DNA of 64,000 nt, taken from positions 74,408-138,407 of the forward strand of contig CALXCD010000001.1 of NCBI GenBank assembly GCA_944386715.1. Reading direction: 5' to 3'. The stretch's first letter is position 1. Each line of letters begins with the position of its first letter. Below the pieces are notes generated by a model. It did not search any database and was not told the DNA's origin. It saw nothing but the letters and a program-made list of their open reading frames with translations. Shown one piece after another: positions 1 through 64,000 of this stretch. Both the position numbers and the translations under genes were made by a program. This stretch comes from an uncultured Clostridia bacterium. Lineage in GTDB: Bacteria; Bacillota; Clostridia; TANB77; CAG-508.

Positions 1-3000
1 ATCCATTTCCCTTTCTCTCTTCTCCAGAATTTAGAGCTTCTTCTGTTTTTCCTTGTGCTTGTTGTTCTTGTGTATATACTGCCTTATCTTCAAAAACTGT
101 TCCGCTTACTAATCTTTCTTCTTGCAACATTAAGTTAAGCCCTGGTGCTCTATCTGTATCATCTTCAAAAGTTCTTAAATTATTAATATCTACACTATCT
201 GGTCTTGAATCCACATCTACACCTGCAATTGGTTTTCCATTCTCTAAAGTAGTATAAGATGTAATCTCTGCAACACTATTTAATGTAACTTCATTAGAAG
301 TATTTCTAATTAACATTTCTTCCATTGTACTTGTTTTTACTTTAGCCACAACATAAACATATTGCCTTGTTTGAGCCGTTATTTGTGTTCCTTGATTTAA
401 TTTAACAACTGCTACTCCATTTTGAACATCTATACTGTCTATTTTATTTTCACTATATGTTCTTGACAAGTCTATTTCATTAGAAGTTATTTCATATCCA
501 TCATCAAAATAGAATTTAAATTCATTTACTATTCCCGCTAAAGTTGTCGCTTGATTCTCTAATCCTATTTTATAAACTGCCTTTACTTCTAAACTATCAG
601 ATGGATGTGCAATATCAGAAGGGAACAATGTTCTTGTATAAGACATGTTAGCATAATCCCCTGTGAACTTTTCTGTCATATTATCTGAAACTTGATTTAA
701 TATAGCCTCTGTTCTCTCTCCATACTTAAAAGTATGAGATGTTCCATTAAATGATACTTCTACTCTGTCTATATCCTCTGTTAAAGCCAAATCTGGTTGT
801 TCTCTTTCCTTAATACCTAAATTAATATTATAAATATAATCATTAGCAGGATTATAGAATTTATCAGATGATAAATCACAAATACCTTCTGTTGATGCTC
901 TTAAATTATATTTTGGTTGTGCATAATCATCATTTGGACGATAAATAATTTCACTCTTGTAATCGGAAACACTATAATCTACTCCAGATGTATCACTTGC
1001 ATTTGTTTCTTGAGATTTGTCAATAGTATTATATCGGTCATCTAAATCATCCCTCATCTCTTGTATATCAGATGCTTTAGAACCTTTCTCTTCATCTACC
1101 ATAGTTGGAATAGAATAATATTTCATTCCGTTATATTCAAATTCTACTGTATATTGGTCTAAATCTTTTACTTTCAATTTTTTGAACTCATAATGTCCTG
1201 CCGAATCTGTAGTAGTAGAATCGACTTCTGCTCCACCTTTTTTCAACACTACTTTTATTCCTGGTACTAATCTTTCTGTTCCTGAATCATATAAATTATT
1301 TGTTACATGTTGTTTTCCTTGTCCTTCTTCTTGCCATACCAATCCCTCTAAGTCTATTGCTATTCTCGTATCTGTAAATGTATTTACACTACCTGGAATT
1401 AATGTTACAACAGATGGATTATCAATATCAAAATAATCTTTTTTATCTTCTGGTAAAGCAATCTCTTGTGCATAGTATGTTAAATCAGTTGGCAAATTAG
1501 GAAATGTTATTTGTCCATTAGCATCTGTTGTATATTCTCCATCAAGCCATGCACTTGTTTCTACATATAAGTCATATAATCTTTTCTTTTCTTCCCATTC
1601 TTCATGGTCTTTTGCATATTGTGATGCACCTGTATAGACTCTATCATATGAATGTGGTCTTTCCCATTTTTCTGGAAGAGGATTTCCTTCAGCATCTGTT
1701 TTACCTTCATTTACATTTATCAATGCATGTGTACAAGCTCTATTTGTCCAATATTTACTATCTGAAGTTTTTGGCTCTCTTCCTGGATTCTCTTCTGGTT
1801 TTACCCAAACTTTGAATCTTACTCCTTCCATTCGCACATCAGTATCTTTAATATATTTTATGATTCCATAATCTTCCTCTTCTGATGGTTTTGGATTATC
1901 TGGTTCTTCTGGTTTTTCTGGTTCTTCTGGTTCTTCTTTTGGCTCATTTTCAAACGAAACTGATGCTGTTTTTCCAGCTATCAAGTTTACTTTTTGAGGA
2001 TTAGTTTTAGACAACTCATATCCTGATGGTGCTTGTACTTCTTTCACATAATAAACTCCTGGTTCCAATGTAGTAATAATCAGTTTCCCACCTGCTCCCG
2101 TTGTACCTGATGCGACCATATCTGTACATGCTAAGTCTTTATATATTTCAAATTTAGCCCCTGGTAAAGTTACTTTTTTTCCAGTATTAGCTTCATATTT
2201 TATAATTTCTAAAACTGGTTTTACTGGTGGAATAGTAAACGCAAAAGATTTACTATAAGGACTATCACCAAAATAAGTATTGTAAATACCTATATTTTGA
2301 TTTGTTCCTGTGTTTTTCAAAAAAGCTATTTGGGCACATATAGCATTTTTTCTTACTATATTAACTGTAACCGTTACTTTGTTCCCCCAATTAGATGGTA
2401 TCTTTAAGTAAAAGGTTTCCCCTGATTTTAAATCTACTGTATTTTTCTTAATAGAACCATCACTATTATAAACATATATATAAGATAAAGAATTATCTCC
2501 AGCTTCTACTGTTATTTTTCCAGATGAATTGATTGTTCCTTTAGAAAAAGTAAATTTAAAAGGTCCAACAACATTATATGCTGTTCCGTTAGTTACTAAA
2601 CCTGCTTTCGAAACATCTAAATCTGTTGTTGCATTTGAAATTGTTAATTGTCCCAAATTAGTTGCATAAGTTTTTGCTCTATTTAACAAATCTGTATTTT
2701 CTTCTCTACCATAACTTTCTGGACCGATAATATTATTTAAATTAAATGTAGAACCAAATCTACCTTTCCAAGCTGCAAGTTCTGCCCATAAAGAATAAAC
2801 AAATTTATCATACCCATGGAATCCAGAATAAGTTCTATGTCCATTCATAAGATAATACGCTAACCTACCATTATAGCCACTGTATAATGGATCATCAACC
2901 GTCTGTGTTCTATTTCTCGCATCTAAATAAGTTCCTGTAACATAATTTCCAGCAATAGTTACAATTGCTCTTACTTTATAATTTCCACCGCCATTAAGAG

Positions 3001-3184
3001 TTTGCTCAGAATTAGTACATATTAAATTTCTATTAGGTGAAAAGTCATTAATATACAGAGTTTGTCCTAATCTGTATGAATTTATATTAGATGTATAATC
3101 ATCAGCAAAAGATTTTGTTTGCAAAACTAATATAGCTACTATAAATATAATACCTAATAATAAATATTTATATATCTTTTTCAC
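1..3184 (-). CDS. Giant secreted surface protein, module B copy 2 (paralog of 8287..12201). GTG start; the 3' end runs off the window.
   Basis: Absent from the ORF track because there is no stop in the window. Hand translation from GTG 3184..3182, 5 nt after a GGAGGGG RBS, gives VKKIYKYLLLGIIFIVAILVLQTKSFA (signal peptide). This is followed by a SpaA/Cna-B-like segment (LEIIKYEANTGKKVTLPGAKFEIYKD..LEPGVYYVKEVQAPSGYEL), a P/E linker and an SdrD-B-type segment (GLVWQEEGQGK..GIKVVLKKGGAEVDSTTTDSAGHYEFKKL). It is colinear with the 8287..12201 product (DLALTEDIDRVEVSFNGTSHTFKYGERT versus DLAVMKDVENAKVTVNGYEHTYLYAQRF). Confidence 0.8.
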   Translation of the reverse strand, partial: MKKIYKYLLLGIIFIVAILVLQTKSFADDYTSNINSYRLGQTLYINDFSPNRNLICTNSEQTLNGGGNYKVRAIVTIAGNYVTGTYLDARNRTQTVDDPLYSGYNGRLAYYLMNGHRTYSGFHGYDKFVYSLWAELAAWKGRFGSTFNLNNIIGPESYGREENTDLLNRAKTYATNLGQLTISNATTDLDVSKAGLVTNGTAYNVVGPFKFTFSKGTINSSGKITVEAGDNSLSYIYVYNSDGSIKKNTVDLKSGETFYLKIPSNWGNKVTVTVNIVRKNAICAQIAFLKNTGTNQNIGIYNTYFGDSPYSKSFAFTIPPVKPVLEIIKYEANTGKKVTLPGAKFEIYKDLACTDMVASGTTGAGGKLIITTLEPGVYYVKEVQAPSGYELSKTNPQKVNLIAGKTASVSFENEPKEEPEEPEKPEEPDNPKPSEEEDYGIIKYIKDTDVRMEGVRFKVWVKPEENPGREPKTSDSKYWTNRACTHALINVNEGKTDAEGNPLPEKWERPHSYDRVYTGASQYAKDHEEWEEKKRLYDLYVETSAWLDGEYTTDANGQITFPNLPTDLTYYAQEIALPEDKKDYFDIDNPSVVTLIPGSVNTFTDTRIAIDLEGLVWQEEGQGKQHVTNNLYDSGTERLVPGIKVVLKKGGAEVDSTTTDSAGHYEFKKLKVKDLDQYTVEFEYNGMKYYSIPTMVDEEKGSKASDIQEMRDDLDDRYNTIDKSQETNASDTSGVDYSVSDYKSEIIYRPNDDYAQPKYNLRASTEGICDLSSDKFYNPANDYIYNINLGIKEREQPDLALTEDIDRVEVSFNGTSHTFKYGERTEAILNQVSDNMTEKFTGDYANMSYTRTLFPSDIAHPSDSLEVKAVYKIGLENQATTLAGIVNEFKFYFDDGYEITSNEIDLSRTYSENKIDSIDVQNGVAVVKLNQGTQITAQTRQYVYVVAKVKTSTMEEMLIRNTSNEVTLNSVAEITSYTTLENGKPIAGVDVDSRPDSVDINNLRTFEDDTDRAPGLNLMLQEERLVSGTVFEDKAVYTQEQQAQGKTEEALNSGEERKGNG
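1901..1936 (-). repeat. In-frame 9-nt tandem repeat x4 (tggttcttc, with variant tggtttttc) encoding an EEP/EKP linker
   Basis: Direct reading: tggttcttc tggtttttc tggttcttc tggttcttc. On the minus strand this is GAA GAA CCA repeated. Confidence 0.8.
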
Positions 3185-3203
3185 TATTTCCCCTCCTTCC
3201 ATT

Positions 3204-6200
3204 TTAAATTAATACCTTTTTAATAATAAAATATATACCTATGATAAAAATACAAGCTATAAAAATACTTAATCCAATATATAAATAAATACTTCCTGTT
3301 TTAATACCAATAACTAAATTTGCTTGATCTTTATTATCCTGTTGTTCTCCCACTTCTCCTAATCCAGTTTCATTACAAGCTTCTAGTAATTCTGCCTTAT
3401 TGACTATAGTACCTGTTGATTCTTCTGTCATAGTTCGAGTTAAAACCAAAGAAATTACTTTTTCCTCTCCTGGATTTATTTTTTGGTTTGCAAAACCTTC
3501 ATAATATAATTGGTTGCTTATCAAATACCAATCTGGATTTAAAGTAGAACTAAAATTCAATCCTTTTGGTAATTCGTCTACTATATTTTTTGCATAACCA
3601 GCTACTTCTCCAACATTTTTCACTTTAATCTGATATTCAACAACTAGATTTGCTCCTTCCATTTGTTTAGAATCCAATTCTATTTTTGCAAAATCAGTAT
3701 TTTGGTATTGATAAGTTTCTATCCCCTTATCGTATTGCACAATAACTTTTTGAATACTTTTATCTAAGGACATGTTGAATATCTCTAATTTAATCAATCC
3801 CATATCAATATCATTAATATCACTATTTTCAACATTAATAATTTCAGTAACAGCATATATTTTTCTTTGTCCTTTAATTTCTAATTCTTTAGCAATTACA
3901 TCTGAATTTTCGGTTTCCTCAACATCTTCTGCACGATATGGCGACAATTCGTATTTTGTTGTGTCATATTCGAATATTGGCATATATCTTCCACTATGTA
4001 CACCATAAAATTCATAAAGTCCCTGATTATTTGTAATTGTAATTCTTTCATTTCCGTCTTCATCTTTAACAATTTTACCAGTATTCACATCTAATAATAA
4101 AACTCTAATACCTTCTAGAAGTGGTTCTTCACTAGTTCTTTTACCATTTTTATCAATATCTTCCCATACAGTTCCTCTAATAGAGTAAATTTTATTTCCA
4201 GCCTCATCTTCCTTATCATACTGATGTTCTACTTGTGCAGTTGCTCTTTCTGCTCCATTCACAAGTAATATAGCTTTATTAATAACACTTGAAATTTCCT
4301 CTTCTCCTTTATCCTTAACTCTAACACCAATAGTATATATCATTTTTTCTTTTGTATTTAAAGTAATTTCTTCTTCTATTTCATTTGGTATTGGTTGTAT
4401 TTCCTCTTCGTTTTCTATACGTTCTTGTACAATTTCTCCATTTTTCTTGATATACATTATATCTAATATTTCTGGAACTTGATCAAGTAAAATCATTGTT
4501 GTTTCTGATGAAGAATTATTTTGAATTTCTATCGTATATTCAAACATATCATCTTCTTTTATAATTTCAGACTGACTATTAGAAATCATATTCATTGACA
4601 CATCAAATCTTTGAACTTCTGTCATATATATATTAGATCTACACCAATCTTGATTTTGTGTTTTTGCTAATGTCACTACACCTATTTGATTATTAGCTGT
4701 TTCTATTTTGTTAATCTTTAATATTATTTCTAAAACTACTACTCCATTTTCTTTTATATCACCAATTGAAATATCACCTTCTAGTTGTTCTAGCCATTTC
4801 TCATCAACTGGTTCATTATTTTCATATTGTTTCACAATTAGACTTTCAATTTCAGTTCCTTCTGGAATAACTGGTCTTACCATTACATTTTCTTGTTTCT
4901 GATTTGTCATGTTTTCTATAATAACATAATAATTAATGGTACTTCCTTCTGCGATATTAACACCTCTATCTAATACTCTTTTTAAGCTTACTCTTAAATC
5001 AGTCTTTTCTAGTTTGTTTTGCCATTCGTTAGACATAATGGTGTTATCTTCCCATTGTACTTGGGCAATATTTTTAATACTATCAGTTTGTATTTCTTGT
5101 TTTACCCTAACTTCAAATTCTTTTACAAAGACCTCTCCAACGCCAATTTTATCAATTGGATAAGTAATTTGTCTTTCTTGCCTTTCCAAATAATATTTAG
5201 CCCCTGTATATTCATATCCTATTTCACCTTCATCTGGTTCTACCCAAACAACATCTTCAGGAAGTATCATTTGAGCACTTAAATTTTTTAATTCTGTTTG
5301 ACTTGTATTTCTTACTTCTAAACGATAATGAATAACTTCTCCTGTTTTTACAGTATCTCCTTCTTTTAATTCCTCCCCACCTACAGTAGCACTCAAATCA
5401 ACTTGCAAACTTGCTTTTTCTTGTTCTTCTGTTGTCAACAATAATGAGGTAGAATTAACTGTTTCTGTTTCTGTATCATCACCTTCATGATACAAAACTT
5501 TATATTGTTGATAAGCAACCATTTTACTTTCTAAATCTTCTGGTAATGTAATTTGATAAGAAGCTAGTATTTTCTGATCCTTTTGAATTTTATCTATTTT
5601 TATTAAATAATTTTTTACTTCATTTCCATTTTCTATAGATTCTCTCCATTGGTTATTTTCATCTGTAATATCCTGTGTTACATTTTCTTGTGTACTATAA
5701 TATATTTTTATTTGACTTTCATCCACTCCTTGTAATTGTAAAGGAGACATAACTTGTATTGGCATTGTGTTTTCTTTTTTTCCTTGCTCTACTATTCCTT
5801 GTGTAGGAAATCTTCCTAAAATACTAACATTACTTACTTCGTTATTTTTATGATTAATGACAGCTATATCTACTGATGTTTGCTCGATAGCTGTTTCTGA
5901 TTTTAAAGTTATTTCTTGTTCTTGTTGTATTCCATTAGATTCTAATCCTAATTCTTTCATATTATTTAATGCTAATATATTTTCCAAAGTGCATATTTGA
6001 ATAGGTAATATCTCTTGCACTTCTTCTTGATTAGAATTTGTTAATTTAGTAATAATTTGTCTTTCTACATTTCCTATTTCTGTTGAAATTTTTATATCAG
6101 CAGCAATAGAAATATTAGCATTTTGAAGTTCTTCTCGATGATAACTTTGTTCTCCTTCTAACTGTATTTGCAATTTCTTTCCATTTTCTGTGTTTAACAT

Positions 6201-7952
6201 TCCTGCTGACACTATTTTCAATTCTTCTTCATTTAATAAATGAATGGATTTTACATTAATTTCTTCAATCTCGGTCGGAAATTGAATTTCAATTTTAGGA
6301 TTTTTGAACAATTTTTGTTCAGCACTATTAGTTAATAATATCACTCGTATTTCAATATTTTCATTTAATTCCAAAGCAGTTAATTCTTTTTTATTTATTT
6401 GTGTTGAAATTGTTTCCTTTGCTTGTGCAATTTCTAGAATATTTTCCTCTACATATTTATCATAGTTTTGTATTCTTTGTATAAGAGCATCTGCTTGTTG
6501 TATAGCAACATTTCCTTTATCTTCTTGTAATCTTTTAATATGCCTTAATTCTAATTTTCCTCTTTGCTCAGGATTCTCTATTTGTATTGTAATTTCTTTT
6601 ATATTTTCTGGATATGTAATAATCACTTCTCCATTTTCCGCAATAGATTGTTTTGTAACTTCTGAAACCAATTGTTGATCTTGATCTAATATACGTAAAA
6701 TACCTTTTTCTCCTAATACAAAATCTAACTCTTGTTTTGTTATTTTAGTTTGCAAATATACAGAATTTGCATTTTCTTCTTTTTCTCCTATTCGATATTT
6801 ATCCTGTTCTTCTAGAAATTCAAAACTATGCAATATTTGTGTATCATTTAAATTAATAATACTATTTCTCTGAAAATCTTTTTGCTCACCTGCTAGTAAT
6901 CCACCATTATATATTTGTGTTTCTGTATTTTGTATTTTATAAGTAGAAAGTCCTTCTTTTTCTTCTTCCAAAGAAAATTGCAAATTCTTTTCTAGATTAG
7001 TCGCATCATAAAGTTCTAATTGTGCATTCACATCTAAAACATCTGATTTTATTTCCACTTTTTCTTGATATTGAATATGCAATAAAATTTGGTCTAATTT
7101 ATTTTGCCATAGAACATTTCCTTCTGATTCTTCATTAAATAAATTAACTTCTAAAATACCTGTTTCTTTCTCATATCCATAATTATTTTCTGTAATAGGT
7201 AAATTAGTATCTATTCCTATCACTTCTATTTTTTCTACTTTTTCCTTACATGGAATCTGTACTTTAATATCCGTACTTTTTATTGCATAATCTTGCTCCA
7301 TTAAACCTGTATATAAAGACATCTGTAAAACAGATTTTTCTATCTCGTCAAAGAAATAAGTCTTATTGGTAATAACCTCACCTTCTAATACAGCACTTTT
7401 ATTTTTGCTGTTCCATTTAACATTTACATTAACAGAACCAGCCACTTCAATATTATCCTGCACATCCCCTTGATAAATTCCTTCTATTTTAACTTGAATC
7501 TGGGCATTGAAAAAAGAAAGTGGTATCTGTGTTTTCCTTTGTAAAGCAATTTCAACTGGTATCTCTATTGTCTCTCCAGCTCTAATCTGTTTTAATTTAA
7601 TTTTATTTCCTTCTATTTTTTCCACTTTATCACTTAATATAGTATTTTTTAAATCCACATTGCTATTTTCTAGTGAAAGAGAACCTTCAAAATATCCTTC
7701 TTTTTTCACTTCTACTTTTATATATAATTTTTCTATTTGGTCTAAATACAAATCTTTTTGTGCACTATATTTTCCTTCTTCTGTTTTAAAATAAGCTGAT
7801 AGTTCTACATTTTTGCAATTTGTAGTAGTAGATTGAACTGTTTCTTCACTAATAGCTTCTACAATATTCTTTCCAATAAAAATAAAATTCCCCAAAATCA
7901 TGGTTTGGATTATTAAAATAATAAGAATTAGTTTTTCTAACTTTCTTTTCAT
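3204..7952 (-). CDS. Giant surface protein, module A copy 2 (DUF11-type repeats plus an SdrD-B-type domain, C-terminal IKTG-helix-KK tail)
   Basis: ORF track, 1582 aa. N-terminal signal-anchor LILIILIIQTMILGNFIFIG. DUF11-like repeats (GEVIHYRLEVRNTSQTELKNLSAQMILPEDV; INYYVIIENMTNQKQENVMVRPVIPEGT; MFEYTIEIQNNSSSETTMILLDQVPE; LVVEYQIKVKNVGEVAGYAKNIVDELPKGL). SdrD-B-like GTVWEDIDKNGKRTSEEPLLEGIRVLLLD..NNQGLYEFYGV. RBS aaaGGAGaactggg before the ATG. Colinear with 12222..17159. Confidence 0.85.
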   Translation of the reverse strand: MKRKLEKLILIILIIQTMILGNFIFIGKNIVEAISEETVQSTTTNCKNVELSAYFKTEEGKYSAQKDLYLDQIEKLYIKVEVKKEGYFEGSLSLENSNVDLKNTILSDKVEKIEGNKIKLKQIRAGETIEIPVEIALQRKTQIPLSFFNAQIQVKIEGIYQGDVQDNIEVAGSVNVNVKWNSKNKSAVLEGEVITNKTYFFDEIEKSVLQMSLYTGLMEQDYAIKSTDIKVQIPCKEKVEKIEVIGIDTNLPITENNYGYEKETGILEVNLFNEESEGNVLWQNKLDQILLHIQYQEKVEIKSDVLDVNAQLELYDATNLEKNLQFSLEEEKEGLSTYKIQNTETQIYNGGLLAGEQKDFQRNSIINLNDTQILHSFEFLEEQDKYRIGEKEENANSVYLQTKITKQELDFVLGEKGILRILDQDQQLVSEVTKQSIAENGEVIITYPENIKEITIQIENPEQRGKLELRHIKRLQEDKGNVAIQQADALIQRIQNYDKYVEENILEIAQAKETISTQINKKELTALELNENIEIRVILLTNSAEQKLFKNPKIEIQFPTEIEEINVKSIHLLNEEELKIVSAGMLNTENGKKLQIQLEGEQSYHREELQNANISIAADIKISTEIGNVERQIITKLTNSNQEEVQEILPIQICTLENILALNNMKELGLESNGIQQEQEITLKSETAIEQTSVDIAVINHKNNEVSNVSILGRFPTQGIVEQGKKENTMPIQVMSPLQLQGVDESQIKIYYSTQENVTQDITDENNQWRESIENGNEVKNYLIKIDKIQKDQKILASYQITLPEDLESKMVAYQQYKVLYHEGDDTETETVNSTSLLLTTEEQEKASLQVDLSATVGGEELKEGDTVKTGEVIHYRLEVRNTSQTELKNLSAQMILPEDVVWVEPDEGEIGYEYTGAKYYLERQERQITYPIDKIGVGEVFVKEFEVRVKQEIQTDSIKNIAQVQWEDNTIMSNEWQNKLEKTDLRVSLKRVLDRGVNIAEGSTINYYVIIENMTNQKQENVMVRPVIPEGTEIESLIVKQYENNEPVDEKWLEQLEGDISIGDIKENGVVVLEIILKINKIETANNQIGVVTLAKTQNQDWCRSNIYMTEVQRFDVSMNMISNSQSEIIKEDDMFEYTIEIQNNSSSETTMILLDQVPEILDIMYIKKNGEIVQERIENEEEIQPIPNEIEEEITLNTKEKMIYTIGVRVKDKGEEEISSVINKAILLVNGAERATAQVEHQYDKEDEAGNKIYSIRGTVWEDIDKNGKRTSEEPLLEGIRVLLLDVNTGKIVKDEDGNERITITNNQGLYEFYGVHSGRYMPIFEYDTTKYELSPYRAEDVEETENSDVIAKELEIKGQRKIYAVTEIINVENSDINDIDMGLIKLEIFNMSLDKSIQKVIVQYDKGIETYQYQNTDFAKIELDSKQMEGANLVVEYQIKVKNVGEVAGYAKNIVDELPKGLNFSSTLNPDWYLISNQLYYEGFANQKINPGEEKVISLVLTRTMTEESTGTIVNKAELLEACNETGLGEVGEQQDNKDQANLVIGIKTGSIYLYIGLSIFIACIFIIGIYFIIKKVLI

Positions 7953-7988
7953 CCCAGTTCTCCTTTTTCGACATTATTTCTATCTTAA

Positions 7989-7997
7989 ATTATAGCA
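7989..7997 (-). promoter_or_regulatory. Candidate extended -10 promoter (TGcTATAAT) for the 3204..7952 / 1..3184 operon
   Basis: The minus strand reads ggTGcTATAATttaag about 35 nt upstream of the ATG. The -35 is poor (T-run). Confidence 0.3.
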
Positions 7998-8235
7998 CCA
8001 TTATTTTGTAGAAAAAACATGTACTTTCTTTAATAAAGTAAATATTACAAAAATTATTGTCATCTATCGTTACGGATTTGACTTTTGAAAATCTTTATAT
8101 TTCTTTTATTAAATTTATTTTAAAAATTTGTAACAAACTAGCAAAAATTCTTTTCTTTCCACTTAAAGACAATAAAAATAGTTTTTTAAATAACAGCAAA
8201 TATTGATTTCCCTAGTTTTTCTTTCAATATAATAT

Positions 8236-8271
8236 CAAAAAAAGCACTTCTAGAATTTCTTCTAAAAATGC
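8236..8271 (-). terminator. Rho-independent terminator after 8287..12201
   Basis: The minus-strand RNA reads gcauuuuuagaa-aaa-uucuagaagugc followed by a U7 run. It starts 16 nt after the stop codon. Confidence 0.6.
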
Positions 8272-8286
8272 TTTTCTTTTTTGGTA

Positions 8287-11200
8287 TTATTTATTTAAAA
8301 CTTTTTTCTTAATTAGCCATACACCTGCACCAAGAATAACTAATGTACTTAATCCAATAGAAATTGGTAATACATAATTTTGATTTTCACCTGTAGGAGG
8401 TGTTACTGTCACTGGCTCTGCTGGATCTTCTGGTGGATTTAATTCAGGTCCATAGAATTCTGGAACTTCGAATGTATAAATAGTAGATAATTTTGTAACA
8501 ACAGCTAAGTTATTGAATTCTATTTCATCTGCATTTGCCAATTGTCTAGAACCTTTTATTTCCACACTAGCTTGTTCTGTTGGTGCTAATGATTTTTCAC
8601 TTAAAGCTTGTGTTACAAATGCATTTCTTCCCTCTACTGTGGTATCCTCTGTATCCATTTGCCAAACACCATCTTGATTATCTATAAATACTAATGTTTC
8701 ATCTAAATAATCCCTTAATTCGCCTATTCTTAATTTTACTAATTCACCAATATTATCCCCTGCTTGCTCTTGACCATAGAAGTAATAATCACCATTTTCA
8801 GAAACATAATCACATTCACTAATATTGGTAGCTACAATTTCATATCCTATCTCGATTTGAGATTGTTGAAGAATTTCACTATCTATTTCTGCTTTCACAA
8901 ATCCTAGTTGTGGTCCTCCTGTTACACTATCTACTTGTCCTTCTAATTTTCCTTCTTCATTAATAATTGCATCTATCAAAACATTTCCATTAGCTAATGT
9001 AATTTTTATTGTTTTTACATGTTTATCTAATGCTAATTCTTGTCTTGGTCTTTCTACAATCCCAAAATCTACATTACTTACTCTATATAAGAAAGAATCT
9101 TTTCTAATGACATATCCATTTTCGTCTTTCTTAACATTACCATTTTCATCAAGTTCATATTCTATACTATTATCTGTAATAGTACTTTCAAATTCGATAC
9201 CAAATCTCATCATCGGTGTCGTAGAATCCATTTTTGTAATTAATGTTTCACCTTCTGCTACTCCTGATGCTGTTTGTTTGTCAATTGCATTTCTTAGTTC
9301 CCAATCATCCATTGCATCTGAATACCTTGGTGTTTCTGTTTTATACCATTCTGGATTATTAGCTCTTTCTTTTTCCTTATAGATAGTTCCTTTATAATTT
9401 TGGATAGTATAAGTGTCATCTCCCCATGTATAAGTCAAAACATATTCATCTGGTACATAACCTCTGATTGCAAAATCACCATTTTCATCTGTTTCAATAT
9501 CTTTTGCTTCTACCCATTGTTTTGTTGTTTCATCATAAATTTGGGCAACTTCACCAGAAGTATTCTTTAATGTAAGTTTTACTCCACTAATTCCTTTTTC
9601 TCCTTCTTTGTATTCTCCATCACCTTCTCTTACTTGTGCTGTTAATAAATCTGGACTTGTTTCATCTAAGAAAACTTTTCCTGTCAATTCTCTTGCATTT
9701 GTTAATTCTAATTTCATAGATGGTGCAGAATCTGTATCATCTTCATAAGTGGTTTTATCTCCTGGAATTGCGTTTCCTGGGTTAGAATCTAAATCGATTC
9801 CTGCATAGATATTTCCATCTCTATCAAAACTTGTATAAGAATTCATTTCTACCACATTATCCAAAGTTTCTTGGTCATTCATAACAGCAAGTACAGCATC
9901 TCTATTTAATTCAAATTGAATATAAATATCTTGCACCTTTTGTGCTTCTATTGTTTGTGTACTATAAATAGTTACTTTTTTATAATCATTGTTATAATTT
10001 TCTGGTTGTGAATATTGTAATTCTCCTGTAATATTTCCTTTATCATCTATACCATTTCCCACTTTTGTAATGTTATATCTTGCATCAAAGTAATCTACTA
10101 TACTATTAGCTCTTCCTGATAAATTAGTAGATTGATTTCCTATTCTAATATGATATGTAATATATACTTTTAATTCTTTACTTGCATCTTGTGGTTTATA
10201 TTCTACATCTGATTTATAAATAGCTCTTGTATATGTCATTGTACCATATTTATTTCCGAATTTAACACCTACATTAAATCCATCCTCATATTCACCTTGA
10301 TTTTGAAATCTTTGTGCATACAAATAAGTATGTTCATAACCATTTACAGTCACCTTTGCATTTTCCACGTCTTTCATGACTGCTAAATCTGGTTTTTCTC
10401 TTTCATAAATACCTAAATTGATATTTTTGATTTCTTCTTCTTTTCCTGTATATTGTTTTGACAAATCATATCCTGCATTCGCAGTTGTCGCTATCATTAA
10501 ATATTTTTCAGGTTCTTTTATAAAAGTAGATGTATAAGCAGATGTATCTTTTACATAATTCAAATCATATGTTTTATTTCCTGATGCATCTAAAGCAACT
10601 CCTGTTGTTTCTCCCGTTCCCTGAATTTCTGCAAATTTATCATTAAATGCTTTTCTTTCTGCATCTGATTCATCCGCTTTTGAACCATTATCTTTGTCTA
10701 GGTGAGGTGTTACTGGTTGATAAGTTAAACCATCATATTCAAATTCCACATAATAATCTGACAAATGTTCAATTAATACGTCTGTAAATAAGTAAGCACC
10801 CTGACTATCTGTTTTCGTTTCTTGTATTATTTTTCCTGATTTATCTTTTAACCTTACAGTAACTCCTGCTACTAATTTATCTTGTGTATCTCCTGTTCCA
10901 TTTTGATATAAATCATTTCTATATGCTTGTTTTCCATCAACAATATCTTCCCATACATAACCTGAAAGTTTTATCAATACTCTTTTATTTGTAATTTTGA
11001 ATTCTTCTGTCTTATCTGCCGTAACATCATGAGATACTCCAGCTGTTATAATCTCATATCCATAATTTGGATTCTTTGTTTCATAAGCAGTATAAGTTCC
11101 TACTAATAAGTTTTCTATCAATATTTCCCCATTTTTATCGGTTACAAATTCCGTTGCCTGTGTTCTATCATCTACATAAGATATTGTTTTGTCTGCATTT

Positions 11201-12201
11201 TGTTTTACATATTTACCATTATCTTTATATTGAATATAAAAACCTACTCCTTCTAATTTTGTTTCTTGGTTATTTTCATCTACTTTTATAACTTTTAAAT
11301 TACCTTGTAACAAAATATCATATGGTAAATCTGTATCTACATTTTTCTTGCTCGTACTTGGTTCTACAATCATTAAATTTTGGTTTGCCGCATTTTTAGC
11401 ATCTAAGAACCACATATCAACAGATTTAACTTCTGATGTTACAGAGGCAGAAATTTTAGTAATTTTACTTACCCCTCTATTAGATGGAAATGCAATATAA
11501 AATCCTTTATTAGAAGTTATTTTTTCTATTCCTCCCCATTGTAGCTCTTTTCCTCTATAAGAACCTATTTTCAAATTACCAATTGCTTTTCCATCTTGGT
11601 CATATACAGAAAGTTTACTCAAATCTCCTTCATAATCCCATTTAAAAGGTCCCACTTGAAGGTAATTTGTATTCCCTTCTGTAAAAGTTGCAATTCTAAT
11701 TTTACTTTTATCTGTTTTATCTGTAATCTGTAGATTTTGATTTTTAATAGAGTTTGCATAATCTGTAGATTCTTGGTCTAGTGGAGTAGGAGCACCTGTA
11801 GTATTTGAAGCAAATCCTGCATATAATCCAGCATGTTGTTTTCCTACTTTTTGCATCCAAGTATAACCAAAATTCCAAATGGCATTTTTCTTATCTTCTT
11901 TACTTGCATTACTAGCAAGAATTCCTGCCATTTTAGCATTATACCAACTATCTATAGTTTTACCTGTATGGTCTTTTGATTCTGTACCATTAATTTTTAC
12001 ATTAGAAATAATTTTATAATAAACTGTATCTATCAAATTTTGTCCATGCTCTAAACAAAATATATTATTACTTGCTTCATATTGCCAATAGCTAACCCCT
12101 ATTTCTTGCCCTACTTGATATCCTTTTGAAACTGTACTGAATCCTAAGATAGAAGCAACTGCTATTAATAAAATACATAAATATCTTTTTATTTTTACCA
12201 T
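8287..12201 (-). CDS. Giant secreted surface protein, module B copy 1 (SpaA/Cna-B-like plus two SdrD-B-type domains, C-terminal TPPTG-helix-KKK tail)
   Basis: ORF track, 1304 aa, with a signal peptide. LKVIKVDENNQETKLEGVGFYIQ..LLVGTYTAYETKNPNYGYE; GYVWEDIVDGKQ..GVTVRLKDKSGK..TDSQGAYLFTDV; GKVFLDE..GISGVKLTLKN..TDENGDFAIRGYVPDEYVLTY. The start lies 20 nt downstream of the stop of 12222..17159. Confidence 0.85.
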   Translation of the reverse strand: MVKIKRYLCILLIAVASILGFSTVSKGYQVGQEIGVSYWQYEASNNIFCLEHGQNLIDTVYYKIISNVKINGTESKDHTGKTIDSWYNAKMAGILASNASKEDKKNAIWNFGYTWMQKVGKQHAGLYAGFASNTTGAPTPLDQESTDYANSIKNQNLQITDKTDKSKIRIATFTEGNTNYLQVGPFKWDYEGDLSKLSVYDQDGKAIGNLKIGSYRGKELQWGGIEKITSNKGFYIAFPSNRGVSKITKISASVTSEVKSVDMWFLDAKNAANQNLMIVEPSTSKKNVDTDLPYDILLQGNLKVIKVDENNQETKLEGVGFYIQYKDNGKYVKQNADKTISYVDDRTQATEFVTDKNGEILIENLLVGTYTAYETKNPNYGYEIITAGVSHDVTADKTEEFKITNKRVLIKLSGYVWEDIVDGKQAYRNDLYQNGTGDTQDKLVAGVTVRLKDKSGKIIQETKTDSQGAYLFTDVLIEHLSDYYVEFEYDGLTYQPVTPHLDKDNGSKADESDAERKAFNDKFAEIQGTGETTGVALDASGNKTYDLNYVKDTSAYTSTFIKEPEKYLMIATTANAGYDLSKQYTGKEEEIKNINLGIYEREKPDLAVMKDVENAKVTVNGYEHTYLYAQRFQNQGEYEDGFNVGVKFGNKYGTMTYTRAIYKSDVEYKPQDASKELKVYITYHIRIGNQSTNLSGRANSIVDYFDARYNITKVGNGIDDKGNITGELQYSQPENYNNDYKKVTIYSTQTIEAQKVQDIYIQFELNRDAVLAVMNDQETLDNVVEMNSYTSFDRDGNIYAGIDLDSNPGNAIPGDKTTYEDDTDSAPSMKLELTNARELTGKVFLDETSPDLLTAQVREGDGEYKEGEKGISGVKLTLKNTSGEVAQIYDETTKQWVEAKDIETDENGDFAIRGYVPDEYVLTYTWGDDTYTIQNYKGTIYKEKERANNPEWYKTETPRYSDAMDDWELRNAIDKQTASGVAEGETLITKMDSTTPMMRFGIEFESTITDNSIEYELDENGNVKKDENGYVIRKDSFLYRVSNVDFGIVERPRQELALDKHVKTIKITLANGNVLIDAIINEEGKLEGQVDSVTGGPQLGFVKAEIDSEILQQSQIEIGYEIVATNISECDYVSENGDYYFYGQEQAGDNIGELVKLRIGELRDYLDETLVFIDNQDGVWQMDTEDTTVEGRNAFVTQALSEKSLAPTEQASVEIKGSRQLANADEIEFNNLAVVTKLSTIYTFEVPEFYGPELNPPEDPAEPVTVTPPTGENQNYVLPISIGLSTLVILGAGVWLIKKKVLNK

Positions 12202-12221
12202 CTTTTTTCTCCCTCCTTTCT

Positions 12222-15200
12222 CTATGAAATTTTATCTATTTTTCTCTTATTTTGTACTGCCTTCATTTTCTTGTTTTGCAAAACTATAATAGTTACACCT
12301 AAAGCTACAATTGCAAATCCGATTAATGAAGAATATAAAATAATTTCACCTGTTTTAATACTAATAATAACATCTGCTACTCCCATATCGTTTTCCCCTT
12401 GTGATTTATTAGCTGGTGTAGAATTACTATCTGCTAAACCTAATTCATTATAACAATCTGCAATCTCAGCTGTGTTATTAACAAGACCTACATTATTTTC
12501 TGTCATTGTTTTTGTCAAGGTTAATGTAATTGTTTTAGTTTCTCCTGCTTCTATTTTTGTATTTGCAAGACTAGTATTATATAATGTATTTCCCCCTGAT
12601 GTGTACCAATCTTTGTTCAACTCTGAGCTAAAGTTCAAATCATTTGGTATATAATCTGCTATACTCTTAACATATCCTGGAACTTCCCCTATATTAGAAA
12701 CTTTAATTTGATATTCTATGATAACTGTAGTTCCCTTTAAAGCTTTTCCATCTAATTCTACTTTTGCCATTGTTTCCTCTTGATATTCTTTTACAGTAGT
12801 TCCTTGACTATTTTGAATCATAATCTTAGAAACATATTTATCTAATTTCAAGTCAAAATTTCGCAATGGAATAAATCCTACATTAATATTAGCAACATTT
12901 CTATTTTGTATTTCTATCATATCAGTAGAAGCAACTTGTTGCTCTGTTCCATCTACTGTTAAAGTATTCATCATAACTTTAGAATTATTAGTATCATTGC
13001 TTCCTTCTACTTGATATTTTGTTAAAGCATATTTAGTAGTATCATACTCGAAAATAGCAACATATTTACCATTTCCTATATGATTTAAAGTATAAATTCC
13101 TTTCTCATCACTACTTGCTTGTAACACATTTCCTTCACTATCTTTCACAAATTGATTTGTTTCTACATTTAACAGTTTAACAATAATACCACTTAGTAAA
13201 GTTTCATTATCTTCTTTTAAACCATTATTATTTTCATCATACCAAGCTACACCACTGATAATGCAATTTCCTGTTGCTGTATTATTATCTGGTATATCGT
13301 TATCATTATTATTATTCTCTCCTGTAACAGGTTCTATGATATGAGTTAATTCTGATGTTTTTGCTATTGTTTCCCCATAGACCATAGCTTCTGCATAATT
13401 GGTAATAGAAACTGGTTCTTCTTGTGTTTCCACATAATCTACTACTGTTTCTATTTGAATAATACTTTCTTGAGAAGGTTCTACTGTAATATCTAGTTGC
13501 ATTTCATGAGAATCTGGTAACTCCAATTCTTCTCCATCTTTCACTATTTTTACAATAGATAACTCTTCTGGTATATTATCAGAAATAACCAATCCTTGTG
13601 TCTTTACTGGAGAATTGTTTTTCACTTTAATGGTATATTCTAAACTATCTCCTGCTTTTATATAAGTATCTGCCATATTAGAAGTCATTTCTAATCCAAT
13701 ATCAAAATGATTAATCTCATCTATCCATTCATTAGAACGATATTGTTTCTCATCTTGAATGACAATTACGGAAAATGGAAGTTTGTTATTAGCTGTATTA
13801 TCTTTCTGAATTGAGATATCATAACTCAATACTTTCACTTCTCCTGGTTGCAAAGTACCAATTGAAACAGAATCACTATAAGTTAATGTCTCTGTTTGAA
13901 TATTTTCTTCTTGTGTTCCATTTTGTAATAACATGTCTTCTGTTATTTCAATTCCCGTTTCAGAATTTGCTGTTTCAACAGCAGAATGTAATTGGTCATC
14001 TGAAACATCTTTATCTTCCATTCCTGTCATTAAAAGTAATCTTTCTACTGTTACTCCTTCTGGTAACTTTGTTTGTACTTGTACATTTTCTATTGGTTGA
14101 TTAGATGTATTTTCAATAATTGCAAAATATTGTACAACTCCTCCTGCATAAAGCAATGTACTTCTATCCGTAACTCTTTTAACACTTGCTCTTATATTAC
14201 CAGATTGTGTACTATATTGCAAAGTATTTGTTTTTTTAGTAACTTCTCCTACTGTAACTTGAGCTTCTTCTTTTATTTGTGTTCCATCTTCAATGTCTTT
14301 ATTAACCCTTACTTCAAATTCTTTACTTACTTTTTCTCCAGGTTGAATACTTTCTATAGTAGTTTCATAAACTTTTTTATCCGTTTCTTGGTAATAAGAA
14401 GCACCTGTATATTCGTAATTTTCTTTTGGCTCCACATAAGTAGTTCCTTCTGGTATATTAGCTGTTATTTTAGCATCTTTTACCTCTTCTGAACCAGTAT
14501 TAGATACTTCTACTTGATATTTAATAACTTCTCCAGCCATAACTTTTGCATCATTTTGTATCATTTCAGAACCAACCTTACCTGCTAAAACCGCTTCTAC
14601 TCTAGGACCTACTCCTGTTGTCATTTCTATCTGTGTAGAAATCACTTTATTTTGTGTCATTGTCTGACTGTCTGTATAAGATACTTCATACCATTGTTTT
14701 GCACTTTGATTATATTCTAAATTTGCTGGTATCTGTGTTGTATAAGTAGCACTCATTCTTGCTTGTGGTTCCATTTTTTCTATGATAATTAAATATCTCT
14801 TTACCTTAGCTCCATCTGCTATTGTTTGTGACCAACCATTTTCAGCATTGTCTAAATCTATTGTTGCTTTTTCATTTTCGGTATAATAAACAGTAGCATT
14901 TTCTATACCTTGTAATTGGATACCATTTATAATGCTAGTTCCTATGGTATTTCCTGTACTAACTGTTGGAAATACTCCTAATATACTTACATCATGAATT
15001 TCTACTGGTTTGTTATTAACAATTTCTATATAAGAAGTAAATTGTGTTCCATCTGTTCCTATTGGCAATGAAACTACTTTATTTTCTTCTTGTCCAATTG
15101 TTTCTACCCCTAATTCTGGGATTTGATAAATTGCTGTAATTTCTGTAGGAGCCTCTATTTTAATAGGAGTAACTATATTTTCAATCGCCTGACTAGCCTT

Positions 15201-17159
15201 TTGATTTGTATAACTCATTCGTATTTGTGCATCTTTTGTAGCAGCCTTTTGATTTAAAGTAACATTTGCATAAATAAATATATTAGCTCCTTCTACTGTT
15301 TCTTCTTTATAATTTGTCTGCTCTCCCTCTAATTCTACAATAATATTTTTACCTTCAACACGATATGTTTTTATTTTTAATTCTTCTTCATACAACATTT
15401 CTACTTTGGTTAAATTTATTGTTTCAACATCTTCTGGTAAAGCAATTGTAATAATTGGATTTTGATATAAATCATAGGCTTCACTATTTGTTTTCAATAC
15501 TACCTTCATTTCTAAATCATTTGCAACAGCTGTAGCCAAACTTGTTTTATTCATCTGTAAAGTAGCTTCTGTTTTAGGTTCCTTTAGTTCTACCATTGCA
15601 ACATTTAGGTTTTCTTTTTCTATTTTCTTATCTGCAACTAAATTATCTGTTACATATCCTATGGTAGTTAAATAAGACATTTGTTTTAAGTCTAAATTAG
15701 TATTATTTTTTAATACTTTATGATGTGTTAATTCTAATTTTCCAGTATCTACAGGTGTTGTTGTTCTTAGCACAACTCCTTCTAGTCCCTCTTTATAGTC
15801 TAAAACAATATTTCCCTGTTCGTTTGCTGGAGTATTTTTATCAATTGTTGCGATAGTCTCTCCATTTTTATTAAGCACTGTAACAGTTCCATTCTCTCCT
15901 AAGATTTTCATCCATTGTTCTTTATTGAAAACAGTAGATAAATATAATACATTAGCAGATGTTAAATTGTCTAAATTTTGGTTCGTTGTACTAAAACTAT
16001 TTTCGTCTTTCACTTCTAAATATTCTTGTGCATTTGCTAAATCCACATAAACTGTAGTATCTGTTTCAAACTCTCTATCTAATCCTTGATATAATTTACC
16101 TTTATACATTTGAGTTTCTCTATTTTGTACTTTTGTAGTAATCATATTATTTAACTCTACAGAAGCATCTAATGTAGCTTTTCCATCTACTGTAATTTCC
16201 TGTCCATCATAGAAATGAATTGTTGCATTTGCTGTAATTTCTTGATTTTCTATGGTAGTACATGCTTTTGCTATATAAGTAAAAATAATTTCTTCATTTC
16301 CTTGATTCTTCCAAATAATTTTTCCGTCTTGTGCTATATTAGTCATTTCCATTGTTGTTACAGTTCCTTCTGCATTAGATTTAGTATTAGACTTCCAACT
16401 TGTCATCATATTCATATGAGCCGTTTGTGACACTTCTGGAACAGAACCATCTTTAACAACAGGTGCTTTATTCTCTAATTTTATAGATTGAATAGGATTA
16501 CTATTATCTTTTAATCCTAATTTGAAAGCTACCTGTACTACTCTTCTTTCCTCTCCATTAATAGTCATTGTTTTATTTGTAATTACTTCCATATGGTTGA
16601 CTATATTTTCTTCTTCTAAATTAGCAGAAGGATAAGAAAGTTTAACAGTTCTATCTGCTACTACAGAAATATCCTTTTCTGAACTATCTTTATAAATACC
16701 TTTTAATTGTATGATACTTTCTTTTTCTAAAAGATTAACATCAAATATCTCTTCTTTTATCAGTTCTACCTTTATCTCAATTTCCGCAGTAGAACCTGCA
16801 TTGATTTGATTTAATGTAATGGTATTTCCTTCTATTTTATTAACAAATGGACTATTACCTACTATTTCCTTTAGCTTAAAATTAGCTTCTCCTAAGTTTA
16901 TTTGTCCATTAAAATATCCTTCCTGCTTAACAGCCACTTCTAACACCAAATTTGTCTCCGTGTTAGAGGGTTGTAATTGTGTTACTTTTTGTCCATTAGC
17001 ATCTTTAAAATAAGCACCAAATTCAATATTTTTAACATTGGTACTAATATCATCTATTGCATAACTAATGAATGTTTTTCCAACATAAATGAAATTCACC
17101 ATTGTCATTGTTGTGATTAATAATAAAATAATACTTATTTTCAAAATTCTACTCTTCAT
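12222..17159 (-). CDS. Giant surface protein, module A copy 1 (DUF11-type repeats plus an SdrD-B-type domain, C-terminal IKTG-helix-basic tail)
   Basis: ORF track, 1645 aa. Signal-anchor ILKISIILLLITTMTMVNFIYVG. DUF11-like repeats (GEVIKYQVEVSNTGSEEVKDAKITANIPEGT; VVQYFAIIENTSNQPIENVQVQTKLPEGV; SLEYTIKVKNNSPVKTQGLVISDNIPE; VIIEYQIKVSNIGEVPGYVKSIADYIPNDL). SdrD-B-like GVAWYDENNNGLKEDNETLLSGIIVKLLN..SDEKGIYTLNHIGNGKYVAIFEYD. RBS AAGGAGGAAAC. Confidence 0.85.
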   Translation of the reverse strand: MKSRILKISIILLLITTMTMVNFIYVGKTFISYAIDDISTNVKNIEFGAYFKDANGQKVTQLQPSNTETNLVLEVAVKQEGYFNGQINLGEANFKLKEIVGNSPFVNKIEGNTITLNQINAGSTAEIEIKVELIKEEIFDVNLLEKESIIQLKGIYKDSSEKDISVVADRTVKLSYPSANLEEENIVNHMEVITNKTMTINGEERRVVQVAFKLGLKDNSNPIQSIKLENKAPVVKDGSVPEVSQTAHMNMMTSWKSNTKSNAEGTVTTMEMTNIAQDGKIIWKNQGNEEIIFTYIAKACTTIENQEITANATIHFYDGQEITVDGKATLDASVELNNMITTKVQNRETQMYKGKLYQGLDREFETDTTVYVDLANAQEYLEVKDENSFSTTNQNLDNLTSANVLYLSTVFNKEQWMKILGENGTVTVLNKNGETIATIDKNTPANEQGNIVLDYKEGLEGVVLRTTTPVDTGKLELTHHKVLKNNTNLDLKQMSYLTTIGYVTDNLVADKKIEKENLNVAMVELKEPKTEATLQMNKTSLATAVANDLEMKVVLKTNSEAYDLYQNPIITIALPEDVETINLTKVEMLYEEELKIKTYRVEGKNIIVELEGEQTNYKEETVEGANIFIYANVTLNQKAATKDAQIRMSYTNQKASQAIENIVTPIKIEAPTEITAIYQIPELGVETIGQEENKVVSLPIGTDGTQFTSYIEIVNNKPVEIHDVSILGVFPTVSTGNTIGTSIINGIQLQGIENATVYYTENEKATIDLDNAENGWSQTIADGAKVKRYLIIIEKMEPQARMSATYTTQIPANLEYNQSAKQWYEVSYTDSQTMTQNKVISTQIEMTTGVGPRVEAVLAGKVGSEMIQNDAKVMAGEVIKYQVEVSNTGSEEVKDAKITANIPEGTTYVEPKENYEYTGASYYQETDKKVYETTIESIQPGEKVSKEFEVRVNKDIEDGTQIKEEAQVTVGEVTKKTNTLQYSTQSGNIRASVKRVTDRSTLLYAGGVVQYFAIIENTSNQPIENVQVQTKLPEGVTVERLLLMTGMEDKDVSDDQLHSAVETANSETGIEITEDMLLQNGTQEENIQTETLTYSDSVSIGTLQPGEVKVLSYDISIQKDNTANNKLPFSVIVIQDEKQYRSNEWIDEINHFDIGLEMTSNMADTYIKAGDSLEYTIKVKNNSPVKTQGLVISDNIPEELSIVKIVKDGEELELPDSHEMQLDITVEPSQESIIQIETVVDYVETQEEPVSITNYAEAMVYGETIAKTSELTHIIEPVTGENNNNDNDIPDNNTATGNCIISGVAWYDENNNGLKEDNETLLSGIIVKLLNVETNQFVKDSEGNVLQASSDEKGIYTLNHIGNGKYVAIFEYDTTKYALTKYQVEGSNDTNNSKVMMNTLTVDGTEQQVASTDMIEIQNRNVANINVGFIPLRNFDLKLDKYVSKIMIQNSQGTTVKEYQEETMAKVELDGKALKGTTVIIEYQIKVSNIGEVPGYVKSIADYIPNDLNFSSELNKDWYTSGGNTLYNTSLANTKIEAGETKTITLTLTKTMTENNVGLVNNTAEIADCYNELGLADSNSTPANKSQGENDMGVADVIISIKTGEIILYSSLIGFAIVALGVTIIVLQNKKMKAVQNKRKIDKIS

Positions 17160-17193
17160 AGTTTCCTCCTTATCTCACACTAATCTAATTTAT

Positions 17194-17222
17194 ATTATAC
17201 CTCTTTTTTCCACTTTTTTCAA
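17194..17222 (-). promoter_or_regulatory. Near-consensus sigma-A-type promoter for the 12222..17159 / 8287..12201 operon
   Basis: Minus strand: TTGAAA, 17-nt spacer, TATAAT (caTTGAAAaaagtggaaaaaagaggTATAATataaat). The -10 lies about 35 nt upstream of the ATG. Confidence 0.5.
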
Positions 17223-17422
17223 TGTTTTCGCAAGAATTTGTCAAACTTTTATGTATATTTTAAAAAATAGATAACAATACATTATTTTAGGAACTTTTTT
17301 CCCTATTTTTCATATATTACTAATAATATTACATACTTTTTTAATTTCATCATATATATAACATAGATAAGGTTATAGATTCCCCTTTAAAATCTAAATC
17401 CAATAATAACAAAGGTGATAAC

Positions 17423-17872
17423 ATGAATAATCCAAATTTAGATGAAAATACAATGAAAAATATCAAAAATATGGTTGATAATGGCAATATCTCAGAAGCC
17501 ATTTCCCAAATTTCACCTGAAATGATTCAAAATTTCCAAAAAATGTTCCAAGATTCTTCTTCAAAAACTGCAAATCCATCTACAACGACACCCAACTCTT
17601 CCTCAACAGGAAACAATTCAGAAGCGAATACTAATAACTCTAATAACTTCGATTTTAGCAAAATAGATATGAATACTATGATGAAAATTAGTTCTATGCT
17701 AAATAATATGAATCAAAAAAATGACCCAAGAAGTAATTTAATCTATTCTTTAAAACCATATTTACGTGATAGTAAAAAGGAAAAAATAGACCAATATGCT
17801 AATCTTTTAAACATTACAAAAATGGCAGACTTGTTTAAAAACACAAATCCGGAACAAAACTCCCATGATTAG
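17423..17872 (+). CDS. Hypothetical protein with an S/T/N-rich low-complexity centre
   Basis: ORF track, 149 aa. Its stop overlaps the next ORF's start (ATGATTAG). No family recognised. Confidence 0.45.
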   Translation: MNNPNLDENTMKNIKNMVDNGNISEAISQISPEMIQNFQKMFQDSSSKTANPSTTTPNSSSTGNNSEANTNNSNNFDFSKIDMNTMMKISSMLNNMNQKNDPRSNLIYSLKPYLRDSKKEKIDQYANLLNITKMADLFKNTNPEQNSHD

Positions 17873-18209
17873 ATTTCCTTTTTTTGGCTATTCATACCCT
17901 TATTCTTACTATCCCCATTATCCTACCCATCCTACACATAATATTAGTAAAGAAGCACTGTCAAATGAGCCCTCTTCTCAAAAAGAAACAAATTTAGCAG
18001 TCAATAACAGAAAAGTACCTTCTAAAAATAACCCCATCACCTTTCACTTCGAAGGTTTTTCTGATCCTAACCAAGTGATTTTAGAAATATTAGGAATTAA
18101 ATTATATTTAGATGATTTAATCATTTTAGGTCTTCTCTTTATCTTATACCAAGAAGAAGTAAAAGATGAAATGTTATTTATTTGTTTAATTCTTTTATTA
18201 CTATCTTAA
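17865..18209 (+). CDS. Hypothetical protein with a Tyr/Pro/His-rich N-terminus and a hydrophobic C-terminus
   Basis: ORF track, 114 aa (FPFFGYSYPYSYYPHYPTHPTH ... LIILGLLFILY ... FICLILLLLS). Translationally coupled to 17423..17872. Confidence 0.4.
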   Translation: MIRFPFFGYSYPYSYYPHYPTHPTHNISKEALSNEPSSQKETNLAVNNRKVPSKNNPITFHFEGFSDPNQVILEILGIKLYLDDLIILGLLFILYQEEVKDEMLFICLILLLLS

Positions 18210-18216
18210 CAAATGT

Positions 18217-18261
18217 AAAAAATCTTGGCATTTCCATTTTAATGGCATCCCAAGATTTTTT
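18217..18261. terminator. Bidirectional hairpin terminator between convergent 17865..18209 and minC
   Basis: aaaaaatcttgg ... ccaagatttttt inverted repeat, flanked by A- and T-runs. Confidence 0.55.
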
Positions 18262-18265
18262 ATTT

Positions 18266-18878
18266 CTATTCTATTATAATTTCATTTTCTGAAGCATATA
18301 CATATGCTTGTTTATGAAAAGGTTCTTCTTTTGTATCAATTTCTTTTACGATATTAGCTATTCTAATTTGAACTGCATCTAAAACACCTGCTGCAATAAT
18401 TGCCTGTTTATTACCTTTAGCTCCTGCATGTGCTAACCCTCTTAAGGCACCTAACACTACAATATTATCAGAAGCGATTACTTCCGCACCAGAATTTACA
18501 TCTCCGCAATATCACAATACTTCCTTCTGCCTCCATTTTTTGTCCAGAACGCAAGGACCCTTTATGAAACTTCGTTTCAGAAATAGCAATTTCTCTATTA
18601 AAAGTTTTTTTAATACTATATAATCCCAAACTTTTAGGTGTATCAAATTCTATATCTACATCAATTTTAGATTTAATCAGCTCTTGAATTTCGTCTACTT
18701 CTTTATTTTTTAAAACTTTTCCTGTCACAATAATAGGCGTATGTTCTTCTTGATAAAGTTTTTTCAAACCTGTTAATTTTCTTTTTAAACATTCTACAAT
18801 TTCATCTTGCGTTGCTTCCTCTTGAATTCTTATCATAATTTTATCCTTTTTTAATTGAATCCCAACACAATTTTTCAT
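18266..18878 (-). CDS. minC: Septum site-determining protein MinC. The reading frame is interrupted by one extra nt at in-frame CGG 18506..18504 (standard pipelines would call it frameshifted/pseudo).
   Basis: ORF-track pieces 18468..18878 and 18266..18457. The 0 frame reads ..SIVIL-CGG-RCKFWCGSNRF*. The +1 frame reads GDVNSGAEVIASDNIVVLGALRGLAHAGAKGNKQAIIAA, the conserved MinC C-terminal motif. Merged length is 613 nt, which is 1 mod 3. Confidence 0.85.
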
Positions 18879-18905
18879 TTTTACATCCTAACCTCTCTAT
18901 GTTTT

Positions 18906-21014
18906 TTACCTAATTGCCTCTGTATAAGGAGTCGCAGACATATTTTCTTCTATATTTTGCGTATTCATTCCAAAATATTCTGCCATAATATCTCTTACAA
19001 CTTCTGCTGTATAATTTCCATGTCCTCCATTTTCCACCATTACAACTATTGCAATTTCTGGATTTTCGAATGGTGCAAATCCAACAAACCATGCATGTAC
19101 CTGATTATTTGGTGCTTCTGCAGAGCCTGTTTTTCCCCCTACACTAATATTAAAATCCTTAAATCTTACATAAGCCGTTCCTTCTGTATCTGTTGTAACA
19201 GATTTCATTCCTTCCAATATAGCATTCAAATAATTTTGATTAATCTGAAGGTCTTCAGACTCTTCTTCCTGTAATCCTAATTTTGCATTAACAAATTGAT
19301 TAATTTCATCTCTTGACGCCTCTGTACCATCTGCTTTTCTAATGGTTTTAATAATACTTACATCTATTTTATGCCCACCATTTGCAAGCATACTAATATA
19401 CCTCGCCATTTGAACCGGACTAAATTCATTATATAATTGTCCTATAGCAGATTGCAAAGTATCACCTGGTCCCCAAACTTCATTAGGATATAATTTTTGT
19501 TTAGTTTCTTTGCTTGATAAAACTCCTGACGTCTCGCCTGGCAATTCGATTCCAGTCTTTCCTCCTAATCCGAAATATTTTGCATATTTAACCAAATTAT
19601 CAATTCCCATTCTATCAGCTGTCTCATAAAAGAAATAGTTACAAGATTTTTCTATTGCCCCTGATACATTTAACCAACCATGCCCTCTACCATAATCACT
19701 AAAAATCCAACATTTAGGTTGATAATCTCTGTATTTTTTATACTGTCCTACATCATTAATCGTTGTATTTAAATTAATGACTCCTGATTCCAAGCCTGCA
19801 ATTGCTGTTATCATTTTAAATGTAGAACCAGGTGAATACGAATTTTGAATAGCTCTGTCTACTAATGGTTTTGCCTCATTATCTCGGTATTTTGCCCAAT
19901 TTTCATTACTAATTCCTCCTACAAATTCAGAAGGCGTATAATTCGGATAATTTGCCATTGCTAGTATTTCTCCCGTATTTACATTCATAACAACACAACT
20001 ACCAGCCTTTGCATCATAGACTTGTCCGAACCCTCCACTTGCTATTTTCTGAATATTAGCAGCTAAAGCATTTTCTGTAATTTGTTGCAAATTAGAATCA
20101 ATGGTTAATACCACATCAGCCCCTGCGATAGCCTCTTCTGAAATATACTCTGCAGTAATGGTTCCATCTACTGCCATATCGATTTGCTTTGTTCCATTCT
20201 TACCTCTTAAATATTCCTCAAAAACATACTCTATCCCTGTTTTTCCTATGATATCATTTTGGTCATAAGTGTCTTTTCTTGTTTCATACTCATCTGAGCT
20301 TATTTGTGAAGCATATCCTAAAATATGAGAAGCCAAGCTTCCTTTTGGATATTCTCTTTGTGGTTGTACTACAATATTAATTCCAGGAAATTTATCTCCA
20401 TTTTCACTAAATTCTGCAACCGCTTCTCTCGGTATATCACTTGCAATTTTCAATGCTTTTGTACTACTATATCCGTTTTGCACAATAGCATAACGAATCG
20501 CAATTATTTTTCTAATTTGTTCTATATTATTACTTTCAATATCATATTTTTCTTTAAATTTATTCAGTGCTTCCTCTGCTGTAATATTTTCTTCTAAATT
20601 ATTATTCTTTTTCCAATTTGCCAATTGTTCATCTGCAATAGTAAATTCAATAGGATTAATTTTTATAGGAAAAGTATCCACATAAGATACACCATATTTT
20701 TCCAATACCTGAACAATATTCCATATAGCTTGATTTAATGTTTGTGTATCTATCTTAGTTTTATACAATTCTAAATCAAATTTCATACTAGAAGTTACCA
20801 ATGTATTTCCTGTCTTATCTAAAATAGAACCTCTTGCTGCTTCTAATGTACTTTCTCTTGTTAACCTAGTATTAGATTGTTCCCTATATTCTGCTCCATG
20901 TACGATCTGCAAATTAAACAATTGCGCAATTAAAATAATACCAACAAGATAAGTTAAAACTGTCAATATATTAAATCTTAAATTAATATTAAACTTTCCC
21001 TTCGCTTTTGCCAA
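18906..21014 (-). CDS. mrdA: Penicillin-binding protein 2 (class B transpeptidase, elongation-type)
   Basis: ORF track, 702 aa. N-terminal TM segment. Transpeptidase motifs STFK (SPGSTFKMITA), SCN (EKSCNYFF) and KTG (GGKTGSAE). Sits immediately after mreD. Confidence 0.85.
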   Translation of the reverse strand: MAKAKGKFNINLRFNILTVLTYLVGIILIAQLFNLQIVHGAEYREQSNTRLTRESTLEAARGSILDKTGNTLVTSSMKFDLELYKTKIDTQTLNQAIWNIVQVLEKYGVSYVDTFPIKINPIEFTIADEQLANWKKNNNLEENITAEEALNKFKEKYDIESNNIEQIRKIIAIRYAIVQNGYSSTKALKIASDIPREAVAEFSENGDKFPGINIVVQPQREYPKGSLASHILGYASQISSDEYETRKDTYDQNDIIGKTGIEYVFEEYLRGKNGTKQIDMAVDGTITAEYISEEAIAGADVVLTIDSNLQQITENALAANIQKIASGGFGQVYDAKAGSCVVMNVNTGEILAMANYPNYTPSEFVGGISNENWAKYRDNEAKPLVDRAIQNSYSPGSTFKMITAIAGLESGVINLNTTINDVGQYKKYRDYQPKCWIFSDYGRGHGWLNVSGAIEKSCNYFFYETADRMGIDNLVKYAKYFGLGGKTGIELPGETSGVLSSKETKQKLYPNEVWGPGDTLQSAIGQLYNEFSPVQMARYISMLANGGHKIDVSIIKTIRKADGTEASRDEINQFVNAKLGLQEEESEDLQINQNYLNAILEGMKSVTTDTEGTAYVRFKDFNISVGGKTGSAEAPNNQVHAWFVGFAPFENPEIAIVVMVENGGHGNYTAEVVRDIMAEYFGMNTQNIEENMSATPYTEAIR

Positions 21015-21033
21015 TTTTTCACCTTCTTATCTT

Positions 21034-21576
21034 TTAAAAATATCTTGTTAAAATTTTATTGCCTTTATATTCATTTTCAATATAATATCCAAATTTTTGT
21101 ATCAATGGGTAAATAATAATTGTCAAAATCAAATTATATATCACCTCTACTGCCAAAATTTTAACAAAATTAAACAACTCCATATTACTTGCATATAAAA
21201 TTCCATTTGCCACATATACCATTACTTCAAATATAATAGTAGCACCTAACACCATAAACATTATCGTAGCTCTACTATCTTTAGAAAAGTTTTTATCAAA
21301 TAAGGCTGCAAGAAATCCAATAATTCCTAATCCTATCATATTCACTCCTATTTGTTTTCCTAGGACAAGGTCTAAAACCATTCCGATTGCCAACCCATAA
21401 ACAATTCCTGCTGTCCTACCATGAAAAAGTCCTATAAAAAGAACAAGAATTACAAATAAATTAGGCATAACTCCTGCAATAGTGAACCAATTAAAAAAAT
21501 TAGATTGTAAAAAATAAAGAAAATATGCAATAAGTACTAAACTAATATTAATAATTGTTTTTTTCAATCCTTTCAC
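21034..21576 (-). CDS. mreD: Rod shape-determining protein MreD
   Basis: 180-aa polytopic membrane protein directly downstream of mreC. Confidence 0.75.
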   Translation of the reverse strand: MKGLKKTIINISLVLIAYFLYFLQSNFFNWFTIAGVMPNLFVILVLFIGLFHGRTAGIVYGLAIGMVLDLVLGKQIGVNMIGLGIIGFLAALFDKNFSKDSRATIMFMVLGATIIFEVMVYVANGILYASNMELFNFVKILAVEVIYNLILTIIIYPLIQKFGYYIENEYKGNKILTRYF

Positions 21577-21581
21577 CTCTT

Positions 21582-22397
21582 TTATTTATTGGTTATCACT
21601 AAAACAGTATCTAATTTATCAAAATCAACTGCTGTTTCGATTAAAGCATATCGATCTGTTAAATTTTGTGTATTAGTCACTTTTTTGACAGTTCCAATAT
21701 GAATTCCTTTTGGATAAATTCCACCTAATCCAGAAGTTTCAATACTATCCCCTTGAATAATATTACTATCTGTTGGAATGTACATCGCTTTTAATAAAGA
21801 TTTATCATCTAATGTTCCCTTACATACAATTGCTTCTTTTGTAGTACTCATAGAACAACTAACAGAACTTGCTGTATCAATAATAGTTTGCACTTTAGCA
21901 GTAGAATCCGTTACGGAAATAACATGTCCAACTAAACCTTGGTCTCCAATTACAGTCATATTCTCTTCTACCCCATCTTCTTTTCCGATATTAATCACAA
22001 TTGTTTTAGAGTAATTACTAATATCCTTATTAATTACATATCCAGGGATAGTTTTATATTCTCCATATTTTTCTGCTAAATCCAAATATTCTTTTAAAGT
22101 TTCATTTTGTGTTTTAATATTTTCTAATTCTCTTAATGATTGTTCTAATTCACTATTTTTCTTTTTCAACTCTTCATTTTCTTGTTTCAAATTATTAATA
22201 TCTGTAAAAAATGTATTATTCCCACCAATCTTATTTTTTAAATAAGTCATTCCATTTTGAATTGGCATCACTAAATTACTAGCCACATTTTCAAAAAAAG
22301 ATAAATTGCTATCACTATTAGAAAAAATTACAATCAATATTAAAATGATAATGGTAATAATAATTCCAATTATTCCTGCTTTTTTACTTTTATACAT
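21582..22397 (-). CDS. mreC: Rod shape-determining protein MreC
   Basis: 271 aa. TM anchor, coiled coil (NLKQENEELKKKNSELEQSLRELENIK), and a beta-barrel region GDQGLVGHVISVTDSTAKVQTIID. Confidence 0.85.
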   Translation of the reverse strand: MYKSKKAGIIGIIITIIILILIVIFSNSDSNLSFFENVASNLVMPIQNGMTYLKNKIGGNNTFFTDINNLKQENEELKKKNSELEQSLRELENIKTQNETLKEYLDLAEKYGEYKTIPGYVINKDISNYSKTIVINIGKEDGVEENMTVIGDQGLVGHVISVTDSTAKVQTIIDTASSVSCSMSTTKEAIVCKGTLDDKSLLKAMYIPTDSNIIQGDSIETSGLGGIYPKGIHIGTVKKVTNTQNLTDRYALIETAVDFDKLDTVLVITNK

Positions 22398-22410
22398 TTT
22401 TCACTCCTTC

Positions 22411-24189
<1,779 letters not shown>

Positions 24190-24239
24190 ATTGCATCTTT
24201 CCTTTCTTGTTGCCCCTCCCCCTTTGTCTATCTTCAAAT

Positions 24240-24512
24240 CTACACTTTACGATAAATAAATATGGCTAATAACATTCCAATAATACTTGCTACACTTATT
24301 TTAAACATTAAAGCAAATGTAATTTTAACAACGCTTAAATCTAACACAATAGGATTATCTAACCCAAAGCTTTGATTATAAGATAACCACCAAAGCCAAT
24401 CCACTTTGGAAGCCAATTCTCCTAATAAACCTCCTATTACTAATCCTGATAAAATAAAGATAACTAATATCCATATATTTTTGTCTTTTGTTGCCATGTT
24501 TTTTCCCTCCAT
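24240..24512 (-). CDS. Small membrane protein (DUF4321-like position and size)
   Basis: 90 aa with two hydrophobic helices, located immediately upstream of radC as seen in many Firmicutes. The family assignment is from memory only. Confidence 0.5.
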   Translation of the reverse strand: MEGKNMATKDKNIWILVIFILSGLVIGGLLGELASKVDWLWWLSYNQSFGLDNPIVLDLSVVKITFALMFKISVASIIGMLLAIFIYRKV

Positions 24513-24626
24513 TATTTGTTCTTTTCTATTCGTGTTTTCCTTACGGCTATTTCCTTTTTCTCTACCTTTGTATTATATATTGATTTAGTAAATTTTTCAA
24601 GTAAATCCACACATTTTTTACAAAAC

Positions 24627-24760
24627 CTGTTACTAGTTAATGACTTTCACTTATTATTATCCAAAAGTATTGATATATTAATATTTTGCAGGCAAGACCT
24701 GGATTGTTACGCCCAAGCTATGTTTTGCCAAATAATATTAATATAGCAATACTTTTAAAA
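24627..24760 (+). repeat. MITE-like palindromic repeat, copy A (subtype 1)
   Basis: Terminal inverted repeats gtaTTGATATATTAATATT (24667..24685) and AATATTAATATAGCAAtac (24734..24752). Conserved core GCAGGCAAGACCTGGATTGTTACGCCCAAGCTATGTTTTGCC. The left flank cctGTTACTAGTTAATG is shared with copies C and F. Confidence 0.85.
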
Positions 24761-24774
24761 TTTTATTTTTTAAA

Positions 24775-24803
24775 TTGCATTCTTTATTTTTATATGATAT
24801 AGT
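24775..24803 (+). promoter_or_regulatory. Candidate sigma-A promoter for mecA
   Basis: TTGCAT, 17-nt spacer, TATAGT, about 95 nt upstream of the ATG. Confidence 0.4.
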
Positions 24804-24897
24804 ATAAAAAATTAATTACCAAAATTTATCCATTTAAATATAATATTAATAGTAGTATAATATAATTAATAGGTATTAAAGGAGGATTTACATTTAT

Positions 24898-25542
24898 ATG
24901 AAAATTGAAAAACTTACAGAAAACAAAATCCGTATCATTGTAAATCATCAAGATTTAAAAGATAATCACATTGATTTACATACATTAATGACTAAAACAC
25001 TCGAAAATCAATCTCTTTTTTTTGAAATGTTATCCAAAGCAGAACAAGAGGTAGGTTTTTATACAGATGGTTGTCGATTATTAATAGAAGCTTTTTCTTC
25101 TACAGATGATAATTTTGTATTTACCATTACAAAATACGAAAAAACAGAATCCGATTTATCAGATGAAAAAACTTTTTCTCCTAGAAAAAAACTAACTGTA
25201 AAAAGGAAATCCGTCAATTTAAAAAGCACAAATGCTATCTATTGTTTTGAAGAATTTGAAAATTTTTGTAACTTTTGTCAATTTTTAAATCATATACAAC
25301 AATTTGAAAGCAAAAAAATGAGCAAAGATTTTTCTTTATATTGGTACCAAAATAAGTATTATTTAATAATATCTAATATTAACATTACATATCCTAATTT
25401 AAAAAACTTTTATAGTGCTATTTCGGAATTTGGAAAATCTATTCATTTTTCTAATAGTTTTCAAAACAAATTACTCGAATATGGAAAAGTCATTATGCGT
25501 AAAAATGCAATAACTACTGGAATTAAATATTTCTGCAATTAA
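24898..25542 (+). CDS. mecA: Adaptor protein MecA (ClpC adaptor)
   Basis: 214 aa. N-terminus MKIEKLTENKIRIIVNHQDLKDNHIDLHTLM, with length and architecture typical of MecA. RBS AAAGGAGG. Confidence 0.7.
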   Translation: MKIEKLTENKIRIIVNHQDLKDNHIDLHTLMTKTLENQSLFFEMLSKAEQEVGFYTDGCRLLIEAFSSTDDNFVFTITKYEKTESDLSDEKTFSPRKKLTVKRKSVNLKSTNAIYCFEEFENFCNFCQFLNHIQQFESKKMSKDFSLYWYQNKYYLIISNINITYPNLKNFYSAISEFGKSIHFSNSFQNKLLEYGKVIMRKNAITTGIKYFCN

Positions 25543-25552
25543 AATATACATC

Positions 25553-25590
25553 AAAAAATCCACAAATTTTGAATTATTTGTGGATTTTTA
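25553..25590 (+). terminator. Rho-independent terminator of mecA
   Basis: aaaaaatccacaaat-tttgaatt-atttgtggattttt, followed by a T-rich tail. Confidence 0.7.
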
Positions 25591-25664
25591 TTATCTTAGA
25601 CAACAAGGTTCTGAGATACTTAAGCTACAATCTTTAATTCCTATGTCGGGTCATATTCTTATTT

Positions 25665-26678
25665 TTAATAAACATAGTTTTGTGGATTATAAGCCACTCC
25701 ATTTATTCTTACTTCTAAATGTAAATGTGGTCCTGTAGAATTACCTGTAGAACCTACAGCTGCAATTGTTTGTCCTTGGGAAACTGTCGTTCCTGCTGAA
25801 ACATATAATTTACTACAATGTCCATAATAAGTTTGTACATTATTTCCATGAGATATCACAATCATATATCCATAAGAACCTTTATAACCAGAAAAAGTAA
25901 CAGTTCCTGATGCAGCAGCAGCAACAGGTGTCCCTTTTGGTGCTGCTATATCTAATCCTGTATGAGAAGACCTTCTTATACTACTAGATGCTCCAAAGCG
26001 AGAAGTAATCGTTCCTGAAATTGGTTTAATCAAAGAAAATCCTAAATTTACTTTTCCTCTAGAAGTAGTTGTGGCTGTATTTACACTACCAGTAGAAGTA
26101 TATCTTTTAGTAGTAGCTTTAGAAGCTACTTCTACTTTTGGTGGTTCAATACATAATTTTGAAACAATTTCATCTGTAGCTGTAAAATCCTTTACTTCTG
26201 TTTCATACTTTTCCACAATAGAAATAGAATTTATATTTGTACTTTTTTTCTCTTTTAATGTATTTACCACATTCTCTGCTTCTTCAAACTTAGATACATA
26301 AAACTTTTCTTCTTGATTGTCCGTAATTGCATAATAACGATAATAAGGTGTTCCTTGTTCTTTTACTTTTTGAAAAATTTCTTCATCATTAGGAGTAATA
26401 TCTTTTTTTAACAAGCATAATTTATATTCTGGAAGATTAGGTACTTGTACAAAAGCAATATTTTCATTATTATCTTCCCCATTTTCCACATATTCATTAA
26501 TTCTATGCTGTAACTCTGATTTGTTTTCCGTATATCCTACTTGTTCTCCATTAATAAATACACTATATGTTGGCTTATACAAAAATGCAACTAATCCAAT
26601 TATTAAGAAAATTCCTATCATAAAAAGAATAATAAATTTAATTCCTCGTCTGGTATGTACTAGAAACTTTTTTAACAT
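25665..26678 (-). CDS. M23/LytM-family peptidoglycan endopeptidase with an N-terminal TM anchor
   Basis: ORF track 25665..26699. The internal ATG at 26678 has the better RBS (aaaGGAGAGaaagaaATG). Catalytic motifs HTGLDIAAPKGTPV and GPHLHLEV are present. Confidence 0.8.
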   Translation of the reverse strand: MLKKFLVHTRRGIKFIILFMIGIFLIIGLVAFLYKPTYSVFINGEQVGYTENKSELQHRINEYVENGEDNNENIAFVQVPNLPEYKLCLLKKDITPNDEEIFQKVKEQGTPYYRYYAITDNQEEKFYVSKFEEAENVVNTLKEKKSTNINSISIVEKYETEVKDFTATDEIVSKLCIEPPKVEVASKATTKRYTSTGSVNTATTTSRGKVNLGFSLIKPISGTITSRFGASSSIRRSSHTGLDIAAPKGTPVAAAASGTVTFSGYKGSYGYMIVISHGNNVQTYYGHCSKLYVSAGTTVSQGQTIAAVGSTGNSTGPHLHLEVRINGVAYNPQNYVY

Positions 26679-26824
26679 TTCTTTCTCTCCTTTGTACATG
26701 ATATTGTAATCATATTGTAATATTTTCTTTTTTGCAATGATAAGGATTCTCCATTTTCCCTAAGTTATTTTTATTTTTTTTTATTTATCTTGTTTATTTA
26801 CTTTTTTTCTTCCATTTTCAAAAT

Positions 26825-27016
26825 CTGCCAAGAGAGACGTTCCTTTTTGGCAAGTTTCATTTTTGGACTTATTAAAAAGTTGATATATTAATATGAATAG
26901 ACAAAGACCCGGATTGTTACGCCCTAGCTATGTTTTTGTCAGGAATATTAATCTATCAACTTTTTTTAAATAAACTATATCAAAAAACTTGCCAAAAGGG
27001 ACGTCCCTTTTGGCAG
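26825..27016 (+). repeat. Composite nested palindromic element, copy B: a 29-30-nt palindrome, the MITE-like core, and a second 29-30-nt palindrome
   Basis: ctgccaagagagacgttcctttttggcaag (26825..26854). TIRs ttgatatattaatat (26880..26894) and aatattaatctatcaa (26944..26959) around the core AGACCCGGATTGTTACGCCCTAGCTATG. cttgccaaaagggacgtcccttttggcag (26988..27016). Confidence 0.85.
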
Positions 27017-27029
27017 ATTTTCAGTTAAT

Positions 27030-27275
27030 TTATTGTTGTAATTCTGTTTTTACTGTTTCTACTTCTGTCGTAGAAGCTTTTTGAGCTGGTTTATAATAAC
27101 CTTTTGTTTGTGCTATTTTAAAAAGTTCGTATTGAAAACTCTCATCATTATTTCTGATTTGTTGAAAAGTTTGTCTCAATTGCATATTTTCCGCTTCTGA
27201 AATTGCAGTTTGATAAGCAGTTAAATCTGCTTTTACACTTCCTAAAATATCATTTACCATTGTCTTTTCATCCAT
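27030..27275 (-). CDS. CotF-like spore coat protein family member
   Basis: 81 aa. DILGSVKADLTAYQTAISEAENMQLRQTFQQIRNNDESFQYELFKIAQTKGYY resembles the Coat_F domain. Confidence 0.55.
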   Translation of the reverse strand: MDEKTMVNDILGSVKADLTAYQTAISEAENMQLRQTFQQIRNNDESFQYELFKIAQTKGYYKPAQKASTTEVETVKTELQQ

Positions 27276-27289
27276 TTTCTTTTTCCTCC

Positions 27290-27484
27290 TTAATTATTTA
27301 AAAATGTCATTAATTTTTGTTTTGTGTTCAAAGCATCTTGTGCTGATTTTGTAAATAATTGTTTAATTTGTGGATCTACAGCTTGTGAAGAATAAGTGTT
27401 TAATTTTTGATACGCTGTTTCATGTGCTCCTATTAAATGTCTTAAATGTTGTAATTCAACTTGATTTAAATCTGCCATTTTCAT
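27290..27484 (-). CDS. Small helical protein paired with the CotF-like gene
   Basis: 64 aa, 14 nt upstream of 27030..27275 on the same strand. No motif recognised. Confidence 0.4.
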   Translation of the reverse strand: MKMADLNQVELQHLRHLIGAHETAYQKLNTYSSQAVDPQIKQLFTKSAQDALNTKQKLMTFLNN

Positions 27485-27645
27485 CCATCCTTTCTTATTT
27501 TTTTATAGTATTTACATTTTTTATACATTTATACATCACCAAAATATTTTTTATCAATATTTTAGATTTTACTTTTTATGTAAATTGTAGTATAATAGAG
27601 ATGGTTACTAAATAGTCTTTTTTATTTTAAGAAGGGAGTATCATC

Positions 27646-27981
27646 ATGACAAAACCAAATCATTTAAATCCGTACACATTAGAAGAGTTTCCGCTTAATC
27701 CTGAAATAGAATATAACTATCTTCTATCTTACAAAGATAAACCCATCATTGGTATTTTAGAAGTAGCTGAAAAAACTTATCGCATAGATTTTCTTTCTCA
27801 AACTATTTCTTACCGGGATATTTTTGTACTGATAGGAAAAATGGAAGCTGTCATCGAAACCTTCTGCATCGATACTAGTGAGATTCCACGAGTAAAAATG
27901 CGGATGATAAAAAATGTGTTACGGGATTTGGACTATGTGTCTATCGGAAACAATATTTATCGATATAATTTTTATCGGTAA
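27646..27981 (+). CDS. Orphan hypothetical protein with atypical codon usage (four in-frame CGG codons)
   Basis: ORF track, 111 aa, with RBS GAAGGGAG. CGG at 27814, 27901, 27922 and 27976. Also uses CCG, CGC and CGA. Followed by a GC-rich terminator. Confidence 0.45.
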   Translation: MTKPNHLNPYTLEEFPLNPEIEYNYLLSYKDKPIIGILEVAEKTYRIDFLSQTISYRDIFVLIGKMEAVIETFCIDTSEIPRVKMRMIKNVLRDLDYVSIGNNIYRYNFYR

Positions 27982-27996
27982 CTCTTCAGTAACCTT

Positions 27997-28034
27997 AAAC
28001 CGCTCACCCAGAAATCGGGGTGAGCGGTTTTCCT
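27997..28034. terminator. GC-rich bidirectional terminator between 27646..27981 and pcrA
   Basis: aaaccgctcaccc-agaaatc-ggggtgagcggtttt. Confidence 0.75.
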
Positions 28035-28039
28035 TGTCT

Positions 28040-30359
28040 TTATTCAATTATTTCTAATTTTGCAAATTTAGCCATCAATCTTTTATGTCCTACTTTGTCA
28101 AACTGAATATCTACTTTTAAGTCATCTCCTTCTGGTTCCACCATATTAATGGTTCCTTCTCCAAATTTCTTATGGAATACTCGAACTCCTCGTTCATATT
28201 GTGACAAATCCACTTGTGATGCTGCTACTTTTTTCTGCAATCCATTTAAAAAACTTTCTGCCGTTCTAAAGGCAAAACCTTTTGTATTTTGAGATGAACT
28301 AGCAGCTACTCTTGGTTCTTTCTGTTCTACTTGATAAGTTTTAACATTTCCGCCATTTTTGCTTCCATAGGTCCAACTATAAGAAGAATCCTTAAATATT
28401 TGACTCTTATGATTAGTATCTTCTCCAAATACTTCTTCATATCCATCTAATAATTCTTGTGGTATCTCTTTCAAAAATCTAGAAACAGGATTATAACTGG
28501 TAGAACCAAATATGGTTCTTTGCTTACTACATGTCAAAAATAAATTTTCCTTAGCACGTGTAATTCCTACATAACATAAACGTCTTTCTTCTTCTAATTC
28601 TTTTGGTTCCATCATAGATTGATAACCTGGAAAAATCCCTTCTTCCATTCCCACTAAAAATACTACTGGAAACTCTAGTCCCTTTGCACTATGTAATGTC
28701 ATTAATGTAACACTATCTTGTGTCTCTTCCATATTATCTAAATCACTAGATAAAGTAATTCCTTCCAAAAATTCACTTAATGTATTTTCAGCAGATTCTT
28801 CTTCGAACTCTATTGCTACTGTTAAAAATTCCTCTAAGTTAGCTATTCTATTTTCTGCTTCAATTGTATTTTCATTTTCTAGTGCTTGCATATAACCTGT
28901 TTTCTTCAAAGTAGCAGTAACTAGTTCTGATATTTTTAGCTGCTCTTTTTTTACTTTTAATTCTTCAATTGCATTAATGAATTCTCTAGAATTTAAAAAT
29001 ACTCTATTTAAAGCATATTCATCTGCATGTTTAATAATTTCATACATAGATTTTCCAATTTCATTAGACAATTGTTCTATTTTATCTAAACTAGTTTTTC
29101 CAATTCCACGTTTAGGTTCATTAATAATTCTTTTTAAACTTAAATTATCTGAGCTATTTTGAATTAATCTTAAATAGGCAATTAAGTCTTTAATTTCTTT
29201 TCTTTCATAGAACTTTAGTCCACCTATAATTTTATAAGGAATATTTTCTCTTCTCAAAATGTCTTCAATTGCTCTAGATTGTGTATTCATACGGTATAGT
29301 ACAGCAAAATCAGAATAAGAATAATATTCTTCCCTTTTTAGATGCTCTATTTGACTAACAAGATAAGAAGCCTCATCATATTCATTATCTGCTAAATAAA
29401 CCTTTGGTAAATTTCCTTCTTCATTTTGTGTCCATAATTCTTTTTTATATTTTACCTCATTATTTTTAATAACACTGTTGGCTGCTTTTAATATATTTCC
29501 TGTACAACGATAATTTTGCTCCAATTTAATAATTTTAGTCCCTGGAAAATCTCTTTCAAAATTCAAAATATTAGAAATATCTGCTCCGCCTAAAAGAATA
29601 AATTCCTTGGTCATTATCTCCTACTACTGTAATATTTCCATTTTTAGAAGCCAGCAAAGTAATTAAAGTAAATTGAGATTTATTAGTATCTTGGTATTCA
29701 TCTACTAAAACATATTTAAATTTATTAGCATAATATTCTAATACATCTGGATTTTCCATCAATATTTTAATAGTATCATTAATAATGTCATCAAAATCAA
29801 TGGCATTGTTTTCTTTTAATCTTTTTTGATATAATTGATAAACGCTTGCAATTTTTTCTTTTCTAAAATCTCCTCTTGCTCTTATTTCATATTGATTTGG
29901 CTCCAACATCTCATTTTTAGCATTACTAATTTCAGATAACACACTCCTATCTGTAAGTAACTTATCATCTATAGATAGCTCCTTTAAACATGCTTTTACT
30001 AAAGTCCTTTGGTCAGATGTATCAAATATGATAAAAGAAGAATCAAAACCAATTCTATCAATAAATCTTCTTAAGATACGTACACAAATAGAATGAAATG
30101 TACCCATCCAAATATCCTTAGCATCATCTCCTACTAAATTTGCAATTCTTTCTTTCATTTCATTAGCGGCTTTATTCGTAAAAGTAATTGCTAAAATATC
30201 CCAAGGATGTACCTGTTTTTCTCCTATTAAATAAGCTATTTTATGGGTTAATACTTTTGTTTTTCCACTCCCTGCTCCTGCAATTACTAAACATGGTCCT
30301 TCTGTATTAACAACTGCTTCATATTGTTTATCATTTAATCCTTTTAATAAATCTTCCAT
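28040..30359 (-). CDS. pcrA: ATP-dependent DNA helicase PcrA (UvrD family). The reading frame is interrupted by one extra nt at in-frame CGG 29588..29586.
   Basis: Pieces 29571..30359 (Walker A AGAGSGKTKVLTHKIAYL; ..VVGDNDQGIYSFR) and 28040..29614. The +1 reading gives GADISNILNFERDFPGTKIIKLEQNYRCT. The 0 frame stops 4 codons later. Merged length is 2320 nt, which is 1 mod 3. Confidence 0.9.
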
Positions 30360-30465
30360 TTATCTGCTCCTTACCTATCTATTTGCCCTTTTTTATTTCA
30401 AAACTCTGTTTGTATTTTACTATACAAAAAAGAAAAAAGCAAGTACTAATTAATGATATACTATT

Positions 30466-30930
30466 CTATGAAATCTTTTGAAGTAATAAATCAACACATT
30501 CCTCTATTTCTGATGCACAACTTCGATATGTTTCTATATCATATCCCCAAGGGTCTTTAATATCTATATCATCATGATATTGTCTATGGTAAGAAACATA
30601 TTCCTTCATTGTGAAAACTTTTCCGTCCAAATTAGGGTACATATCTAGTACTGCAATTTTATGACTTTTGGTAGCACATAGAATAAGATCCATTTGGTTA
30701 ATTGGAGAATTTTTAATATAAGTTGCTCTATGTTTACTCATATCAACATCATATTCTTCTTTCATAACATTTTTTGCTTCCCAAGTTGGAATATCTCCTG
30801 TTTGTGCATATATACCACAAGAAAACACCTCTATATCTTCTCTTTTTAAATCTTTTAGCTTTTTTTCTAATAAATGATGTGCCATCGCACTTCTACAAAT
30901 ATTTCCTGTACAAATAAACATGATTTTCAT
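30466..30930 (-). CDS. Low-molecular-weight protein phosphatase (YwlE/arginine-tyrosine phosphatase type)
   Basis: 154 aa. CX5R(S) active site MFICTGNICRSAMA. A DPxG-type acid loop region, DIKDPWGYD. Confidence 0.8.
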   Translation of the reverse strand: MKIMFICTGNICRSAMAHHLLEKKLKDLKREDIEVFSCGIYAQTGDIPTWEAKNVMKEEYDVDMSKHRATYIKNSPINQMDLILCATKSHKIAVLDMYPNLDGKVFTMKEYVSYHRQYHDDIDIKDPWGYDIETYRSCASEIEECVDLLLQKIS

Positions 30931-30986
30931 AATATAACCATCCTTTGTTTTTTAGTTATCATAAATCATATTTGCTATTTTGTCAA

Positions 30987-31731
30987 TTAAAGTGTAGTAG
31001 CAAAAATACCAATTAAAAAGCCCAAAATATTACCGAATAGCAGTCATTCTTCCGTGATATAATTGATTAGATTCCGGAATTAATTCCCCTGATACAATAT
31101 ATAACATAGCTCCTGCTGCGAAACTTAAACAAATTGCTATTACTTCTTCTGAAATAGAACCTACAATAGCTCCAAAAAAAGCTCCTATTCCTGTTGTTAC
31201 TCCAGACAGTATCACGAAACATAGAACTTTAGAAATTTTCATTCCACCATTTTTCATAGGAACTGCCATGGAAATTCCTTCTGGTATATCATGTAAGCAT
31301 ATGGCTATTGCCAAAGCCAAACCCAATTTAATAGATGCTTCAAATCCAGAACCTATCGCTAAACCTTCTGGGAAATTGTGTATAGCCAAACCTATAGATA
31401 CAATTATGCCAGTTTTTAATAATGTATTTTCATGATTCGCATAAGTTTTGTTAGCATTAAATTTCCTTTCCACGAATAAATCACAAAAAATCATCATAAT
31501 GATTCCTAAGACTATCCCCATTAATGTACTAACAATACTACTTATTTCTAAAGCTTCTGGCAACAAGTCAAAACAAATAACTGCCATCATTAATCCAGAT
31601 GCAAAAGATAATATAAAACTCAAAAATTTTTTAGAATGCTTTTTAGTAATGACTCCTATGATTCCTCCTAAGGTAGTTCCAAAAGTCCCAAAAAATAATC
31701 CCATTAGTGTTGTTTTTAAAATACTTTCCAT
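30987..31731 (-). CDS. ZIP-family divalent metal transporter. The last predicted helix is encoded in the +1 frame after in-frame CGG 31035..31033.
   Basis: ORF track 31030..31731 ends ..GELIPESNQLYHGRMTAI-CGG-TAA. Reading C|GGT onward gives GNILGFLIGIFATTL and then TAA at 30989..30987. Polytopic, with HNFPEGLAIG and HDIPEG motifs. Confidence 0.7.
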
Positions 31732-31806
31732 AAATAAAAAACTCCTTAAAATTACTATATTCTAGTTTATTTTAAGAAGTCAATTTTATTCCAATTCTGT
31801 TAGATT

Positions 31807-32868
31807 TTAATCCTCTTCTCCTTTTAACCTTTCTGCTCTATCAGCTGCAATTAAATTATCTATCATTTCATCTAAATCACCATTTAAAAAGTTTTCCATT
31901 TGATAAATGCTCATTCCAATTCTATGGTCTGTAATTCTTCCTTGTGGGTAATTATATGTCCTAATCTTTTCACTCCTATCTCCTGAACCTACTTGTGACT
32001 TTCTAGCATTTGCCACTTCACTATCTTGTTTTTGTTTTTCTATTTCATATAATTTAGTACGAAGCATTCTCATAGCATTATCTTTATTTTGGAATTGTGA
32101 CCTTTCTGTTTGACATTCTACAACAATCCCTGTTGGTTCATGGATTAATCTTACGGCTGAAGAGGTTTTATTAATATGTTGTCCCCCTGCACCAGAAGCT
32201 CTAAACACTTCCATTTTGATATCTGCTGGATTAATTTCAATTTCCACATCTTCTACTACAGGAAGTACTGCAACCGTAGCAGTTGAAGTATGAATTCTTC
32301 CACTACTTTCTGTATCTGGAACTCTTTGTACTCTGTGAACACCGCTCTCAAATTTTAATCTACTATATACACCTTTTCCTGTTATCATAAAAGATATTTC
32401 TTTATATCCTCCAAGACCTGTTTCATTTTCATTCATCACTTCTAATTTCCAATGCTTCTTTTCTGCATACATCGTGTACATTCTAAACAAAGTTCCCGCA
32501 AAAAGTGCAGCTTCTTCTCCTCCTGCACCAGCACGTATTTCACACATAATATTTTTGTCGTCATCCGGATCTTTTGGTATTAACAATAATTTCAATTCTT
32601 CTTCTATTTTAGGAAGTTTTTCCTTAGAATCATAATATTCTGCCTCTGCTAATTCTTTCATTTCTGGGTCTTGCATTAATTCTTCTGCTTCTTCCATAGA
32701 TTGTTTTATCTTTTTATATTCTCTAAATTTTAATACCACTTCTTCTATATTCGCATGTTCTTTCATCAATTTTTGCCACTCTGCTTGATTTGCAATTACC
32801 TCTGGGTCTGCTATCATTTTTGTCAATTCCTCATATCTTTTTTCTACCGCTTCTAATTTCTCAAACAT
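31807..32868 (-). CDS. prfA: Peptide chain release factor 1
   Basis: 353 aa. GGQ motif [18 protein letters not shown]-x-T tripeptide region [17 protein letters not shown]. One uninterrupted frame. Confidence 0.95.
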
Positions 32869-32953
32869 AAATATTCTCCTTCTTTCTTAAGCTTGAATTA
32901 TTATACTATATTTTTTCTGTTTTTACAAGATATTTTTTCATGCCAGTTCTTAT

Positions 32954-33090
32954 CTTGTTACTAGCTAATGGTTTTCACTTATTATTATCCAAAAGTATTG
33001 ATATATTAATATTTTGCAGGCAAGACCCGGATTGTTACGCTCTAACTATGTTTTGCCAAATAATATTAATATATCAATACTTTTGACATT
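32954..33090 (+). repeat. MITE-like palindromic repeat, copy C (subtype 1)
   Basis: Near-identical to copy A: cttGTTACTAGCTAATGgttttcacttattattatccaaaaGTATTGATATATTAATATTTTGCAGGCAAGACCCGGATTGTTACGCTCTAACTATGTTTTGCCAAATAATATTAATATATCAATAC. Confidence 0.9.
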
Positions 33091-33151
33091 TTATTTTTAT
33101 TCATTAACTATTAACCTTATCTTACCCATTTTTCTATAAATTTTTAAAGAC

Positions 33152-34171
33152 CTATGATATAAATAGGTCTTCACTATGGTTTATTCCAAATAAAAATTTC
33201 AATTCCTCGTCTGAATTTCTATTAATGTCTTGGTCTTTTATATTTTCATTATCCTGTGCATTATTCCCTAATTCTTTTCCCTGCATTTTTTCTTTTTTTA
33301 ATATATCTACATATTCTAATAAACTATCTATATATTTTATAACATCTTCTGAATATTTATATGCCAATATATTTTCACCTTTTATAATAAAAACACTTAA
33401 TATAATATTAATAACAGTCGCCAATGCTAAAACAATATTAAGATTTCCAATTATAATAAATAACATAATAGATGTAATAATATTTAAGATTCCTGCAATA
33501 GGAATAACGTTATTGGTCTGTCCCATCATATTCTTTTTTTGGATTTCGTATAAAATCATCTTTTCCATTACTAATTTACACATTTCACCTCTTTGTAAAT
33601 AGTACTTTTCTCCTTGATTTTTTTTAAATTCATTTAATTCTATTTCATCGTGAAATGCAAATAAGATTTTACCTATAAACATATTCTCATAAGAAGGTAT
33701 CTCATCACTTGAATATTCTTTTATTTTATTACTATCGATTTTTTCCAATGCGTCTATTTGTTTAAATTTACTTCTATTTTTTAACCTTAATGTATGATTT
33801 TCTTTATTTAACTCTACATCTCCTTTTTCCATAAGATAATATACTTCTGCATTTAATAATTCATTATCTAATATAAATTCATTTTTTATTAAAAATCTTG
33901 TTAATATTGGGTCATATTTATTTTCAAAATTTTCTTTAGGTTTAACTTCTCTTATTTGATTTTCCTTTTTAATAATATATACAACCGTACCAATATATAC
34001 AACAGATATCATATATAAAAAAATTGTTCTTAAAACTTCTATATTGGCAAACACAGATACTAATATTGTGATACATACATTAATCAAAACAAGTGTCATA
34101 AAAATTTTTGAAATTATTTTTCTATCATTTCCCCTTATTTTTATATCTAAATTTTTGATATGAAAATTCAT
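33152..34171 (-). CDS. Hypothetical polytopic membrane protein
   Basis: 339 aa. Hydrophobic helices near residues 25-70 and 215-265. No family recognised. Confidence 0.55.
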   Translation of the reverse strand: MNFHIKNLDIKIRGNDRKIISKIFMTLVLINVCITILVSVFANIEVLRTIFLYMISVVYIGTVVYIIKKENQIREVKPKENFENKYDPILTRFLIKNEFILDNELLNAEVYYLMEKGDVELNKENHTLRLKNRSKFKQIDALEKIDSNKIKEYSSDEIPSYENMFIGKILFAFHDEIELNEFKKNQGEKYYLQRGEMCKLVMEKMILYEIQKKNMMGQTNNVIPIAGILNIITSIMLFIIIGNLNIVLALATVINIILSVFIIKGENILAYKYSEDVIKYIDSLLEYVDILKKEKMQGKELGNNAQDNENIKDQDINRNSDEELKFLFGINHSEDLFIS

Positions 34172-34262
34172 AAAATTTTCCTCCTATTATTTTCTTCTTC
34201 CATTTTTATTTATTACCTAAAAAAACAAACTTTTACTTTTAAAATTTTTTATAGATACCTTA

Positions 34263-36209
34263 TTAAATTTTTTGTAAATCTATCAAATGGTAAGAAATAT
34301 TAAATGCATTCAATATTTCTTTTTCTCTTTGAGTACAGGTAAATAAAATAATTTGTCTATCCCTATATTTATTAGCTAAATAATTTAAAATATTTTTTAA
34401 TCTTTGTGTATCATAATAAGCAAAAGCTTCATCTAAAATAATTGGCATTTTTTCTTCAGATAATTCTTCTACCATAGATAATCTTAAAGAAAGATACAAT
34501 TGGTCAATTGTTCCTACACTTAATTTAGAAACTGGCTCATAATTTCCATTTTCCAATTCCACAATCAATCCTTCCTCATTATGAAAAACAACATTTGTAT
34601 ATTTTCCGTTTGTAATATGTGTTATGGTTTCTGACAAATTCTGTGTAAACTTAGGGGTAACTGATGTTCTCATTTTTTCATAAGCCGAATTTAAAACTTC
34701 TTTTGCTAAATTCATACTTTGTTCTAGGTTTTTAAGAGTTGACATTTCTTCTTTATGGTTAACTAATTCTTCTTCTATTTTTGCTAAATTATCTAACTTA
34801 GGTTCTACATTTTGTTTATCTATTTCTAAAGTATGTAATTCTATTTTTTCATGATTTATTTCATTTTGTATATTTTCAATTTGCAAATTTATCTTTTCTA
34901 ATGTCATATTTTCCTCTAATTTATTTTTTTCAATTTTATTTAAATATTTATTTTTTATTTTTTCTTTTTCTAAATTCATTTTTAAATTAAAATTATTTTT
35001 TAATTTATTTATTTCTTTCTCTAATTCTGAATTATTTTTTTCTAATAAAATAATTTGACTATTTATATTATTCATTTCTAAATTTATTTTTTCTTCTTCT
35101 ATTTTTTTATTTTTTTCTAATTTTTTTATTTTATTTTTTTTATTTTTTAAAAATAATAATGAAAAAATTAAATACATTGGGAGAGTAAGAAGAAAAATAT
35201 ATTTAAAAATATTATTTTTTATAAAAATAAATTGTAAAATACTAATAATTAATAATAAAATAAATACATAAATTATTTTTTTATTTATTTTATTTTTTAT
35301 TTTCTTATTTTTTTCTAAATTATTTTCTAAAATATTTTTATTGTTATTTTTTATTTTTTCAATTTCATTTTTTAATTGATTTATTTTTTCTAAATTTTCA
35401 TTTTTTATATTTTCTTGTAATTTTATTTTTTCATTTTCAATTTTCTCATTTTCAATTAATAATTTTAATTCTTTTAAATAATTATTTTCGTTTTCTAATT
35501 TTTCTATTTGTGTATTTAATTCTATTTTATTTTCTTCCATTTGATATTTTAAATCTTCATATCTTCCTAATTCTTGTTTTTCATTTTCTAATTTTTCAAT
35601 TTCATCCATCAATTTGTTAATTGGCTTTTCCCTAGACCTTTCTGTTCCAATTTCATTCAATTGTCTCCTATTAATTCTATCTATTGCTCTTTGATAAGAA
35701 ACGTTATCTTCACCCGTTCCAACTAAATTAGCAATTTTTTGTACCAACATATTTTGTTCCGTTTTTTCAAGTTTTACTTCTTGTTGATTAACAACTAATG
35801 TAGATAAAAATAAAGATTCATCTACTTTGGTTTGCTCATAAAAAAATTCATTTCCTTTGTTTTTATCAATATTAAATAGTTTTGAAATATCTTCTTTATT
35901 TTCATTAAAAATCTTAGGATTCTTCTTTTTGAAATCTCTAAAAACTTCAAAACTTTCTCCATTATCCAATTCATAAACAACTTTTCCAGAAAACTCTTCT
36001 TCTCCCCATGGTTTATATTTTTCAAAATCAGAATATTCTTTTCCCTTTTTATTTTTAGATATTCCATAAAAAGAATTCACAATAAAATGAAAAATAGTAG
36101 ATTTACCAGATTCATTTTTTCCTTCCACTATATTAATTCCATTTTCTAATTCTAATTCTTTATCTTTCAATTTTCCATAAGAATTAATTTTTAATTGTTT
36201 TATCTTCAC
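34263..36209 (-). CDS. SbcC/YhaN-like AAA ATPase with a long K/N/E-rich coiled coil interrupted by a hydrophobic hairpin
   Basis: 648 aa. Walker A GKNESGKST. C-terminal signature LSVGTIDQLYLSLRL and Walker B PIILDEAFAYYD. Central IIYVFILLLIISILQFIFI..IFLLTLPMYLIFSLLFL. Confidence 0.75.
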   Translation of the reverse strand: MKIKQLKINSYGKLKDKELELENGINIVEGKNESGKSTIFHFIVNSFYGISKNKKGKEYSDFEKYKPWGEEEFSGKVVYELDNGESFEVFRDFKKKNPKIFNENKEDISKLFNIDKNKGNEFFYEQTKVDESLFLSTLVVNQQEVKLEKTEQNMLVQKIANLVGTGEDNVSYQRAIDRINRRQLNEIGTERSREKPINKLMDEIEKLENEKQELGRYEDLKYQMEENKIELNTQIEKLENENNYLKELKLLIENEKIENEKIKLQENIKNENLEKINQLKNEIEKIKNNNKNILENNLEKNKKIKNKINKKIIYVFILLLIISILQFIFIKNNIFKYIFLLTLPMYLIFSLLFLKNKKNKIKKLEKNKKIEEEKINLEMNNINSQIILLEKNNSELEKEINKLKNNFNLKMNLEKEKIKNKYLNKIEKNKLEENMTLEKINLQIENIQNEINHEKIELHTLEIDKQNVEPKLDNLAKIEEELVNHKEEMSTLKNLEQSMNLAKEVLNSAYEKMRTSVTPKFTQNLSETITHITNGKYTNVVFHNEEGLIVELENGNYEPVSKLSVGTIDQLYLSLRLSMVEELSEEKMPIILDEAFAYYDTQRLKNILNYLANKYRDRQIILFTCTQREKEILNAFNISYHLIDLQKI

Positions 36210-36220
36210 ACATTTCCCTC

Positions 36221-37306
36221 CTATTTTAGAGCATCTAATCCTATTTCTATTGCTTTTTCTATCCTATCTTTTTCTTCTTGATTTAAATCTTTTTCTTCTA
36301 ACTTTTCTTTCATCATTTTAATAAATATTCCTCTTAATGTATTTTCATTAGCCAATTTTTCTAAGTCCACTGCTATTTTTGTATCATTTTTTATTTTTAT
36401 AATCCTTTCATTTGAAATTAATTTTAAAATTTCATAAGGATTGATTTCAAAATTTCGATTGCCTTTTAGCACAATTTTAATATATTCATTAGGCTGTACA
36501 GACAAATCATTTATTTTTTCAATTAAATCTTCTTTAGCAAAAATATCAGTCATATCTATAGCAATCTCCTTAAATTCCGCTTCATCTAAAACAATGAACT
36601 CATATTGTAAACTTTCTTTTTGTAAGTTTCCTGTTATCATTCCATGCTTTCCTAATTCATCAAATCCCAGAGAAACTGTAGAACCTGGATATACTATTTT
36701 TTGCATATTGTCACTATTATAATATGGTTTATGAATATGACCTAAAGCAATATAATCAAATCCTTTTTCTTGTAAGATTTTTTTAGCTATAGAATGGTAT
36801 TGTTTATCTTCCAAAGAAGCTCCATCTAAAGTTCCATGCATTAATAATACATTTATCTTATTTTTATCTTGAATCTCCAAATTTTCTATCCCTGAACCAG
36901 TACAATAAAAATCACCAAATCCAAAACCATATATATCTATTTCTGGTAGTTCTACTCTTGTTATCTTATTTTCAAAAATAGTAACATTCTCACTCCAAGT
37001 AAATTGATGATAATATGAATTTTTCAAGTAAGGATCATGGTTCCCAGGTGCAATCCATATTCTAGTTTCTGGAATTTCTTGAAATAATCTATTAATATAT
37101 TCAATGGTAGATAATTTTACATATTGGTGTTCATACAAATCTCCAGCAATAAATAAATGCTCTACTTTTTCTTGTTTGATATATTCAATTACCTTTTTAA
37201 ATACTTTTCGTTGCTCTAATCTTCTTAAATCTCCCATAACATCTTTGTCTGATAAATTAACAAAGGGACTATCAAAATGCATATCTGCTATATGAACAAA
37301 TTTCAT
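36221..37306 (-). CDS. SbcD/YhaO-like metallophosphoesterase (DNA repair exonuclease family)
   Basis: 361 aa. MKFVHIADMHFD, GDLYEH, GNHD, MHGT, GHIH calcineurin-like motifs. Sits 11 nt upstream of the ATPase gene. Confidence 0.85.
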   Translation of the reverse strand: MKFVHIADMHFDSPFVNLSDKDVMGDLRRLEQRKVFKKVIEYIKQEKVEHLFIAGDLYEHQYVKLSTIEYINRLFQEIPETRIWIAPGNHDPYLKNSYYHQFTWSENVTIFENKITRVELPEIDIYGFGFGDFYCTGSGIENLEIQDKNKINVLLMHGTLDGASLEDKQYHSIAKKILQEKGFDYIALGHIHKPYYNSDNMQKIVYPGSTVSLGFDELGKHGMITGNLQKESLQYEFIVLDEAEFKEIAIDMTDIFAKEDLIEKINDLSVQPNEYIKIVLKGNRNFEINPYEILKLISNERIIKIKNDTKIAVDLEKLANENTLRGIFIKMMKEKLEEKDLNQEEKDRIEKAIEIGLDALK

Positions 37307-37376
37307 GACTCTCTCCTTTTCTTTTTATTTTCCTATTTTATTATACTTTCTATTTTTTTGCAATAGTTCCAGGTTT

Positions 37377-37432
37377 GCATTGGTTCCAGGTTTGAATGCC
37401 AACTTTTTGGCGTTCAAACCTGGAACCAATGC
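37377..37432. repeat. Long near-perfect hairpin repeat, copy 1 (also the likely terminator of the coupling-protein gene)
   Basis: gcattggttccaggtttgaatgccaa-ctttt-tggcgttcaaacctggaaccaatgc. The arm is shared with 56626..56681. A partial duplication, gttccaggtttg, lies just upstream. Confidence 0.8.
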
Positions 37433-37446
37433 AAAAAACGTAAAAA

Positions 37447-37475
37447 CTGCCAAAAAGGAACGTTCCCTTTGGCAG
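37447..37475. repeat. Solo copy of the 29-nt GCCAAAAAGG-ACGT-CCTTTTTGGC-type palindrome
   Basis: ctgccaaaaaggaacgttccctttggcag. Same family as the outer arms of the composite elements at 26.8 and 47.6 kb. Confidence 0.8.
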
Positions 37476-37482
37476 ATTCCAA

Positions 37483-39502
37483 CTATTCATCTAGTGGACC
37501 AAATAACTCGTCAAATTTTGCTTCCAACTCTTTTTGTAAATCATAAGAGTCATCATCTTGTGGAAGCATTGGTGCATCATTAAAATCATTTAAATCTAAA
37601 GCTGGTGAAGTCTCTTGTTTCTTAGCCTCTGGCTCTGAAACAGATGTTACCTTTTCTGGTTCTTTCGTATCTTCTTTTTTTGTTGTTGGTACATCATCAA
37701 ATAAATCATCTAAAGATTCCACTTTCAAATTTTCTACCTTATTTTGGTCTTTTTCTTCCACATAAGGATTATATGGATTATATTTTCTCCATTTACCCCT
37801 TTGTATTTCTCCAATATCATTATGACTAATTTCATGTACTGCTAATTTTTTTGCCATTGGATGTTTAAAGTAATAGAATTTTTTCGCCTTAACAGGCTTA
37901 ATTCCTTTTTCAAAAATAATACAATCATCATTATCCATTCTACGAAGTTCATCTGGTGTCATTAACGCTCTTGCCATTACTTGGTCTGAAACACTTTTTC
38001 CTGTTTTCCAGTTTTGTCTATCTCTATTAATAGATACACTATCTCTTCCTATTGTTTTTTCTCCTAAAGCCTTTGAAAAATATTCCACCGTTTTATATGA
38101 GTTACTTCCTAAAAATACATGTGTATCACAGTTACCCATAATAGTCTCATAAGATTTTTCATAAACAGCTTCTAATTGGTCAATATTTTGTAAAATAACA
38201 CTAAATGATATTTTTCTACTTCTAGATGTTGATATTTTTTTATCAAAATCAGGTATTTTACCAATATTTGCAAACTCATCTAAAATGAAAAATGTTTGTT
38301 CTTTTAATCTTCCACCATTTTGGTCTGCATAATCATATAATTGTTGTATCATCTGGGCAAAGAATATAGTTAATAAGAAGTCATAAGCGGTATGGGTATC
38401 TGAAGATATTACATATACTGCTGTTTTCTTATTTCCTATTTCTTCAAAATCGATCGTATCTGTTGATGTTAATTCTGCAATTTCTTTAGAATCGAATTTT
38501 CCTAATTTAGATTGCAATGTACTTAAAATAGAGCTATATGTCTTTTCTGGTGCAATCTCAATAGATTTATAATTCATACGAGCCGGATGGTCATAAGGTA
38601 ATTGACTCATTAATTCGGTTAATAAGTTACTTCCTCCATTACTATTTGCTGCTCTTACTAATTCTGCACAACTTGCTAAGTTTTGTTCTTCTTCTGGTCT
38701 TGTAGCAATTAAGTAATAAATCAAAGCTTTTAGCAACATTTCTGCAGAATCATCCCAGAAAGGATCTGATTTTCCTCCTTCTGATTGTTGTCCTTTTACA
38801 ATAGTATTTGCAATAACATCTACATCAATTTCTGATGAAATATGCATTAATGGATTATAACCATCACTATATTGTGGTCTTACTAAATTTAATACTTTTA
38901 TTTCATATCCATTATCTCTCAAATATCCTGCTGTTCTATCATATAACTCACCCTTAGGGTCTGTAAAGACATAAGAACCTAACATTTGATAAGCATTAGG
39001 AATAGAATAAGAAGCAGATTTACCAGAACCTGATCCGTCCTACTACTAAAACATTAACATTTCCTCGTTTATCCACTGGCAAATAATTATCTTCTGCTAA
39101 AATAATTCCTTTATTTTTACTTAATATTTGATATTGCTCTCCTCTTTGACTCCAATCACTAGAACCATGTTCAATATCAGAATATTCATTTTTAGGCGCT
39201 GACCTAACAAAACCTATAAAGAAAAACACCGAATATATAATAGTTACAATTATCAAAGTAGAAAAATAATCTCCTATTGCCCCATCTTGTGCTAAATTTC
39301 CTAAACAGCCCAATGGATTTCCTAAAGATGGTCCAAATGTTTCAATAAATACATCTAATTTAAAATCACCTTCTAGACTTGCCATATGTGTACTATAGCT
39401 AAAAGGCGAAACAAATACTATGGCGATAAATATCCATAGTATTGCAAAAATAATAAAATTTTTTCTATTTCTTCGAATAGCACCTTCTATTTTGTAATTC
39501 AT
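37483..39502 (-). CDS. Type IV secretion coupling protein (VirD4/TraG family). The reading frame is interrupted by one extra nt at in-frame CGG 39037..39035.
   Basis: Pieces 39020..39502 (two N-terminal TM helices, ..NVNVLVVG) and 37483..38985. The +1 reading gives GSGSGKSASYSIPNAYQMLGSYVFTDPKGELY (Walker A). Walker B-like FFILDEFANIG. Merged length is 2020 nt, which is 1 mod 3. Confidence 0.85.
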
Positions 39503-39557
39503 ATTTTCACCTACTCTTTGGTAATTCCTGTTTATTCATATATTTCTAAAATGATAT

Positions 39558-39926
39558 CTATCTTGTTGTGTCTGATTTATCTTGTCCTTTTGGTGATTTT
39601 GTCTTTAAAGTTCCTTGTCTAGCTTGCTTATCACGATATTCTTTTGCCTTTTCTTTAGAAGTTGTTTTCTTTACTCCTAAAGTATCTGTATAAGATAATT
39701 CCTGTGTTTCTGGATTATAGGCTACTTCATGAAAACCAACTGTAATAGGAAATTGTTGCCCATATTGTTCTAAAAATTCTTCTAATTCATTTCCTGTCAT
39801 CATTTTAGCAGACATAACAGTTAATTTTTGACCTTTTTTAGCTTTTTCCTCATTATATTCTAACCCCGCAAATCCTGCATCATATCCATATTTACCTTTT
39901 TGGGGGTTCCCCATCTGTTTACTCAT
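39558..39926 (-). CDS. Hypothetical protein (conjugative-element associated by position)
   Basis: The likely start is ATG 39926 (MSKQMGNPQKGK..), preceded by GGGAGGAATTAGGA. It overlaps the upstream stop as ATGAGTAA. Confidence 0.5.
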   Translation of the reverse strand: MSKQMGNPQKGKYGYDAGFAGLEYNEEKAKKGQKLTVMSAKMMTGNELEEFLEQYGQQFPITVGFHEVAYNPETQELSYTDTLGVKKTTSKEKAKEYRDKQARQGTLKTKSPKGQDKSDTTR

Positions 39927-40461
39927 TCCTAATTCCTCCCTCATCTTCTTTATCCTTAATCTCAAAGGCAAAGTAAGACTTATATGGTTTCAACTTACAT
40001 TTTCCTCTTATTTCATTTGTTTCCTCATCAAAATAAAGCACTGGCTTTACTTCTTCTGTTGTTTCTGGGTCTATAATACAAATTGGTCTTTTTAAGTTTG
40101 GTGTATATCTAACTTCTTTAATTTCTTGTGCTTGCTCAGAATAGATATTATTCAATTTTAATGGTATCGGTTTTTTGCTCATGGTAATCTTATCATCTTT
40201 TAATAATGCCATATTCACAACCACTTTTTCTTGTCCAAAAGAAAGAATAATTAATTGGTCTTCATCCACAGAAGGATTATTTAGATAAAATGTCTTTCTT
40301 GTCATTTCTCCGCGAATTTCTTCCGTAAAATCTAACCTATCCACTGTATATTTGGGAGAATCTTTTAAAAATTGTTTTTCTGTTTCGTTAATTTGATAAA
40401 TAACTGTGTTTACTCCTTTTGGATCTGTAATACTAAAGTGTTTCCCTTGCCATGTTTCCAT
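39919..40461 (-). CDS. Hypothetical protein (conjugative-element associated by position)
   Basis: ORF track, 180 aa. No motif recognised. Confidence 0.5.
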   Translation of the reverse strand: METWQGKHFSITDPKGVNTVIYQINETEKQFLKDSPKYTVDRLDFTEEIRGEMTRKTFYLNNPSVDEDQLIILSFGQEKVVVNMALLKDDKITMSKKPIPLKLNNIYSEQAQEIKEVRYTPNLKRPICIIDPETTEEVKPVLYFDEETNEIRGKCKLKPYKSYFAFEIKDKEDEGGIRNE

Positions 40462-40581
40462 TTATTTTACACCCCATTCCTATGTTTTAATCCATAGCCT
40501 TTATCTTTTGTACGTCACTATCATTAATTATAGCGAATTTTAGGCGTTTTGTCAATATAGAATTTATGTAAATTCCTGTTT

Positions 40582-41463
40582 TTAAGCATTTCTTGGATTA
40601 AAACTTGATATTTCATTTAATTTTTCAAATATTTCTTTTTCTTGCTTAGTCAAATTTTTTGGTACCATTATTTTTATTTCTGCTATTAAATCTCCTCTAG
40701 AACCATTTCCATCCGGATATCCTTTTTTAGGTATTCTGATCTTTTCGCCACTTTGAATACCTTGTGGTATATAAATTTTAGTTTCCTCATCTATAGATGA
40801 AATATTCGTTCTTGTTCCTAAAGCTGCTTCCCAAGGTGTTAACATTAAGTCTGTATATAAATCATATCCTTTCAGTTGAAGTCCTGTTTCATCCTGTATC
40901 TTTATTCTAATTAATAAATCACCGTTTTTTCCACCATCTTTTCCTGGTTTTCCTTGCCCTATTAATCGTATTTTTTCTCCATCTCGAATTCCCTTAGGCA
41001 CAGTTACCGTAAAAGTTTTCATTTTTCCTTCTATCGTTCTTAATGAAATTTTTTTATCTAAGCCATAATAAGCTTCCCTAATACCTACTTTTATTTCTGT
41101 TTCTACATTCTCTCCCCTTATTGGATTCTTCTTTTCTTTATGTTCTATTTTTGCTTCTAAGTCTGTTTTTCCTAAAAACATATTCAAAATAGAACCTGTT
41201 TCTTTTTTCACATTAAAAGTTCGCTTCGTTTTAGAAACATGGTGGGCATTCCATACTCTATCATATTTTCTTTTTGTAGATGGTGTTGATAAAATTCTAT
41301 ATGCTTCATTAATATCTTTTATTCTTTCTTCTGCTAAAGTATCTCCCACATTAACATCTGGATGATATTTTTTAGCAGCAGTCCTATATGCTACCTTTAT
41401 TTGTTCATTAGAAACTCTACTAGTCTCTAAATCTAATATTTTATAATAATCTTTGAAAACCAT
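40582..41463 (-). CDS. J-domain protein, CbpA-like (J domain plus DnaJ C-terminal domains, no zinc finger)
   Basis: 293 aa. DYYKILDLETSRVSNEQIKVAYRTAAKKYHPDVN (HPD). C-terminal GENVETEIKVGIREAYYG..FTVTVPKGIRDGEKIRLIGQGKPG..GDLLIRIKI. Confidence 0.8.
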   Translation of the reverse strand: MVFKDYYKILDLETSRVSNEQIKVAYRTAAKKYHPDVNVGDTLAEERIKDINEAYRILSTPSTKRKYDRVWNAHHVSKTKRTFNVKKETGSILNMFLGKTDLEAKIEHKEKKNPIRGENVETEIKVGIREAYYGLDKKISLRTIEGKMKTFTVTVPKGIRDGEKIRLIGQGKPGKDGGKNGDLLIRIKIQDETGLQLKGYDLYTDLMLTPWEAALGTRTNISSIDEETKIYIPQGIQSGEKIRIPKKGYPDGNGSRGDLIAEIKIMVPKNLTKQEKEIFEKLNEISSFNPRNA

Positions 41464-41565
41464 TTAACATCCTCCCTAAAATCAGGTACTCCTATTATAT
41501 CACAAAAATCAAAAAAATCCATAGCTTTTATGGATTTTTCTCCAACCCTCATAAAAAAACAAGAA

Positions 41566-41649
41566 GTACTTTATATTAATATTTGCAATCAAAGACCCGG
41601 ATTATTACACCCCAGCTATATTTTTGATGAAAATATTAATATAAAGCAC
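41566..41649 (+). repeat. MITE-like palindromic repeat, copy D (minimal form)
   Basis: gtactttatattaatatt ... core CAAAGACCCGGATTATTACACCCCAGCTATATTTTTG ... aatattaatataaagcac. Confidence 0.8.
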
Positions 41650-41685
41650 TTTCTAATCTTCTTATTAGATTATAATGATAAAATC

Positions 41686-42729
41686 TTAAACTATATCTAT
41701 GATTCTATCTAAAAGCTCTTTCATAGGAACTCCACTAGCTTCCATCATTTTAGGATACATACTGATATTAGTAAATCCTGGCAAAGTATTAATCTCGTTA
41801 ATATAAACTTTTTGCGTACTATCTTCCACAAAAAAATCAACTCTAGATAATCCTTTTCCGTCAATCACTTTAAAAGCTTTTATTGCAGATTCTTGAATTT
41901 CTTTCTCTTTTTCTTTAGAAATAGTAGCTGGTATTTGTGTTCTAGATGCTTCATTTTTATATTTAGCATCATAACTATAAAATTCTTCTGCTGATTTTAT
42001 TTCTCCCACACAAGAAGCAATCACATCTTCCTTACCCATAACTGCACATTCTACTTCTTTTCCCACAATTGCCTCTTCGATTAAAATCTTACTGTCGAAA
42101 CAAGCTGCATATTGAATATTTTCTTTTAGTTCTTCTTTGTTCTTTGCTTTTTTTACCCCAACACTAGAACCAGACCTAGAAGGCTTTACAAATACAGGAA
42201 AAGCTAAATTTTGTGAAATGATTGTAACAATCTCCTCCAAACACATTCTTTTCTCTTGAAATTGTTTATCTATATAAATATAGTCTTCTTTTACCTTTTT
42301 CACATATTCATATTTAGCTTGCATTAAACCTATTTTCTCAAATAAGATTTTTGTATAAACTTTATCCATACCAACACTAGAAGCTAATATACCACATCCT
42401 ACATAAGGAATCTTCAATAATTCTAGAAGTCCCTGGATAGTACCATCTTCTCCATATAATCCATGTAAGACAGGAAAAACCACATCCAATCCTTTTAAAT
42501 ATTTCACAACGTCCTCAATTTTTTCTATTTCATCTAACGGTTCCCCAAATTCTATTTTATCAAAACTTCCTTGATAAGAATACCAAGTTCCTTCTTTTCC
42601 GATATAAATAGGATAAATATCATATTTTTGTTTATCTAAATTCTGTAAAATAGAAAAAGCAGACTGCACAGAAACTTCATTTTCTGTGGACATTCCCCCA
42701 AAAATAACACCTAATTTTTTCATTTTCAT
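41686..42729 (-). CDS. ddl: D-alanine--D-alanine ligase
   Basis: 347 aa. GVIFGGMSTENEVSVQSA, PVLHGLYGEDGTIQGLLE, and C-terminal EINTLPGFT motifs. Confidence 0.95.
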   Translation of the reverse strand: MKMKKLGVIFGGMSTENEVSVQSAFSILQNLDKQKYDIYPIYIGKEGTWYSYQGSFDKIEFGEPLDEIEKIEDVVKYLKGLDVVFPVLHGLYGEDGTIQGLLELLKIPYVGCGILASSVGMDKVYTKILFEKIGLMQAKYEYVKKVKEDYIYIDKQFQEKRMCLEEIVTIISQNLAFPVFVKPSRSGSSVGVKKAKNKEELKENIQYAACFDSKILIEEAIVGKEVECAVMGKEDVIASCVGEIKSAEEFYSYDAKYKNEASRTQIPATISKEKEKEIQESAIKAFKVIDGKGLSRVDFFVEDSTQKVYINEINTLPGFTNISMYPKMMEASGVPMKELLDRIIDIV

Positions 42730-42739
42730 TCCTCTTTTC

Positions 42740-44134
42740 TTATTTTAAGATAGATTTAGCTTGTTCTGCCAATTCGAAAAACTTCATCCCATTAGAAGCT
42801 TTAAACAAAATAATGTCATTTGGTTTTACTATCTGTTTTAACATTGGCAAAATTTCTTCTTTTGCTAACATATATATATGTTCAGATGGCATCCCTTGAT
42901 TCTTTGCTTCTTCTGCAATATAGCTTGCATTTTCTCCAGAACATAACAAAATATCTATTTTCTCTGTTACTACTTCTTTTCCTACTTTTCTATGTAATTC
43001 TTCTGCAAATTCTCCTAATTCAAACATATCCCCAAGCACAGCTATTTTTCTCGCATTAGGGTAAACAGACATATTTTTCAATGTTGCTTGCATGGACTCA
43101 AAACTTGCATTATAAGCATCATTAATTATTTTTATTCCGTTTTCTAAAGTTGTGATATCCATCCTCTTTTTTGTCAATTCAAATGTTTCAATTCCTTTTT
43201 TTATTTTCTCATCTTCTATATTTAAAACAGTTCCTACCAAAGCTGCACACAAACTATTTAAAATAAAATGTTCTCCTCCTACTGGAACCTTTATTTCTAT
43301 CTCTTTATCCTTTAAAGAATATTGAAAAGAACTACTTTCTTCTTTCAGACAAATATTTTTTGCTTGTAAGAAACTTTTATTTTCAATTCCGTATGTCAAT
43401 ATATTTTTATTATCTTTATTACTTTCATACCATTGATGTAATAAATCATTATCATTATTAACAATGATAACTGGGTTTTCGCTACCATCTAAAATTTCTA
43501 ATTTTGCTTTTAAAATATTTTCCCTAGAACCTAAATTTCCAATATGCGAAGTACCAATATTGGTAATAATACAAATATTAGGTTTTGCGATTCGGCTTAA
43601 TAAATGAATCTCTCCTAAATGATTCATTCCCATTTCTAATACCATTGCTTCTTCTTCTTTTAATTTCAAAATAGTAAATGGCATTCCTATATTATTATTA
43701 TTATTTCCTATCGTTTTTAATGTCTTAAATTTTTGAGAAACAACACTTGCTACCATATCTTTTGTACTTGTTTTCCCAACACTTCCAGTAATTGCAATTA
43801 CCGGAATATCATATAAACTTCTTTTAAATGCTGCTATCTGATAAAGTGCCTCCAAAGTATCCTCTACCAAAATAATGATTTTATCTGCAAATTCTTCTAG
43901 ATTTTCTAAACTAAAATCAATACCTTGCACAATAATACCTTTAGCTCCTTTTTCCAATGCTTGTTTCCAAAACATATTACCATCAAACTTTTCTCCTTTT
44001 ATCCCTATGTAAATATCCTCACTTTCAATTGTTCTCGTATCTTTTGAAAATTGACTACATATTTCATTTTCTTTTCCCATAATTAACTGTCCTTTTGTTA
44101 TTTCTAATATATCTTTTACAACTATTTTCTTCAT
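42740..44134 (-). CDS. murF: UDP-N-acetylmuramoyl-tripeptide--D-alanyl-D-alanine ligase
   Basis: ORF track 42740..44149. ATG 44134 has the better RBS (AGGTGAagtt). P-loop ITGSVGKTSTKDM. Lies upstream of ddl. Confidence 0.9.
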   Translation of the reverse strand: MKKIVVKDILEITKGQLIMGKENEICSQFSKDTRTIESEDIYIGIKGEKFDGNMFWKQALEKGAKGIIVQGIDFSLENLEEFADKIIILVEDTLEALYQIAAFKRSLYDIPVIAITGSVGKTSTKDMVASVVSQKFKTLKTIGNNNNNIGMPFTILKLKEEEAMVLEMGMNHLGEIHLLSRIAKPNICIITNIGTSHIGNLGSRENILKAKLEILDGSENPVIIVNNDNDLLHQWYESNKDNKNILTYGIENKSFLQAKNICLKEESSSFQYSLKDKEIEIKVPVGGEHFILNSLCAALVGTVLNIEDEKIKKGIETFELTKKRMDITTLENGIKIINDAYNASFESMQATLKNMSVYPNARKIAVLGDMFELGEFAEELHRKVGKEVVTEKIDILLCSGENASYIAEEAKNQGMPSEHIYMLAKEEILPMLKQIVKPNDIILFKASNGMKFFELAEQAKSILK

Positions 44135-44558
44135 AACTTCACCTCTCATTTGTGTTTTTTAGATTATATGATGAATACAAAAAAAATGCAACTATACTAA
44201 ATGGCAAACTATCTACAAAATTTTTTGTCTTTGTCGACAATTTTCGACACATCCATTCAAAAAAACATGTTATGATAATAATATTTCCACTCACTATCAC
44301 AAAAAACAATTTTTTATCATCATTTTAATACAATTATTTTTTAATCGCAAAAAATTTTTATTTAATCTAAACATTTTATTTCGAGAAATTCATATTATAT
44401 CTTTTCAAAATTTAGTTCAACAAAATTATTTCATAAAAAAATCAAGAAAACTCTACCAAAGAAACGTTTCAAATATTACTTATAGATAAAAATCAATAAA
44501 TATATTAAGAAAACTGTTGAAAAATAAAAATTAAAATGCTAAAATAAGGAGGAGATAC

Positions 44559-45578
44559 ATGGCAGATAATATAGAAGAATCAATAGAAAGATTGCCCTTA
44601 ACCTCAGATTATGTATTTAAAAGAATCTTTGGGCAAGAAGAAAATAAAAGTGCATTAATAGATTTTTTGGAAGGTATTTTAAAAATAAAAATCGAAAATT
44701 TACAAATCAACAATCCAGAAATTCCAAAAGATTTTTATGATAGCAAATATGGTGTATTAGATTTAAAAGTTACTTTAGACAATAAGATAATCGTTAATGT
44801 AGAAATGCAAGTTCAAAATCAATATAATATAGAGCAAAGAAGTACTTTTTACATGGCTAGTACCTATACACAACAAATCGGAGAAGGAGAAGGATACGAA
44901 AATTGTAAAAAAGTAGTAGTAATCAATATTTTAAATTATAAATATTATAAAAGAAATAGCTATCATTCAGTTGCAAGAATGAAATTTGAACCAAGTGATA
45001 AAACAGCCAAAATAAATTTGGGATATAAAAAAGAAGATCTTTATGCAACAAAATATTTAGAAATGCACATGATAGAATTACCTAAATTTAAAGAAAAAAA
45101 TCCAGAAATAGGAACAAAATTAGAACAGTGGCTTTGGTTATTTATAGGGGGTGAAGAAAAAGTGAAAAAAGCAAGTAAAGTTAATAAAGAAGTAGAAAGA
45201 ATTAATAAAAAATTGGCATCTATGAGCTTAAGTCAAGAAGAAAGAAATAATTATGAATTTCGCTTAAAAGCTATACGAGATGAAATAAACTTCAAATCTA
45301 ATGCACAACGTCAAATAGAAGAAATAGCCAAAGGAAAAAAAGAACTTGCCCAAGGACAAGAAGAACTTGCCCAAGGACAAGAAGAACTTGCTAAGGAAAA
45401 AAGAGAAATAACCAAAGGGAAAGAAGAGCTACTAAAAGAGCAAGAAAAAATAAAACAAGAAAGAATGAATGTAGTTAAAAAATTATTAGAAAAAAATTTT
45501 TCAATTCAAGAAATTGTAGAAATAACTGGCATATCAAAAAATGAAATAAAAAAATTTTTCCAAGAAAATGCAGAATAA
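44559..45578 (+). CDS. Rpn/YhgA-like PD-(D/E)XK nuclease family protein (putative transposase family)
   Basis: 339 aa. LTSDYVFKRIFGQEENKSALIDFLEGIL, VLDLKVTLDNKIIVNVEMQ, LEMHMIELPKF. K/E-rich C-terminal tail. Strong RBS AAGGAGGAG. Confidence 0.75.
   Translation: MADNIEESIERLPLTSDYVFKRIFGQEENKSALIDFLEGILKIKIENLQINNPEIPKDFYDSKYGVLDLKVTLDNKIIVNVEMQVQNQYNIEQRSTFYMASTYTQQIGEGEGYENCKKVVVINILNYKYYKRNSYHSVARMKFEPSDKTAKINLGYKKEDLYATKYLEMHMIELPKFKEKNPEIGTKLEQWLWLFIGGEEKVKKASKVNKEVERINKKLASMSLSQEERNNYEFRLKAIRDEINFKSNAQRQIEEIAKGKKELAQGQEELAQGQEELAKEKREITKGKEELLKEQEKIKQERMNVVKKLLEKNFSIQEIVEITGISKNEIKKFFQENAE
45342..45395 (+). repeat. In-frame 21-nt tandem repeat (about 2.5 copies) inside the Rpn-like gene
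   Basis: gaacttgcccaaggacaagaa x2, then gaacttgctaagg. Encodes ELAQGQE-ELAQGQE-ELAKE. Confidence 0.85.
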
Positions 45579-45586
45579 GCTAAGTT

Positions 45587-45622
45587 AAAAAATCCCCCCA
45601 TATTAGATATGGAGGGATTTTT
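45587..45622. terminator. Bidirectional terminator between the Rpn-like gene and the SASP gene
   Basis: aaaaaatccccc-catattagatat-ggagggattttt. Confidence 0.7.
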
Positions 45623-45629
45623 AATATAA

Positions 45630-45809
45630 CTATTTATTTTCTACTGCTCTATTTGCTATTTCTATTGCTTTTTTTACAATATTACCACAATCCCTAGATG
45701 AAACATTTTCCCAACTGCCACCATCTTTTTTGACTTGTTCATATACTCCTAATTCTTTTGCTATTTCTTCTCTCAAATTTTTAGATATTAACTTACTATT
45801 TTTGGACAT
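45630..45809 (-). CDS. Alpha/beta-type small acid-soluble spore protein
   Basis: The likely start is ATG 45809 (MSKNSKL..) after AAGGAGGATGTT. REEIAKELGV ... RDCGNIVKKAIEIA matches the SASP alpha/beta pattern. Confidence 0.8.
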   Translation of the reverse strand: MSKNSKLISKNLREEIAKELGVYEQVKKDGGSWENVSSRDCGNIVKKAIEIANRAVENK

Positions 45810-45986
45810 AACATCCTCCTTATAAGCTAAAAATAAATTTATTTTCAATAAAACTTAAATTTAAGTTTTATTAAAATTAGTATTTACAATTTTTCAGATT
45901 TTATTTTGTCAATTTTTATATTTTTTTGTAACTTTTTATAGGTTTATATGGTATAATAAAAGAAGAGATTTTACAAAAAGGAGAAA

Positions 45987-47642
45987 ATGATGAGTATCAA
46001 AGAGTTAGAAACAAAAAAAGAAAATACAACTGAAAACTTAGAAAAGACAAAAAATAATACGATAAAAAACAGCATCATTGCTACTAAAGAAATAGAAAAT
46101 GATGAACAAAATAATCCATCTACAACTAATGAACCAAATAAAAAACAAACATCCTATACACCAAATGAATTTCACACTATTTCACCACAAAAAACCACAC
46201 TAAGCACATTAGGAATCTTAGGAATAATCGGTATCATCCTTATTATTATTGTAGCAATATGTTTTTCTATATTTACTATTTTTAACAATACCAATGAAAA
46301 TATAGTATCTGGAATTTCTATTAAAGGTATTGACGTTTCTGGACTTAGTAAAATACAAGCTAAAGAAAAACTAGAAAGTTATATACAAGAAAACTTACCA
46401 GAAAACATCCTATTAAAACATAATGATTTTGAAACTTCTATCCCACTATCTTCTATCGAAGTTAATTTTGATATAGATGGAGCAATTGAGCAAGCACTAC
46501 AAATTGGAAAAAACGGAAATATGCTACAAAATAGTTTTGAAGCACTTAAAACTATGCTTTACCCTATAGATATTGAACCAACTTTTTCTATGAATGAACA
46601 ACTTTTAATAGATGCATTAAATGACATATCCACGAAATTGCCAGATACCGTAATAGAAAGTAGCTATTACATAGAAAATAATAACTTAATTTTAACTAGT
46701 GGAAAAGAAGGAAATGTAGTAAATATCAATCAAATGGTATCTTATATAAAAAACGGTATCATGAATTTAACTTTAAAAAATAGAACTTTAGATATTGCCA
46801 CCTCTATAAAACAACCATCCAAAATTAATATAGAAAAAATTTATGAAGAAATTCACAAAGAAGCAAAAGATGCTTATTATACACAAAATCCTTTTTCTGT
46901 TTATCCAAGTGAAAATGGTATGGATTTTGCTATTTCACTAGAAGAAGCAACTCAAATGTTAGAAGAAGAAAAAGAAGAATATACAATTCCTTTAAAAATA
47001 TTATACCCAAAAGTTACTACAAATATGATTGGTACAGAAGCTTTTCCAGACCTACTTTCTAGCTTTTCTACAAATTATAATGCTAGAGATACAGATAGAA
47101 CAACCAACTTAAAATTAGCAGCAAACAAAATTAACGGAACTGTTTTAATGCCAGGAGAAACCTTTTCCTATAACCAAGTGGTAGGAGCTAGAACAATTGC
47201 AGCAGGATATAAAGAAGCACCAATCTACGTGCAAGGACAGGTTGTAGATGGACTAGGTGGCGGAATTTGTCAAATCACTTCAACTTTATATAATGCTGTT
47301 CTTTATGCTAATTTAGAAATTGTTGAGAGAAGCAATCATCAATTTGTACCATCTTATGTTACAGCAAGTCGTGATGCTACAGTAGTTTATGGTTCTATTG
47401 ATTTCAAATTTAAAAATAACAGAAATTATCCTATTAAACTAATTTGCTCTGTAGCAAACGGAGTTGCAAGTTTTCAAATATTTGGATTGAAAACAGATAA
47501 TGAATATGAAGTTGTCATCTCTTCTTATGAAACAGGTAGAACTTCTAATGCTATTTATTCTGAAGCTTATAAGATTTTAAAACAAAATGGACAAGTAGTT
47601 GATAAGCAATTGTTATCTAGAGATGTCTATAAAAGACATTAA
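45987..47642 (+). CDS. VanW-family protein (N-terminal TM anchor, PG-binding-like region, VanW domain)
   Basis: 551 aa. RTTNLKLAANKINGTVLMPGETFSYNQVVG..GYKEAPIY..GGGICQITSTLYNAVLYANLEIVERSNH. Confidence 0.85.
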   Translation: MMSIKELETKKENTTENLEKTKNNTIKNSIIATKEIENDEQNNPSTTNEPNKKQTSYTPNEFHTISPQKTTLSTLGILGIIGIILIIIVAICFSIFTIFNNTNENIVSGISIKGIDVSGLSKIQAKEKLESYIQENLPENILLKHNDFETSIPLSSIEVNFDIDGAIEQALQIGKNGNMLQNSFEALKTMLYPIDIEPTFSMNEQLLIDALNDISTKLPDTVIESSYYIENNNLILTSGKEGNVVNINQMVSYIKNGIMNLTLKNRTLDIATSIKQPSKINIEKIYEEIHKEAKDAYYTQNPFSVYPSENGMDFAISLEEATQMLEEEKEEYTIPLKILYPKVTTNMIGTEAFPDLLSSFSTNYNARDTDRTTNLKLAANKINGTVLMPGETFSYNQVVGARTIAAGYKEAPIYVQGQVVDGLGGGICQITSTLYNAVLYANLEIVERSNHQFVPSYVTASRDATVVYGSIDFKFKNNRNYPIKLICSVANGVASFQIFGLKTDNEYEVVISSYETGRTSNAIYSEAYKILKQNGQVVDKQLLSRDVYKRH

Positions 47643-47840
47643 CTTGGCAAGAGGGACGTTCCTTTTTGGCAGATGTTGCATAATGTTTTATTTAGAAAAG
47701 TGGATATATTAATATTTTTGACAAAAACAGAGCTGGGGCATAACAATCCGGGTCTTTGTCTACAAATATTAATATATCCACTTTTTATGATTAAAATAAA
47801 TCTATAAAATTTGCCAAAAAGGAACGTCCCTCTTGCCAAG
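47643..47840 (-). repeat. Composite nested palindromic element, copy E. It fills the entire convergent intergenic gap.
   Basis: cttggcaagagggacgttcctttttggcag (47643..47672). TIRs tggatatattaatatt (47701..47716) and aaatattaatatatcca (47764..47780) around GGGGCATAACAATCCGGGTCT, which is the core in reverse orientation. ttgccaaaaaggaacgtccctcttgccaag (47811..47840). Confidence 0.85.
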
Positions 47841-47844
47841 TTAA

Positions 47845-49218
47845 TTACATCGTTAACGTTCCATTTGGTGTATCTTTAATTACTAAAATATCCTCTTCCC
47901 TACCATTTTCACAATTAATATATACTAAGAACTCACTATCATCCACTTTTCCTTTAAACTCATAACAATATATTTCTGATTGCCATTCTGTTGGAATCAC
48001 AGCCAAACCTTCACTTTCAATTTGCAAATCTTTATTCAACGTATTTTTTGCTTCCTCTTTACTAATCTTAATTTCAGGAAGATTTCTCTCTTCATGATTA
48101 TTCAAATATCCAGAAGTTTCTATTCCCAGCACTTCTCCATTGTCTAATGCCACTTTTACTTTAATCAAATCAGGATACATGATAACTCCATCTTGAGAAT
48201 AAGCATAATTAATAGTAACAATTCCCTCTTGTTTTAAAAAGTAAGTTTCTTTCATGTTTGGAAATCCTTTACCCGTCAAAAACTGTTTACCTTTTTCGTT
48301 TGCTTCTTCTTGTGATATTGCTTCTATCCCTACCTCTCTATTAGAATTATAATACACAACATGTCCACCTTTTTGGGAAATAGATATATTAGAACTTTGG
48401 TCTTGATTATTTTTTAATGAGAAATCATAAACTGGTATCGTAGCATTTTCAGACAAACCTAAACTTGAAATTTCTTTAATTTGGTCCTCTCCTATAAATT
48501 GTTTTGCAATTTGTGTTGCTTGCTCTTCTGAAATATCCTCACCTGTTAATCCCTTTTTATCTTGTTTTGTTAAATGTTCTGAAAATGCACCATCATAAAT
48601 AAGTCCAGAATATTCATGAAAATTTTCTTCTAAATTGCTAAAGCTCTCTTTTGAAATATTATCTACTTGCTGAGCAAATGCTACCGTTCCTTTTTTCGTT
48701 AATTCTCCCCACTCAAATCTTCCTGAATTTAAATCTTCTGATAATTGATTTAATGTGTTTTCCAAATCTTGACTATAGCCGTGCAAATCTTTCAAATTTT
48801 TCAAATCTTCTTGTGATAAACTTTCATTATAAATGTTTTTTCTAGATAAAGAATAACTATAATCACTTACTTGATTTAAAAATCTTTCTGTATTTTCTAA
48901 TTCCTGACTTTCTATTGGCAATCTAGACAAATATGCTTGAGCAAGATTTGCTTCTCTCCAAACATTTGTCAAAGTTTCTGCTCCATGTTCAGGTGTCGTA
49001 GAAATTAAAGATTTAGCAAGATATGTTTCTACATTTTGCACATAATTCACCAATTCATAAAAAGCCATATTGTAGGAATTCTCAGATGCTTGCTTATACT
49101 CTCTTTGCTTTTGATATAATATAATTCCAAGTATAGCTACAACAACTAATAAAACACAAATGACACTTAACATATGTCCTTTTTTTAATCTTTCTTTCCA
49201 ATCCATTAATTTATTCAT
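47845..49218 (-). CDS. ypeB: Germination protein YpeB
   Basis: 457 aa with a TM anchor and C-terminal PepSY-like repeats, located directly downstream of sleB as in Bacillus and Clostridium. Confidence 0.8.
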   Translation of the reverse strand: MNKLMDWKERLKKGHMLSVICVLLVVVAILGIILYQKQREYKQASENSYNMAFYELVNYVQNVETYLAKSLISTTPEHGAETLTNVWREANLAQAYLSRLPIESQELENTERFLNQVSDYSYSLSRKNIYNESLSQEDLKNLKDLHGYSQDLENTLNQLSEDLNSGRFEWGELTKKGTVAFAQQVDNISKESFSNLEENFHEYSGLIYDGAFSEHLTKQDKKGLTGEDISEEQATQIAKQFIGEDQIKEISSLGLSENATIPVYDFSLKNNQDQSSNISISQKGGHVVYYNSNREVGIEAISQEEANEKGKQFLTGKGFPNMKETYFLKQEGIVTINYAYSQDGVIMYPDLIKVKVALDNGEVLGIETSGYLNNHEERNLPEIKISKEEAKNTLNKDLQIESEGLAVIPTEWQSEIYCYEFKGKVDDSEFLVYINCENGREEDILVIKDTPNGTLTM

Positions 49219-49230
49219 TTTGACCTCTCC

Positions 49231-49707
49231 TTATTTACAAAATCTATGTTTTCCTATTGTTTTTACTAATGGTCTAGACCAAATCCACTTATTCGTAGCA
49301 GTAGATGGATTAAAATAATAAATACATCCTCCTGTTGGATCCCATCCATTCATCGCATCTTGTGCTGCCTTATAAACTGTAGACCCCTCATCTATTGGTG
49401 CGTTAATTTGACCATCACTAACAGCCGTAAATGCTCCTGGTTGATAAATAACACCTGCGATAGTATTTGGAAATTGAGAACTTTTCACTCTATTTAAAAT
49501 AACCGCTCCCACTGCAACTTGACCTTCATAAGGTTCTCCTCTAGCCTCTCCATTAATTGCTCTTGCCATTAACTGAATATCAGATGTTCCAGAAGATGCC
49601 GCATAACTAATATTTTCTGTACCAATGCCACTTCCTAAAACAATTAGAAAAACAACTGTTATCACAAATATAATACATAATCCAATTGCTTTTATTATTT
49701 TTTTCAA
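49231..49707 (-). CDS. sleB: Spore cortex-lytic enzyme SleB-type cell wall hydrolase
   Basis: 158 aa. ARAINGEARGEPYEGQVAVGAVILNRVKSSQFPNTIAGVIYQPGAFTAV (Hydrolase_2 pattern). Confidence 0.85.
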   Translation of the reverse strand: MKKIIKAIGLCIIFVITVVFLIVLGSGIGTENISYAASSGTSDIQLMARAINGEARGEPYEGQVAVGAVILNRVKSSQFPNTIAGVIYQPGAFTAVSDGQINAPIDEGSTVYKAAQDAMNGWDPTGGCIYYFNPSTATNKWIWSRPLVKTIGKHRFCK

Positions 49708-49833
49708 AATATCACCTTTTTCTTTTTAATTTTAACTTAATTTTATTTTTTACTTTTTTTTCAAAATTTATTCCATTTTTTGAAATTTTCATATATTTGT
49801 GATAAAATAAGCAAAAAAATAGGAGAATAGAAT

Positions 49834-50958
49834 ATGAAAAAAGTACTTATTTTTTATGCATCTTACGGAGGTGGTCACTTAAATGCCGCTAAATCTATCT
49901 ATGAATGTATGCAAAAAATGGATAAATCTTTAGATATAGAACTGATTGATTGTATGAAATATGTCAATAAAACCATTGAAAAAGTTACAACAGCAGCTTA
50001 TCGTGAAGCCGCTAAAAAAGCACCTTGGGTCTGGGGAAAAATATATAATGATTCTCAAAAAGGTCCTTTAGCACATCTTTCCTCTAGGTCTAACAAAATC
50101 ATGGCAATTAAATTACTAAAATTATTACGAGAAAAACAACCCGATTTAATCATTTCTACTCATCCTTTTGGTAGTCAAATGTGTAATTATTTAAAAAGAA
50201 AAGGAAAAATCCATTCTAAAATTGCAACTATTATGACAGATTTTGCACCTCATGACCAGTGGCTTGTAGGGCATGAATTTACAGATTATTTCTTTGTAGC
50301 ACATTATAAAATGAAACAATATCTTATCGAAAAAAACATTTCTGAAAAAAAAGTTTTTGTTACAGGGATTCCAATTTCTAGTCGCTTTTTAATAAACTAT
50401 AACAAAAAAGAAATTTTAGAAGAATTTCATTTGTCTGAAAGCAAAAAAACAGTATTATTTTTTGGCGGTGGAGAATTTGGTCTTGGAAAAAATAAAACAG
50501 TAGAAATTTTTAAAAGCTTTGTGGAAAACTTTGATACTCTACAAATAATAGCAATTGCAGGAAAAAACCCAAAAATGAAATCTGCTTTTGAACAAATTGT
50601 AAAAGATAACAATAAATCCGATACTGTTAAAATTTTAGAATATACCAATAAAGTCCCTGAATTAATGGCAATTTCTGATTTAGTAGTAACTAAACCAGGA
50701 GGACTTACAACCAGTGAAAGTTTAGCAAGTAACCTTCCTATGATTGTAATTAACCCTATTCCCGGTCAAGAAGAAGAAAATGCAGAATTTCTGGAAAGCA
50801 ATGGTATTGCTATTTGGATAAAAAAAGACGATAATCCAACAGCAATCTTAAAAGATTTATTTGCTCATCCTTTCAAATTAGCAGAAATGAAAGAAAGTAC
50901 AACTTTGTTAGCACAAAAACATGCTACTGAAAACATTTGTAAAATATTATTAAAATAA
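49834..50958 (+). CDS. MGDG-synthase/UgtP-like diacylglycerol glycosyltransferase
   Basis: 374 aa. ASYGGGHLNAAKSI N-terminal motif. C-terminal GT-B PGGLTTSESLASNLPMIVINPIPGQEEENAEFL. Confidence 0.8.
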   Translation: MKKVLIFYASYGGGHLNAAKSIYECMQKMDKSLDIELIDCMKYVNKTIEKVTTAAYREAAKKAPWVWGKIYNDSQKGPLAHLSSRSNKIMAIKLLKLLREKQPDLIISTHPFGSQMCNYLKRKGKIHSKIATIMTDFAPHDQWLVGHEFTDYFFVAHYKMKQYLIEKNISEKKVFVTGIPISSRFLINYNKKEILEEFHLSESKKTVLFFGGGEFGLGKNKTVEIFKSFVENFDTLQIIAIAGKNPKMKSAFEQIVKDNNKSDTVKILEYTNKVPELMAISDLVVTKPGGLTTSESLASNLPMIVINPIPGQEEENAEFLESNGIAIWIKKDDNPTAILKDLFAHPFKLAEMKESTTLLAQKHATENICKILLK

Positions 50959-50990
50959 GGAGAAGATTTCATAATCTTCTCCTTATTCTT
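50957..50990 (+). terminator. Rho-independent terminator of the glycosyltransferase gene
   Basis: aaggagaagatt-tcat-aatcttctcctt followed by a T-rich tail. Overlaps the stop codon. Confidence 0.7.
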
Positions 50991-51112
50991 ATTGTCTTAG
51001 ACAACAAGGTTCATTTTATCTTATATCAACATAATTTTGTGTTTTTCCTAAATTTATTAATTAATCTATCGTTACCTTTTTCTATCTAGTTTCTTATTAT
51101 ATAAAGAGGTGA

Positions 51113-51319
51113 ATGTATATGTGTACTAATTCTTTATCTGGATGTAATTTACTAGGATTATCTAGCACTCTAGCTATCACATTAAGCCAAAATCTATCTA
51201 CTGAAGAAATTGGAATTCTAGGAGCATTTTTTACCTCTCTTGGAGATAATCTTGCACTACTTGCCATTACAAAATCTTCGGATAACCAAGATAATTGTCA
51301 ATTTGAAAACTTTTCTTAA
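51113..51319 (+). CDS. Small hypothetical protein
   Basis: ORF track, 68 aa, with RBS AAAGAGGTGA. No family recognised. Confidence 0.35.
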
Positions 51320-51915
51320 AGTTCTCTTCTTCCCTCTAATGCTTTTGTTAAAGTAATTTCATCTGTATACTCTAAATCTCCTCCTACTGGTATTCCATGA
51401 GCTATTCTAGTCACCTTAATTCCAAGAGGTTTTATCAATTTAGACAAATACATTGCTGTGGCTTCACCTTCTACCCTTGGATTTGTTGCTAAAATTACTT
51501 CTTTTACTTTTCCATCCATTAGTCTTGCTAACAATTCTTTGATTTTTATATCATCTGGTCCAATTCCATTCATAGGAGAAATAGAACCATGTAAAACATG
51601 ATATACTCCTTTAAATTCATGCGTTTTTTCCATCGCAATAATATCTCTAACATCTTCTACCACACAAATAGATGTCTCGTCTCTTCTAGGATTACTACAA
51701 ATACTACAAGGGTCAGTATCTGAAATATTATAGCATTTACTACAATACTTTAAATTTTTCTTTGCATTAACAATAGAAGAAATAAATTCGTTTGTTTCTT
51801 CTTCTGATGCATTTAAAATATAAAAAGCTAGTCTTGCAGCAGTTTTATGTCCAATACTTGGTAATCTTTCAAAACTTTCTATTAACTTTTCAATCGATGG
51901 TGAATACAATGACAT
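51316..51915 (-). CDS. recR: Recombination protein RecR
   Basis: 199 aa. [17 protein letters not shown] HhH. C4 zinc finger [16 protein letters not shown]. Toprim region. Confidence 0.95.
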
Positions 51916-52036
51916 TTCTAACTTCCTCCACTATTTATCCATATGGAATATATTTTTTATGCAATAGAAATTTCAAAGAATTTTCCTATCACATAAAAAG
52001 GCATCCTTTTTACTTATTTGAATGCCTTTATTTGCT

Positions 52037-52381
52037 TTACATCAATCCTGGTAAATTAAATTTTCCCATTTGTTCTGCTTGTGCTTGGTCTACTTTTCTT
52101 AAAGCCTCATTTACACAAGTTAAAATTAAATCTTCTAGCATTTCAACATCTTCTGGGTCTACTACTTCTTTATTTAATTTAATCTCTTTTAACAATTTTT
52201 GTCCAGAAACTTTAACACTAACAGCACCTCCACCTGCTGTTGCATCAAATTCTTTACTTGCTAATTCTTCTTGTGATTTTTCCATATCTGCTTGCATTTT
52301 TTTAGCTTCTTTCATTAAACTATTAATATTTAGGCCTCCAAATCCTCCCATTCCTCCTGGGAAACCTCCTCTTTTTGCCAT
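52037..52381 (-). CDS. ybaB: YbaB/EbfC-family nucleoid-associated protein
   Basis: 114 aa, between dnaX and recR. MKEAKKMQADMEKSQEEL pattern. Confidence 0.9.
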   Translation of the reverse strand: MAKRGGFPGGMGGFGGLNINSLMKEAKKMQADMEKSQEELASKEFDATAGGGAVSVKVSGQKLLKEIKLNKEVVDPEDVEMLEDLILTCVNEALRKVDQAQAEQMGKFNLPGLM

Positions 52382-52408
52382 GTTACATTCTCCTTTCTTG
52401 AATTTTTT

Positions 52409-54073
52409 TTAATCTATTACTTGAAAAGGAATACCAGATTCCTTTGCTAAATTTTGAATATCTTCTTCTTGCGTTTTTGGTATTTTAGGCTGAGTATCTG
52501 CCATATATTTAATATGCATTTCCTTTCCACAAGCCATAGATACCAAGTTAGAAATTTCTCTCATATTTTCTTGTTTTTCTAAAACTGTTTTTCCAAAAGA
52601 TGTCAAACCATTTGGAAATTGTATTCCTACCGTCATATCATTTAATTCAACAGCATGTGTATGCATCAAATTAGTATATAAAACAATTTTTCCACTTTGC
52701 TTCAACTGGTTAACAATTTGTGGCCAATATTCTTCCACTTTATTAGAAAACTTTTTAGTAGCAGTCGAAACTTTCGTATTATGATTAGATGTATTTACTT
52801 GATTCGTAGGACTAACGGAAGTAGCAGTCACTCTAACAGCTGTATTAGGTAAGGAATTATCTTGAGAAGATATATTCGTTGTTTTCATAGATTTCAAATA
52901 TTGTTCTATTTTTTGCACTCTTTCTTCTAAATTTTTATTCTCCCCTACTGTATCATTTGTGCTAATAAATTGTTTTTCTACTTTCGTATTTTCTTGTCTT
53001 TGACAACAAAGCTTTATGATTCCAGCTTGGAACATAATCACCTTTTGTGTAGACCATTTTAGATTATTTTCTAATTCAGATAATTCATAAATAATAGAAA
53101 TAAGTTTTTCTTTTGAAACTTTTTGTGATAATTCTTGTATTTTTTCAAGTTCTTCTGGACTATATAAATCTAATTTTCCTGCTGTTTGAAATACCAAAAC
53201 ATCTTTTACATATTTTATCAATTCCCACAAAAAATTAACAATATCTTTTCCTTCATTCAAAACTTCATCTATACTTTTTAATGCTTTTTCTACATCATAT
53301 TGTATGATAGCTTCTGTTAAATGATGAATATATGTTATTTTTGGAATTCCTACTAAATCTTTAATTTTGTCCTCATCTATTTTATTCTCTCCATCTTGAA
53401 TACATCTTTCTAAAATAGATAAAGCATCTCTCATAGCACCTTCTGACAAGACCGCAATAATCTGCATTGCCCCTGCTGTAATTTCAATATTACTTTCCTC
53501 ACATACAATCTTTAATCTTTTAATAATATCTTCATTAGAAATTCTCTTAAAATCAAATCTTTGACATCTAGAAAGAATTGTCGCTGGTAATTTTTGTGGT
53601 TCCGTAGTTGCTAAAATAAATTTAACATGTTCAGGTGGTTCTTCTAAAGTTTTTAACAAAGCATTAAAAGCCCCTGTAGAAAGCATATGAACCTCGTCTA
53701 TAATATAAACTCTAAATTTTGCCTTTGTTGGTAAAAAATTCACTTCTTCACGAATGCTTCTAATATCTTCCACACTATTATTAGAAGCAGCATCCATTTC
53801 CACAATATCTGTTAAAGAGCCAGAAATTGCTCCCCTACAAATTTCACACTCATTACATGGTTCTCCGTCTTTTGGATTTAAACAATTAATTGCCCTTGCT
53901 AATATTTTAGCTGCTGAAGTTTTCCCAGTTCCTCTTCCTCCATTGAATAAATAAGCATGTCCCACTCTATTTGCAATAATTTGATTTTTTAATGTTCTAG
54001 TAATATGTTCTTGACCTACCATTTCAGAGAAACATAAAGGTCTAAATTTTCTATAAAGAGCTGTGTACCCCAT
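52409..54073 (-). CDS. dnaX: DNA polymerase III subunit gamma/tau
   Basis: 554 aa. YRKFRPLCFSEMVGQEHI, GGRGTGKTSAAKILARAINC, zinc module CNECEIC, DEVHMLS. Confidence 0.95.
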   Translation of the reverse strand: MGYTALYRKFRPLCFSEMVGQEHITRTLKNQIIANRVGHAYLFNGGRGTGKTSAAKILARAINCLNPKDGEPCNECEICRGAISGSLTDIVEMDAASNNSVEDIRSIREEVNFLPTKAKFRVYIIDEVHMLSTGAFNALLKTLEEPPEHVKFILATTEPQKLPATILSRCQRFDFKRISNEDIIKRLKIVCEESNIEITAGAMQIIAVLSEGAMRDALSILERCIQDGENKIDEDKIKDLVGIPKITYIHHLTEAIIQYDVEKALKSIDEVLNEGKDIVNFLWELIKYVKDVLVFQTAGKLDLYSPEELEKIQELSQKVSKEKLISIIYELSELENNLKWSTQKVIMFQAGIIKLCCQRQENTKVEKQFISTNDTVGENKNLEERVQKIEQYLKSMKTTNISSQDNSLPNTAVRVTATSVSPTNQVNTSNHNTKVSTATKKFSNKVEEYWPQIVNQLKQSGKIVLYTNLMHTHAVELNDMTVGIQFPNGLTSFGKTVLEKQENMREISNLVSMACGKEMHIKYMADTQPKIPKTQEEDIQNLAKESGIPFQVID

Positions 54074-54117
54074 CCTTTCACATCCTTTATATAAGATACA
54101 AAAAGTATGAATTTTAA

Positions 54118-54236
54118 TCTTTCTATGGAAAGCATCTCACATAAAGATAACTACTTATTGCTGCTTCCTTCCGGACCTGACAAGGTTCATAGGTCTTTAT
54201 TGAAATACTCTCCATACAAAGATTAACTCTCATACC
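54118..54236 (-). ncRNA. ffs: Signal recognition particle RNA (small, 4.5S-like form)
   Basis: The minus strand contains the conserved domain IV sequence GUCAGGUCCGGAAGGAAGCAGC (54181..54160). It is closed by the long helix ucuuuguauggagag.../...cuuuccauagaaaga (54222..54118). Located immediately upstream of dnaX, as in Bacillus subtilis. The exact ends are uncertain. Confidence 0.8.
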
Positions 54237-54242
54237 TTTTGT

Positions 54243-54271
54243 ATTATATAATGATTTTAAAAAATTAGCAA
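54243..54271 (-). promoter_or_regulatory. Sigma-A-type promoter for SRP RNA
   Basis: Minus strand: TTGCTA, 17-nt spacer, TATAAT (cTTGCTAattttttaaaatcattaTATAATac). Confidence 0.55.
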
Positions 54272-54334
54272 GTATCTTTTTGAATTTTATGAAGTAATTA
54301 TTACTCTTTAATGGTTTCCACCTACTACTAAAAA

Positions 54335-54457
54335 GTATTGATATATTAATATTATTTGGCAAAACATATCTGGGGTATAACAATCCGGGTCTTGCCTGTA
54401 AAATATTAATATATCAATACTTTTAGTATTCATTTTCAAATCATGAACTAGTAACAA
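54335..54457 (-). repeat. MITE-like palindromic repeat, copy F (subtype 1, reverse orientation)
   Basis: gtattgatatattaatatt ... GGGGTATAACAATCCGGGTCTTGCCTG ... aatattaatatatcaatac, plus the flank aactagtaacaa (reverse complement of the TTGTTACTAGTT flank of copies A and C). Confidence 0.85.
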
Positions 54458-54464
54458 ATAATTA

Positions 54465-55232
54465 TTACTCCTGTACACGTTTAAAAATAAATTCTTTTAA
54501 ATCTGTTCTTTCTGAAGAAGCCACACCATCTTCAATTACATTTTCATTTGGCAAATCCAAAGTTATTGTAGTCTTATATTCCTTCTTACTTTCTAATTTA
54601 ATTGTTAAGTCAAAAGTCAATTTTACTTTAATATCTTCTAATGTCACATTTGCCTTTTTTAACAATTCCGTATGTAAAATCTGTTCCTCATCTGATTTAA
54701 ATTCTGCCAAATTATCATAAGAACAACGAAAAGCAACTAAACCTCCTTGATTAGAAATTTTTAATGCCTTTAAATCAGACTCTACATCACCTAAATATTC
54801 TAATTTATCCACCCTATTTTCTTCTTTATTTTTAAAAATCACTTTTTCCTCTTCTGTATCAGGTCGATAAATCTTAATTTTTTCTTTTTCTTTTGCCTCT
54901 ACTTGTAGATTATCAATACAAACAGATTGAATAATTTCTGTTTTTTCATAATCACTATTCTTATCTATATATAAATAAATATCATTACTTTGATAAACAT
55001 CAAAAGCCCATTTTGTATCTACTGCTTCTTTATCTACACCTTCACAAGAACTAATCACAGAGATTTTAGATAATGTAAAAGGCATATTCGTTTCTCCTTC
55101 AACATGATATCGTAACACTAACATTCCCACTGTACAAATAATAACAGTAATAATAATGATTAACATGACAATATGAAAAGATTTCTTATTCGTTAACTCT
55201 TTTAATTTTTCTTTCACATTTCCCTCCATCAT
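54465..55232 (-). CDS. Hypothetical membrane-anchored protein, translationally coupled to tadA
   Basis: 255 aa with a single N-terminal TM helix (HIVMLIIIITVIICTVGMLVL). ATGA overlap with the tadA stop. Confidence 0.6.
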   Translation of the reverse strand: MMEGNVKEKLKELTNKKSFHIVMLIIIITVIICTVGMLVLRYHVEGETNMPFTLSKISVISSCEGVDKEAVDTKWAFDVYQSNDIYLYIDKNSDYEKTEIIQSVCIDNLQVEAKEKEKIKIYRPDTEEEKVIFKNKEENRVDKLEYLGDVESDLKALKISNQGGLVAFRCSYDNLAEFKSDEEQILHTELLKKANVTLEDIKVKLTFDLTIKLESKKEYKTTITLDLPNENVIEDGVASSERTDLKEFIFKRVQE

Positions 55233-55705
55233 TTATGAGACATTCCCTTTTTCACTTTTCTCAACATTTTAAAAAAATCTTTTAATTTATTTTCACATTC
55301 TTCTTGTAAAATTCCTGTTTCGTATTCCACTTTATGATTAAAAGTATAATCATCTAATAAATTAAAAACAGAACCACATGCTCCTGTTTTTTCATCTAAT
55401 GCTCCTATATATACTTTCTTTATTCTTGCCTGAATCATCGCTCCTGCACACATAGAACAGGGTTCTAATGTTACATACATTTCACAATCCAGTAATCGCC
55501 ATGACTGTAATTTTTTACTAGCCTTTTGTATAGCTAATATCTCTGCATGTTTTGTGGTATCTTGTTTCGTTTCTTTTAAATTATGTGCTTTTGCAATAAT
55601 TTTGCCATCTTTAACAATCACACATCCTACCGGTACTTCTAATTTATCAAATGCTTTTTGTGCTTCTTTTAATGCCTCTTTCATAAACTTTTGCTGTTCT
55701 GTCAT
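55229..55705 (-). CDS. tadA: tRNA-specific adenosine deaminase TadA
   Basis: 158 aa. HAEILAI and PCSMCAGA zinc-binding deaminase motifs. Conserved position near ffs-dnaX. Confidence 0.9.
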   Translation of the reverse strand: MTEQQKFMKEALKEAQKAFDKLEVPVGCVIVKDGKIIAKAHNLKETKQDTTKHAEILAIQKASKKLQSWRLLDCEMYVTLEPCSMCAGAMIQARIKKVYIGALDEKTGACGSVFNLLDDYTFNHKVEYETGILQEECENKLKDFFKMLRKVKKGMSHK

Positions 55706-55743
55706 TCATAACCTCTTTCTCTTTTTTAGATAACTATGTTATT

Positions 55744-55819
<76 letters not shown>

Positions 55820-55923
55820 ATGTATAGAAATATCTTACACCATTTTCACTTGTTTGTCAATGAAAGAAAGCTCTCTTTTATACCCCCTTGACATCCTTTG
55901 ATATAATAAAATAGGTGATGAAA

Positions 55924-56625
55924 ATGCAAAGAATATTAAGCCATTTTAGAAAGGCAATTGAAGAATATAAAATGATAGAAGAAGGAGATAAAATTGCAGT
56001 ATGTTTATCTGGTGGAAAAGATTCCATTACCATGTTGCAAGCTTTTAAAGCTTTACAAAGATTTTATCCTAAAAAATTTGAACTTATCGCAATTAGTATA
56101 GACCCTGGATTTGATTTTTTTAATACAGACTTTTTAAATACCATTTGTAAGCCATTAGAAATTCCATTATTTATTGAAAAAAGTAATGCAAAAGAAATTG
56201 TGTTTGACATTAGGAAAGAAAAAAATCCTTGTTCACTGTGTGCCAATTTACGTAGAGGAGTAATTAATTCTATTGCTATCCGAGAAGGATGTAATAAAAT
56301 AGCTCTAGGTCACAACCAAGATGACGTATTAGAAACCTTTTTATTAAATCTTTTATACACCGGAAGTATTAACACATTCTCCCCTGTTAGCTATATGGAC
56401 AGATCGCAAATCACATTAATCAGACCTTTAATTTATACACCAGAAAAAGAAATTAAAAGATATGTGAAAAAAAATAATATTTCTGTGATGCCAAAAGTTT
56501 GTCCTATGGATGGCGTATCTAAAAGAGAAGACATGAAACAACTCATTTTTTCTCTAAGTAAAAATATTCCTATGGTTCGTGCTAACTTATTCGGTGCCAT
56601 TCAAAGAAATTTAAAAGATTGGTAG
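55924..56625 (+). CDS. TtcA-family PP-loop ATPase (tRNA 2-thiocytidine synthase-like)
   Basis: The ORF track starts at GTG 55915. ATG 55924 follows AGGTGA. PP-loop CLSGGKDS. Cys motifs CSLCANLRRG and CPMD. Confidence 0.8.
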   Translation: MQRILSHFRKAIEEYKMIEEGDKIAVCLSGGKDSITMLQAFKALQRFYPKKFELIAISIDPGFDFFNTDFLNTICKPLEIPLFIEKSNAKEIVFDIRKEKNPCSLCANLRRGVINSIAIREGCNKIALGHNQDDVLETFLLNLLYTGSINTFSPVSYMDRSQITLIRPLIYTPEKEIKRYVKKNNISVMPKVCPMDGVSKREDMKQLIFSLSKNIPMVRANLFGAIQRNLKDW

Positions 56626-56681
56626 GCAATGGTTCCAGGTTTGAATGCCAATTTTTTGGCATTCAAACCTGGAACCATTGC
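56626..56681. repeat. Long perfect hairpin repeat, copy 2 (bidirectional terminator between the TtcA-like gene and phosphoglucomutase)
   Basis: gcaatggttccaggtttgaatgccaa-tttttt-ggcattcaaacctggaaccattgc. Occupies almost the whole convergent gap. Confidence 0.85.
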
Positions 56682-56686
56682 TAAGT

Positions 56687-58414
56687 TTATCCTCTAACAC
56701 AAGCTTCCATCGCTTCTCTCAATTCCTTTAATTTTTTATCTGCGTCTTCATTACTAGAACCCTTTACTCCCATATATAACTTGATTTTTGGTTCTGTACC
56801 AGAAGGCCTTACACAACACCAGCTATTATCTTCTAAAGCATAATATAAAACATTAGAAGTAGGTAATCCCGTTTTCGTTATTTCACCTGTTTTCATATCT
56901 TTTACAATATCTTTTTCAATATCTTTAAATGTTAATACTTGATAATTTCCAATTTTTTTGATTTCACTATTTCTCATTTTAGTCATCATATCTTTAATCT
57001 CTTGTGCTCCTTGTGGACCTTCTCTTACAATAGAAACTTGAGCTTCTTTATAATATCCGTATTTTTCATAAATATCTTGCATTGCATCCCACAAAGTCTT
57101 TCCTTTAGATTGATAATAACATGCAGCTTCACAAAGAGCCATAACTGCTGCAATTCCATCTTTATCTCTAGCATAATCTCCAATTAAACAACCATAACTT
57201 TCTTCAAATCCAAATACATAAGTTTTATCATGATTTTCTTCTGCTTTTTTCATGACTGCTCCGATATTTTTAAAACCTGTTAGAACTTCAATACATTCTA
57301 AATGATAATATTTTGCGATTGCTTTTGCTAAATCAGAAGAAACAACAGTTGTAATAAACATACCATTGTCAGGTAATATTCCTTTTTCCTGCATTTGAGA
57401 AATTCTATATTCTGCAATTAAAAGTGCTGACATGTTTCCTGTATATTCCATATATTCACCAGTTTTAGTATCTTTTGCAAATATTCCCAATCTGTCTGCA
57501 TCAGGGTCAGTTGCAAGCACAACATCTGCATCTACTTTTTTAGCTAACTCTAATGCCAATTTAAATGCCTTTTTATCTTCTGGATTTGGATAATCTACTG
57601 TTGGAAAATTCCCATCTGGCTCTTTTTGCTCTGGTACCACATAAACATTAGCTAGTCCTAATTCTTTTAATAACCTTTCAGCTATAGTATTTCCTGTCCC
57701 ATGTAAAGGAGTATATACAACCTTTAATTTTTTCCCTTCCTCTTTCATAATTTCAGGATTTAATACTGCATTTTTTAAAACTGTTAAATATTTTTCATCC
57801 ATTTCTGTCCCAATTATTTTTAATAAACCTTTTTCTTCCGCTTCTTCTTTCGTTATTTTTTTAATTTCTGAAAAGCTCTTAATATCTCTTACTTTTTGAA
57901 TAATATCCTTATCTCTTGGAGCTACAATTTGAGCACCATCATCCCAATATACCTTATACCCATTATATTTTGGAGGATTATGACTTGCTGTAATCATAAC
58001 TCCTGCTGTACATCCTAAAGTTCTTACAGCAAAAGATAACTCTGGAACTGGTCTCAAATTTTCAAATAAATACGCAGTAATTCCATTGGCACACAAAATT
58101 AATGCTGTTTGCATACTAAATTCCTTTGACATTTTTCTAGAATCATAACTAATAGCCACTCCTTTTTCTTGTGTTCCCTGCTCCAAAATATAATTAGCAA
58201 GTCCTTGTGTTGCTTTTCCTACTGTATAAGGATTCATTCTATTGGTACCAGCTCCTATAATTCCTCTAAGACCTGCTGTACCAAATTCAAGTTCTTTGTA
58301 AAATCTATCTTCTATCTCCTCTTTATCGTCTTTAATAGCTAATAATTCTTTTTTGGTTTCTTCGTCAAACTCTGGGCTCTCACACCATTTTTTGTATTCT
58401 TCTAAATAATCCAT
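56687..58414 (-). CDS. Phosphoglucomutase/phosphomannomutase-family phospho-sugar mutase
   Basis: ORF track 56687..58441. ATG 58414 has the best RBS spacing (GGAAAGGatgatgaaaATG). Active-site ITASHNPPKYNGYKV. Mg loop TDPDADRLG. Confidence 0.9.
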   Translation of the reverse strand: MDYLEEYKKWCESPEFDEETKKELLAIKDDKEEIEDRFYKELEFGTAGLRGIIGAGTNRMNPYTVGKATQGLANYILEQGTQEKGVAISYDSRKMSKEFSMQTALILCANGITAYLFENLRPVPELSFAVRTLGCTAGVMITASHNPPKYNGYKVYWDDGAQIVAPRDKDIIQKVRDIKSFSEIKKITKEEAEEKGLLKIIGTEMDEKYLTVLKNAVLNPEIMKEEGKKLKVVYTPLHGTGNTIAERLLKELGLANVYVVPEQKEPDGNFPTVDYPNPEDKKAFKLALELAKKVDADVVLATDPDADRLGIFAKDTKTGEYMEYTGNMSALLIAEYRISQMQEKGILPDNGMFITTVVSSDLAKAIAKYYHLECIEVLTGFKNIGAVMKKAEENHDKTYVFGFEESYGCLIGDYARDKDGIAAVMALCEAACYYQSKGKTLWDAMQDIYEKYGYYKEAQVSIVREGPQGAQEIKDMMTKMRNSEIKKIGNYQVLTFKDIEKDIVKDMKTGEITKTGLPTSNVLYYALEDNSWCCVRPSGTEPKIKLYMGVKGSSNEDADKKLKELREAMEACVRG

Positions 58415-58508
58415 TTTCATCATCCTTTCCTTAAATTTCAAAATTTATTTCTTGTATATATTATCACAAATAGAAAAAGGATGAAAGAGTAATCTAGAAA
58501 TAAATAAT

Positions 58509-58551
58509 AAAAAAAGACAAACCCTTTCCTCTTTTGCATAAGGAAAGGGTT
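58509..58551 (-). terminator. Rho-independent terminator of 58568..58771
   Basis: Minus strand: aaccctttcct-tatgcaaaag-aggaaagggtt, followed by a T-run. Confidence 0.7.
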
Positions 58552-58567
58552 AATAGATATTAAAACA

Positions 58568-58771
58568 TTACAATGTCTTAATTCGAGAGATTTGTCCTTT
58601 TAGATATCCTTTTGGAAGAGCATAAATACCTTCAATTTTTTCAAGTTCATCCTCACATGAAGGCAATTCAAATGGGCCATAAAACATACCATCAATGGTA
58701 ATGTAGTTCTTTCCGCCTAGCATTTCTGCCATGATGGTGTGTGTTCTGTAAAAAGATGTCCGTTGCTTCAT
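58568..58771 (-). CDS. Small hypothetical protein (contains an in-frame CGG at codon 4)
   Basis: 67 aa with RBS AGGAG 9 nt upstream and its own terminator. ATG AAG CAA CGG ACA. Confidence 0.45.
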   Translation of the reverse strand: MKQRTSFYRTHTIMAEMLGGKNYITIDGMFYGPFELPSCEDELEKIEGIYALPKGYLKGQISRIKTL

Positions 58772-58881
58772 ATATAATATCTCCTCTCTATGATTTAATC
58801 AAAAAAGATTGTAACATAATTCGACATAAAAGTCAAAAAAATCATAAAAAAAGAGACTACTTGGTCTCTTTCACATTTCAT

Positions 58882-60132
58882 TTAATCTAAATGATAAAAT
58901 TTTTTATATAACTGTCTTGCCGTTCTTGGACAATCCACATTAGCATCATCAGAATTTTTAACTGGTGCAAATTCTTCCTCTCTCTTTACACGAAGTACTG
59001 CCATTTTATCTACTGTACCAAAAGCATCAAATAAAAATGCTTCAAATTTATATGCATTTGGAGAATCAGGTACAACCAAATTTCCGTTTTTATCAATATA
59101 TTTTGCCTTTTTATAAGCTAAATGATATGGCAATGGAGCTTCTCCCATTCTTTCAATTGCGGAAACACTAAATAAATTACACAAAATATGAGATTCCCCA
59201 TAAAGTAATTCTCCATTTTCATCTGTAGATTCTGCCATTTCATCTGTAATTTCTGAATATTCAATAACATTAGGTTTTCCATTTCTTCTGCAAAAAACTC
59301 CCACTTTTTCATGAGGATTTGCTTTTACAACTGATTTACAAGCAACTGTTACTTGTTTATCAATAGCAATTCCCATCAAAACAGGGTCTACCATTTTAAC
59401 TAAACAATTATCTACTCCTCCAATGAAAACCCATTCTATTCCTAAGTGCTTCATTTTATCTATCATTCCACTTTTTACTAAGGCTTCATAAATACCACCA
59501 TGACCATTTGCTGCTTGTTTTACTAATCCATCTTCTCCAATTAGGATTTTTCCTTCTGTATCCATCATTGGTATTTCACCTTGTTCAAAGAAAAAGATAT
59601 TTTTATCTTTCTGATAACCAAAATATTTATGTTTTTCGAAAAAAGCAATAGTTTCTTTATTATTTTCTTTACTCGTCATAATAAACCAAGGAATAGTAAC
59701 ATCATATTTTTTACTTTCTTCTTTTAAATTATCACATAATAATTCAAATAAAGATTTATGCGAATCTAACCCGATATCAAAAGTTCCTTTTGGTCCATCA
59801 TGCCCTAATCTTGTTCCTTGTCCTCCTGCCATTGTAACAGCTGCAAGTTTTCCTGCTCGAATTGCCTTTTTCCCTATATTTTCATAATATTTATATTTTT
59901 CATTTAATTTATATTTATCTAAATAATCCATTGGTGTTATTTTATCTTCACCATGTTTATTCTCTTTTTTAGTAGATTGATATAAAGATTGCATTAATTC
60001 GAAATCAATCGATTCAATTTGATCTAATAACATTTTTTTATGAACATCATCCAAATTTTCATATTGATTTAATAAATGTTCTTGCCCATATTTTTTCAAT
60101 ACTGTTTTTATTTCTTCTAATCTTCTGTCCAT
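58882..60132 (-). CDS. UDPGP-family (UAP1/UGP-type) UDP-sugar pyrophosphorylase
   Basis: ORF track 58882..60153. ATG 60132 follows AGGGAG. MAGGQGTRLGHDGPKGTFDIGL and NGHGGIYEAL motifs. Confidence 0.8.
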   Translation of the reverse strand: MDRRLEEIKTVLKKYGQEHLLNQYENLDDVHKKMLLDQIESIDFELMQSLYQSTKKENKHGEDKITPMDYLDKYKLNEKYKYYENIGKKAIRAGKLAAVTMAGGQGTRLGHDGPKGTFDIGLDSHKSLFELLCDNLKEESKKYDVTIPWFIMTSKENNKETIAFFEKHKYFGYQKDKNIFFFEQGEIPMMDTEGKILIGEDGLVKQAANGHGGIYEALVKSGMIDKMKHLGIEWVFIGGVDNCLVKMVDPVLMGIAIDKQVTVACKSVVKANPHEKVGVFCRRNGKPNVIEYSEITDEMAESTDENGELLYGESHILCNLFSVSAIERMGEAPLPYHLAYKKAKYIDKNGNLVVPDSPNAYKFEAFLFDAFGTVDKMAVLRVKREEEFAPVKNSDDANVDCPRTARQLYKKFYHLD

Positions 60133-60237
60133 TGCTATCTCCCTTTCTAGCATTATTTTTTGATATGAATAAAACAGATAATAAGATTATCTGCTTTATA
60201 TTTATACACCATTTTTATAAAATTAGCAACACTTTCC

Positions 60238-60720
60238 CTATAATTTTTCTATTTCTTTTTCGCCTGAAGTACTTAAAATGCTCTTATAAGAAGCCATTAC
60301 AGTATCTATATTATTACCAATTTCTTCGACATCATAACAATCCACAACTTTTATGTGGGAACTTTTATTAATCCAACCTTCTATATTTTTATTGATATTA
60401 CGAATATAATTTTCTTTTCCTTTAATAAAAATAGTAACTTTATTTTGATTTTCTACTTCTCTTTTTATCTCTTTAAATTTTGCAAAATCATCATTTTTCC
60501 AATTAATGGATAATATTTTCTTTTTCCTATCTTCTTTAAAATTCATTTTAGAAAGTAAAGTTTGAATCGTATCTTCTAAATTATTTTCTGTCAAAATAAT
60601 AATCTCTTCATTTTCTTCTAATTTTTTATCGATATAAGGTAAACTTATCATTTCAAAATGATAATCACTTGCAAAAAATGTACAAATTTTTTCTTTTGTT
60701 TCTTTATTCATGAAAAACAT
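60238..60720 (-). CDS. Hypothetical protein
   Basis: ORF track, 160 aa. No family recognised. Divergent from spoIIR. Confidence 0.5.
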   Translation of the reverse strand: MFFMNKETKEKICTFFASDYHFEMISLPYIDKKLEENEEIIILTENNLEDTIQTLLSKMNFKEDRKKKILSINWKNDDFAKFKEIKREVENQNKVTIFIKGKENYIRNINKNIEGWINKSSHIKVVDCYDVEEIGNNIDTVMASYKSILSTSGEKEIEKL

Positions 60721-60925
60721 TCCTTCTTTCTCTTTCAGAATTATTACGGAAATCTAAGTTTTCTTTATTTTTGCTTACTGGTAAATTTTACCATTTATTA
60801 TCAAATATGTCAATATTATTTCAAAGAAAATTTGTCGTGTTTTTTCGACAATGTATAAAATTTTCAAATTTGTTAATAATTAAAGTAAAGAATTTTTTTG
60901 AAAAAAAGTAGATAGGAGGCAAAAA

Positions 60926-61588
60926 ATGAAAAATATATTTCATATCTTTAAAAATCCCAAGGTAAAAATGGTAATTATTCTTAGTTTTCTTTTATTTATA
61001 TACAGCACAATTTGTGCTATTTCATACGCAAAATCAGTTTCTTCCGATATTGCAGAAAGTGTATTTAGGTTACACGTTATTGCTAATAGTGATAGTCAGG
61101 AAGACCAAAATTTAAAATATATTGTACGTGATAATTTACTTTCCTATATGAATGAAATTTGTGCAAATGTAAGTAGCAAAGAAGAAGCCATAGAAATTGC
61201 GAAACAAAATGAAACAGAATTCAAACAAATAGCAATTCAAACAATTCAAGAACAAGGTTATTCTTATGATGTTAATGTTCGTATTGGTAATTTTGAATTT
61301 CCTACAAAACAATATGGCGATATTAGCTTGCCAGCAGGATATTATGATGCTTTGAGAGTAGAAATTGGAGAAGCAAAAGGACAAAATTGGTGGTGTGTCA
61401 TGTTCCCTCCTCTTTGCTTCGTAGATGTCTCTTCTGGTATTGTTCCAGAAGAATCTAAAGAATTAATGCAAGACAATTTAAGTGAAGAAGAATTTGCTCT
61501 TGTTTCTGACCATAATCCAGAAATACAATTTAAATTTAAATTATTAGAATTCTTTACCAATAATGGATTAATCACTGCAAAAAAATAA
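60926..61588 (+). CDS. spoIIR: Stage II sporulation protein R
   Basis: 220 aa with a signal-anchor. FRLHVIANSDSQEDQNLKYIVRDNLL and GEAKGQNWWCVMFPPLCF motifs are typical of SpoIIR. Confidence 0.9.
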   Translation: MKNIFHIFKNPKVKMVIILSFLLFIYSTICAISYAKSVSSDIAESVFRLHVIANSDSQEDQNLKYIVRDNLLSYMNEICANVSSKEEAIEIAKQNETEFKQIAIQTIQEQGYSYDVNVRIGNFEFPTKQYGDISLPAGYYDALRVEIGEAKGQNWWCVMFPPLCFVDVSSGIVPEESKELMQDNLSEEEFALVSDHNPEIQFKFKLLEFFTNNGLITAKK

Positions 61589-61613
61589 GAATAAATTGCT
61601 TATTATTCAGTCT

Positions 61614-61751
61614 ACCATATAATTATATAATTTTGAAACATTGCGTAAGCGACCAAACGAGCAATAGCGAGTGCGATTGGAGCAACTTTCCATTTTTTAT
61701 TTTAAGAAAGTTGCGACAAACAAAATGTAAAAAATTATATAATTATATGGT
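61614..61751. repeat. Perfect 21-bp inverted repeats bracketing a 96-nt GC-richer structured insert
   Basis: accatataattatataatttt (61614..61634) and aaaattatataattatatggt (61731..61751). The interior contains the hairpin gcaactttc-N15-gaaagttgc. Confidence 0.8.
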
Positions 61752-61921
61752 AAAATAGTAATAACACAAATAATAAAGGAATCACTCTTAATCCTTTAAA
61801 AAATATTGCAATAATTTTAACTTTATGTTATATTAATTTGTAGAATAGAGTGTTATATATATTTACACTCTATTTTTAAATGGATTTTATAAAATAGATA
61901 TATTTATTGGGGGTAATTTAA

Positions 61922-63181
61922 TTGGAAAAATTAGTAGTAACAGGACCTACTTCGCTAAAAGGTGAAGTAACCATTAGTGGAGCAAAAAACGCAGCAGTAG
62001 CAATATTGCCAGCAACACTTTTAATAGAAGGTGTTTGCACGATTGAAAATCTACCAAATATAAGTGACATCAAAATTTCATGCACCATACTAGAAAAACT
62101 AGGAGCTAAAATCACTTGGAATAATAAAAATAGTATTACCATTGACACTTCAAATATTACCACCACAAAAGCACCATTAGATTTAACTAGTAAATTTAGG
62201 GCTTCTTACTATATTATTGGAGCCATGCTTGGTAGAAAAGGAGAAATAGAAGTAGGAATGCCAGGTGGTTGCAAATTAGGTGCAAGACCAATTGATCAAC
62301 ACATCAAAGGATTTGAATTATTAGGTGCTAATGTCACAGTAGAAAAAGGAAAAATATATGCAAAAGCCAAAAAACTAAAAGGTAGTCCTGTTTATATGGA
62401 TATCGTTTCCGTAGGAGCTACCATTAATGTCATGCTAGCTGCTGTCCTAGCAAAAGGAACTACTATCATTGATAACGCTGCTAAAGAACCCCATATTGTA
62501 GATGTTGCCAACTTCTTAAATACGATGGGAGCTGATATTAGAGGTGCCGGAACAGATGTTATTAAAATTAATGGTGTTGAAAAATTACATGGAAATGCCA
62601 CCTATTCTGTTGTGCCAGACCAAATCGAAGCAGGAACATTTATGCTAGCAGCTGTTGCAAGTAGAGGAGATTTATTAATCAAAAACTGTATTACAAAACA
62701 CTTAGAATCTATTACTGCTAAAATTATAGAAGTAGGCGGAAATGTAGAAGATTACAGTGATAGTATTCGTGTTTGGTGTAACAAAAGACCTAATAAAGCT
62801 AATATTAAAACATTACCTTATCCAGGATTTCCAACAGACTTACAACCTCAAATGGGAGTAGTATTGTCCCTTGCAAATGGAACTAGTATCATTAATGAAA
62901 GTATTTGGGATTCTAGATTTCAATATACAGATGAATTAAATAAAATGGGAGCTAAAATCACCGCACAAGGCAAAACAGCCTTTTTTGAAGGTGTCAAAAA
63001 ATTATATGGTGCTCCTGTATATTCTTCTGATTTAAGGGCAGGAGCAGCTCTTGTTATTGCTGGAATTGTTGCAGAAGGAGAAACCGATATTTATAACTTA
63101 CAACATATTGATAGAGGTTATGAAAATATTGAAGAAAAATTTAGAAATATCGGAGCTAAAATCAAAAGAGTAACAGAATAA
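61922..63181 (+). CDS. murA: UDP-N-acetylglucosamine 1-carboxyvinyltransferase (TTG start)
   Basis: 419 aa. ISGAKNAAVAILPA. Catalytic Cys loop MPGGCKLGARPIDQH. C-terminal HIDRGYENIEEKF. Confidence 0.95.
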   Translation: MEKLVVTGPTSLKGEVTISGAKNAAVAILPATLLIEGVCTIENLPNISDIKISCTILEKLGAKITWNNKNSITIDTSNITTTKAPLDLTSKFRASYYIIGAMLGRKGEIEVGMPGGCKLGARPIDQHIKGFELLGANVTVEKGKIYAKAKKLKGSPVYMDIVSVGATINVMLAAVLAKGTTIIDNAAKEPHIVDVANFLNTMGADIRGAGTDVIKINGVEKLHGNATYSVVPDQIEAGTFMLAAVASRGDLLIKNCITKHLESITAKIIEVGGNVEDYSDSIRVWCNKRPNKANIKTLPYPGFPTDLQPQMGVVLSLANGTSIINESIWDSRFQYTDELNKMGAKITAQGKTAFFEGVKKLYGAPVYSSDLRAGAALVIAGIVAEGETDIYNLQHIDRGYENIEEKFRNIGAKIKRVTE

Positions 63182-63215
63182 TTTTTATAATAAACAAAGG
63201 AAAGAAGAGAAAAAC

Positions 63216-64000
63216 ATGCTAAATTTTTGTAGTTTATATAGTGGTAGTAGCGGAAATAGTTTACTAGTAGAAACCGAAAATACAAAATTACTAATTGATG
63301 CAGGTGTTAGTAGCAAAAAAATAGAAAATGCTTTGCAAGATATCCATATTGAACCTAGTTCTATTAATGGAATTTTAGTAACACATGAACATACAGACCA
63401 TGTACAAGGCTTAGGCACTATTTCTAAAAAATTTGATTTACCTGTTTTTGTTAATCAAGAAACTTTAGATGCCATGCCTAAACAAAAAGATAAAATAGCA
63501 TCCAAAAATATCAAAACATTTAAAATTGCAGATAAATTTTCCATTGGAGATTTAGAAATCAAACCATTTTCCATTCCTCATGATGCTGCAAATCCTTGTG
63601 GTTTCAATATCTGGAAAGAAAATAAGAAAATTAGTATAGCAACAGATATCGGTCAAATGACAAATTCTATTTTAAAAGAATTAGAAGAAAGTCTATTTAT
63701 CTTGTTAGAAGCAAACTATGACCCAGATGTATTACGTTGCTCTTCTTATCCATTTCCTTTAAAAAACAGAATTGCAGGACCTACTGGACATTTATCCAAT
63801 GAAATGGCAGGTAAAACTATCTCTCATCTATTAAAATCTGGATTAAAAAATGCAATGCTTGGTCATTTAAGTAAAGAAAGTAATTTTCCAGAGCTTGCTT
63901 ATCAAACTGTAATAGATGAACTAATTTCTAACCATTATGATGAAAATACATTAAACCTAAGTGTCGCAAGTAGAAATTTACATAGTAAATTAATCACCAT
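63216..64000 (+). CDS. YycJ/WalJ-like MBL-fold metallo-hydrolase. The 3' end runs off the window.
   Basis: Absent from the ORF track because there is no stop in the window. Hand translation from ATG 63216 after AAAGGAAAGAAGAG gives MLNFCSLYSGSSGNSLLVETENTKLLIDAGVS..GILVTHEHTDHVQGLG (HxHxDH) ..GHLSNEMAG..LGHLSKESN. Confidence 0.8.
   Translation, partial: MLNFCSLYSGSSGNSLLVETENTKLLIDAGVSSKKIENALQDIHIEPSSINGILVTHEHTDHVQGLGTISKKFDLPVFVNQETLDAMPKQKDKIASKNIKTFKIADKFSIGDLEIKPFSIPHDAANPCGFNIWKENKKISIATDIGQMTNSILKELEESLFILLEANYDPDVLRCSSYPFPLKNRIAGPTGHLSNEMAGKTISHLLKSGLKNAMLGHLSKESNFPELAYQTVIDELISNHYDENTLNLSVASRNLHSKLIT

Follow-up and report, generated by a model that had tools for sequence, protein, structure and literature searches.

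A candidate thioester adhesin and its probable giant stalk partner occupy two slots in an uncultured gut Clostridium

An uncultured Clostridia bacterium gives over ∼19 kb of one locus to two adjoining pairs of very large genes, A1-B1 and A2-B2, which raises the question of what these proteins are, whether A and B belong together, and how there came to be two pairs. An earlier note on the 64,000-nucleotide stretch of DNA analyzed here (the window) had read them as a tandem duplication of a paired adhesin or fiber system. We conclude, with a probability of roughly 0.6, that the region encodes two co-oriented two-gene cell-surface modules of an uncultured low-GC gut Clostridium, in which a thioester-isopeptide (TIE) adhesin (B) and a stalk protein (A) form a 1:1 pair.

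All four open reading frames (ORFs) lie on the minus strand, where the earlier note had placed them. The first slot holds A1 (12222..17159; 1,645 aa), a stalk protein whose ortholog is kept across the clade, and B1 (8287..12201; 1,304 aa), the TIE-type adhesin orthologous in that slot. The second holds the stalk protein A2 (3204..7952; 1,582 aa) and the TIE-type adhesin B2 (1..3184), cut by the window edge to the first 1,061 of its 1,560 aa. Spacers of 20 nt (A1-B1) and 19 nt (A2-B2) carry strong Shine-Dalgarno sequences, AAAGGAGGGAG ahead of the B1 ATG and GGAAGGAGGGG ahead of the B2 GTG at 3184. The promoter proposed upstream of A1 was recovered as a sigma-70-type promoter-like site (17194..17222, minus strand; TTGAAA-17-TATAAT, 11/12 matches), a consensus match in a region that as a whole shows no enrichment over shuffles. 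The terminator proposed 3′ of B1 also held up as an intrinsic-terminator-like hairpin (8237..8278, minus strand; 1 found versus 0.0 expected from shuffles). As had been suspected, the cluster continues past the left edge: based on metagenome contigs, from which the full length of B2 and its LPPTGE sorting signal were taken, B2 extends for another ∼1.5 kb and the cluster then stops at spoIIE. Beside the A1 promoter-like site are two small, divergently transcribed plus-strand genes (17423..18209; 149 and 114 aa) that match no Pfam or NCBIfam family and are syntenic in nearly all 79 loci, and the order PBP2-MinC-(two small genes)-A-B-(slot 2)-SpoIIE is fixed across loci. The A and B proteins occupy >1% of a genome of roughly 1.6 Mb.

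The identity of B emerges from its N-terminal Cys-containing domain, which fold and motifs alike assign to a predicted class II-like thioester domain. This domain spans aa 27 to 300 of B1 (11302..12123, minus strand; Cys49 codon 12055..12057, Gln274 codon 11380..11382) and lies at ∼2198..3103 in B2 (minus strand; Cys codon 3017..3019, Gln codon 2297..2299). The AF2 model of the B1 domain (pLDDT, 92.9) runs from N-terminal strands through a three-helix bundle and a beta-sandwich to a long terminal hairpin that carries Gln274 at the tip, a modeled order of elements that fits the class II fold (head lobe, inserted beta-sandwich, and a hairpin that in class II threads back as a slipknot). A Foldseek search of the PDB returned just three significant matches, 6FWY and two chains of 6FWV, all of which are class II thioester domains (E = 1.7e-6 for 6FWY; probability, 0.99 to 1.00 over the matches, yet TM-scores of only 0.27 to 0.30). 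In the published domains, the bond-forming Cys lies in a [YFL]-C-hydrophobic-hydrophilic motif, and the Gln lies in a weak hydrophobic-Q-hydrophilic-hydrophobic-hydrophobic motif ∼170 to 205 aa after the Cys in class II (PMC6194298). The B1 sequence F48-C49-L50-E51 fits the former, and B2 (ICTN) fits it more weakly. Across the family, the Cys is kept in 86/86 aligned N-terminal domains, with F, Y, or L at position 48 in 84/87 and E or Q at position 51 in 82/87, while 85/87 sequences have the Gln, in the context [YLFM]-Q-N-[LM]-[ILM]. The Cys49-Gln274 spacing of 225 aa compares with 204 aa in EfmTIE86 and a further reference value of 171 aa (PMC6194298), as well as 188 aa in TIE-pLS20 (PMC8092201). 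The TQxxFW-type motif of helix alpha-2 is less regular (Trp in 81/87, Gln in 40/87; KKNAIW in B1), and the TQxx-hydrophobic-W residues are nonessential for bond formation (PMC6194298).

Family profiles mostly miss this domain. B1 and B2 matched neither PF08341 (TED) nor TIGR03934 (TQXA domain), and a profile search of PDB sequences with the B domain found no thioester domain. PF08341 reached an E value of ∼0.02 in just 2/16 B-family members, and Pfam TED was the sole family matched by more than one member. The family is narrow: a search across 1.84 billion proteins yielded 165 representatives, and nearly all of its full-length members (1,200 to 1,900 aa) bear the thioester domain at the N terminus, like B.

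The remainder of B is a stalk followed by a sorting signal, and the SpaA and SdrD_B modules called earlier were recovered by Pfam searches. In B1, a SpaA (CnaB-type, prealbumin-like) domain (10984..11304; PF17802, E = 2.9e-10; PDB sequence match 4OQ1, E = 2.7e-6) precedes a first SdrD_B domain (10654..10917; PF17210, E = 5.5e-14) and, by our reading of the sequence and its colinearity with B2, a second SdrD_B-like module (∼9397..9690), all on the minus strand. The stalk also matches SdrD_B/CarboxypepD_reg, and the SpaA domain of B2 is the more strongly supported (PF17802, E = 1.5e-23). The earlier note overlooked the putative cell wall sorting signals at the C termini: B1 ends in TPPTGE (signal at 8287..8403, minus strand; TPPTG, hydrophobic span, KKKVLNK) and B2 in LPPTGE, each followed by a hydrophobic stretch and a K-rich tail (KKK), with the family consensus x-x-P-T-G. 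B1 and B2 are 34% identical over 517 aa (E = 4e-58) and 24% identical in the N-terminal domain. Because the predicted thioester fold and the motifs occur together with a SpaA/SdrD_B stalk and a TPPTG/LPPTG signal, we conclude that B is a divergent TIE-type, sortase-anchored adhesin that probably bonds covalently to its target.

The reported lack of a nearby sortase was borne out. A search for the sortase TLxTC motif found no genuine ORF, either across the 64-kb window or across related loci totaling 2.0 Mb (96 loci, ±10 kb), and the matches seen were spurious antisense ORFs within B; wall anchoring of B would thus rely on an enzyme unseen in these regions. The pilin motif YPKN (searched as YPK) is absent from A1, A2, B1, and B2, and there is no small pilin in the locus. 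On these three features, a fiber system in the pilus sense finds no support.

The A proteins are built differently. A1 and A2 align colinearly from end to end with 32% identity (E = 0), and with the B1-B2 values this agrees with the colinear but strongly diverged paralogs described earlier; A1 also shares 45% identity over its full length with the sole A gene of a relative. The N-terminal signal sequence of A1 (aa 1 to 34; 17058..17159, minus strand) is probably cleaved after SYA, and the (S/T)YA motif is kept in homologs. Because such a motif is typical of signal-peptidase cleavage, a cleaved signal peptide is more likely than the signal-anchor first suggested. There follows an array (aa 36 to 860; 14580..17054, minus strand) that has no Pfam match and is modeled by AF2 as all-beta and Ig-like (pLDDT, 89.6). 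Its best Foldseek match is to the Ig-like domains of PrgB (8BEG; E = 4e-17), and integrin alpha legs and alpha-2-macroglobulin MG domains are among the other top matches, all with low TM-scores of about 0.17 to 0.20. This accounts for the ∼800 aa previously left unassigned, in which neither the AF2 model nor the Foldseek matches revealed a recognizable adhesive head. The earlier note had held that N-terminal regions matching adhesins known to work as single genes would speak against a paired system; B has such a match, through its thioester fold and motifs, to the TIE proteins, and A, with its Ig-like array, does not.

Downstream, on the same strand, the DUF11 and SdrD_B calls of the earlier note, including a repeat after SdrD_B, were all recovered. 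CLIPPER/DUF11 (CnaA-like) repeats cover ∼aa 865 to 1250 of A1 (13410..14567; PF01345 in three stretches; TIGR01451, E = 8e-21), with PF01345 scores of 45.4 bits in A1 and 51.8 bits in A2 (curated cutoff, 24.6) and TIGR01451 scores of 73.8 and 44.2 bits, respectively (cutoff, 24). An SdrD_B domain (aa 1304 to 1413; 12921..13250; PF17210, 31.9 bits; cutoff, 29.7) is followed by a further TIGR01451 repeat. A is thus an all-beta stalk of Ig-like, CLIPPER/DUF11, and SdrD_B domains. It ends, as read from the sequence, in SIKTG, a hydrophobic span, and a basic end in A1 (12222..12362) and in GIKTG plus a transmembrane (TM) tail in A2 (3204..3308). Every A homolog inspected and the fused ORFs retain this [IV][SG][VIL]xTG, TM, and K/R tail, and its TG is invariant in all A homologs seen. 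Clostridioides difficile SrtB did not cleave NVQTG, a sequence similar to the [VI]xTG of A, in vitro. At their C termini, A and B carry modules with weak homology to each other (E = 2e-4). We also considered an MSCRAMM Sdr-type adhesin, with an N2-N3 ligand-binding region and B repeats, and rejected it: only the SdrD_B repeat domain matches, and A2 scores 19 bits against NF000535 (SdrC; cutoff, 1,700), which is not a full-length Sdr family match.

Whether A and B belong together was addressed by a survey of co-occurrence, which the earlier note had proposed. The A gene lies directly upstream of B in the same orientation in 77/77 informative species-level loci, and the pairing also holds at distant A relatives and at the remotest B relatives that an exhaustive search could detect. 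Even at that limit, every B-type thioester protein seen was accompanied by an A gene. Where modules are multiplied, they are always A-B units in strict alternation, up to a third module. In 24 species, the slot-2 pair forms one in-frame ORF of ∼3,000 aa, which keeps the stop-transfer tail of A followed by the signal peptide of B and would therefore still split into two proteins. Genomically, then, A and B are one unit, as first claimed; a physical partnership between the proteins may accompany this linkage. Adjacency and fusion would also be expected of two adhesins whose only need is coexpression.

The second question, the origin of the two pairs, has a different answer from the local tandem duplication originally put forward. 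Slot-2 copies best match the slot-2 copies of other genomes in 30 of 32 cases for A and 27 of 29 for B, and only one B slot-2 copy best matches the slot-1 copy of its own genome. Sequence comparisons thus place the two-pair arrangement as an ancient two-slot architecture common to the clade rather than private to this genome. Throughout the clade, slot 1 holds orthologs; slot 2 is hypervariable, and it may be missing, present as separate genes, fused in frame, or trailed by a third A gene. The nearest species has an A2 of its own, yet the closest relative of A2 in the window is a slot-2 A gene from a different species. Strains are recombination mosaics. In two independent mosaics, A1 moves with the head lobe of the next thioester domain, and the breakpoints fall within that domain (∼aa 130 to 170). 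In slot 2, A is exchanged together with the 5′ part of B that bears the thioester domain. This pattern of the two slots is consistent with selection acting on parts exposed at the surface, whether by ligands, host antibody, or phages.

We propose that B is exported by Sec and that a sortase encoded elsewhere would cleave the T-G bond of xPPTG and anchor B on peptidoglycan. The sandwich stalk of SpaA and SdrD_B/CnaA-like modules would then present the N-terminal domain, whose Cys49-Gln274 thioester may react with a target amine to leave a permanent amide bond. A, encoded on what would be the same transcript 19 to 20 nt upstream, would be a ∼1,600-aa stalk made solely of Ig-like, CLIPPER, and SdrD_B sandwiches, and its conserved [VI]xTG, transmembrane, and basic tail may hold it at or near the membrane. 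The two would be displayed as a fixed 1:1 pair, with slot 1 the conserved core pair and slot 2 a fast-diversifying, horizontally exchanged variant pair.

Alternatively, the proteins could form a minimal sortase-built fiber of two subunits, in which a sortase cleaves A at [VI]xTG and links it to a B lysine (or the wall), with the wall-anchored B as base and A as distal shaft. The model is that of SpaA-type pili, in which tip and base pilins are joined in this way. In its favor, A and B alike have a C terminus of xTG, hydrophobic span, and basic tail (with an invariant TG in A), gene order and 1:1 stoichiometry are constant, and the C-terminal modules are weakly related. However, pilus loci encode their own class C sortase, which the motif search found neither in the window nor around the 96 loci; the YPK(N) motif is missing from all four proteins; the signal of A lacks the proline that B retains and resembles the NVQTG left uncut by C. 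difficile SrtB; and the distal adhesive domain is on B, not A, a poor fit for B as base. We consider this fiber unlikely, if the likeliest of the alternatives. Next in rank, and also unlikely, is that A and B are unrelated, independent adhesins that are neighbors by descent. Strict alternation of multiplied modules, the 19- to 20-nt spacing of both window pairs, the fusions in 24 species, the lack of any B-type protein seen without A, and the swapping of slot-2 alleles as A plus part of B all argue against such a frozen order, for which one can cite that TIE proteins act alone in other bacteria and that the entire neighborhood (mreCD, PBP2, minC, spoIIE) is syntenic, so that gene order is generally conserved in the clade.

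It is doubtful, and less likely than either of these, that the thioester of B targets A itself, forming a covalent amide with one of its lysines on one cell or between neighboring cells and so giving a self-assembling covalent heterodimer or a strain-specific cell-cell lock. The pairing is obligate throughout the detectable family, A1 and the thioester head lobe cotravel in two independent mosaics, the slot-2 exchange unit joins A to the thioester-bearing part of B, and there is precedent in TIE-pLS20, a class II thioester adhesin that acts in bacterium-to-bacterium contact (PMC8092201). Yet linkage by itself suffices to explain the joint transfer, given that A directly adjoins the 5′ end of B; no distinctive domain marks A as a ligand; and characterized thioester domains bind external targets, as SfbI binds host fibrinogen (PMC6194298). 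No less speculative is the idea that each A-B module is a matched lock-and-key pair, with the slot-2 cassette (A and the thioester head of B) setting strain-specific recognition. If B does capture a lysine of A, it would be the first thioester-type adhesin for which a bacterium encodes a dedicated partner. Least probable by far is a structural component of the envelope or of sporulation, such as a sheath, spore appendage, or cell-chain connector. Its position between PBP2/minC and the spoIIE/WG-repeat genes, kept in every locus, and the share of the genome involved would suit such a role, but the putative promoter is sigma-70-like rather than recognizably one for sporulation, the domain content is that of fibrillar adhesins, and hypervariability with allele exchange is typical of exposed adhesins or antigens, not scaffolds.

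The preferred reading, a TIE adhesin paired with a stalk protein, can be set beside four known systems. The N-terminal region of A, as a string of Ig-like domains, has its best fold match in the enterococcal aggregation substance PrgB (8BEG), a generic likeness (TM-score, 0.17 to 0.20; identity, 9 to 10%) that integrin legs and macroglobulin domains nearly equal, and a sequence search found no homology to PrgB. Like SpaA-type pili with a thioester tip adhesin (e.g., Streptococcus pyogenes Cpa), the locus is a surface protein operon with one thioester-bearing member, SpaA-fold domains, and TG in the C-terminal signals; unlike them, it has no pilus sortase, YPKN motif, or small polymerizing major pilin, and its subunits are 1,300 to 1,650 aa. 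A resembles the CLIPPER/DUF11-stalk fibrillar adhesins, whose architecture is described in a survey of intramolecular isopeptide bonds (bioRxiv 10.1101/2025.04.25.650565 / PMC12617251), in having a signal peptide and a C-terminal anchor with CLIPPER/DUF11 and SdrD_B sandwiches in tandem between them. It differs in having more Ig-like sandwiches over its first 820 aa in place of a recognizable adhesive head, in an anchor of [VI]xTG plus a TM tail rather than a canonical LPXTG or an OmpA-like domain, and in being found only alongside B.

B is most like the class II TIE proteins (BaTIE of Bacillus anthracis, 6FWV; EfmTIE86, 6FWY; SaTIE; TIE-pLS20). It shares with them a Sec signal, an N-terminal thioester-type domain with the Cys and Gln in the two bond-forming motifs, the head lobe, inserted beta-sandwich, and long hairpin as modeled, and a CnaB-type stalk followed by an LPXTG-like sorting signal. 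Unlike them, B is two to three times larger (1,300 to 1,560 aa versus 778 aa for TIE-pLS20), includes SdrD_B and CnaA-like modules in its stalk, escapes the Pfam TED, TIGR03934, and PDB profile searches, has a degenerate TQxxFW motif, and carries a proline beside the threonine of its sorting motif (x-x-P-T-G). B is also always preceded by a giant partner gene, an arrangement undescribed for known TIE proteins.

All four giant open reading frames (ORFs) described in the earlier note were found again on the minus strand as two A-B pairs, A1 (12222..17159; 1645 aa) with B1 (8287..12201; 1304 aa) and A2 (3204..7952; 1582 aa) with B2 (1..3184; truncated by the window edge). The A-to-B spacers of 20 and 19 nt were confirmed, and each contains a strong Shine-Dalgarno sequence. 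The claimed promoter is a consensus match (TTGAAA-17-TATAAT at 17222..17194), and the claimed terminator corresponds to a hairpin at 8278..8237; shuffled sequence yielded none. The A1-A2 alignment runs the full length of both proteins (32% identity), in line with their proposed colinearity, and B1 and B2 are paralogs with 34% identity across 517 aa and 24% across the N-terminal domain. HMM searches (Pfam, NCBIfam) recovered SdrD_B in both proteins, together with the DUF11 repeats, here called CLIPPER, in A and SpaA in B. The suggestion that the cluster continues past the left edge held for B2, which extends beyond it, but no further module follows: on metagenome contigs with an exactly identical A2, the full B2 is 1560 aa and the next genes are spoIIE and one for a WG-repeat protein, which makes B2 the last gene of the cluster.

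The domain content and predicted structure indicate that B, which combines an N-terminal domain, a SpaA/SdrD_B stalk, and a sorting signal, is best described as a divergent thioester-isopeptide (TIE)-type adhesin. Residues 27-300 of B1 were modeled from an alignment containing 42 relatives. The resulting model (pLDDT, 92.9) contains N-terminal strands, a three-helix bundle, a beta-sandwich, and a long terminal hairpin. Only three PDB matches were significant, all of them class II thioester domains, with a TM-score of just 0.30: TIE86 of E. faecium (6FWY; E = 1.7e-6, probability 1.0) and two chains of a B. anthracis TIE (6FWV). Miller et al. place the bond-forming Cys of thioester domains in [YFL]C-hydrophobic-hydrophilic and the Gln in hydrophobic-Q-hydrophilic-hydrophobic-hydrophobic (PMC6194298). 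In a set of 87 B N-domains drawn from both slots, the Cys is conserved in all 86 that aligned and the Gln in 85 of 87, each in a fitting context (FCLE and NQNLM in B1); the third thioester motif, TQxxFW, is only half kept. We also considered, and discarded, a cysteine protease or transglutaminase as an explanation for the conserved Cys and His123, since the fold matches are all to thioester domains and His123 is present in just 69/87.

By sequence, no thioester domain was significant in phmmer and profile searches against PDB sequences or in Pfam and NCBIfam at default thresholds; Pfam TED was the sole family touched by more than one member of the N-domain set (E ∼0.02). HMMER, run exhaustively against 1.84 billion representative proteins, returned just 165 relatives of the domain, which is N-terminal in nearly all full-length ones (1,200-1,900 aa); the subfamily is therefore narrow. 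We conclude that B probably represents a new TIE adhesin that has diverged in sequence. At the C terminus of full-length B2, LPPTGE is followed by a hydrophobic span and a basic tail, and B1 ends in TPPTGE with a tail of the same kind; based on these tails, both B proteins are sortase-type substrates. The earlier note had overlooked these signals. It had reported no sortase nearby, and indeed no ORF with the TLxTC motif was detected in the window, nor in related loci totaling 2.0 Mb. In the stalk of the distant B-type protein P0313 (8001..13052 of related locus L092), three dockerin type I repeats are located between SpaA and the C terminus; L092 is the same A-B-SpoIIE locus, with a RepA_N/TnpV element and a peptidase replacing PBP2-MinC upstream.

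A is a CLIPPER-stalk fibrillar protein. Its N-terminal 820 residues, previously unassigned, were confidently modeled as a chain of beta-sandwiches (pLDDT, 89.6). The best fold matches were generic and had low TM-scores (PrgB Ig-like domains, integrin alpha legs, and macroglobulin MG domains), and neither the model nor the fold search revealed an adhesive head in this region. The remainder consists of CLIPPER repeats, one SdrD_B domain, and a final CLIPPER-like domain (Pfam, NCBIfam); CLIPPER/DUF11 was recently demonstrated to be an isopeptide-bonded stalk domain in fibrillar adhesins (PMC12617251). Every A homolog inspected ends in [IV][SG][VIL]xTG, a transmembrane span, and basic residues, a tail that may serve as a simple stop-transfer anchor or as a sortase signal of variant type. 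In C. difficile, SrtB did not cut the comparable NVQTG sequence of CbpA in vitro, and we therefore dropped the argument that acceptance of NVQTG by SrtB supports [VI]xTG as a sortase signal.

Scanning one genome per species with the B alignment identified 79 loci, all from uncultured gut Clostridia in human, mouse, chicken, and rabbit samples and including Clostridium sp. CAG:343 and UMGS1711. An A gene lies directly 5′ of B in 77/77 loci with sufficient upstream DNA. Independent occurrence of the two families, which the earlier note had set against its idea of a paired system, was not seen, as no solitary A or B turned up. Distant A homologs (26-38% identity) are likewise followed by a B-type gene, and each of the two remotest B relatives looked up (E ∼1e-6 to 1e-7) has an A-like gene before it (1,588 aa in one case and 1,700 aa in the other); one of these relatives occupies the same spoIIE locus. 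The genes follow one fixed order: PBP2, MinC, two small divergent genes, A, B, a variable slot, SpoIIE, and the WG-repeat protein. The last is a WG-containing beta-repeat protein of ∼509 aa always located just 3′ of spoIIE (PF14903, E = 8e-35; 22092..23621 in locus L001 and 16947..18470 in L007).

In the window, the two small genes (149 aa, 17423..17872, and 114 aa, 17865..18209) are on the plus strand, overlap, and are both transcribed away from the A1 promoter; the 114-aa product has a hydrophobic C terminus. Both are syntenic in nearly all related loci and matched no Pfam or NCBIfam family, and they vary between strains along with A1 (74% versus 100% for A2). Several housekeeping genes on the minus strand look split or shortened, reflecting either pseudogenization or assembly errors: a PcrA/UvrD-like helicase (28040..30359) is divided between overlapping ORFs of 524 and 262 aa, MinC (18468..18878) has 136 aa versus ∼205-240 aa in relatives (a 136- plus 63-aa split is also called in locus L095), and MreB (22411..23337) has a late start at TTG. 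GC content is ∼29% all along the window, apart from a drop to 19% at 34001..36000, overlapping a 648-aa ORF (34263..36209, minus strand).

The first pair (slot 1; A1-B1 in the window) and the variable second pair (slot 2; A2-B2) differ in their conservation. Slot 2 is empty in 4 species and in one further relative with the same gene order, holds a separate second A gene in 37 species (with the following B gene also in view in 32), and forms one in-frame ORF of 2,200-3,190 aa in 24; a few species have a third A gene. The fused ORFs lie at ∼14.2-23.6 kb in locus coordinates, in L019, L020, L022, L023, L029, L032, L034, L038, L040, L055-L058, L066, L085, L087, and others. In the middle of each, the A xTG, transmembrane span, and basic tail are followed by a B signal peptide and a diverged B N-domain, and we thus rejected the idea that A had replaced the B N-domain. 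This layout is topologically coherent, and signal peptidase would still separate the A and B halves, so the fusion points to obligatory co-production rather than to one mature chain.

Orthology is clear for slot-1 genes (median bits per residue, 0.89 for A and 1.13 for B), whereas slot-2 genes are very diverse, at ∼0.3 bits per residue among themselves and likewise versus slot 1. The best match was a slot-2 copy of another genome for 30/32 slot-2 A and 27/29 slot-2 B proteins, and the slot-1 copy of the same genome for one slot-2 B only. The tandem duplication inferred earlier is thus not private to this genome and predates the clade. The closest counterpart of the window A2 is the slot-2 A gene of species L053. 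L010, the nearest species, shares 94% (PBP2), 80.5% (A1), and 85% (B1) identity with the window, versus ∼33% for A2 and 65% for B2, which has a swapped N-domain. Identity patterns at this locus (window 1..17900; L003, L004, L095, and L010) show that strains are recombination mosaics. From PBP2 to a point ∼500 nt into B1, L095 and the window are 100% identical in DNA; identity then falls to 85-92% and, over A2 and the 5′ portion of B2, to 36-60%. The reciprocal pattern is seen in L003 and L004, where identity is 74-84% across the 149-aa gene, A1, and the N-terminal ∼130 aa of B1 and 96-100% over the remainder. There are two independent breakpoints within the B1 thioester domain.

Based on these features, we propose that A and B are both exported and that B would be joined to peptidoglycan by a sortase encoded elsewhere. 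B would display a reactive thioester able to form an amide bond with an amine on its target, a reaction shown for SfbI and implied for class II domains (PMC6194298, PMC8092201). A would be co-inserted beside B as a long tethered stalk, and the pair would work as a single surface module, with slot 2 supplying variation. An unlikely alternative is a two-subunit fiber in which sortase joins A and B; both B tails and possibly the A tail are of sortase type, but the YPK pilin motif is absent from A1, A2, B1, and B2. Nearly as probable as the fiber is that A and B are independent adhesins in a frozen gene order, a reading against which the in-frame fusions count. Slightly more doubtful still is capture of A by the thioester of B, a reading consistent with the obligate pairing. 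An envelope or sporulation structure, despite the neighboring spoIIE, is very improbable given a domain content typical of fibrillar adhesins.

If A and B form a single surface module, it is a concrete candidate for gut attachment of these uncultured commensals and a natural test of whether thioester domains have dedicated bacterial partners. The locus, shaped by recombination, could be used for strain typing, and the B sequences could seed wider thioester family models. A divergent, probably thioester-type family missed by current Pfam and NCBIfam models is a core, very costly trait of a widespread uncultured gut Clostridia clade, always accompanied by a giant partner protein and laid out as one conserved and one hypervariable module. 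To our knowledge, thioester adhesins are the sole bacterial adhesins that bind targets covalently, and those we know to have been studied come from pathogens or plasmids and act alone. In the limited literature collection searched, no pairing of a thioester adhesin with a DUF11 protein is described. The novelty lies in the obligate module of two genes, in a slot architecture that includes in-frame fusions, and in the core status of the module in an uncultured gut clade.

Follow-up and report, generated by a model that had tools for sequence, protein, structure and literature searches.

Six copies of a short palindromic repeat are found in the window, the whole 64-kb stretch of DNA analysed here, and they raise the question of what kind of element they represent. 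The original prediction described them as MITE-like. The copies were searched for in two ways. A scan with the core sequence AGACCCGGATTGTTACGCCC, allowing up to three mismatches, gave six matches, at 24695, 26905, 33023 and 41593 on the plus strand and at 47736 and 54373 on the minus strand. The shuffled sequence gave no match, and no copy is expected by chance. A covariance model built from 75 family members recovered the same six copies and no others, with scores of 83-109 bits, and the next-best matches in the window were unrelated hairpins of 26 bits or less. The number and the positions of the copies agree with the original prediction. All six copies are intergenic, as also predicted, and the core shows no conserved coding frame when read in three frames.

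In each copy, the fold consists of an outer AT stem (~20 bp), a shorter inner stem (8-9 bp) and, at the apex, a loop of ~24 nt; the folding z-scores range from -5.4 to -9.1. This ~90-nt AT-stemmed hairpin is merely the centre of the element. The AT-only sequences that had been taken for terminal inverted repeats are internal stems; the true ends of copies A, C and F are inverted repeats of the GTTACTAG...CTAGTAAC type, which start with GTTAC and end with GTAAC and give a full length of 156-159 bp. The flank containing TTGTTACTAG that was predicted to be common to A, C and F is genuine. The GTTAC ends are not present in B, D and E, and these three copies show no recognisable duplication either.

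Copy C (32957..33115, plus strand) is an intact MITE of 159 bp. Its ends, GTTACTAGCTAATG...CATTAACTATTAAC, are complementary at 12 of 14 positions, the central hairpin is at 32990-33085 and the core block is at 33022-33054. It is flanked by two identical target-site duplications of 8 bp (CTTATCTT; 32949..32956 and 33116..33123). Copy A (24629..24771, plus strand, with the right end approximate) belongs to the same GTTACTAG-arm subfamily and is 93% identical to C over 143 nt (repeat family D1). Its left end, GTTACTAGTTAATG, is at 24629, followed by the central hairpin at ~24665-24754, which includes the core block at 24694-24726. Copy A has no target-site duplication, and it no longer has its right terminal arm (~17 nt). 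The third member of this subfamily is copy F (54300..54455, minus strand; repeat family D4), 156 bp in length, with the left end GTTACTAGTTCATG and a diverged right end (CATTAAAGAGTAAT). Its insertion point is one base past the stop codon of the gene at 54465-55232, and the copy lies upstream of the SRP RNA. Its target-site duplications, AATTATTT on the gene side (54456..54463, in minus-strand reading) and AATTACTT on the SRP RNA side (54292..54299), match at 7 of 8 positions. Together with the adjacent 7 nt, this pair can alternatively be read as a 15-nt direct repeat, GAGTAATAATTAYTT.

The other three copies correspond to the central hairpin. Copy B (26875..26965, plus strand) represents the GACAAAGA inner-stem subfamily, and its core starts at 26904. 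Copy D (41563..41652, plus strand) is a bare hairpin with the stem CTTTATATTAATATT and the inner stem ATCAAAGA. Copy E (47695..47785, minus strand) has the stem GTGGATATATTAATATT. B and E are each placed inside a ~200-bp palindrome, with a second repeat (TGCCAAGAGGGACGTTCCTTTTTGGCA) on either side. The left palindrome flanking B (26826..26852; TGCCAAGAGAGACGTTCCTTTTTGGCA) is one member of an inverted pair of the second family (repeat families D5 and D20), and the right one (26990..27015), the other member, was also called as a terminator-like hairpin on both strands by the terminator scan. The left palindrome flanking E (47645..47671; inverted repeat I10) starts 3 nt past the stop codon of a VanW-like gene (45987-47642), and 6 nt separate the end of the right one (47812..47838) from the stop codon of ypeB (47845-49218, minus strand). 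This second palindrome family (GCCAAAAAGGAACGTCCCTCTTGGC) seems closer to the REP/REPIN class than the main element is.

Relatives of the six copies are observed in several metagenome-assembled genomes (MAGs) of uncultured Clostridia with 25-30% GC. The loci of one MAG, 241 kb in total, contain at least 67 distinct copies, and the family was found in only 21 stretches of a large metagenome collection. Complete copies are 141-162 bp in length with a GC content of 0.22-0.36, and this size, the AT-richness and the non-coding nature fit a bacterial MITE. Their terminal inverted repeats, GTTAC(A/T).../...GTAAC, show 0-4 mismatches across 14-16 nt. Among ~29 copies with GTTAC...GTAAC ends, 15 are flanked by perfect 8-bp duplications and ~8 by duplications matching at 7 of 8 positions. 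The duplication length is fixed at 8 bp, while the duplicated targets are AT-rich and varied in sequence; the chance of a perfect 8-mer match is estimated at ~3e-4 per site in AT-rich DNA. The combination of terminal inverted repeats and target-site duplications indicates transposition.

Presence and absence between genomes were also analysed. Copy D is included in a ~133-nt stretch that is missing at the syntenic site of the sister species BRZ_RS__bin5 (locus L022). D is absent at this site, which is not a clean empty site, as 15 nt differ. Clean empty sites were also sought for copies bearing duplications (L059 beside prfA; L005 versus L060); gene order differs between the compared loci, and neither comparison was informative. 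Multiple dispersed copies and such variation between genomes, with the gap at D read as above, are characters of MITEs.

It is thus likely, with a probability of about 0.78, that the six repeats are members of a MITE family, non-autonomous DNA transposons hosted by uncultured, spore-forming gut Clostridia of low GC content. The MITE-like reading of the original prediction is upheld by the terminal inverted repeats, the 8-bp duplications, the multiple copies, the non-coding nature and the insertion in either orientation. The full element of 141-162 bp, composed of inverted repeats starting with GTTAC, subfamily-specific arms and the ~90-nt central hairpin, is inserted between genes in either orientation and duplicates 8 bp of an AT-rich target. 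A DDE-type transposase, of which an 8-bp staggered cut is a signature, would be supplied in trans by an autonomous element.

Such an autonomous partner was searched for in several ways. Among 551 ORFs of at least 150 aa from the genome-collection loci and the window, there was no transposase and no ORF in multiple copies within one genome. Pairs of GTTAC...GTAAC up to 6 kb apart with duplications revealed no longer element in the fetched loci, most of which do not exceed 8 kb. Inverted repeat pairs seeded with 10 nt, 0.6-4 kb apart and associated with a perfect 8-bp duplication were pairs of MITE copies only, the later metagenome loci included. No autonomous IS was found in plasmid and phage collections, where BLAST gave only AT-rich chance matches, and the scan of viral contigs gave no match. 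IS copies are usually missing from MAGs, and the missing partner is therefore weak evidence. The predicted lack of a transposase in the window holds for the classical transposases, but a gene of the PDDEXK_2 family (Rpn-like, "nuclease family transposase") is present at 44559-45578, with nothing linking it to the element. This gene has no inverted-repeat ends, is missing at the syntenic site of L022, and has only one other homologue among the ORFs of ~0.6 Mb of fetched loci. Its role as the mobiliser was rejected as unsupported.

Arms and stems vary from one subfamily to another, with compensation that is strictly Watson-Crick. What the subfamilies have in common are two blocks of the core in the hairpin loop, AAGACCCGGATTGT and AGCTATGTTTT. 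The core is conserved also in the copies that the search pattern had not selected. The possibility that the core is a third copy of the terminus was rejected, since the GTTAC within the core is variable in relatives, with GTGGC or GTGTC in its place in many copies. The hairpin and the core are kept in all successful subfamilies while the arms and stems diverge in step. This conservation suggests that the centre may be a module required in cis; it could serve as a protein-binding or architectural site, or form a hairpin in single-stranded or cruciform DNA. Arm swaps are seen within subfamilies, the crossover in two chimeric copies (L108 and L012) is located in the core, and one locus (L068) contains a tandem array with a 96-bp period. 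After insertion, the copies decay, as exemplified by the lost end of A, recombine with one another at the common core, and are duplicated in tandem.

A possible but clearly less favoured reading gives the centre the leading role. In that case, it would not be passive cargo but a functional module, a structure-specific recognition site. Different mobile backbones would have picked it up time and again, and the host would have domesticated it at sites such as the gap between the VanW-like gene and ypeB, where it is almost invariant in three species and would function in either orientation. The recogniser of such a module may be a host factor that binds DNA or RNA, or a transposase from an IS family with GTTAC ends that is as yet undescribed.

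Copy E is informative about the fate of the hairpin-only copies. It lies between convergent genes and is present at the same site in three species, the species of the window and those represented by L022 and L114. Its identity across the three species is 94-98%, in comparison with ~79% at third codon positions. The 46-bp centre of E (47718-47763) is precisely inverted in the species of the window relative to L022 and L114, and the flanks are collinear. Ten conspecific contigs from different samples were fetched, and all nine that span the copy have the orientation of the window; no inversion within the species was seen among these nine. An occasional flip of this kind could occur via recombination or template switching within the perfect stem. 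Gene conversion could explain part of the conservation of E, but the locus-specific GTGGAT stem disfavours it. E is apparently under purifying selection in the three species. It would most plausibly be a structural element that functions independently of orientation, such as a terminator or an insulator. Among the hairpin-only copies, some seem to have been co-opted by the host, most clearly E.

It is unlikely that the repeats are instead genes for a structured RNA present in many copies, be it a small RNA or a cis-regulatory hairpin, in which the conserved loop would serve for binding or as a seed. The hairpins are highly stable, and their stems covary. The covariation agrees with the original prediction; in the stem alignment, 97.5% of cells are paired, against 38-44% in slid controls, and 14 of 28 pairs show changes on both sides. 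The prediction had placed the selection at the level of RNA or single-stranded DNA, and this strong covariation does not specifically indicate RNA. G.U intermediates are nearly absent. Near-pure Watson-Crick compensation and the lack of strand bias relative to transcription fit better with a palindrome maintained at the DNA level. The inner stem does contain one invariant G.U (G.T) pair, which works on one strand only and favours RNA. The conservation of E well beyond that of synonymous sites in three species, and three bare copies in other MAGs that occupy tight gaps between co-directional genes, also favour RNA. Against these points stand the target-site duplications and terminal inverted repeats, which show transposition, and the inversion of the centre of E in one species with no other change. 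The orientation of the copies relative to the neighbouring genes is also unbiased (++27, --19, -+18 and +-15).

Searches for known RNA families and for promoters gave no support to RNA genes. At gathering thresholds, Rfam matches in the window were limited to the SRP RNA and a tRNA. A permissive search with A and B returned only weak matches far under the gathering scores (for A, mir-266 with 23.7 versus 80 bits), none of them relevant. The only promoter candidate, on the antisense strand (TTGNCA, a spacer of 17-18 nt and a weak -10 AACAAT), was rejected because its -35 hexamer, located in the variable inner stem, is missing from most subfamilies; there is no convincing conserved promoter.

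Somewhat less probable still is that the repeats are structural elements selected by the host (bidirectional terminators, insulators or cruciforms bound by proteins, for example) that owe their spread chiefly to recombination and duplication, with transposition as a side story of one subfamily. The position of E exactly between convergent genes, its retention in three species with both orientations tolerated, tandem arrays such as that at L068, and the association with the second, terminator-like palindrome family are all consistent with it. Many copies in other MAGs have neither GTTAC ends nor recognisable duplications, as expected from such elements, but in the richest genome complete copies flanked by duplications predominate. 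Divergent promoter regions contain copies as often as convergent ones. The AT-only stems have no proper T-tract, and the hairpin itself was not among the calls of the terminator scan. The copy number differs strongly between related genomes, which also argues against host-selected structural elements.

A REP/REPIN moved by a RAYT (an IS200/IS605-like Y1 transposase), or a phase-variation inverton driven by an invertase, would account for multi-copy intergenic palindromes with a conserved motif in the hairpin and the centre in both orientations relative to the flanks, but is very improbable given the common 8-bp duplications, which REP/REPINs do not make, the absence of any Y1 transposase or invertase gene seen near the copies, an invertible segment of just ~46 bp, and the single orientation in the nine spanning conspecific contigs, with no sign of switching within the species.

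The MITE remains the preferred reading. On this reading the MITE family is a new one, and some of its copies may have been exapted; the kind of element is already well known, and current concepts of bacterial MITEs are not changed by it. The family does not appear to have been described previously, as there is no Rfam match and nothing was found in the literature, plasmid or phage collections searched; the literature search by sequence and keywords returned nothing specific to the element. The family marks a poorly known lineage of gut Clostridia. Its copies give contig breaks and spurious ORFs in metagenome assemblies and act as recombination sites that rearrange these genomes. The unusual combination of variable ends and an invariant centre, together with the retention of E, makes it a tractable case for the exaptation of a MITE module. 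The GTTAC ends combined with the 8-bp duplication are a search key for a possibly undescribed transposase family.

Several known systems resemble this element in part. The Correia elements (CREE/NEMIS, Neisseria), ERIC, RUP and BOX of enterobacteria and pneumococci are imperfect palindromes of ~100-160 bp that can be folded as one long hairpin. They are scattered between genes, are modular or mosaic, and have in some cases been exapted as terminators, promoters or sites of RNA processing. In its long form, Correia has a functional protein-binding (IHF) site at the centre. By these general descriptions, the present element is similar to them in size and in its intergenic single-hairpin palindrome structure, but it is not known to share sequence similarity with them, and they are found in Proteobacteria or streptococci instead of Clostridia. 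The duplication is TA for Correia and RUP, while BOX and ERIC are not known to have a defined duplication. A MITE of the Correia/RUP type (IS630-like) was rejected for the present family, whose duplications are 8 bp long and varied in sequence.

REP/REPINs are also short intergenic palindromes, often in inverted pairs. REPINs do not duplicate their target, and they rely on a Y1 transposase for which the hairpin is the recognition site, in contrast to the terminal inverted repeats and 8-bp duplications of the present element. Flip/flop hairpins, such as the terminal repeats of parvoviruses, and short invertons have a comparable asymmetric loop found in two orientations between perfect inverted repeats. 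The flip observed here is, unlike theirs, a rare evolutionary event fixed in a species, with no replication cycle or regulated switch.

The closest resemblance is to bacterial MITEs, which are ~50-600 bp in length, AT-rich, bounded by terminal inverted repeats and target-site duplications, free of a transposase gene, and moved in trans by a co-resident IS; MITEAba12 of Acinetobacter is a worked example (PMC6382973). The present family shares with them the small size, AT-richness, inverted repeats, duplications of fixed length, non-coding nature, many copies, intergenic AT-rich targets and differences in copy number among related genomes. Its duplication of 8 bp compares with one of 9 bp in MITEAba12 (PMC6382973). 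The family differs from other bacterial MITEs in having no known parent IS and in its subfamily ends and arms, which have GTTAC alone in common. In this family, it is the centre, not the ends, that is most conserved.

Six stretches of the window, copies A to F, carry the same sequence, as stated in the original prediction. The 20-nt core, with up to three mismatches, matched the window at six positions (24695+, 26905+, 33023+, 41593+, 47736- and 54373-), and 100 shuffles gave 0 matches. A covariance model from 75 family members gave these six copies scores of 83-109 bits; besides them and their own reverse strands, nothing in the window exceeded 26 bits. All copies fold alike: an outer AT stem (~20 bp) is separated by an internal loop from an inner stem (8-9 bp), which closes a loop of ~24 nt. 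Hairpin z-scores are -5.4 to -9.1. All six are intergenic, as predicted. The window itself is bacterial, ~29% GC and coding-dense, and encodes the sporulation/germination proteins YpeB, an SleB-like hydrolase and SASP. Rfam matches over the window were SRP RNA and tRNA-Arg only, with none to the element; a permissive search with copies A and B gave only weak matches, far below threshold.

A search with a degenerate core, at one genome per species, gave at least ~75 true matches, all in metagenome-assembled genomes (MAGs) of 25-30% GC labelled uncultured Clostridia or Clostridium. Sample names suggest that these MAGs are of gut origin. Nine further matches sit in GC-rich genomes and were rejected as chance.

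Wide flanks show that the hairpin is only the center of longer elements ending in GTTAC...GTAAC. In BRZ_PK__bin13, the common complete form is 141 bp (GTTACAATTCAGCAGG...CCTGAATTGTAAC), and a second form is ~158 bp (GTTACTATTCACAGC...). The Lapin MAG has GTTACAGGATAATGG...CCATTATCCTGTAAC at the ends, and BRZ_RS__bin5, to which the window is most closely related, has GTTACTAGTTAATG...CATTAACTAGTAAC. The direct repeats flanking complete elements are exactly 8 bp, AT-rich and variable in sequence; among ~29 complete copies, 15 pairs are perfect and ~8 agree at 7/8. In the window, copy C (32957-33115) is intact, 159 bp long, with CTTATCTT on either side. Copy F (54300-54455, minus strand) is flanked by AATTATTT and AATTACTT, a repeat also readable as 15 nt, and its right arm is diverged. 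Copy A retains its left end, GTTACTAG at 24629, and has lost the right end. The AT-only repeats taken as termini in the original prediction are internal stems. Its 40-nt flank containing TTGTTACTAG is indeed shared, but it is the true left arm and terminus.

Other copies do not have the GTTAC arms. Copies B and E, and three copies of BRZ_RS__bin5 (loci L021, L022 and L034), are each bracketed by an inverted pair of another palindrome, TGCCAAGAGGGACGTTCCTTTTTGGCA. This palindrome is a separate family; a solitary copy lies at 37448-37474, and several other MAGs also carry it. Its consensus is GCCAAAAAGGAACGTCCCTCTTGGC, and it is found in the window at 26826-26852, 26990-27015, 37448-37474, 47645-47671 and 47812-47838, and elsewhere in L020, L049, L057, L060, L061, L066, L078 and L114. 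It often lies directly after stop codons, sometimes forms inverted pairs around the main hairpin, and differs between species by compensating changes; it seems to be a family in its own right, REP-like or terminator-like. Copy D consists of the hairpin alone, as do many copies in other MAGs. In BRZ_PM__bin58 (L068 2055-2342; L013, L017, L054 and L070), head-to-tail tandem arrays of 2-3 bare hairpins with a 96-bp period replace dispersed, duplication-flanked copies. In L054 (~2130-2358, minus strand), one copy breaks off right after ...GTTATGCCC. The next ~200 nt are unrelated to it and richer in GC, contain no ORF, and form a hairpin of their own (CCCACCAGCTAGTC...GACTAACTGGTGGG); the core may have been the insertion site of another small element or RNA. 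Two copies, in L012 (minus strand) and L108, are chimeric, with halves from different subfamilies and a crossover within the core.

In 75 copies, 97.5% of stem cells are paired, against 38-44% in slid controls, and 14 of the 28 stem pairs show changes on both sides. Compensation is almost wholly Watson-Crick; aside from one invariant G.T within the conserved core, there are hardly any G.U intermediates. Between subfamilies, the arms and ends diverge far more than the center. As the search pattern held part of the core constant, ~40 pattern-independent copies were gathered with the model, and AAGACCCGGATTGT and AGCTATGTTTT are still conserved in them. The apical 6-8 nt are variable (TACRCCC, GGCGCCC and GTCACCC, among others), and the changes often fall on CpG-like positions. 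Because the same center is kept in every subfamily while the arms diverge, it is likely to be required in cis or otherwise favored at the element level.

The covarying stem was correctly predicted, but its covariation does not specifically point to RNA. The scarcity of G.U intermediates, together with unbiased strand use, fits a palindrome at the DNA level (a hairpin or cruciform, or arms that were copied from one another) better than a strand-specific RNA. That the element is primarily an RNA gene or riboregulator, a reading to which a covarying stem would lend itself, is further disfavored by the target duplications, the tolerated inversion of the center, the lack of a conserved promoter, and the unbiased orientation of the copies relative to neighboring genes (++ 27, -- 19, divergent 18, convergent 15).

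In BRZ_RS__bin5, locus L022 shows synteny to 37.5-49.2 kb of the window; flanking proteins are 87-99% identical and third codon positions of flanking genes ~79%. Copy D is absent there, with 15 nt in place of ~133 nt. Copy E is at the same site in both, between the stop codons of a VanW-like gene and ypeB, and also in L114 (OESA01003822.1), a third and more distant relative. Its 46-bp center (47718-47763; L022 7255-7300) is precisely inverted in the window, while stems, spacers and flanking genes are collinear. L022 and L114 share the opposite orientation. After this rearrangement is undone, the hairpins of the window and L022 differ at 2 of ~92 positions; L114 differs at 5 positions in 83 nt (counted by eye), all in the variable loop, with stems unchanged. 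In L114, synteny is lost within the right-hand stem of the copy-E orthologue and another gene comes next; this orthologue thus marks a rearrangement breakpoint.

Such flips could indicate an inverton. However, orientation is fixed within the window's species and the invertible segment is tiny, which disfavor it. Of ten conspecific contigs fetched from other samples, the nine spanning copy E were all in the window orientation; the flip is thus an evolutionary event rather than a visible switch. Similar center flips and arm swapping occur at low frequency within MITE subfamilies, and core-versus-arm flips like that of copy E are seen in L047 and L067. Copy E has long been conserved irrespective of its orientation, which suggests that the host has co-opted some copies. 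One copy of the family is apparently exapted, and the most plausible role for copy E would be a structural element between convergent genes.

The window also contains further repeats. A third repeat, 64 nt long and almost perfectly palindromic (29-bp stem; GGTTTGCATTGGTTCCAGGTTTGAATGCCAA...), has ~42% GC in a 29% GC genome and lies downstream of genes at 37372-37435 and 56621-56684, and in another MAG at L082 ~4564-4625; it has no Rfam match. A PDDEXK_2 gene (Rpn-like 'PD-(D/E)XK nuclease family transposase'; 44559-45578, plus strand) has a C-terminal HTH_7 domain and no visible inverted-repeat ends. This gene and ~410 nt upstream are absent at the syntenic site in L022. A homologue at L035 5702-6625 is directly followed by a degenerate hairpin copy. 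At 34263-36209 (minus strand), a 648-aa ORF probably encodes a repetitive Lys/Glu/Asn-rich protein; within it, especially at 34950-35650, GC is very low (0.19) and short direct repeats rich in T abound. Three adjacent giant ORFs at 3204-17159 (minus strand; 1582, 1304 and 1645 aa) show mutual internal similarity at ~9.05-9.2 kb spacing (repeat families D12, D16 and D18), and are probably paralogous surface proteins.

The 8-bp staggered cut would imply a DDE-type transposase acting in trans. IS families with 8-bp duplications (IS1595, ISL3, IS6, IS66, IS256) are not known to have GTTAC ends, and the partner may therefore belong to a family yet to be described. No ORF of the fetched loci recurs within a genome, and none of these loci contains a longer element whose ends match. 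The element had 0 matches in a viral collection, none in plasmid and phage collections, and only 21 stretches in a large metagenome collection; a literature search found nothing on it. IS copies are typically missing from MAGs, and thus the failure to find a partner is weak evidence. Metagenome contigs often terminate in or beside copies (L093, L095, and the short contigs L102, L103, L109 and L116); the family fragments assemblies of its host genomes.

Among known repeats, REP/REPIN membership was rejected on the 8-bp duplications, and Correia/RUP-type membership likewise on its duplications. Terminal inverted repeats, fixed-length duplications, high and variable copy number, non-coding sequence and intergenic scatter agree with the usual definition of bacterial MITEs, small non-coding elements moved in trans (summarized in PMC6382973), and the documented ends and duplications bear out the 'MITE-like' reading of the original prediction. 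The family is new, though of a kind already known, and its architecture is unusual: the center is conserved and the ends vary.
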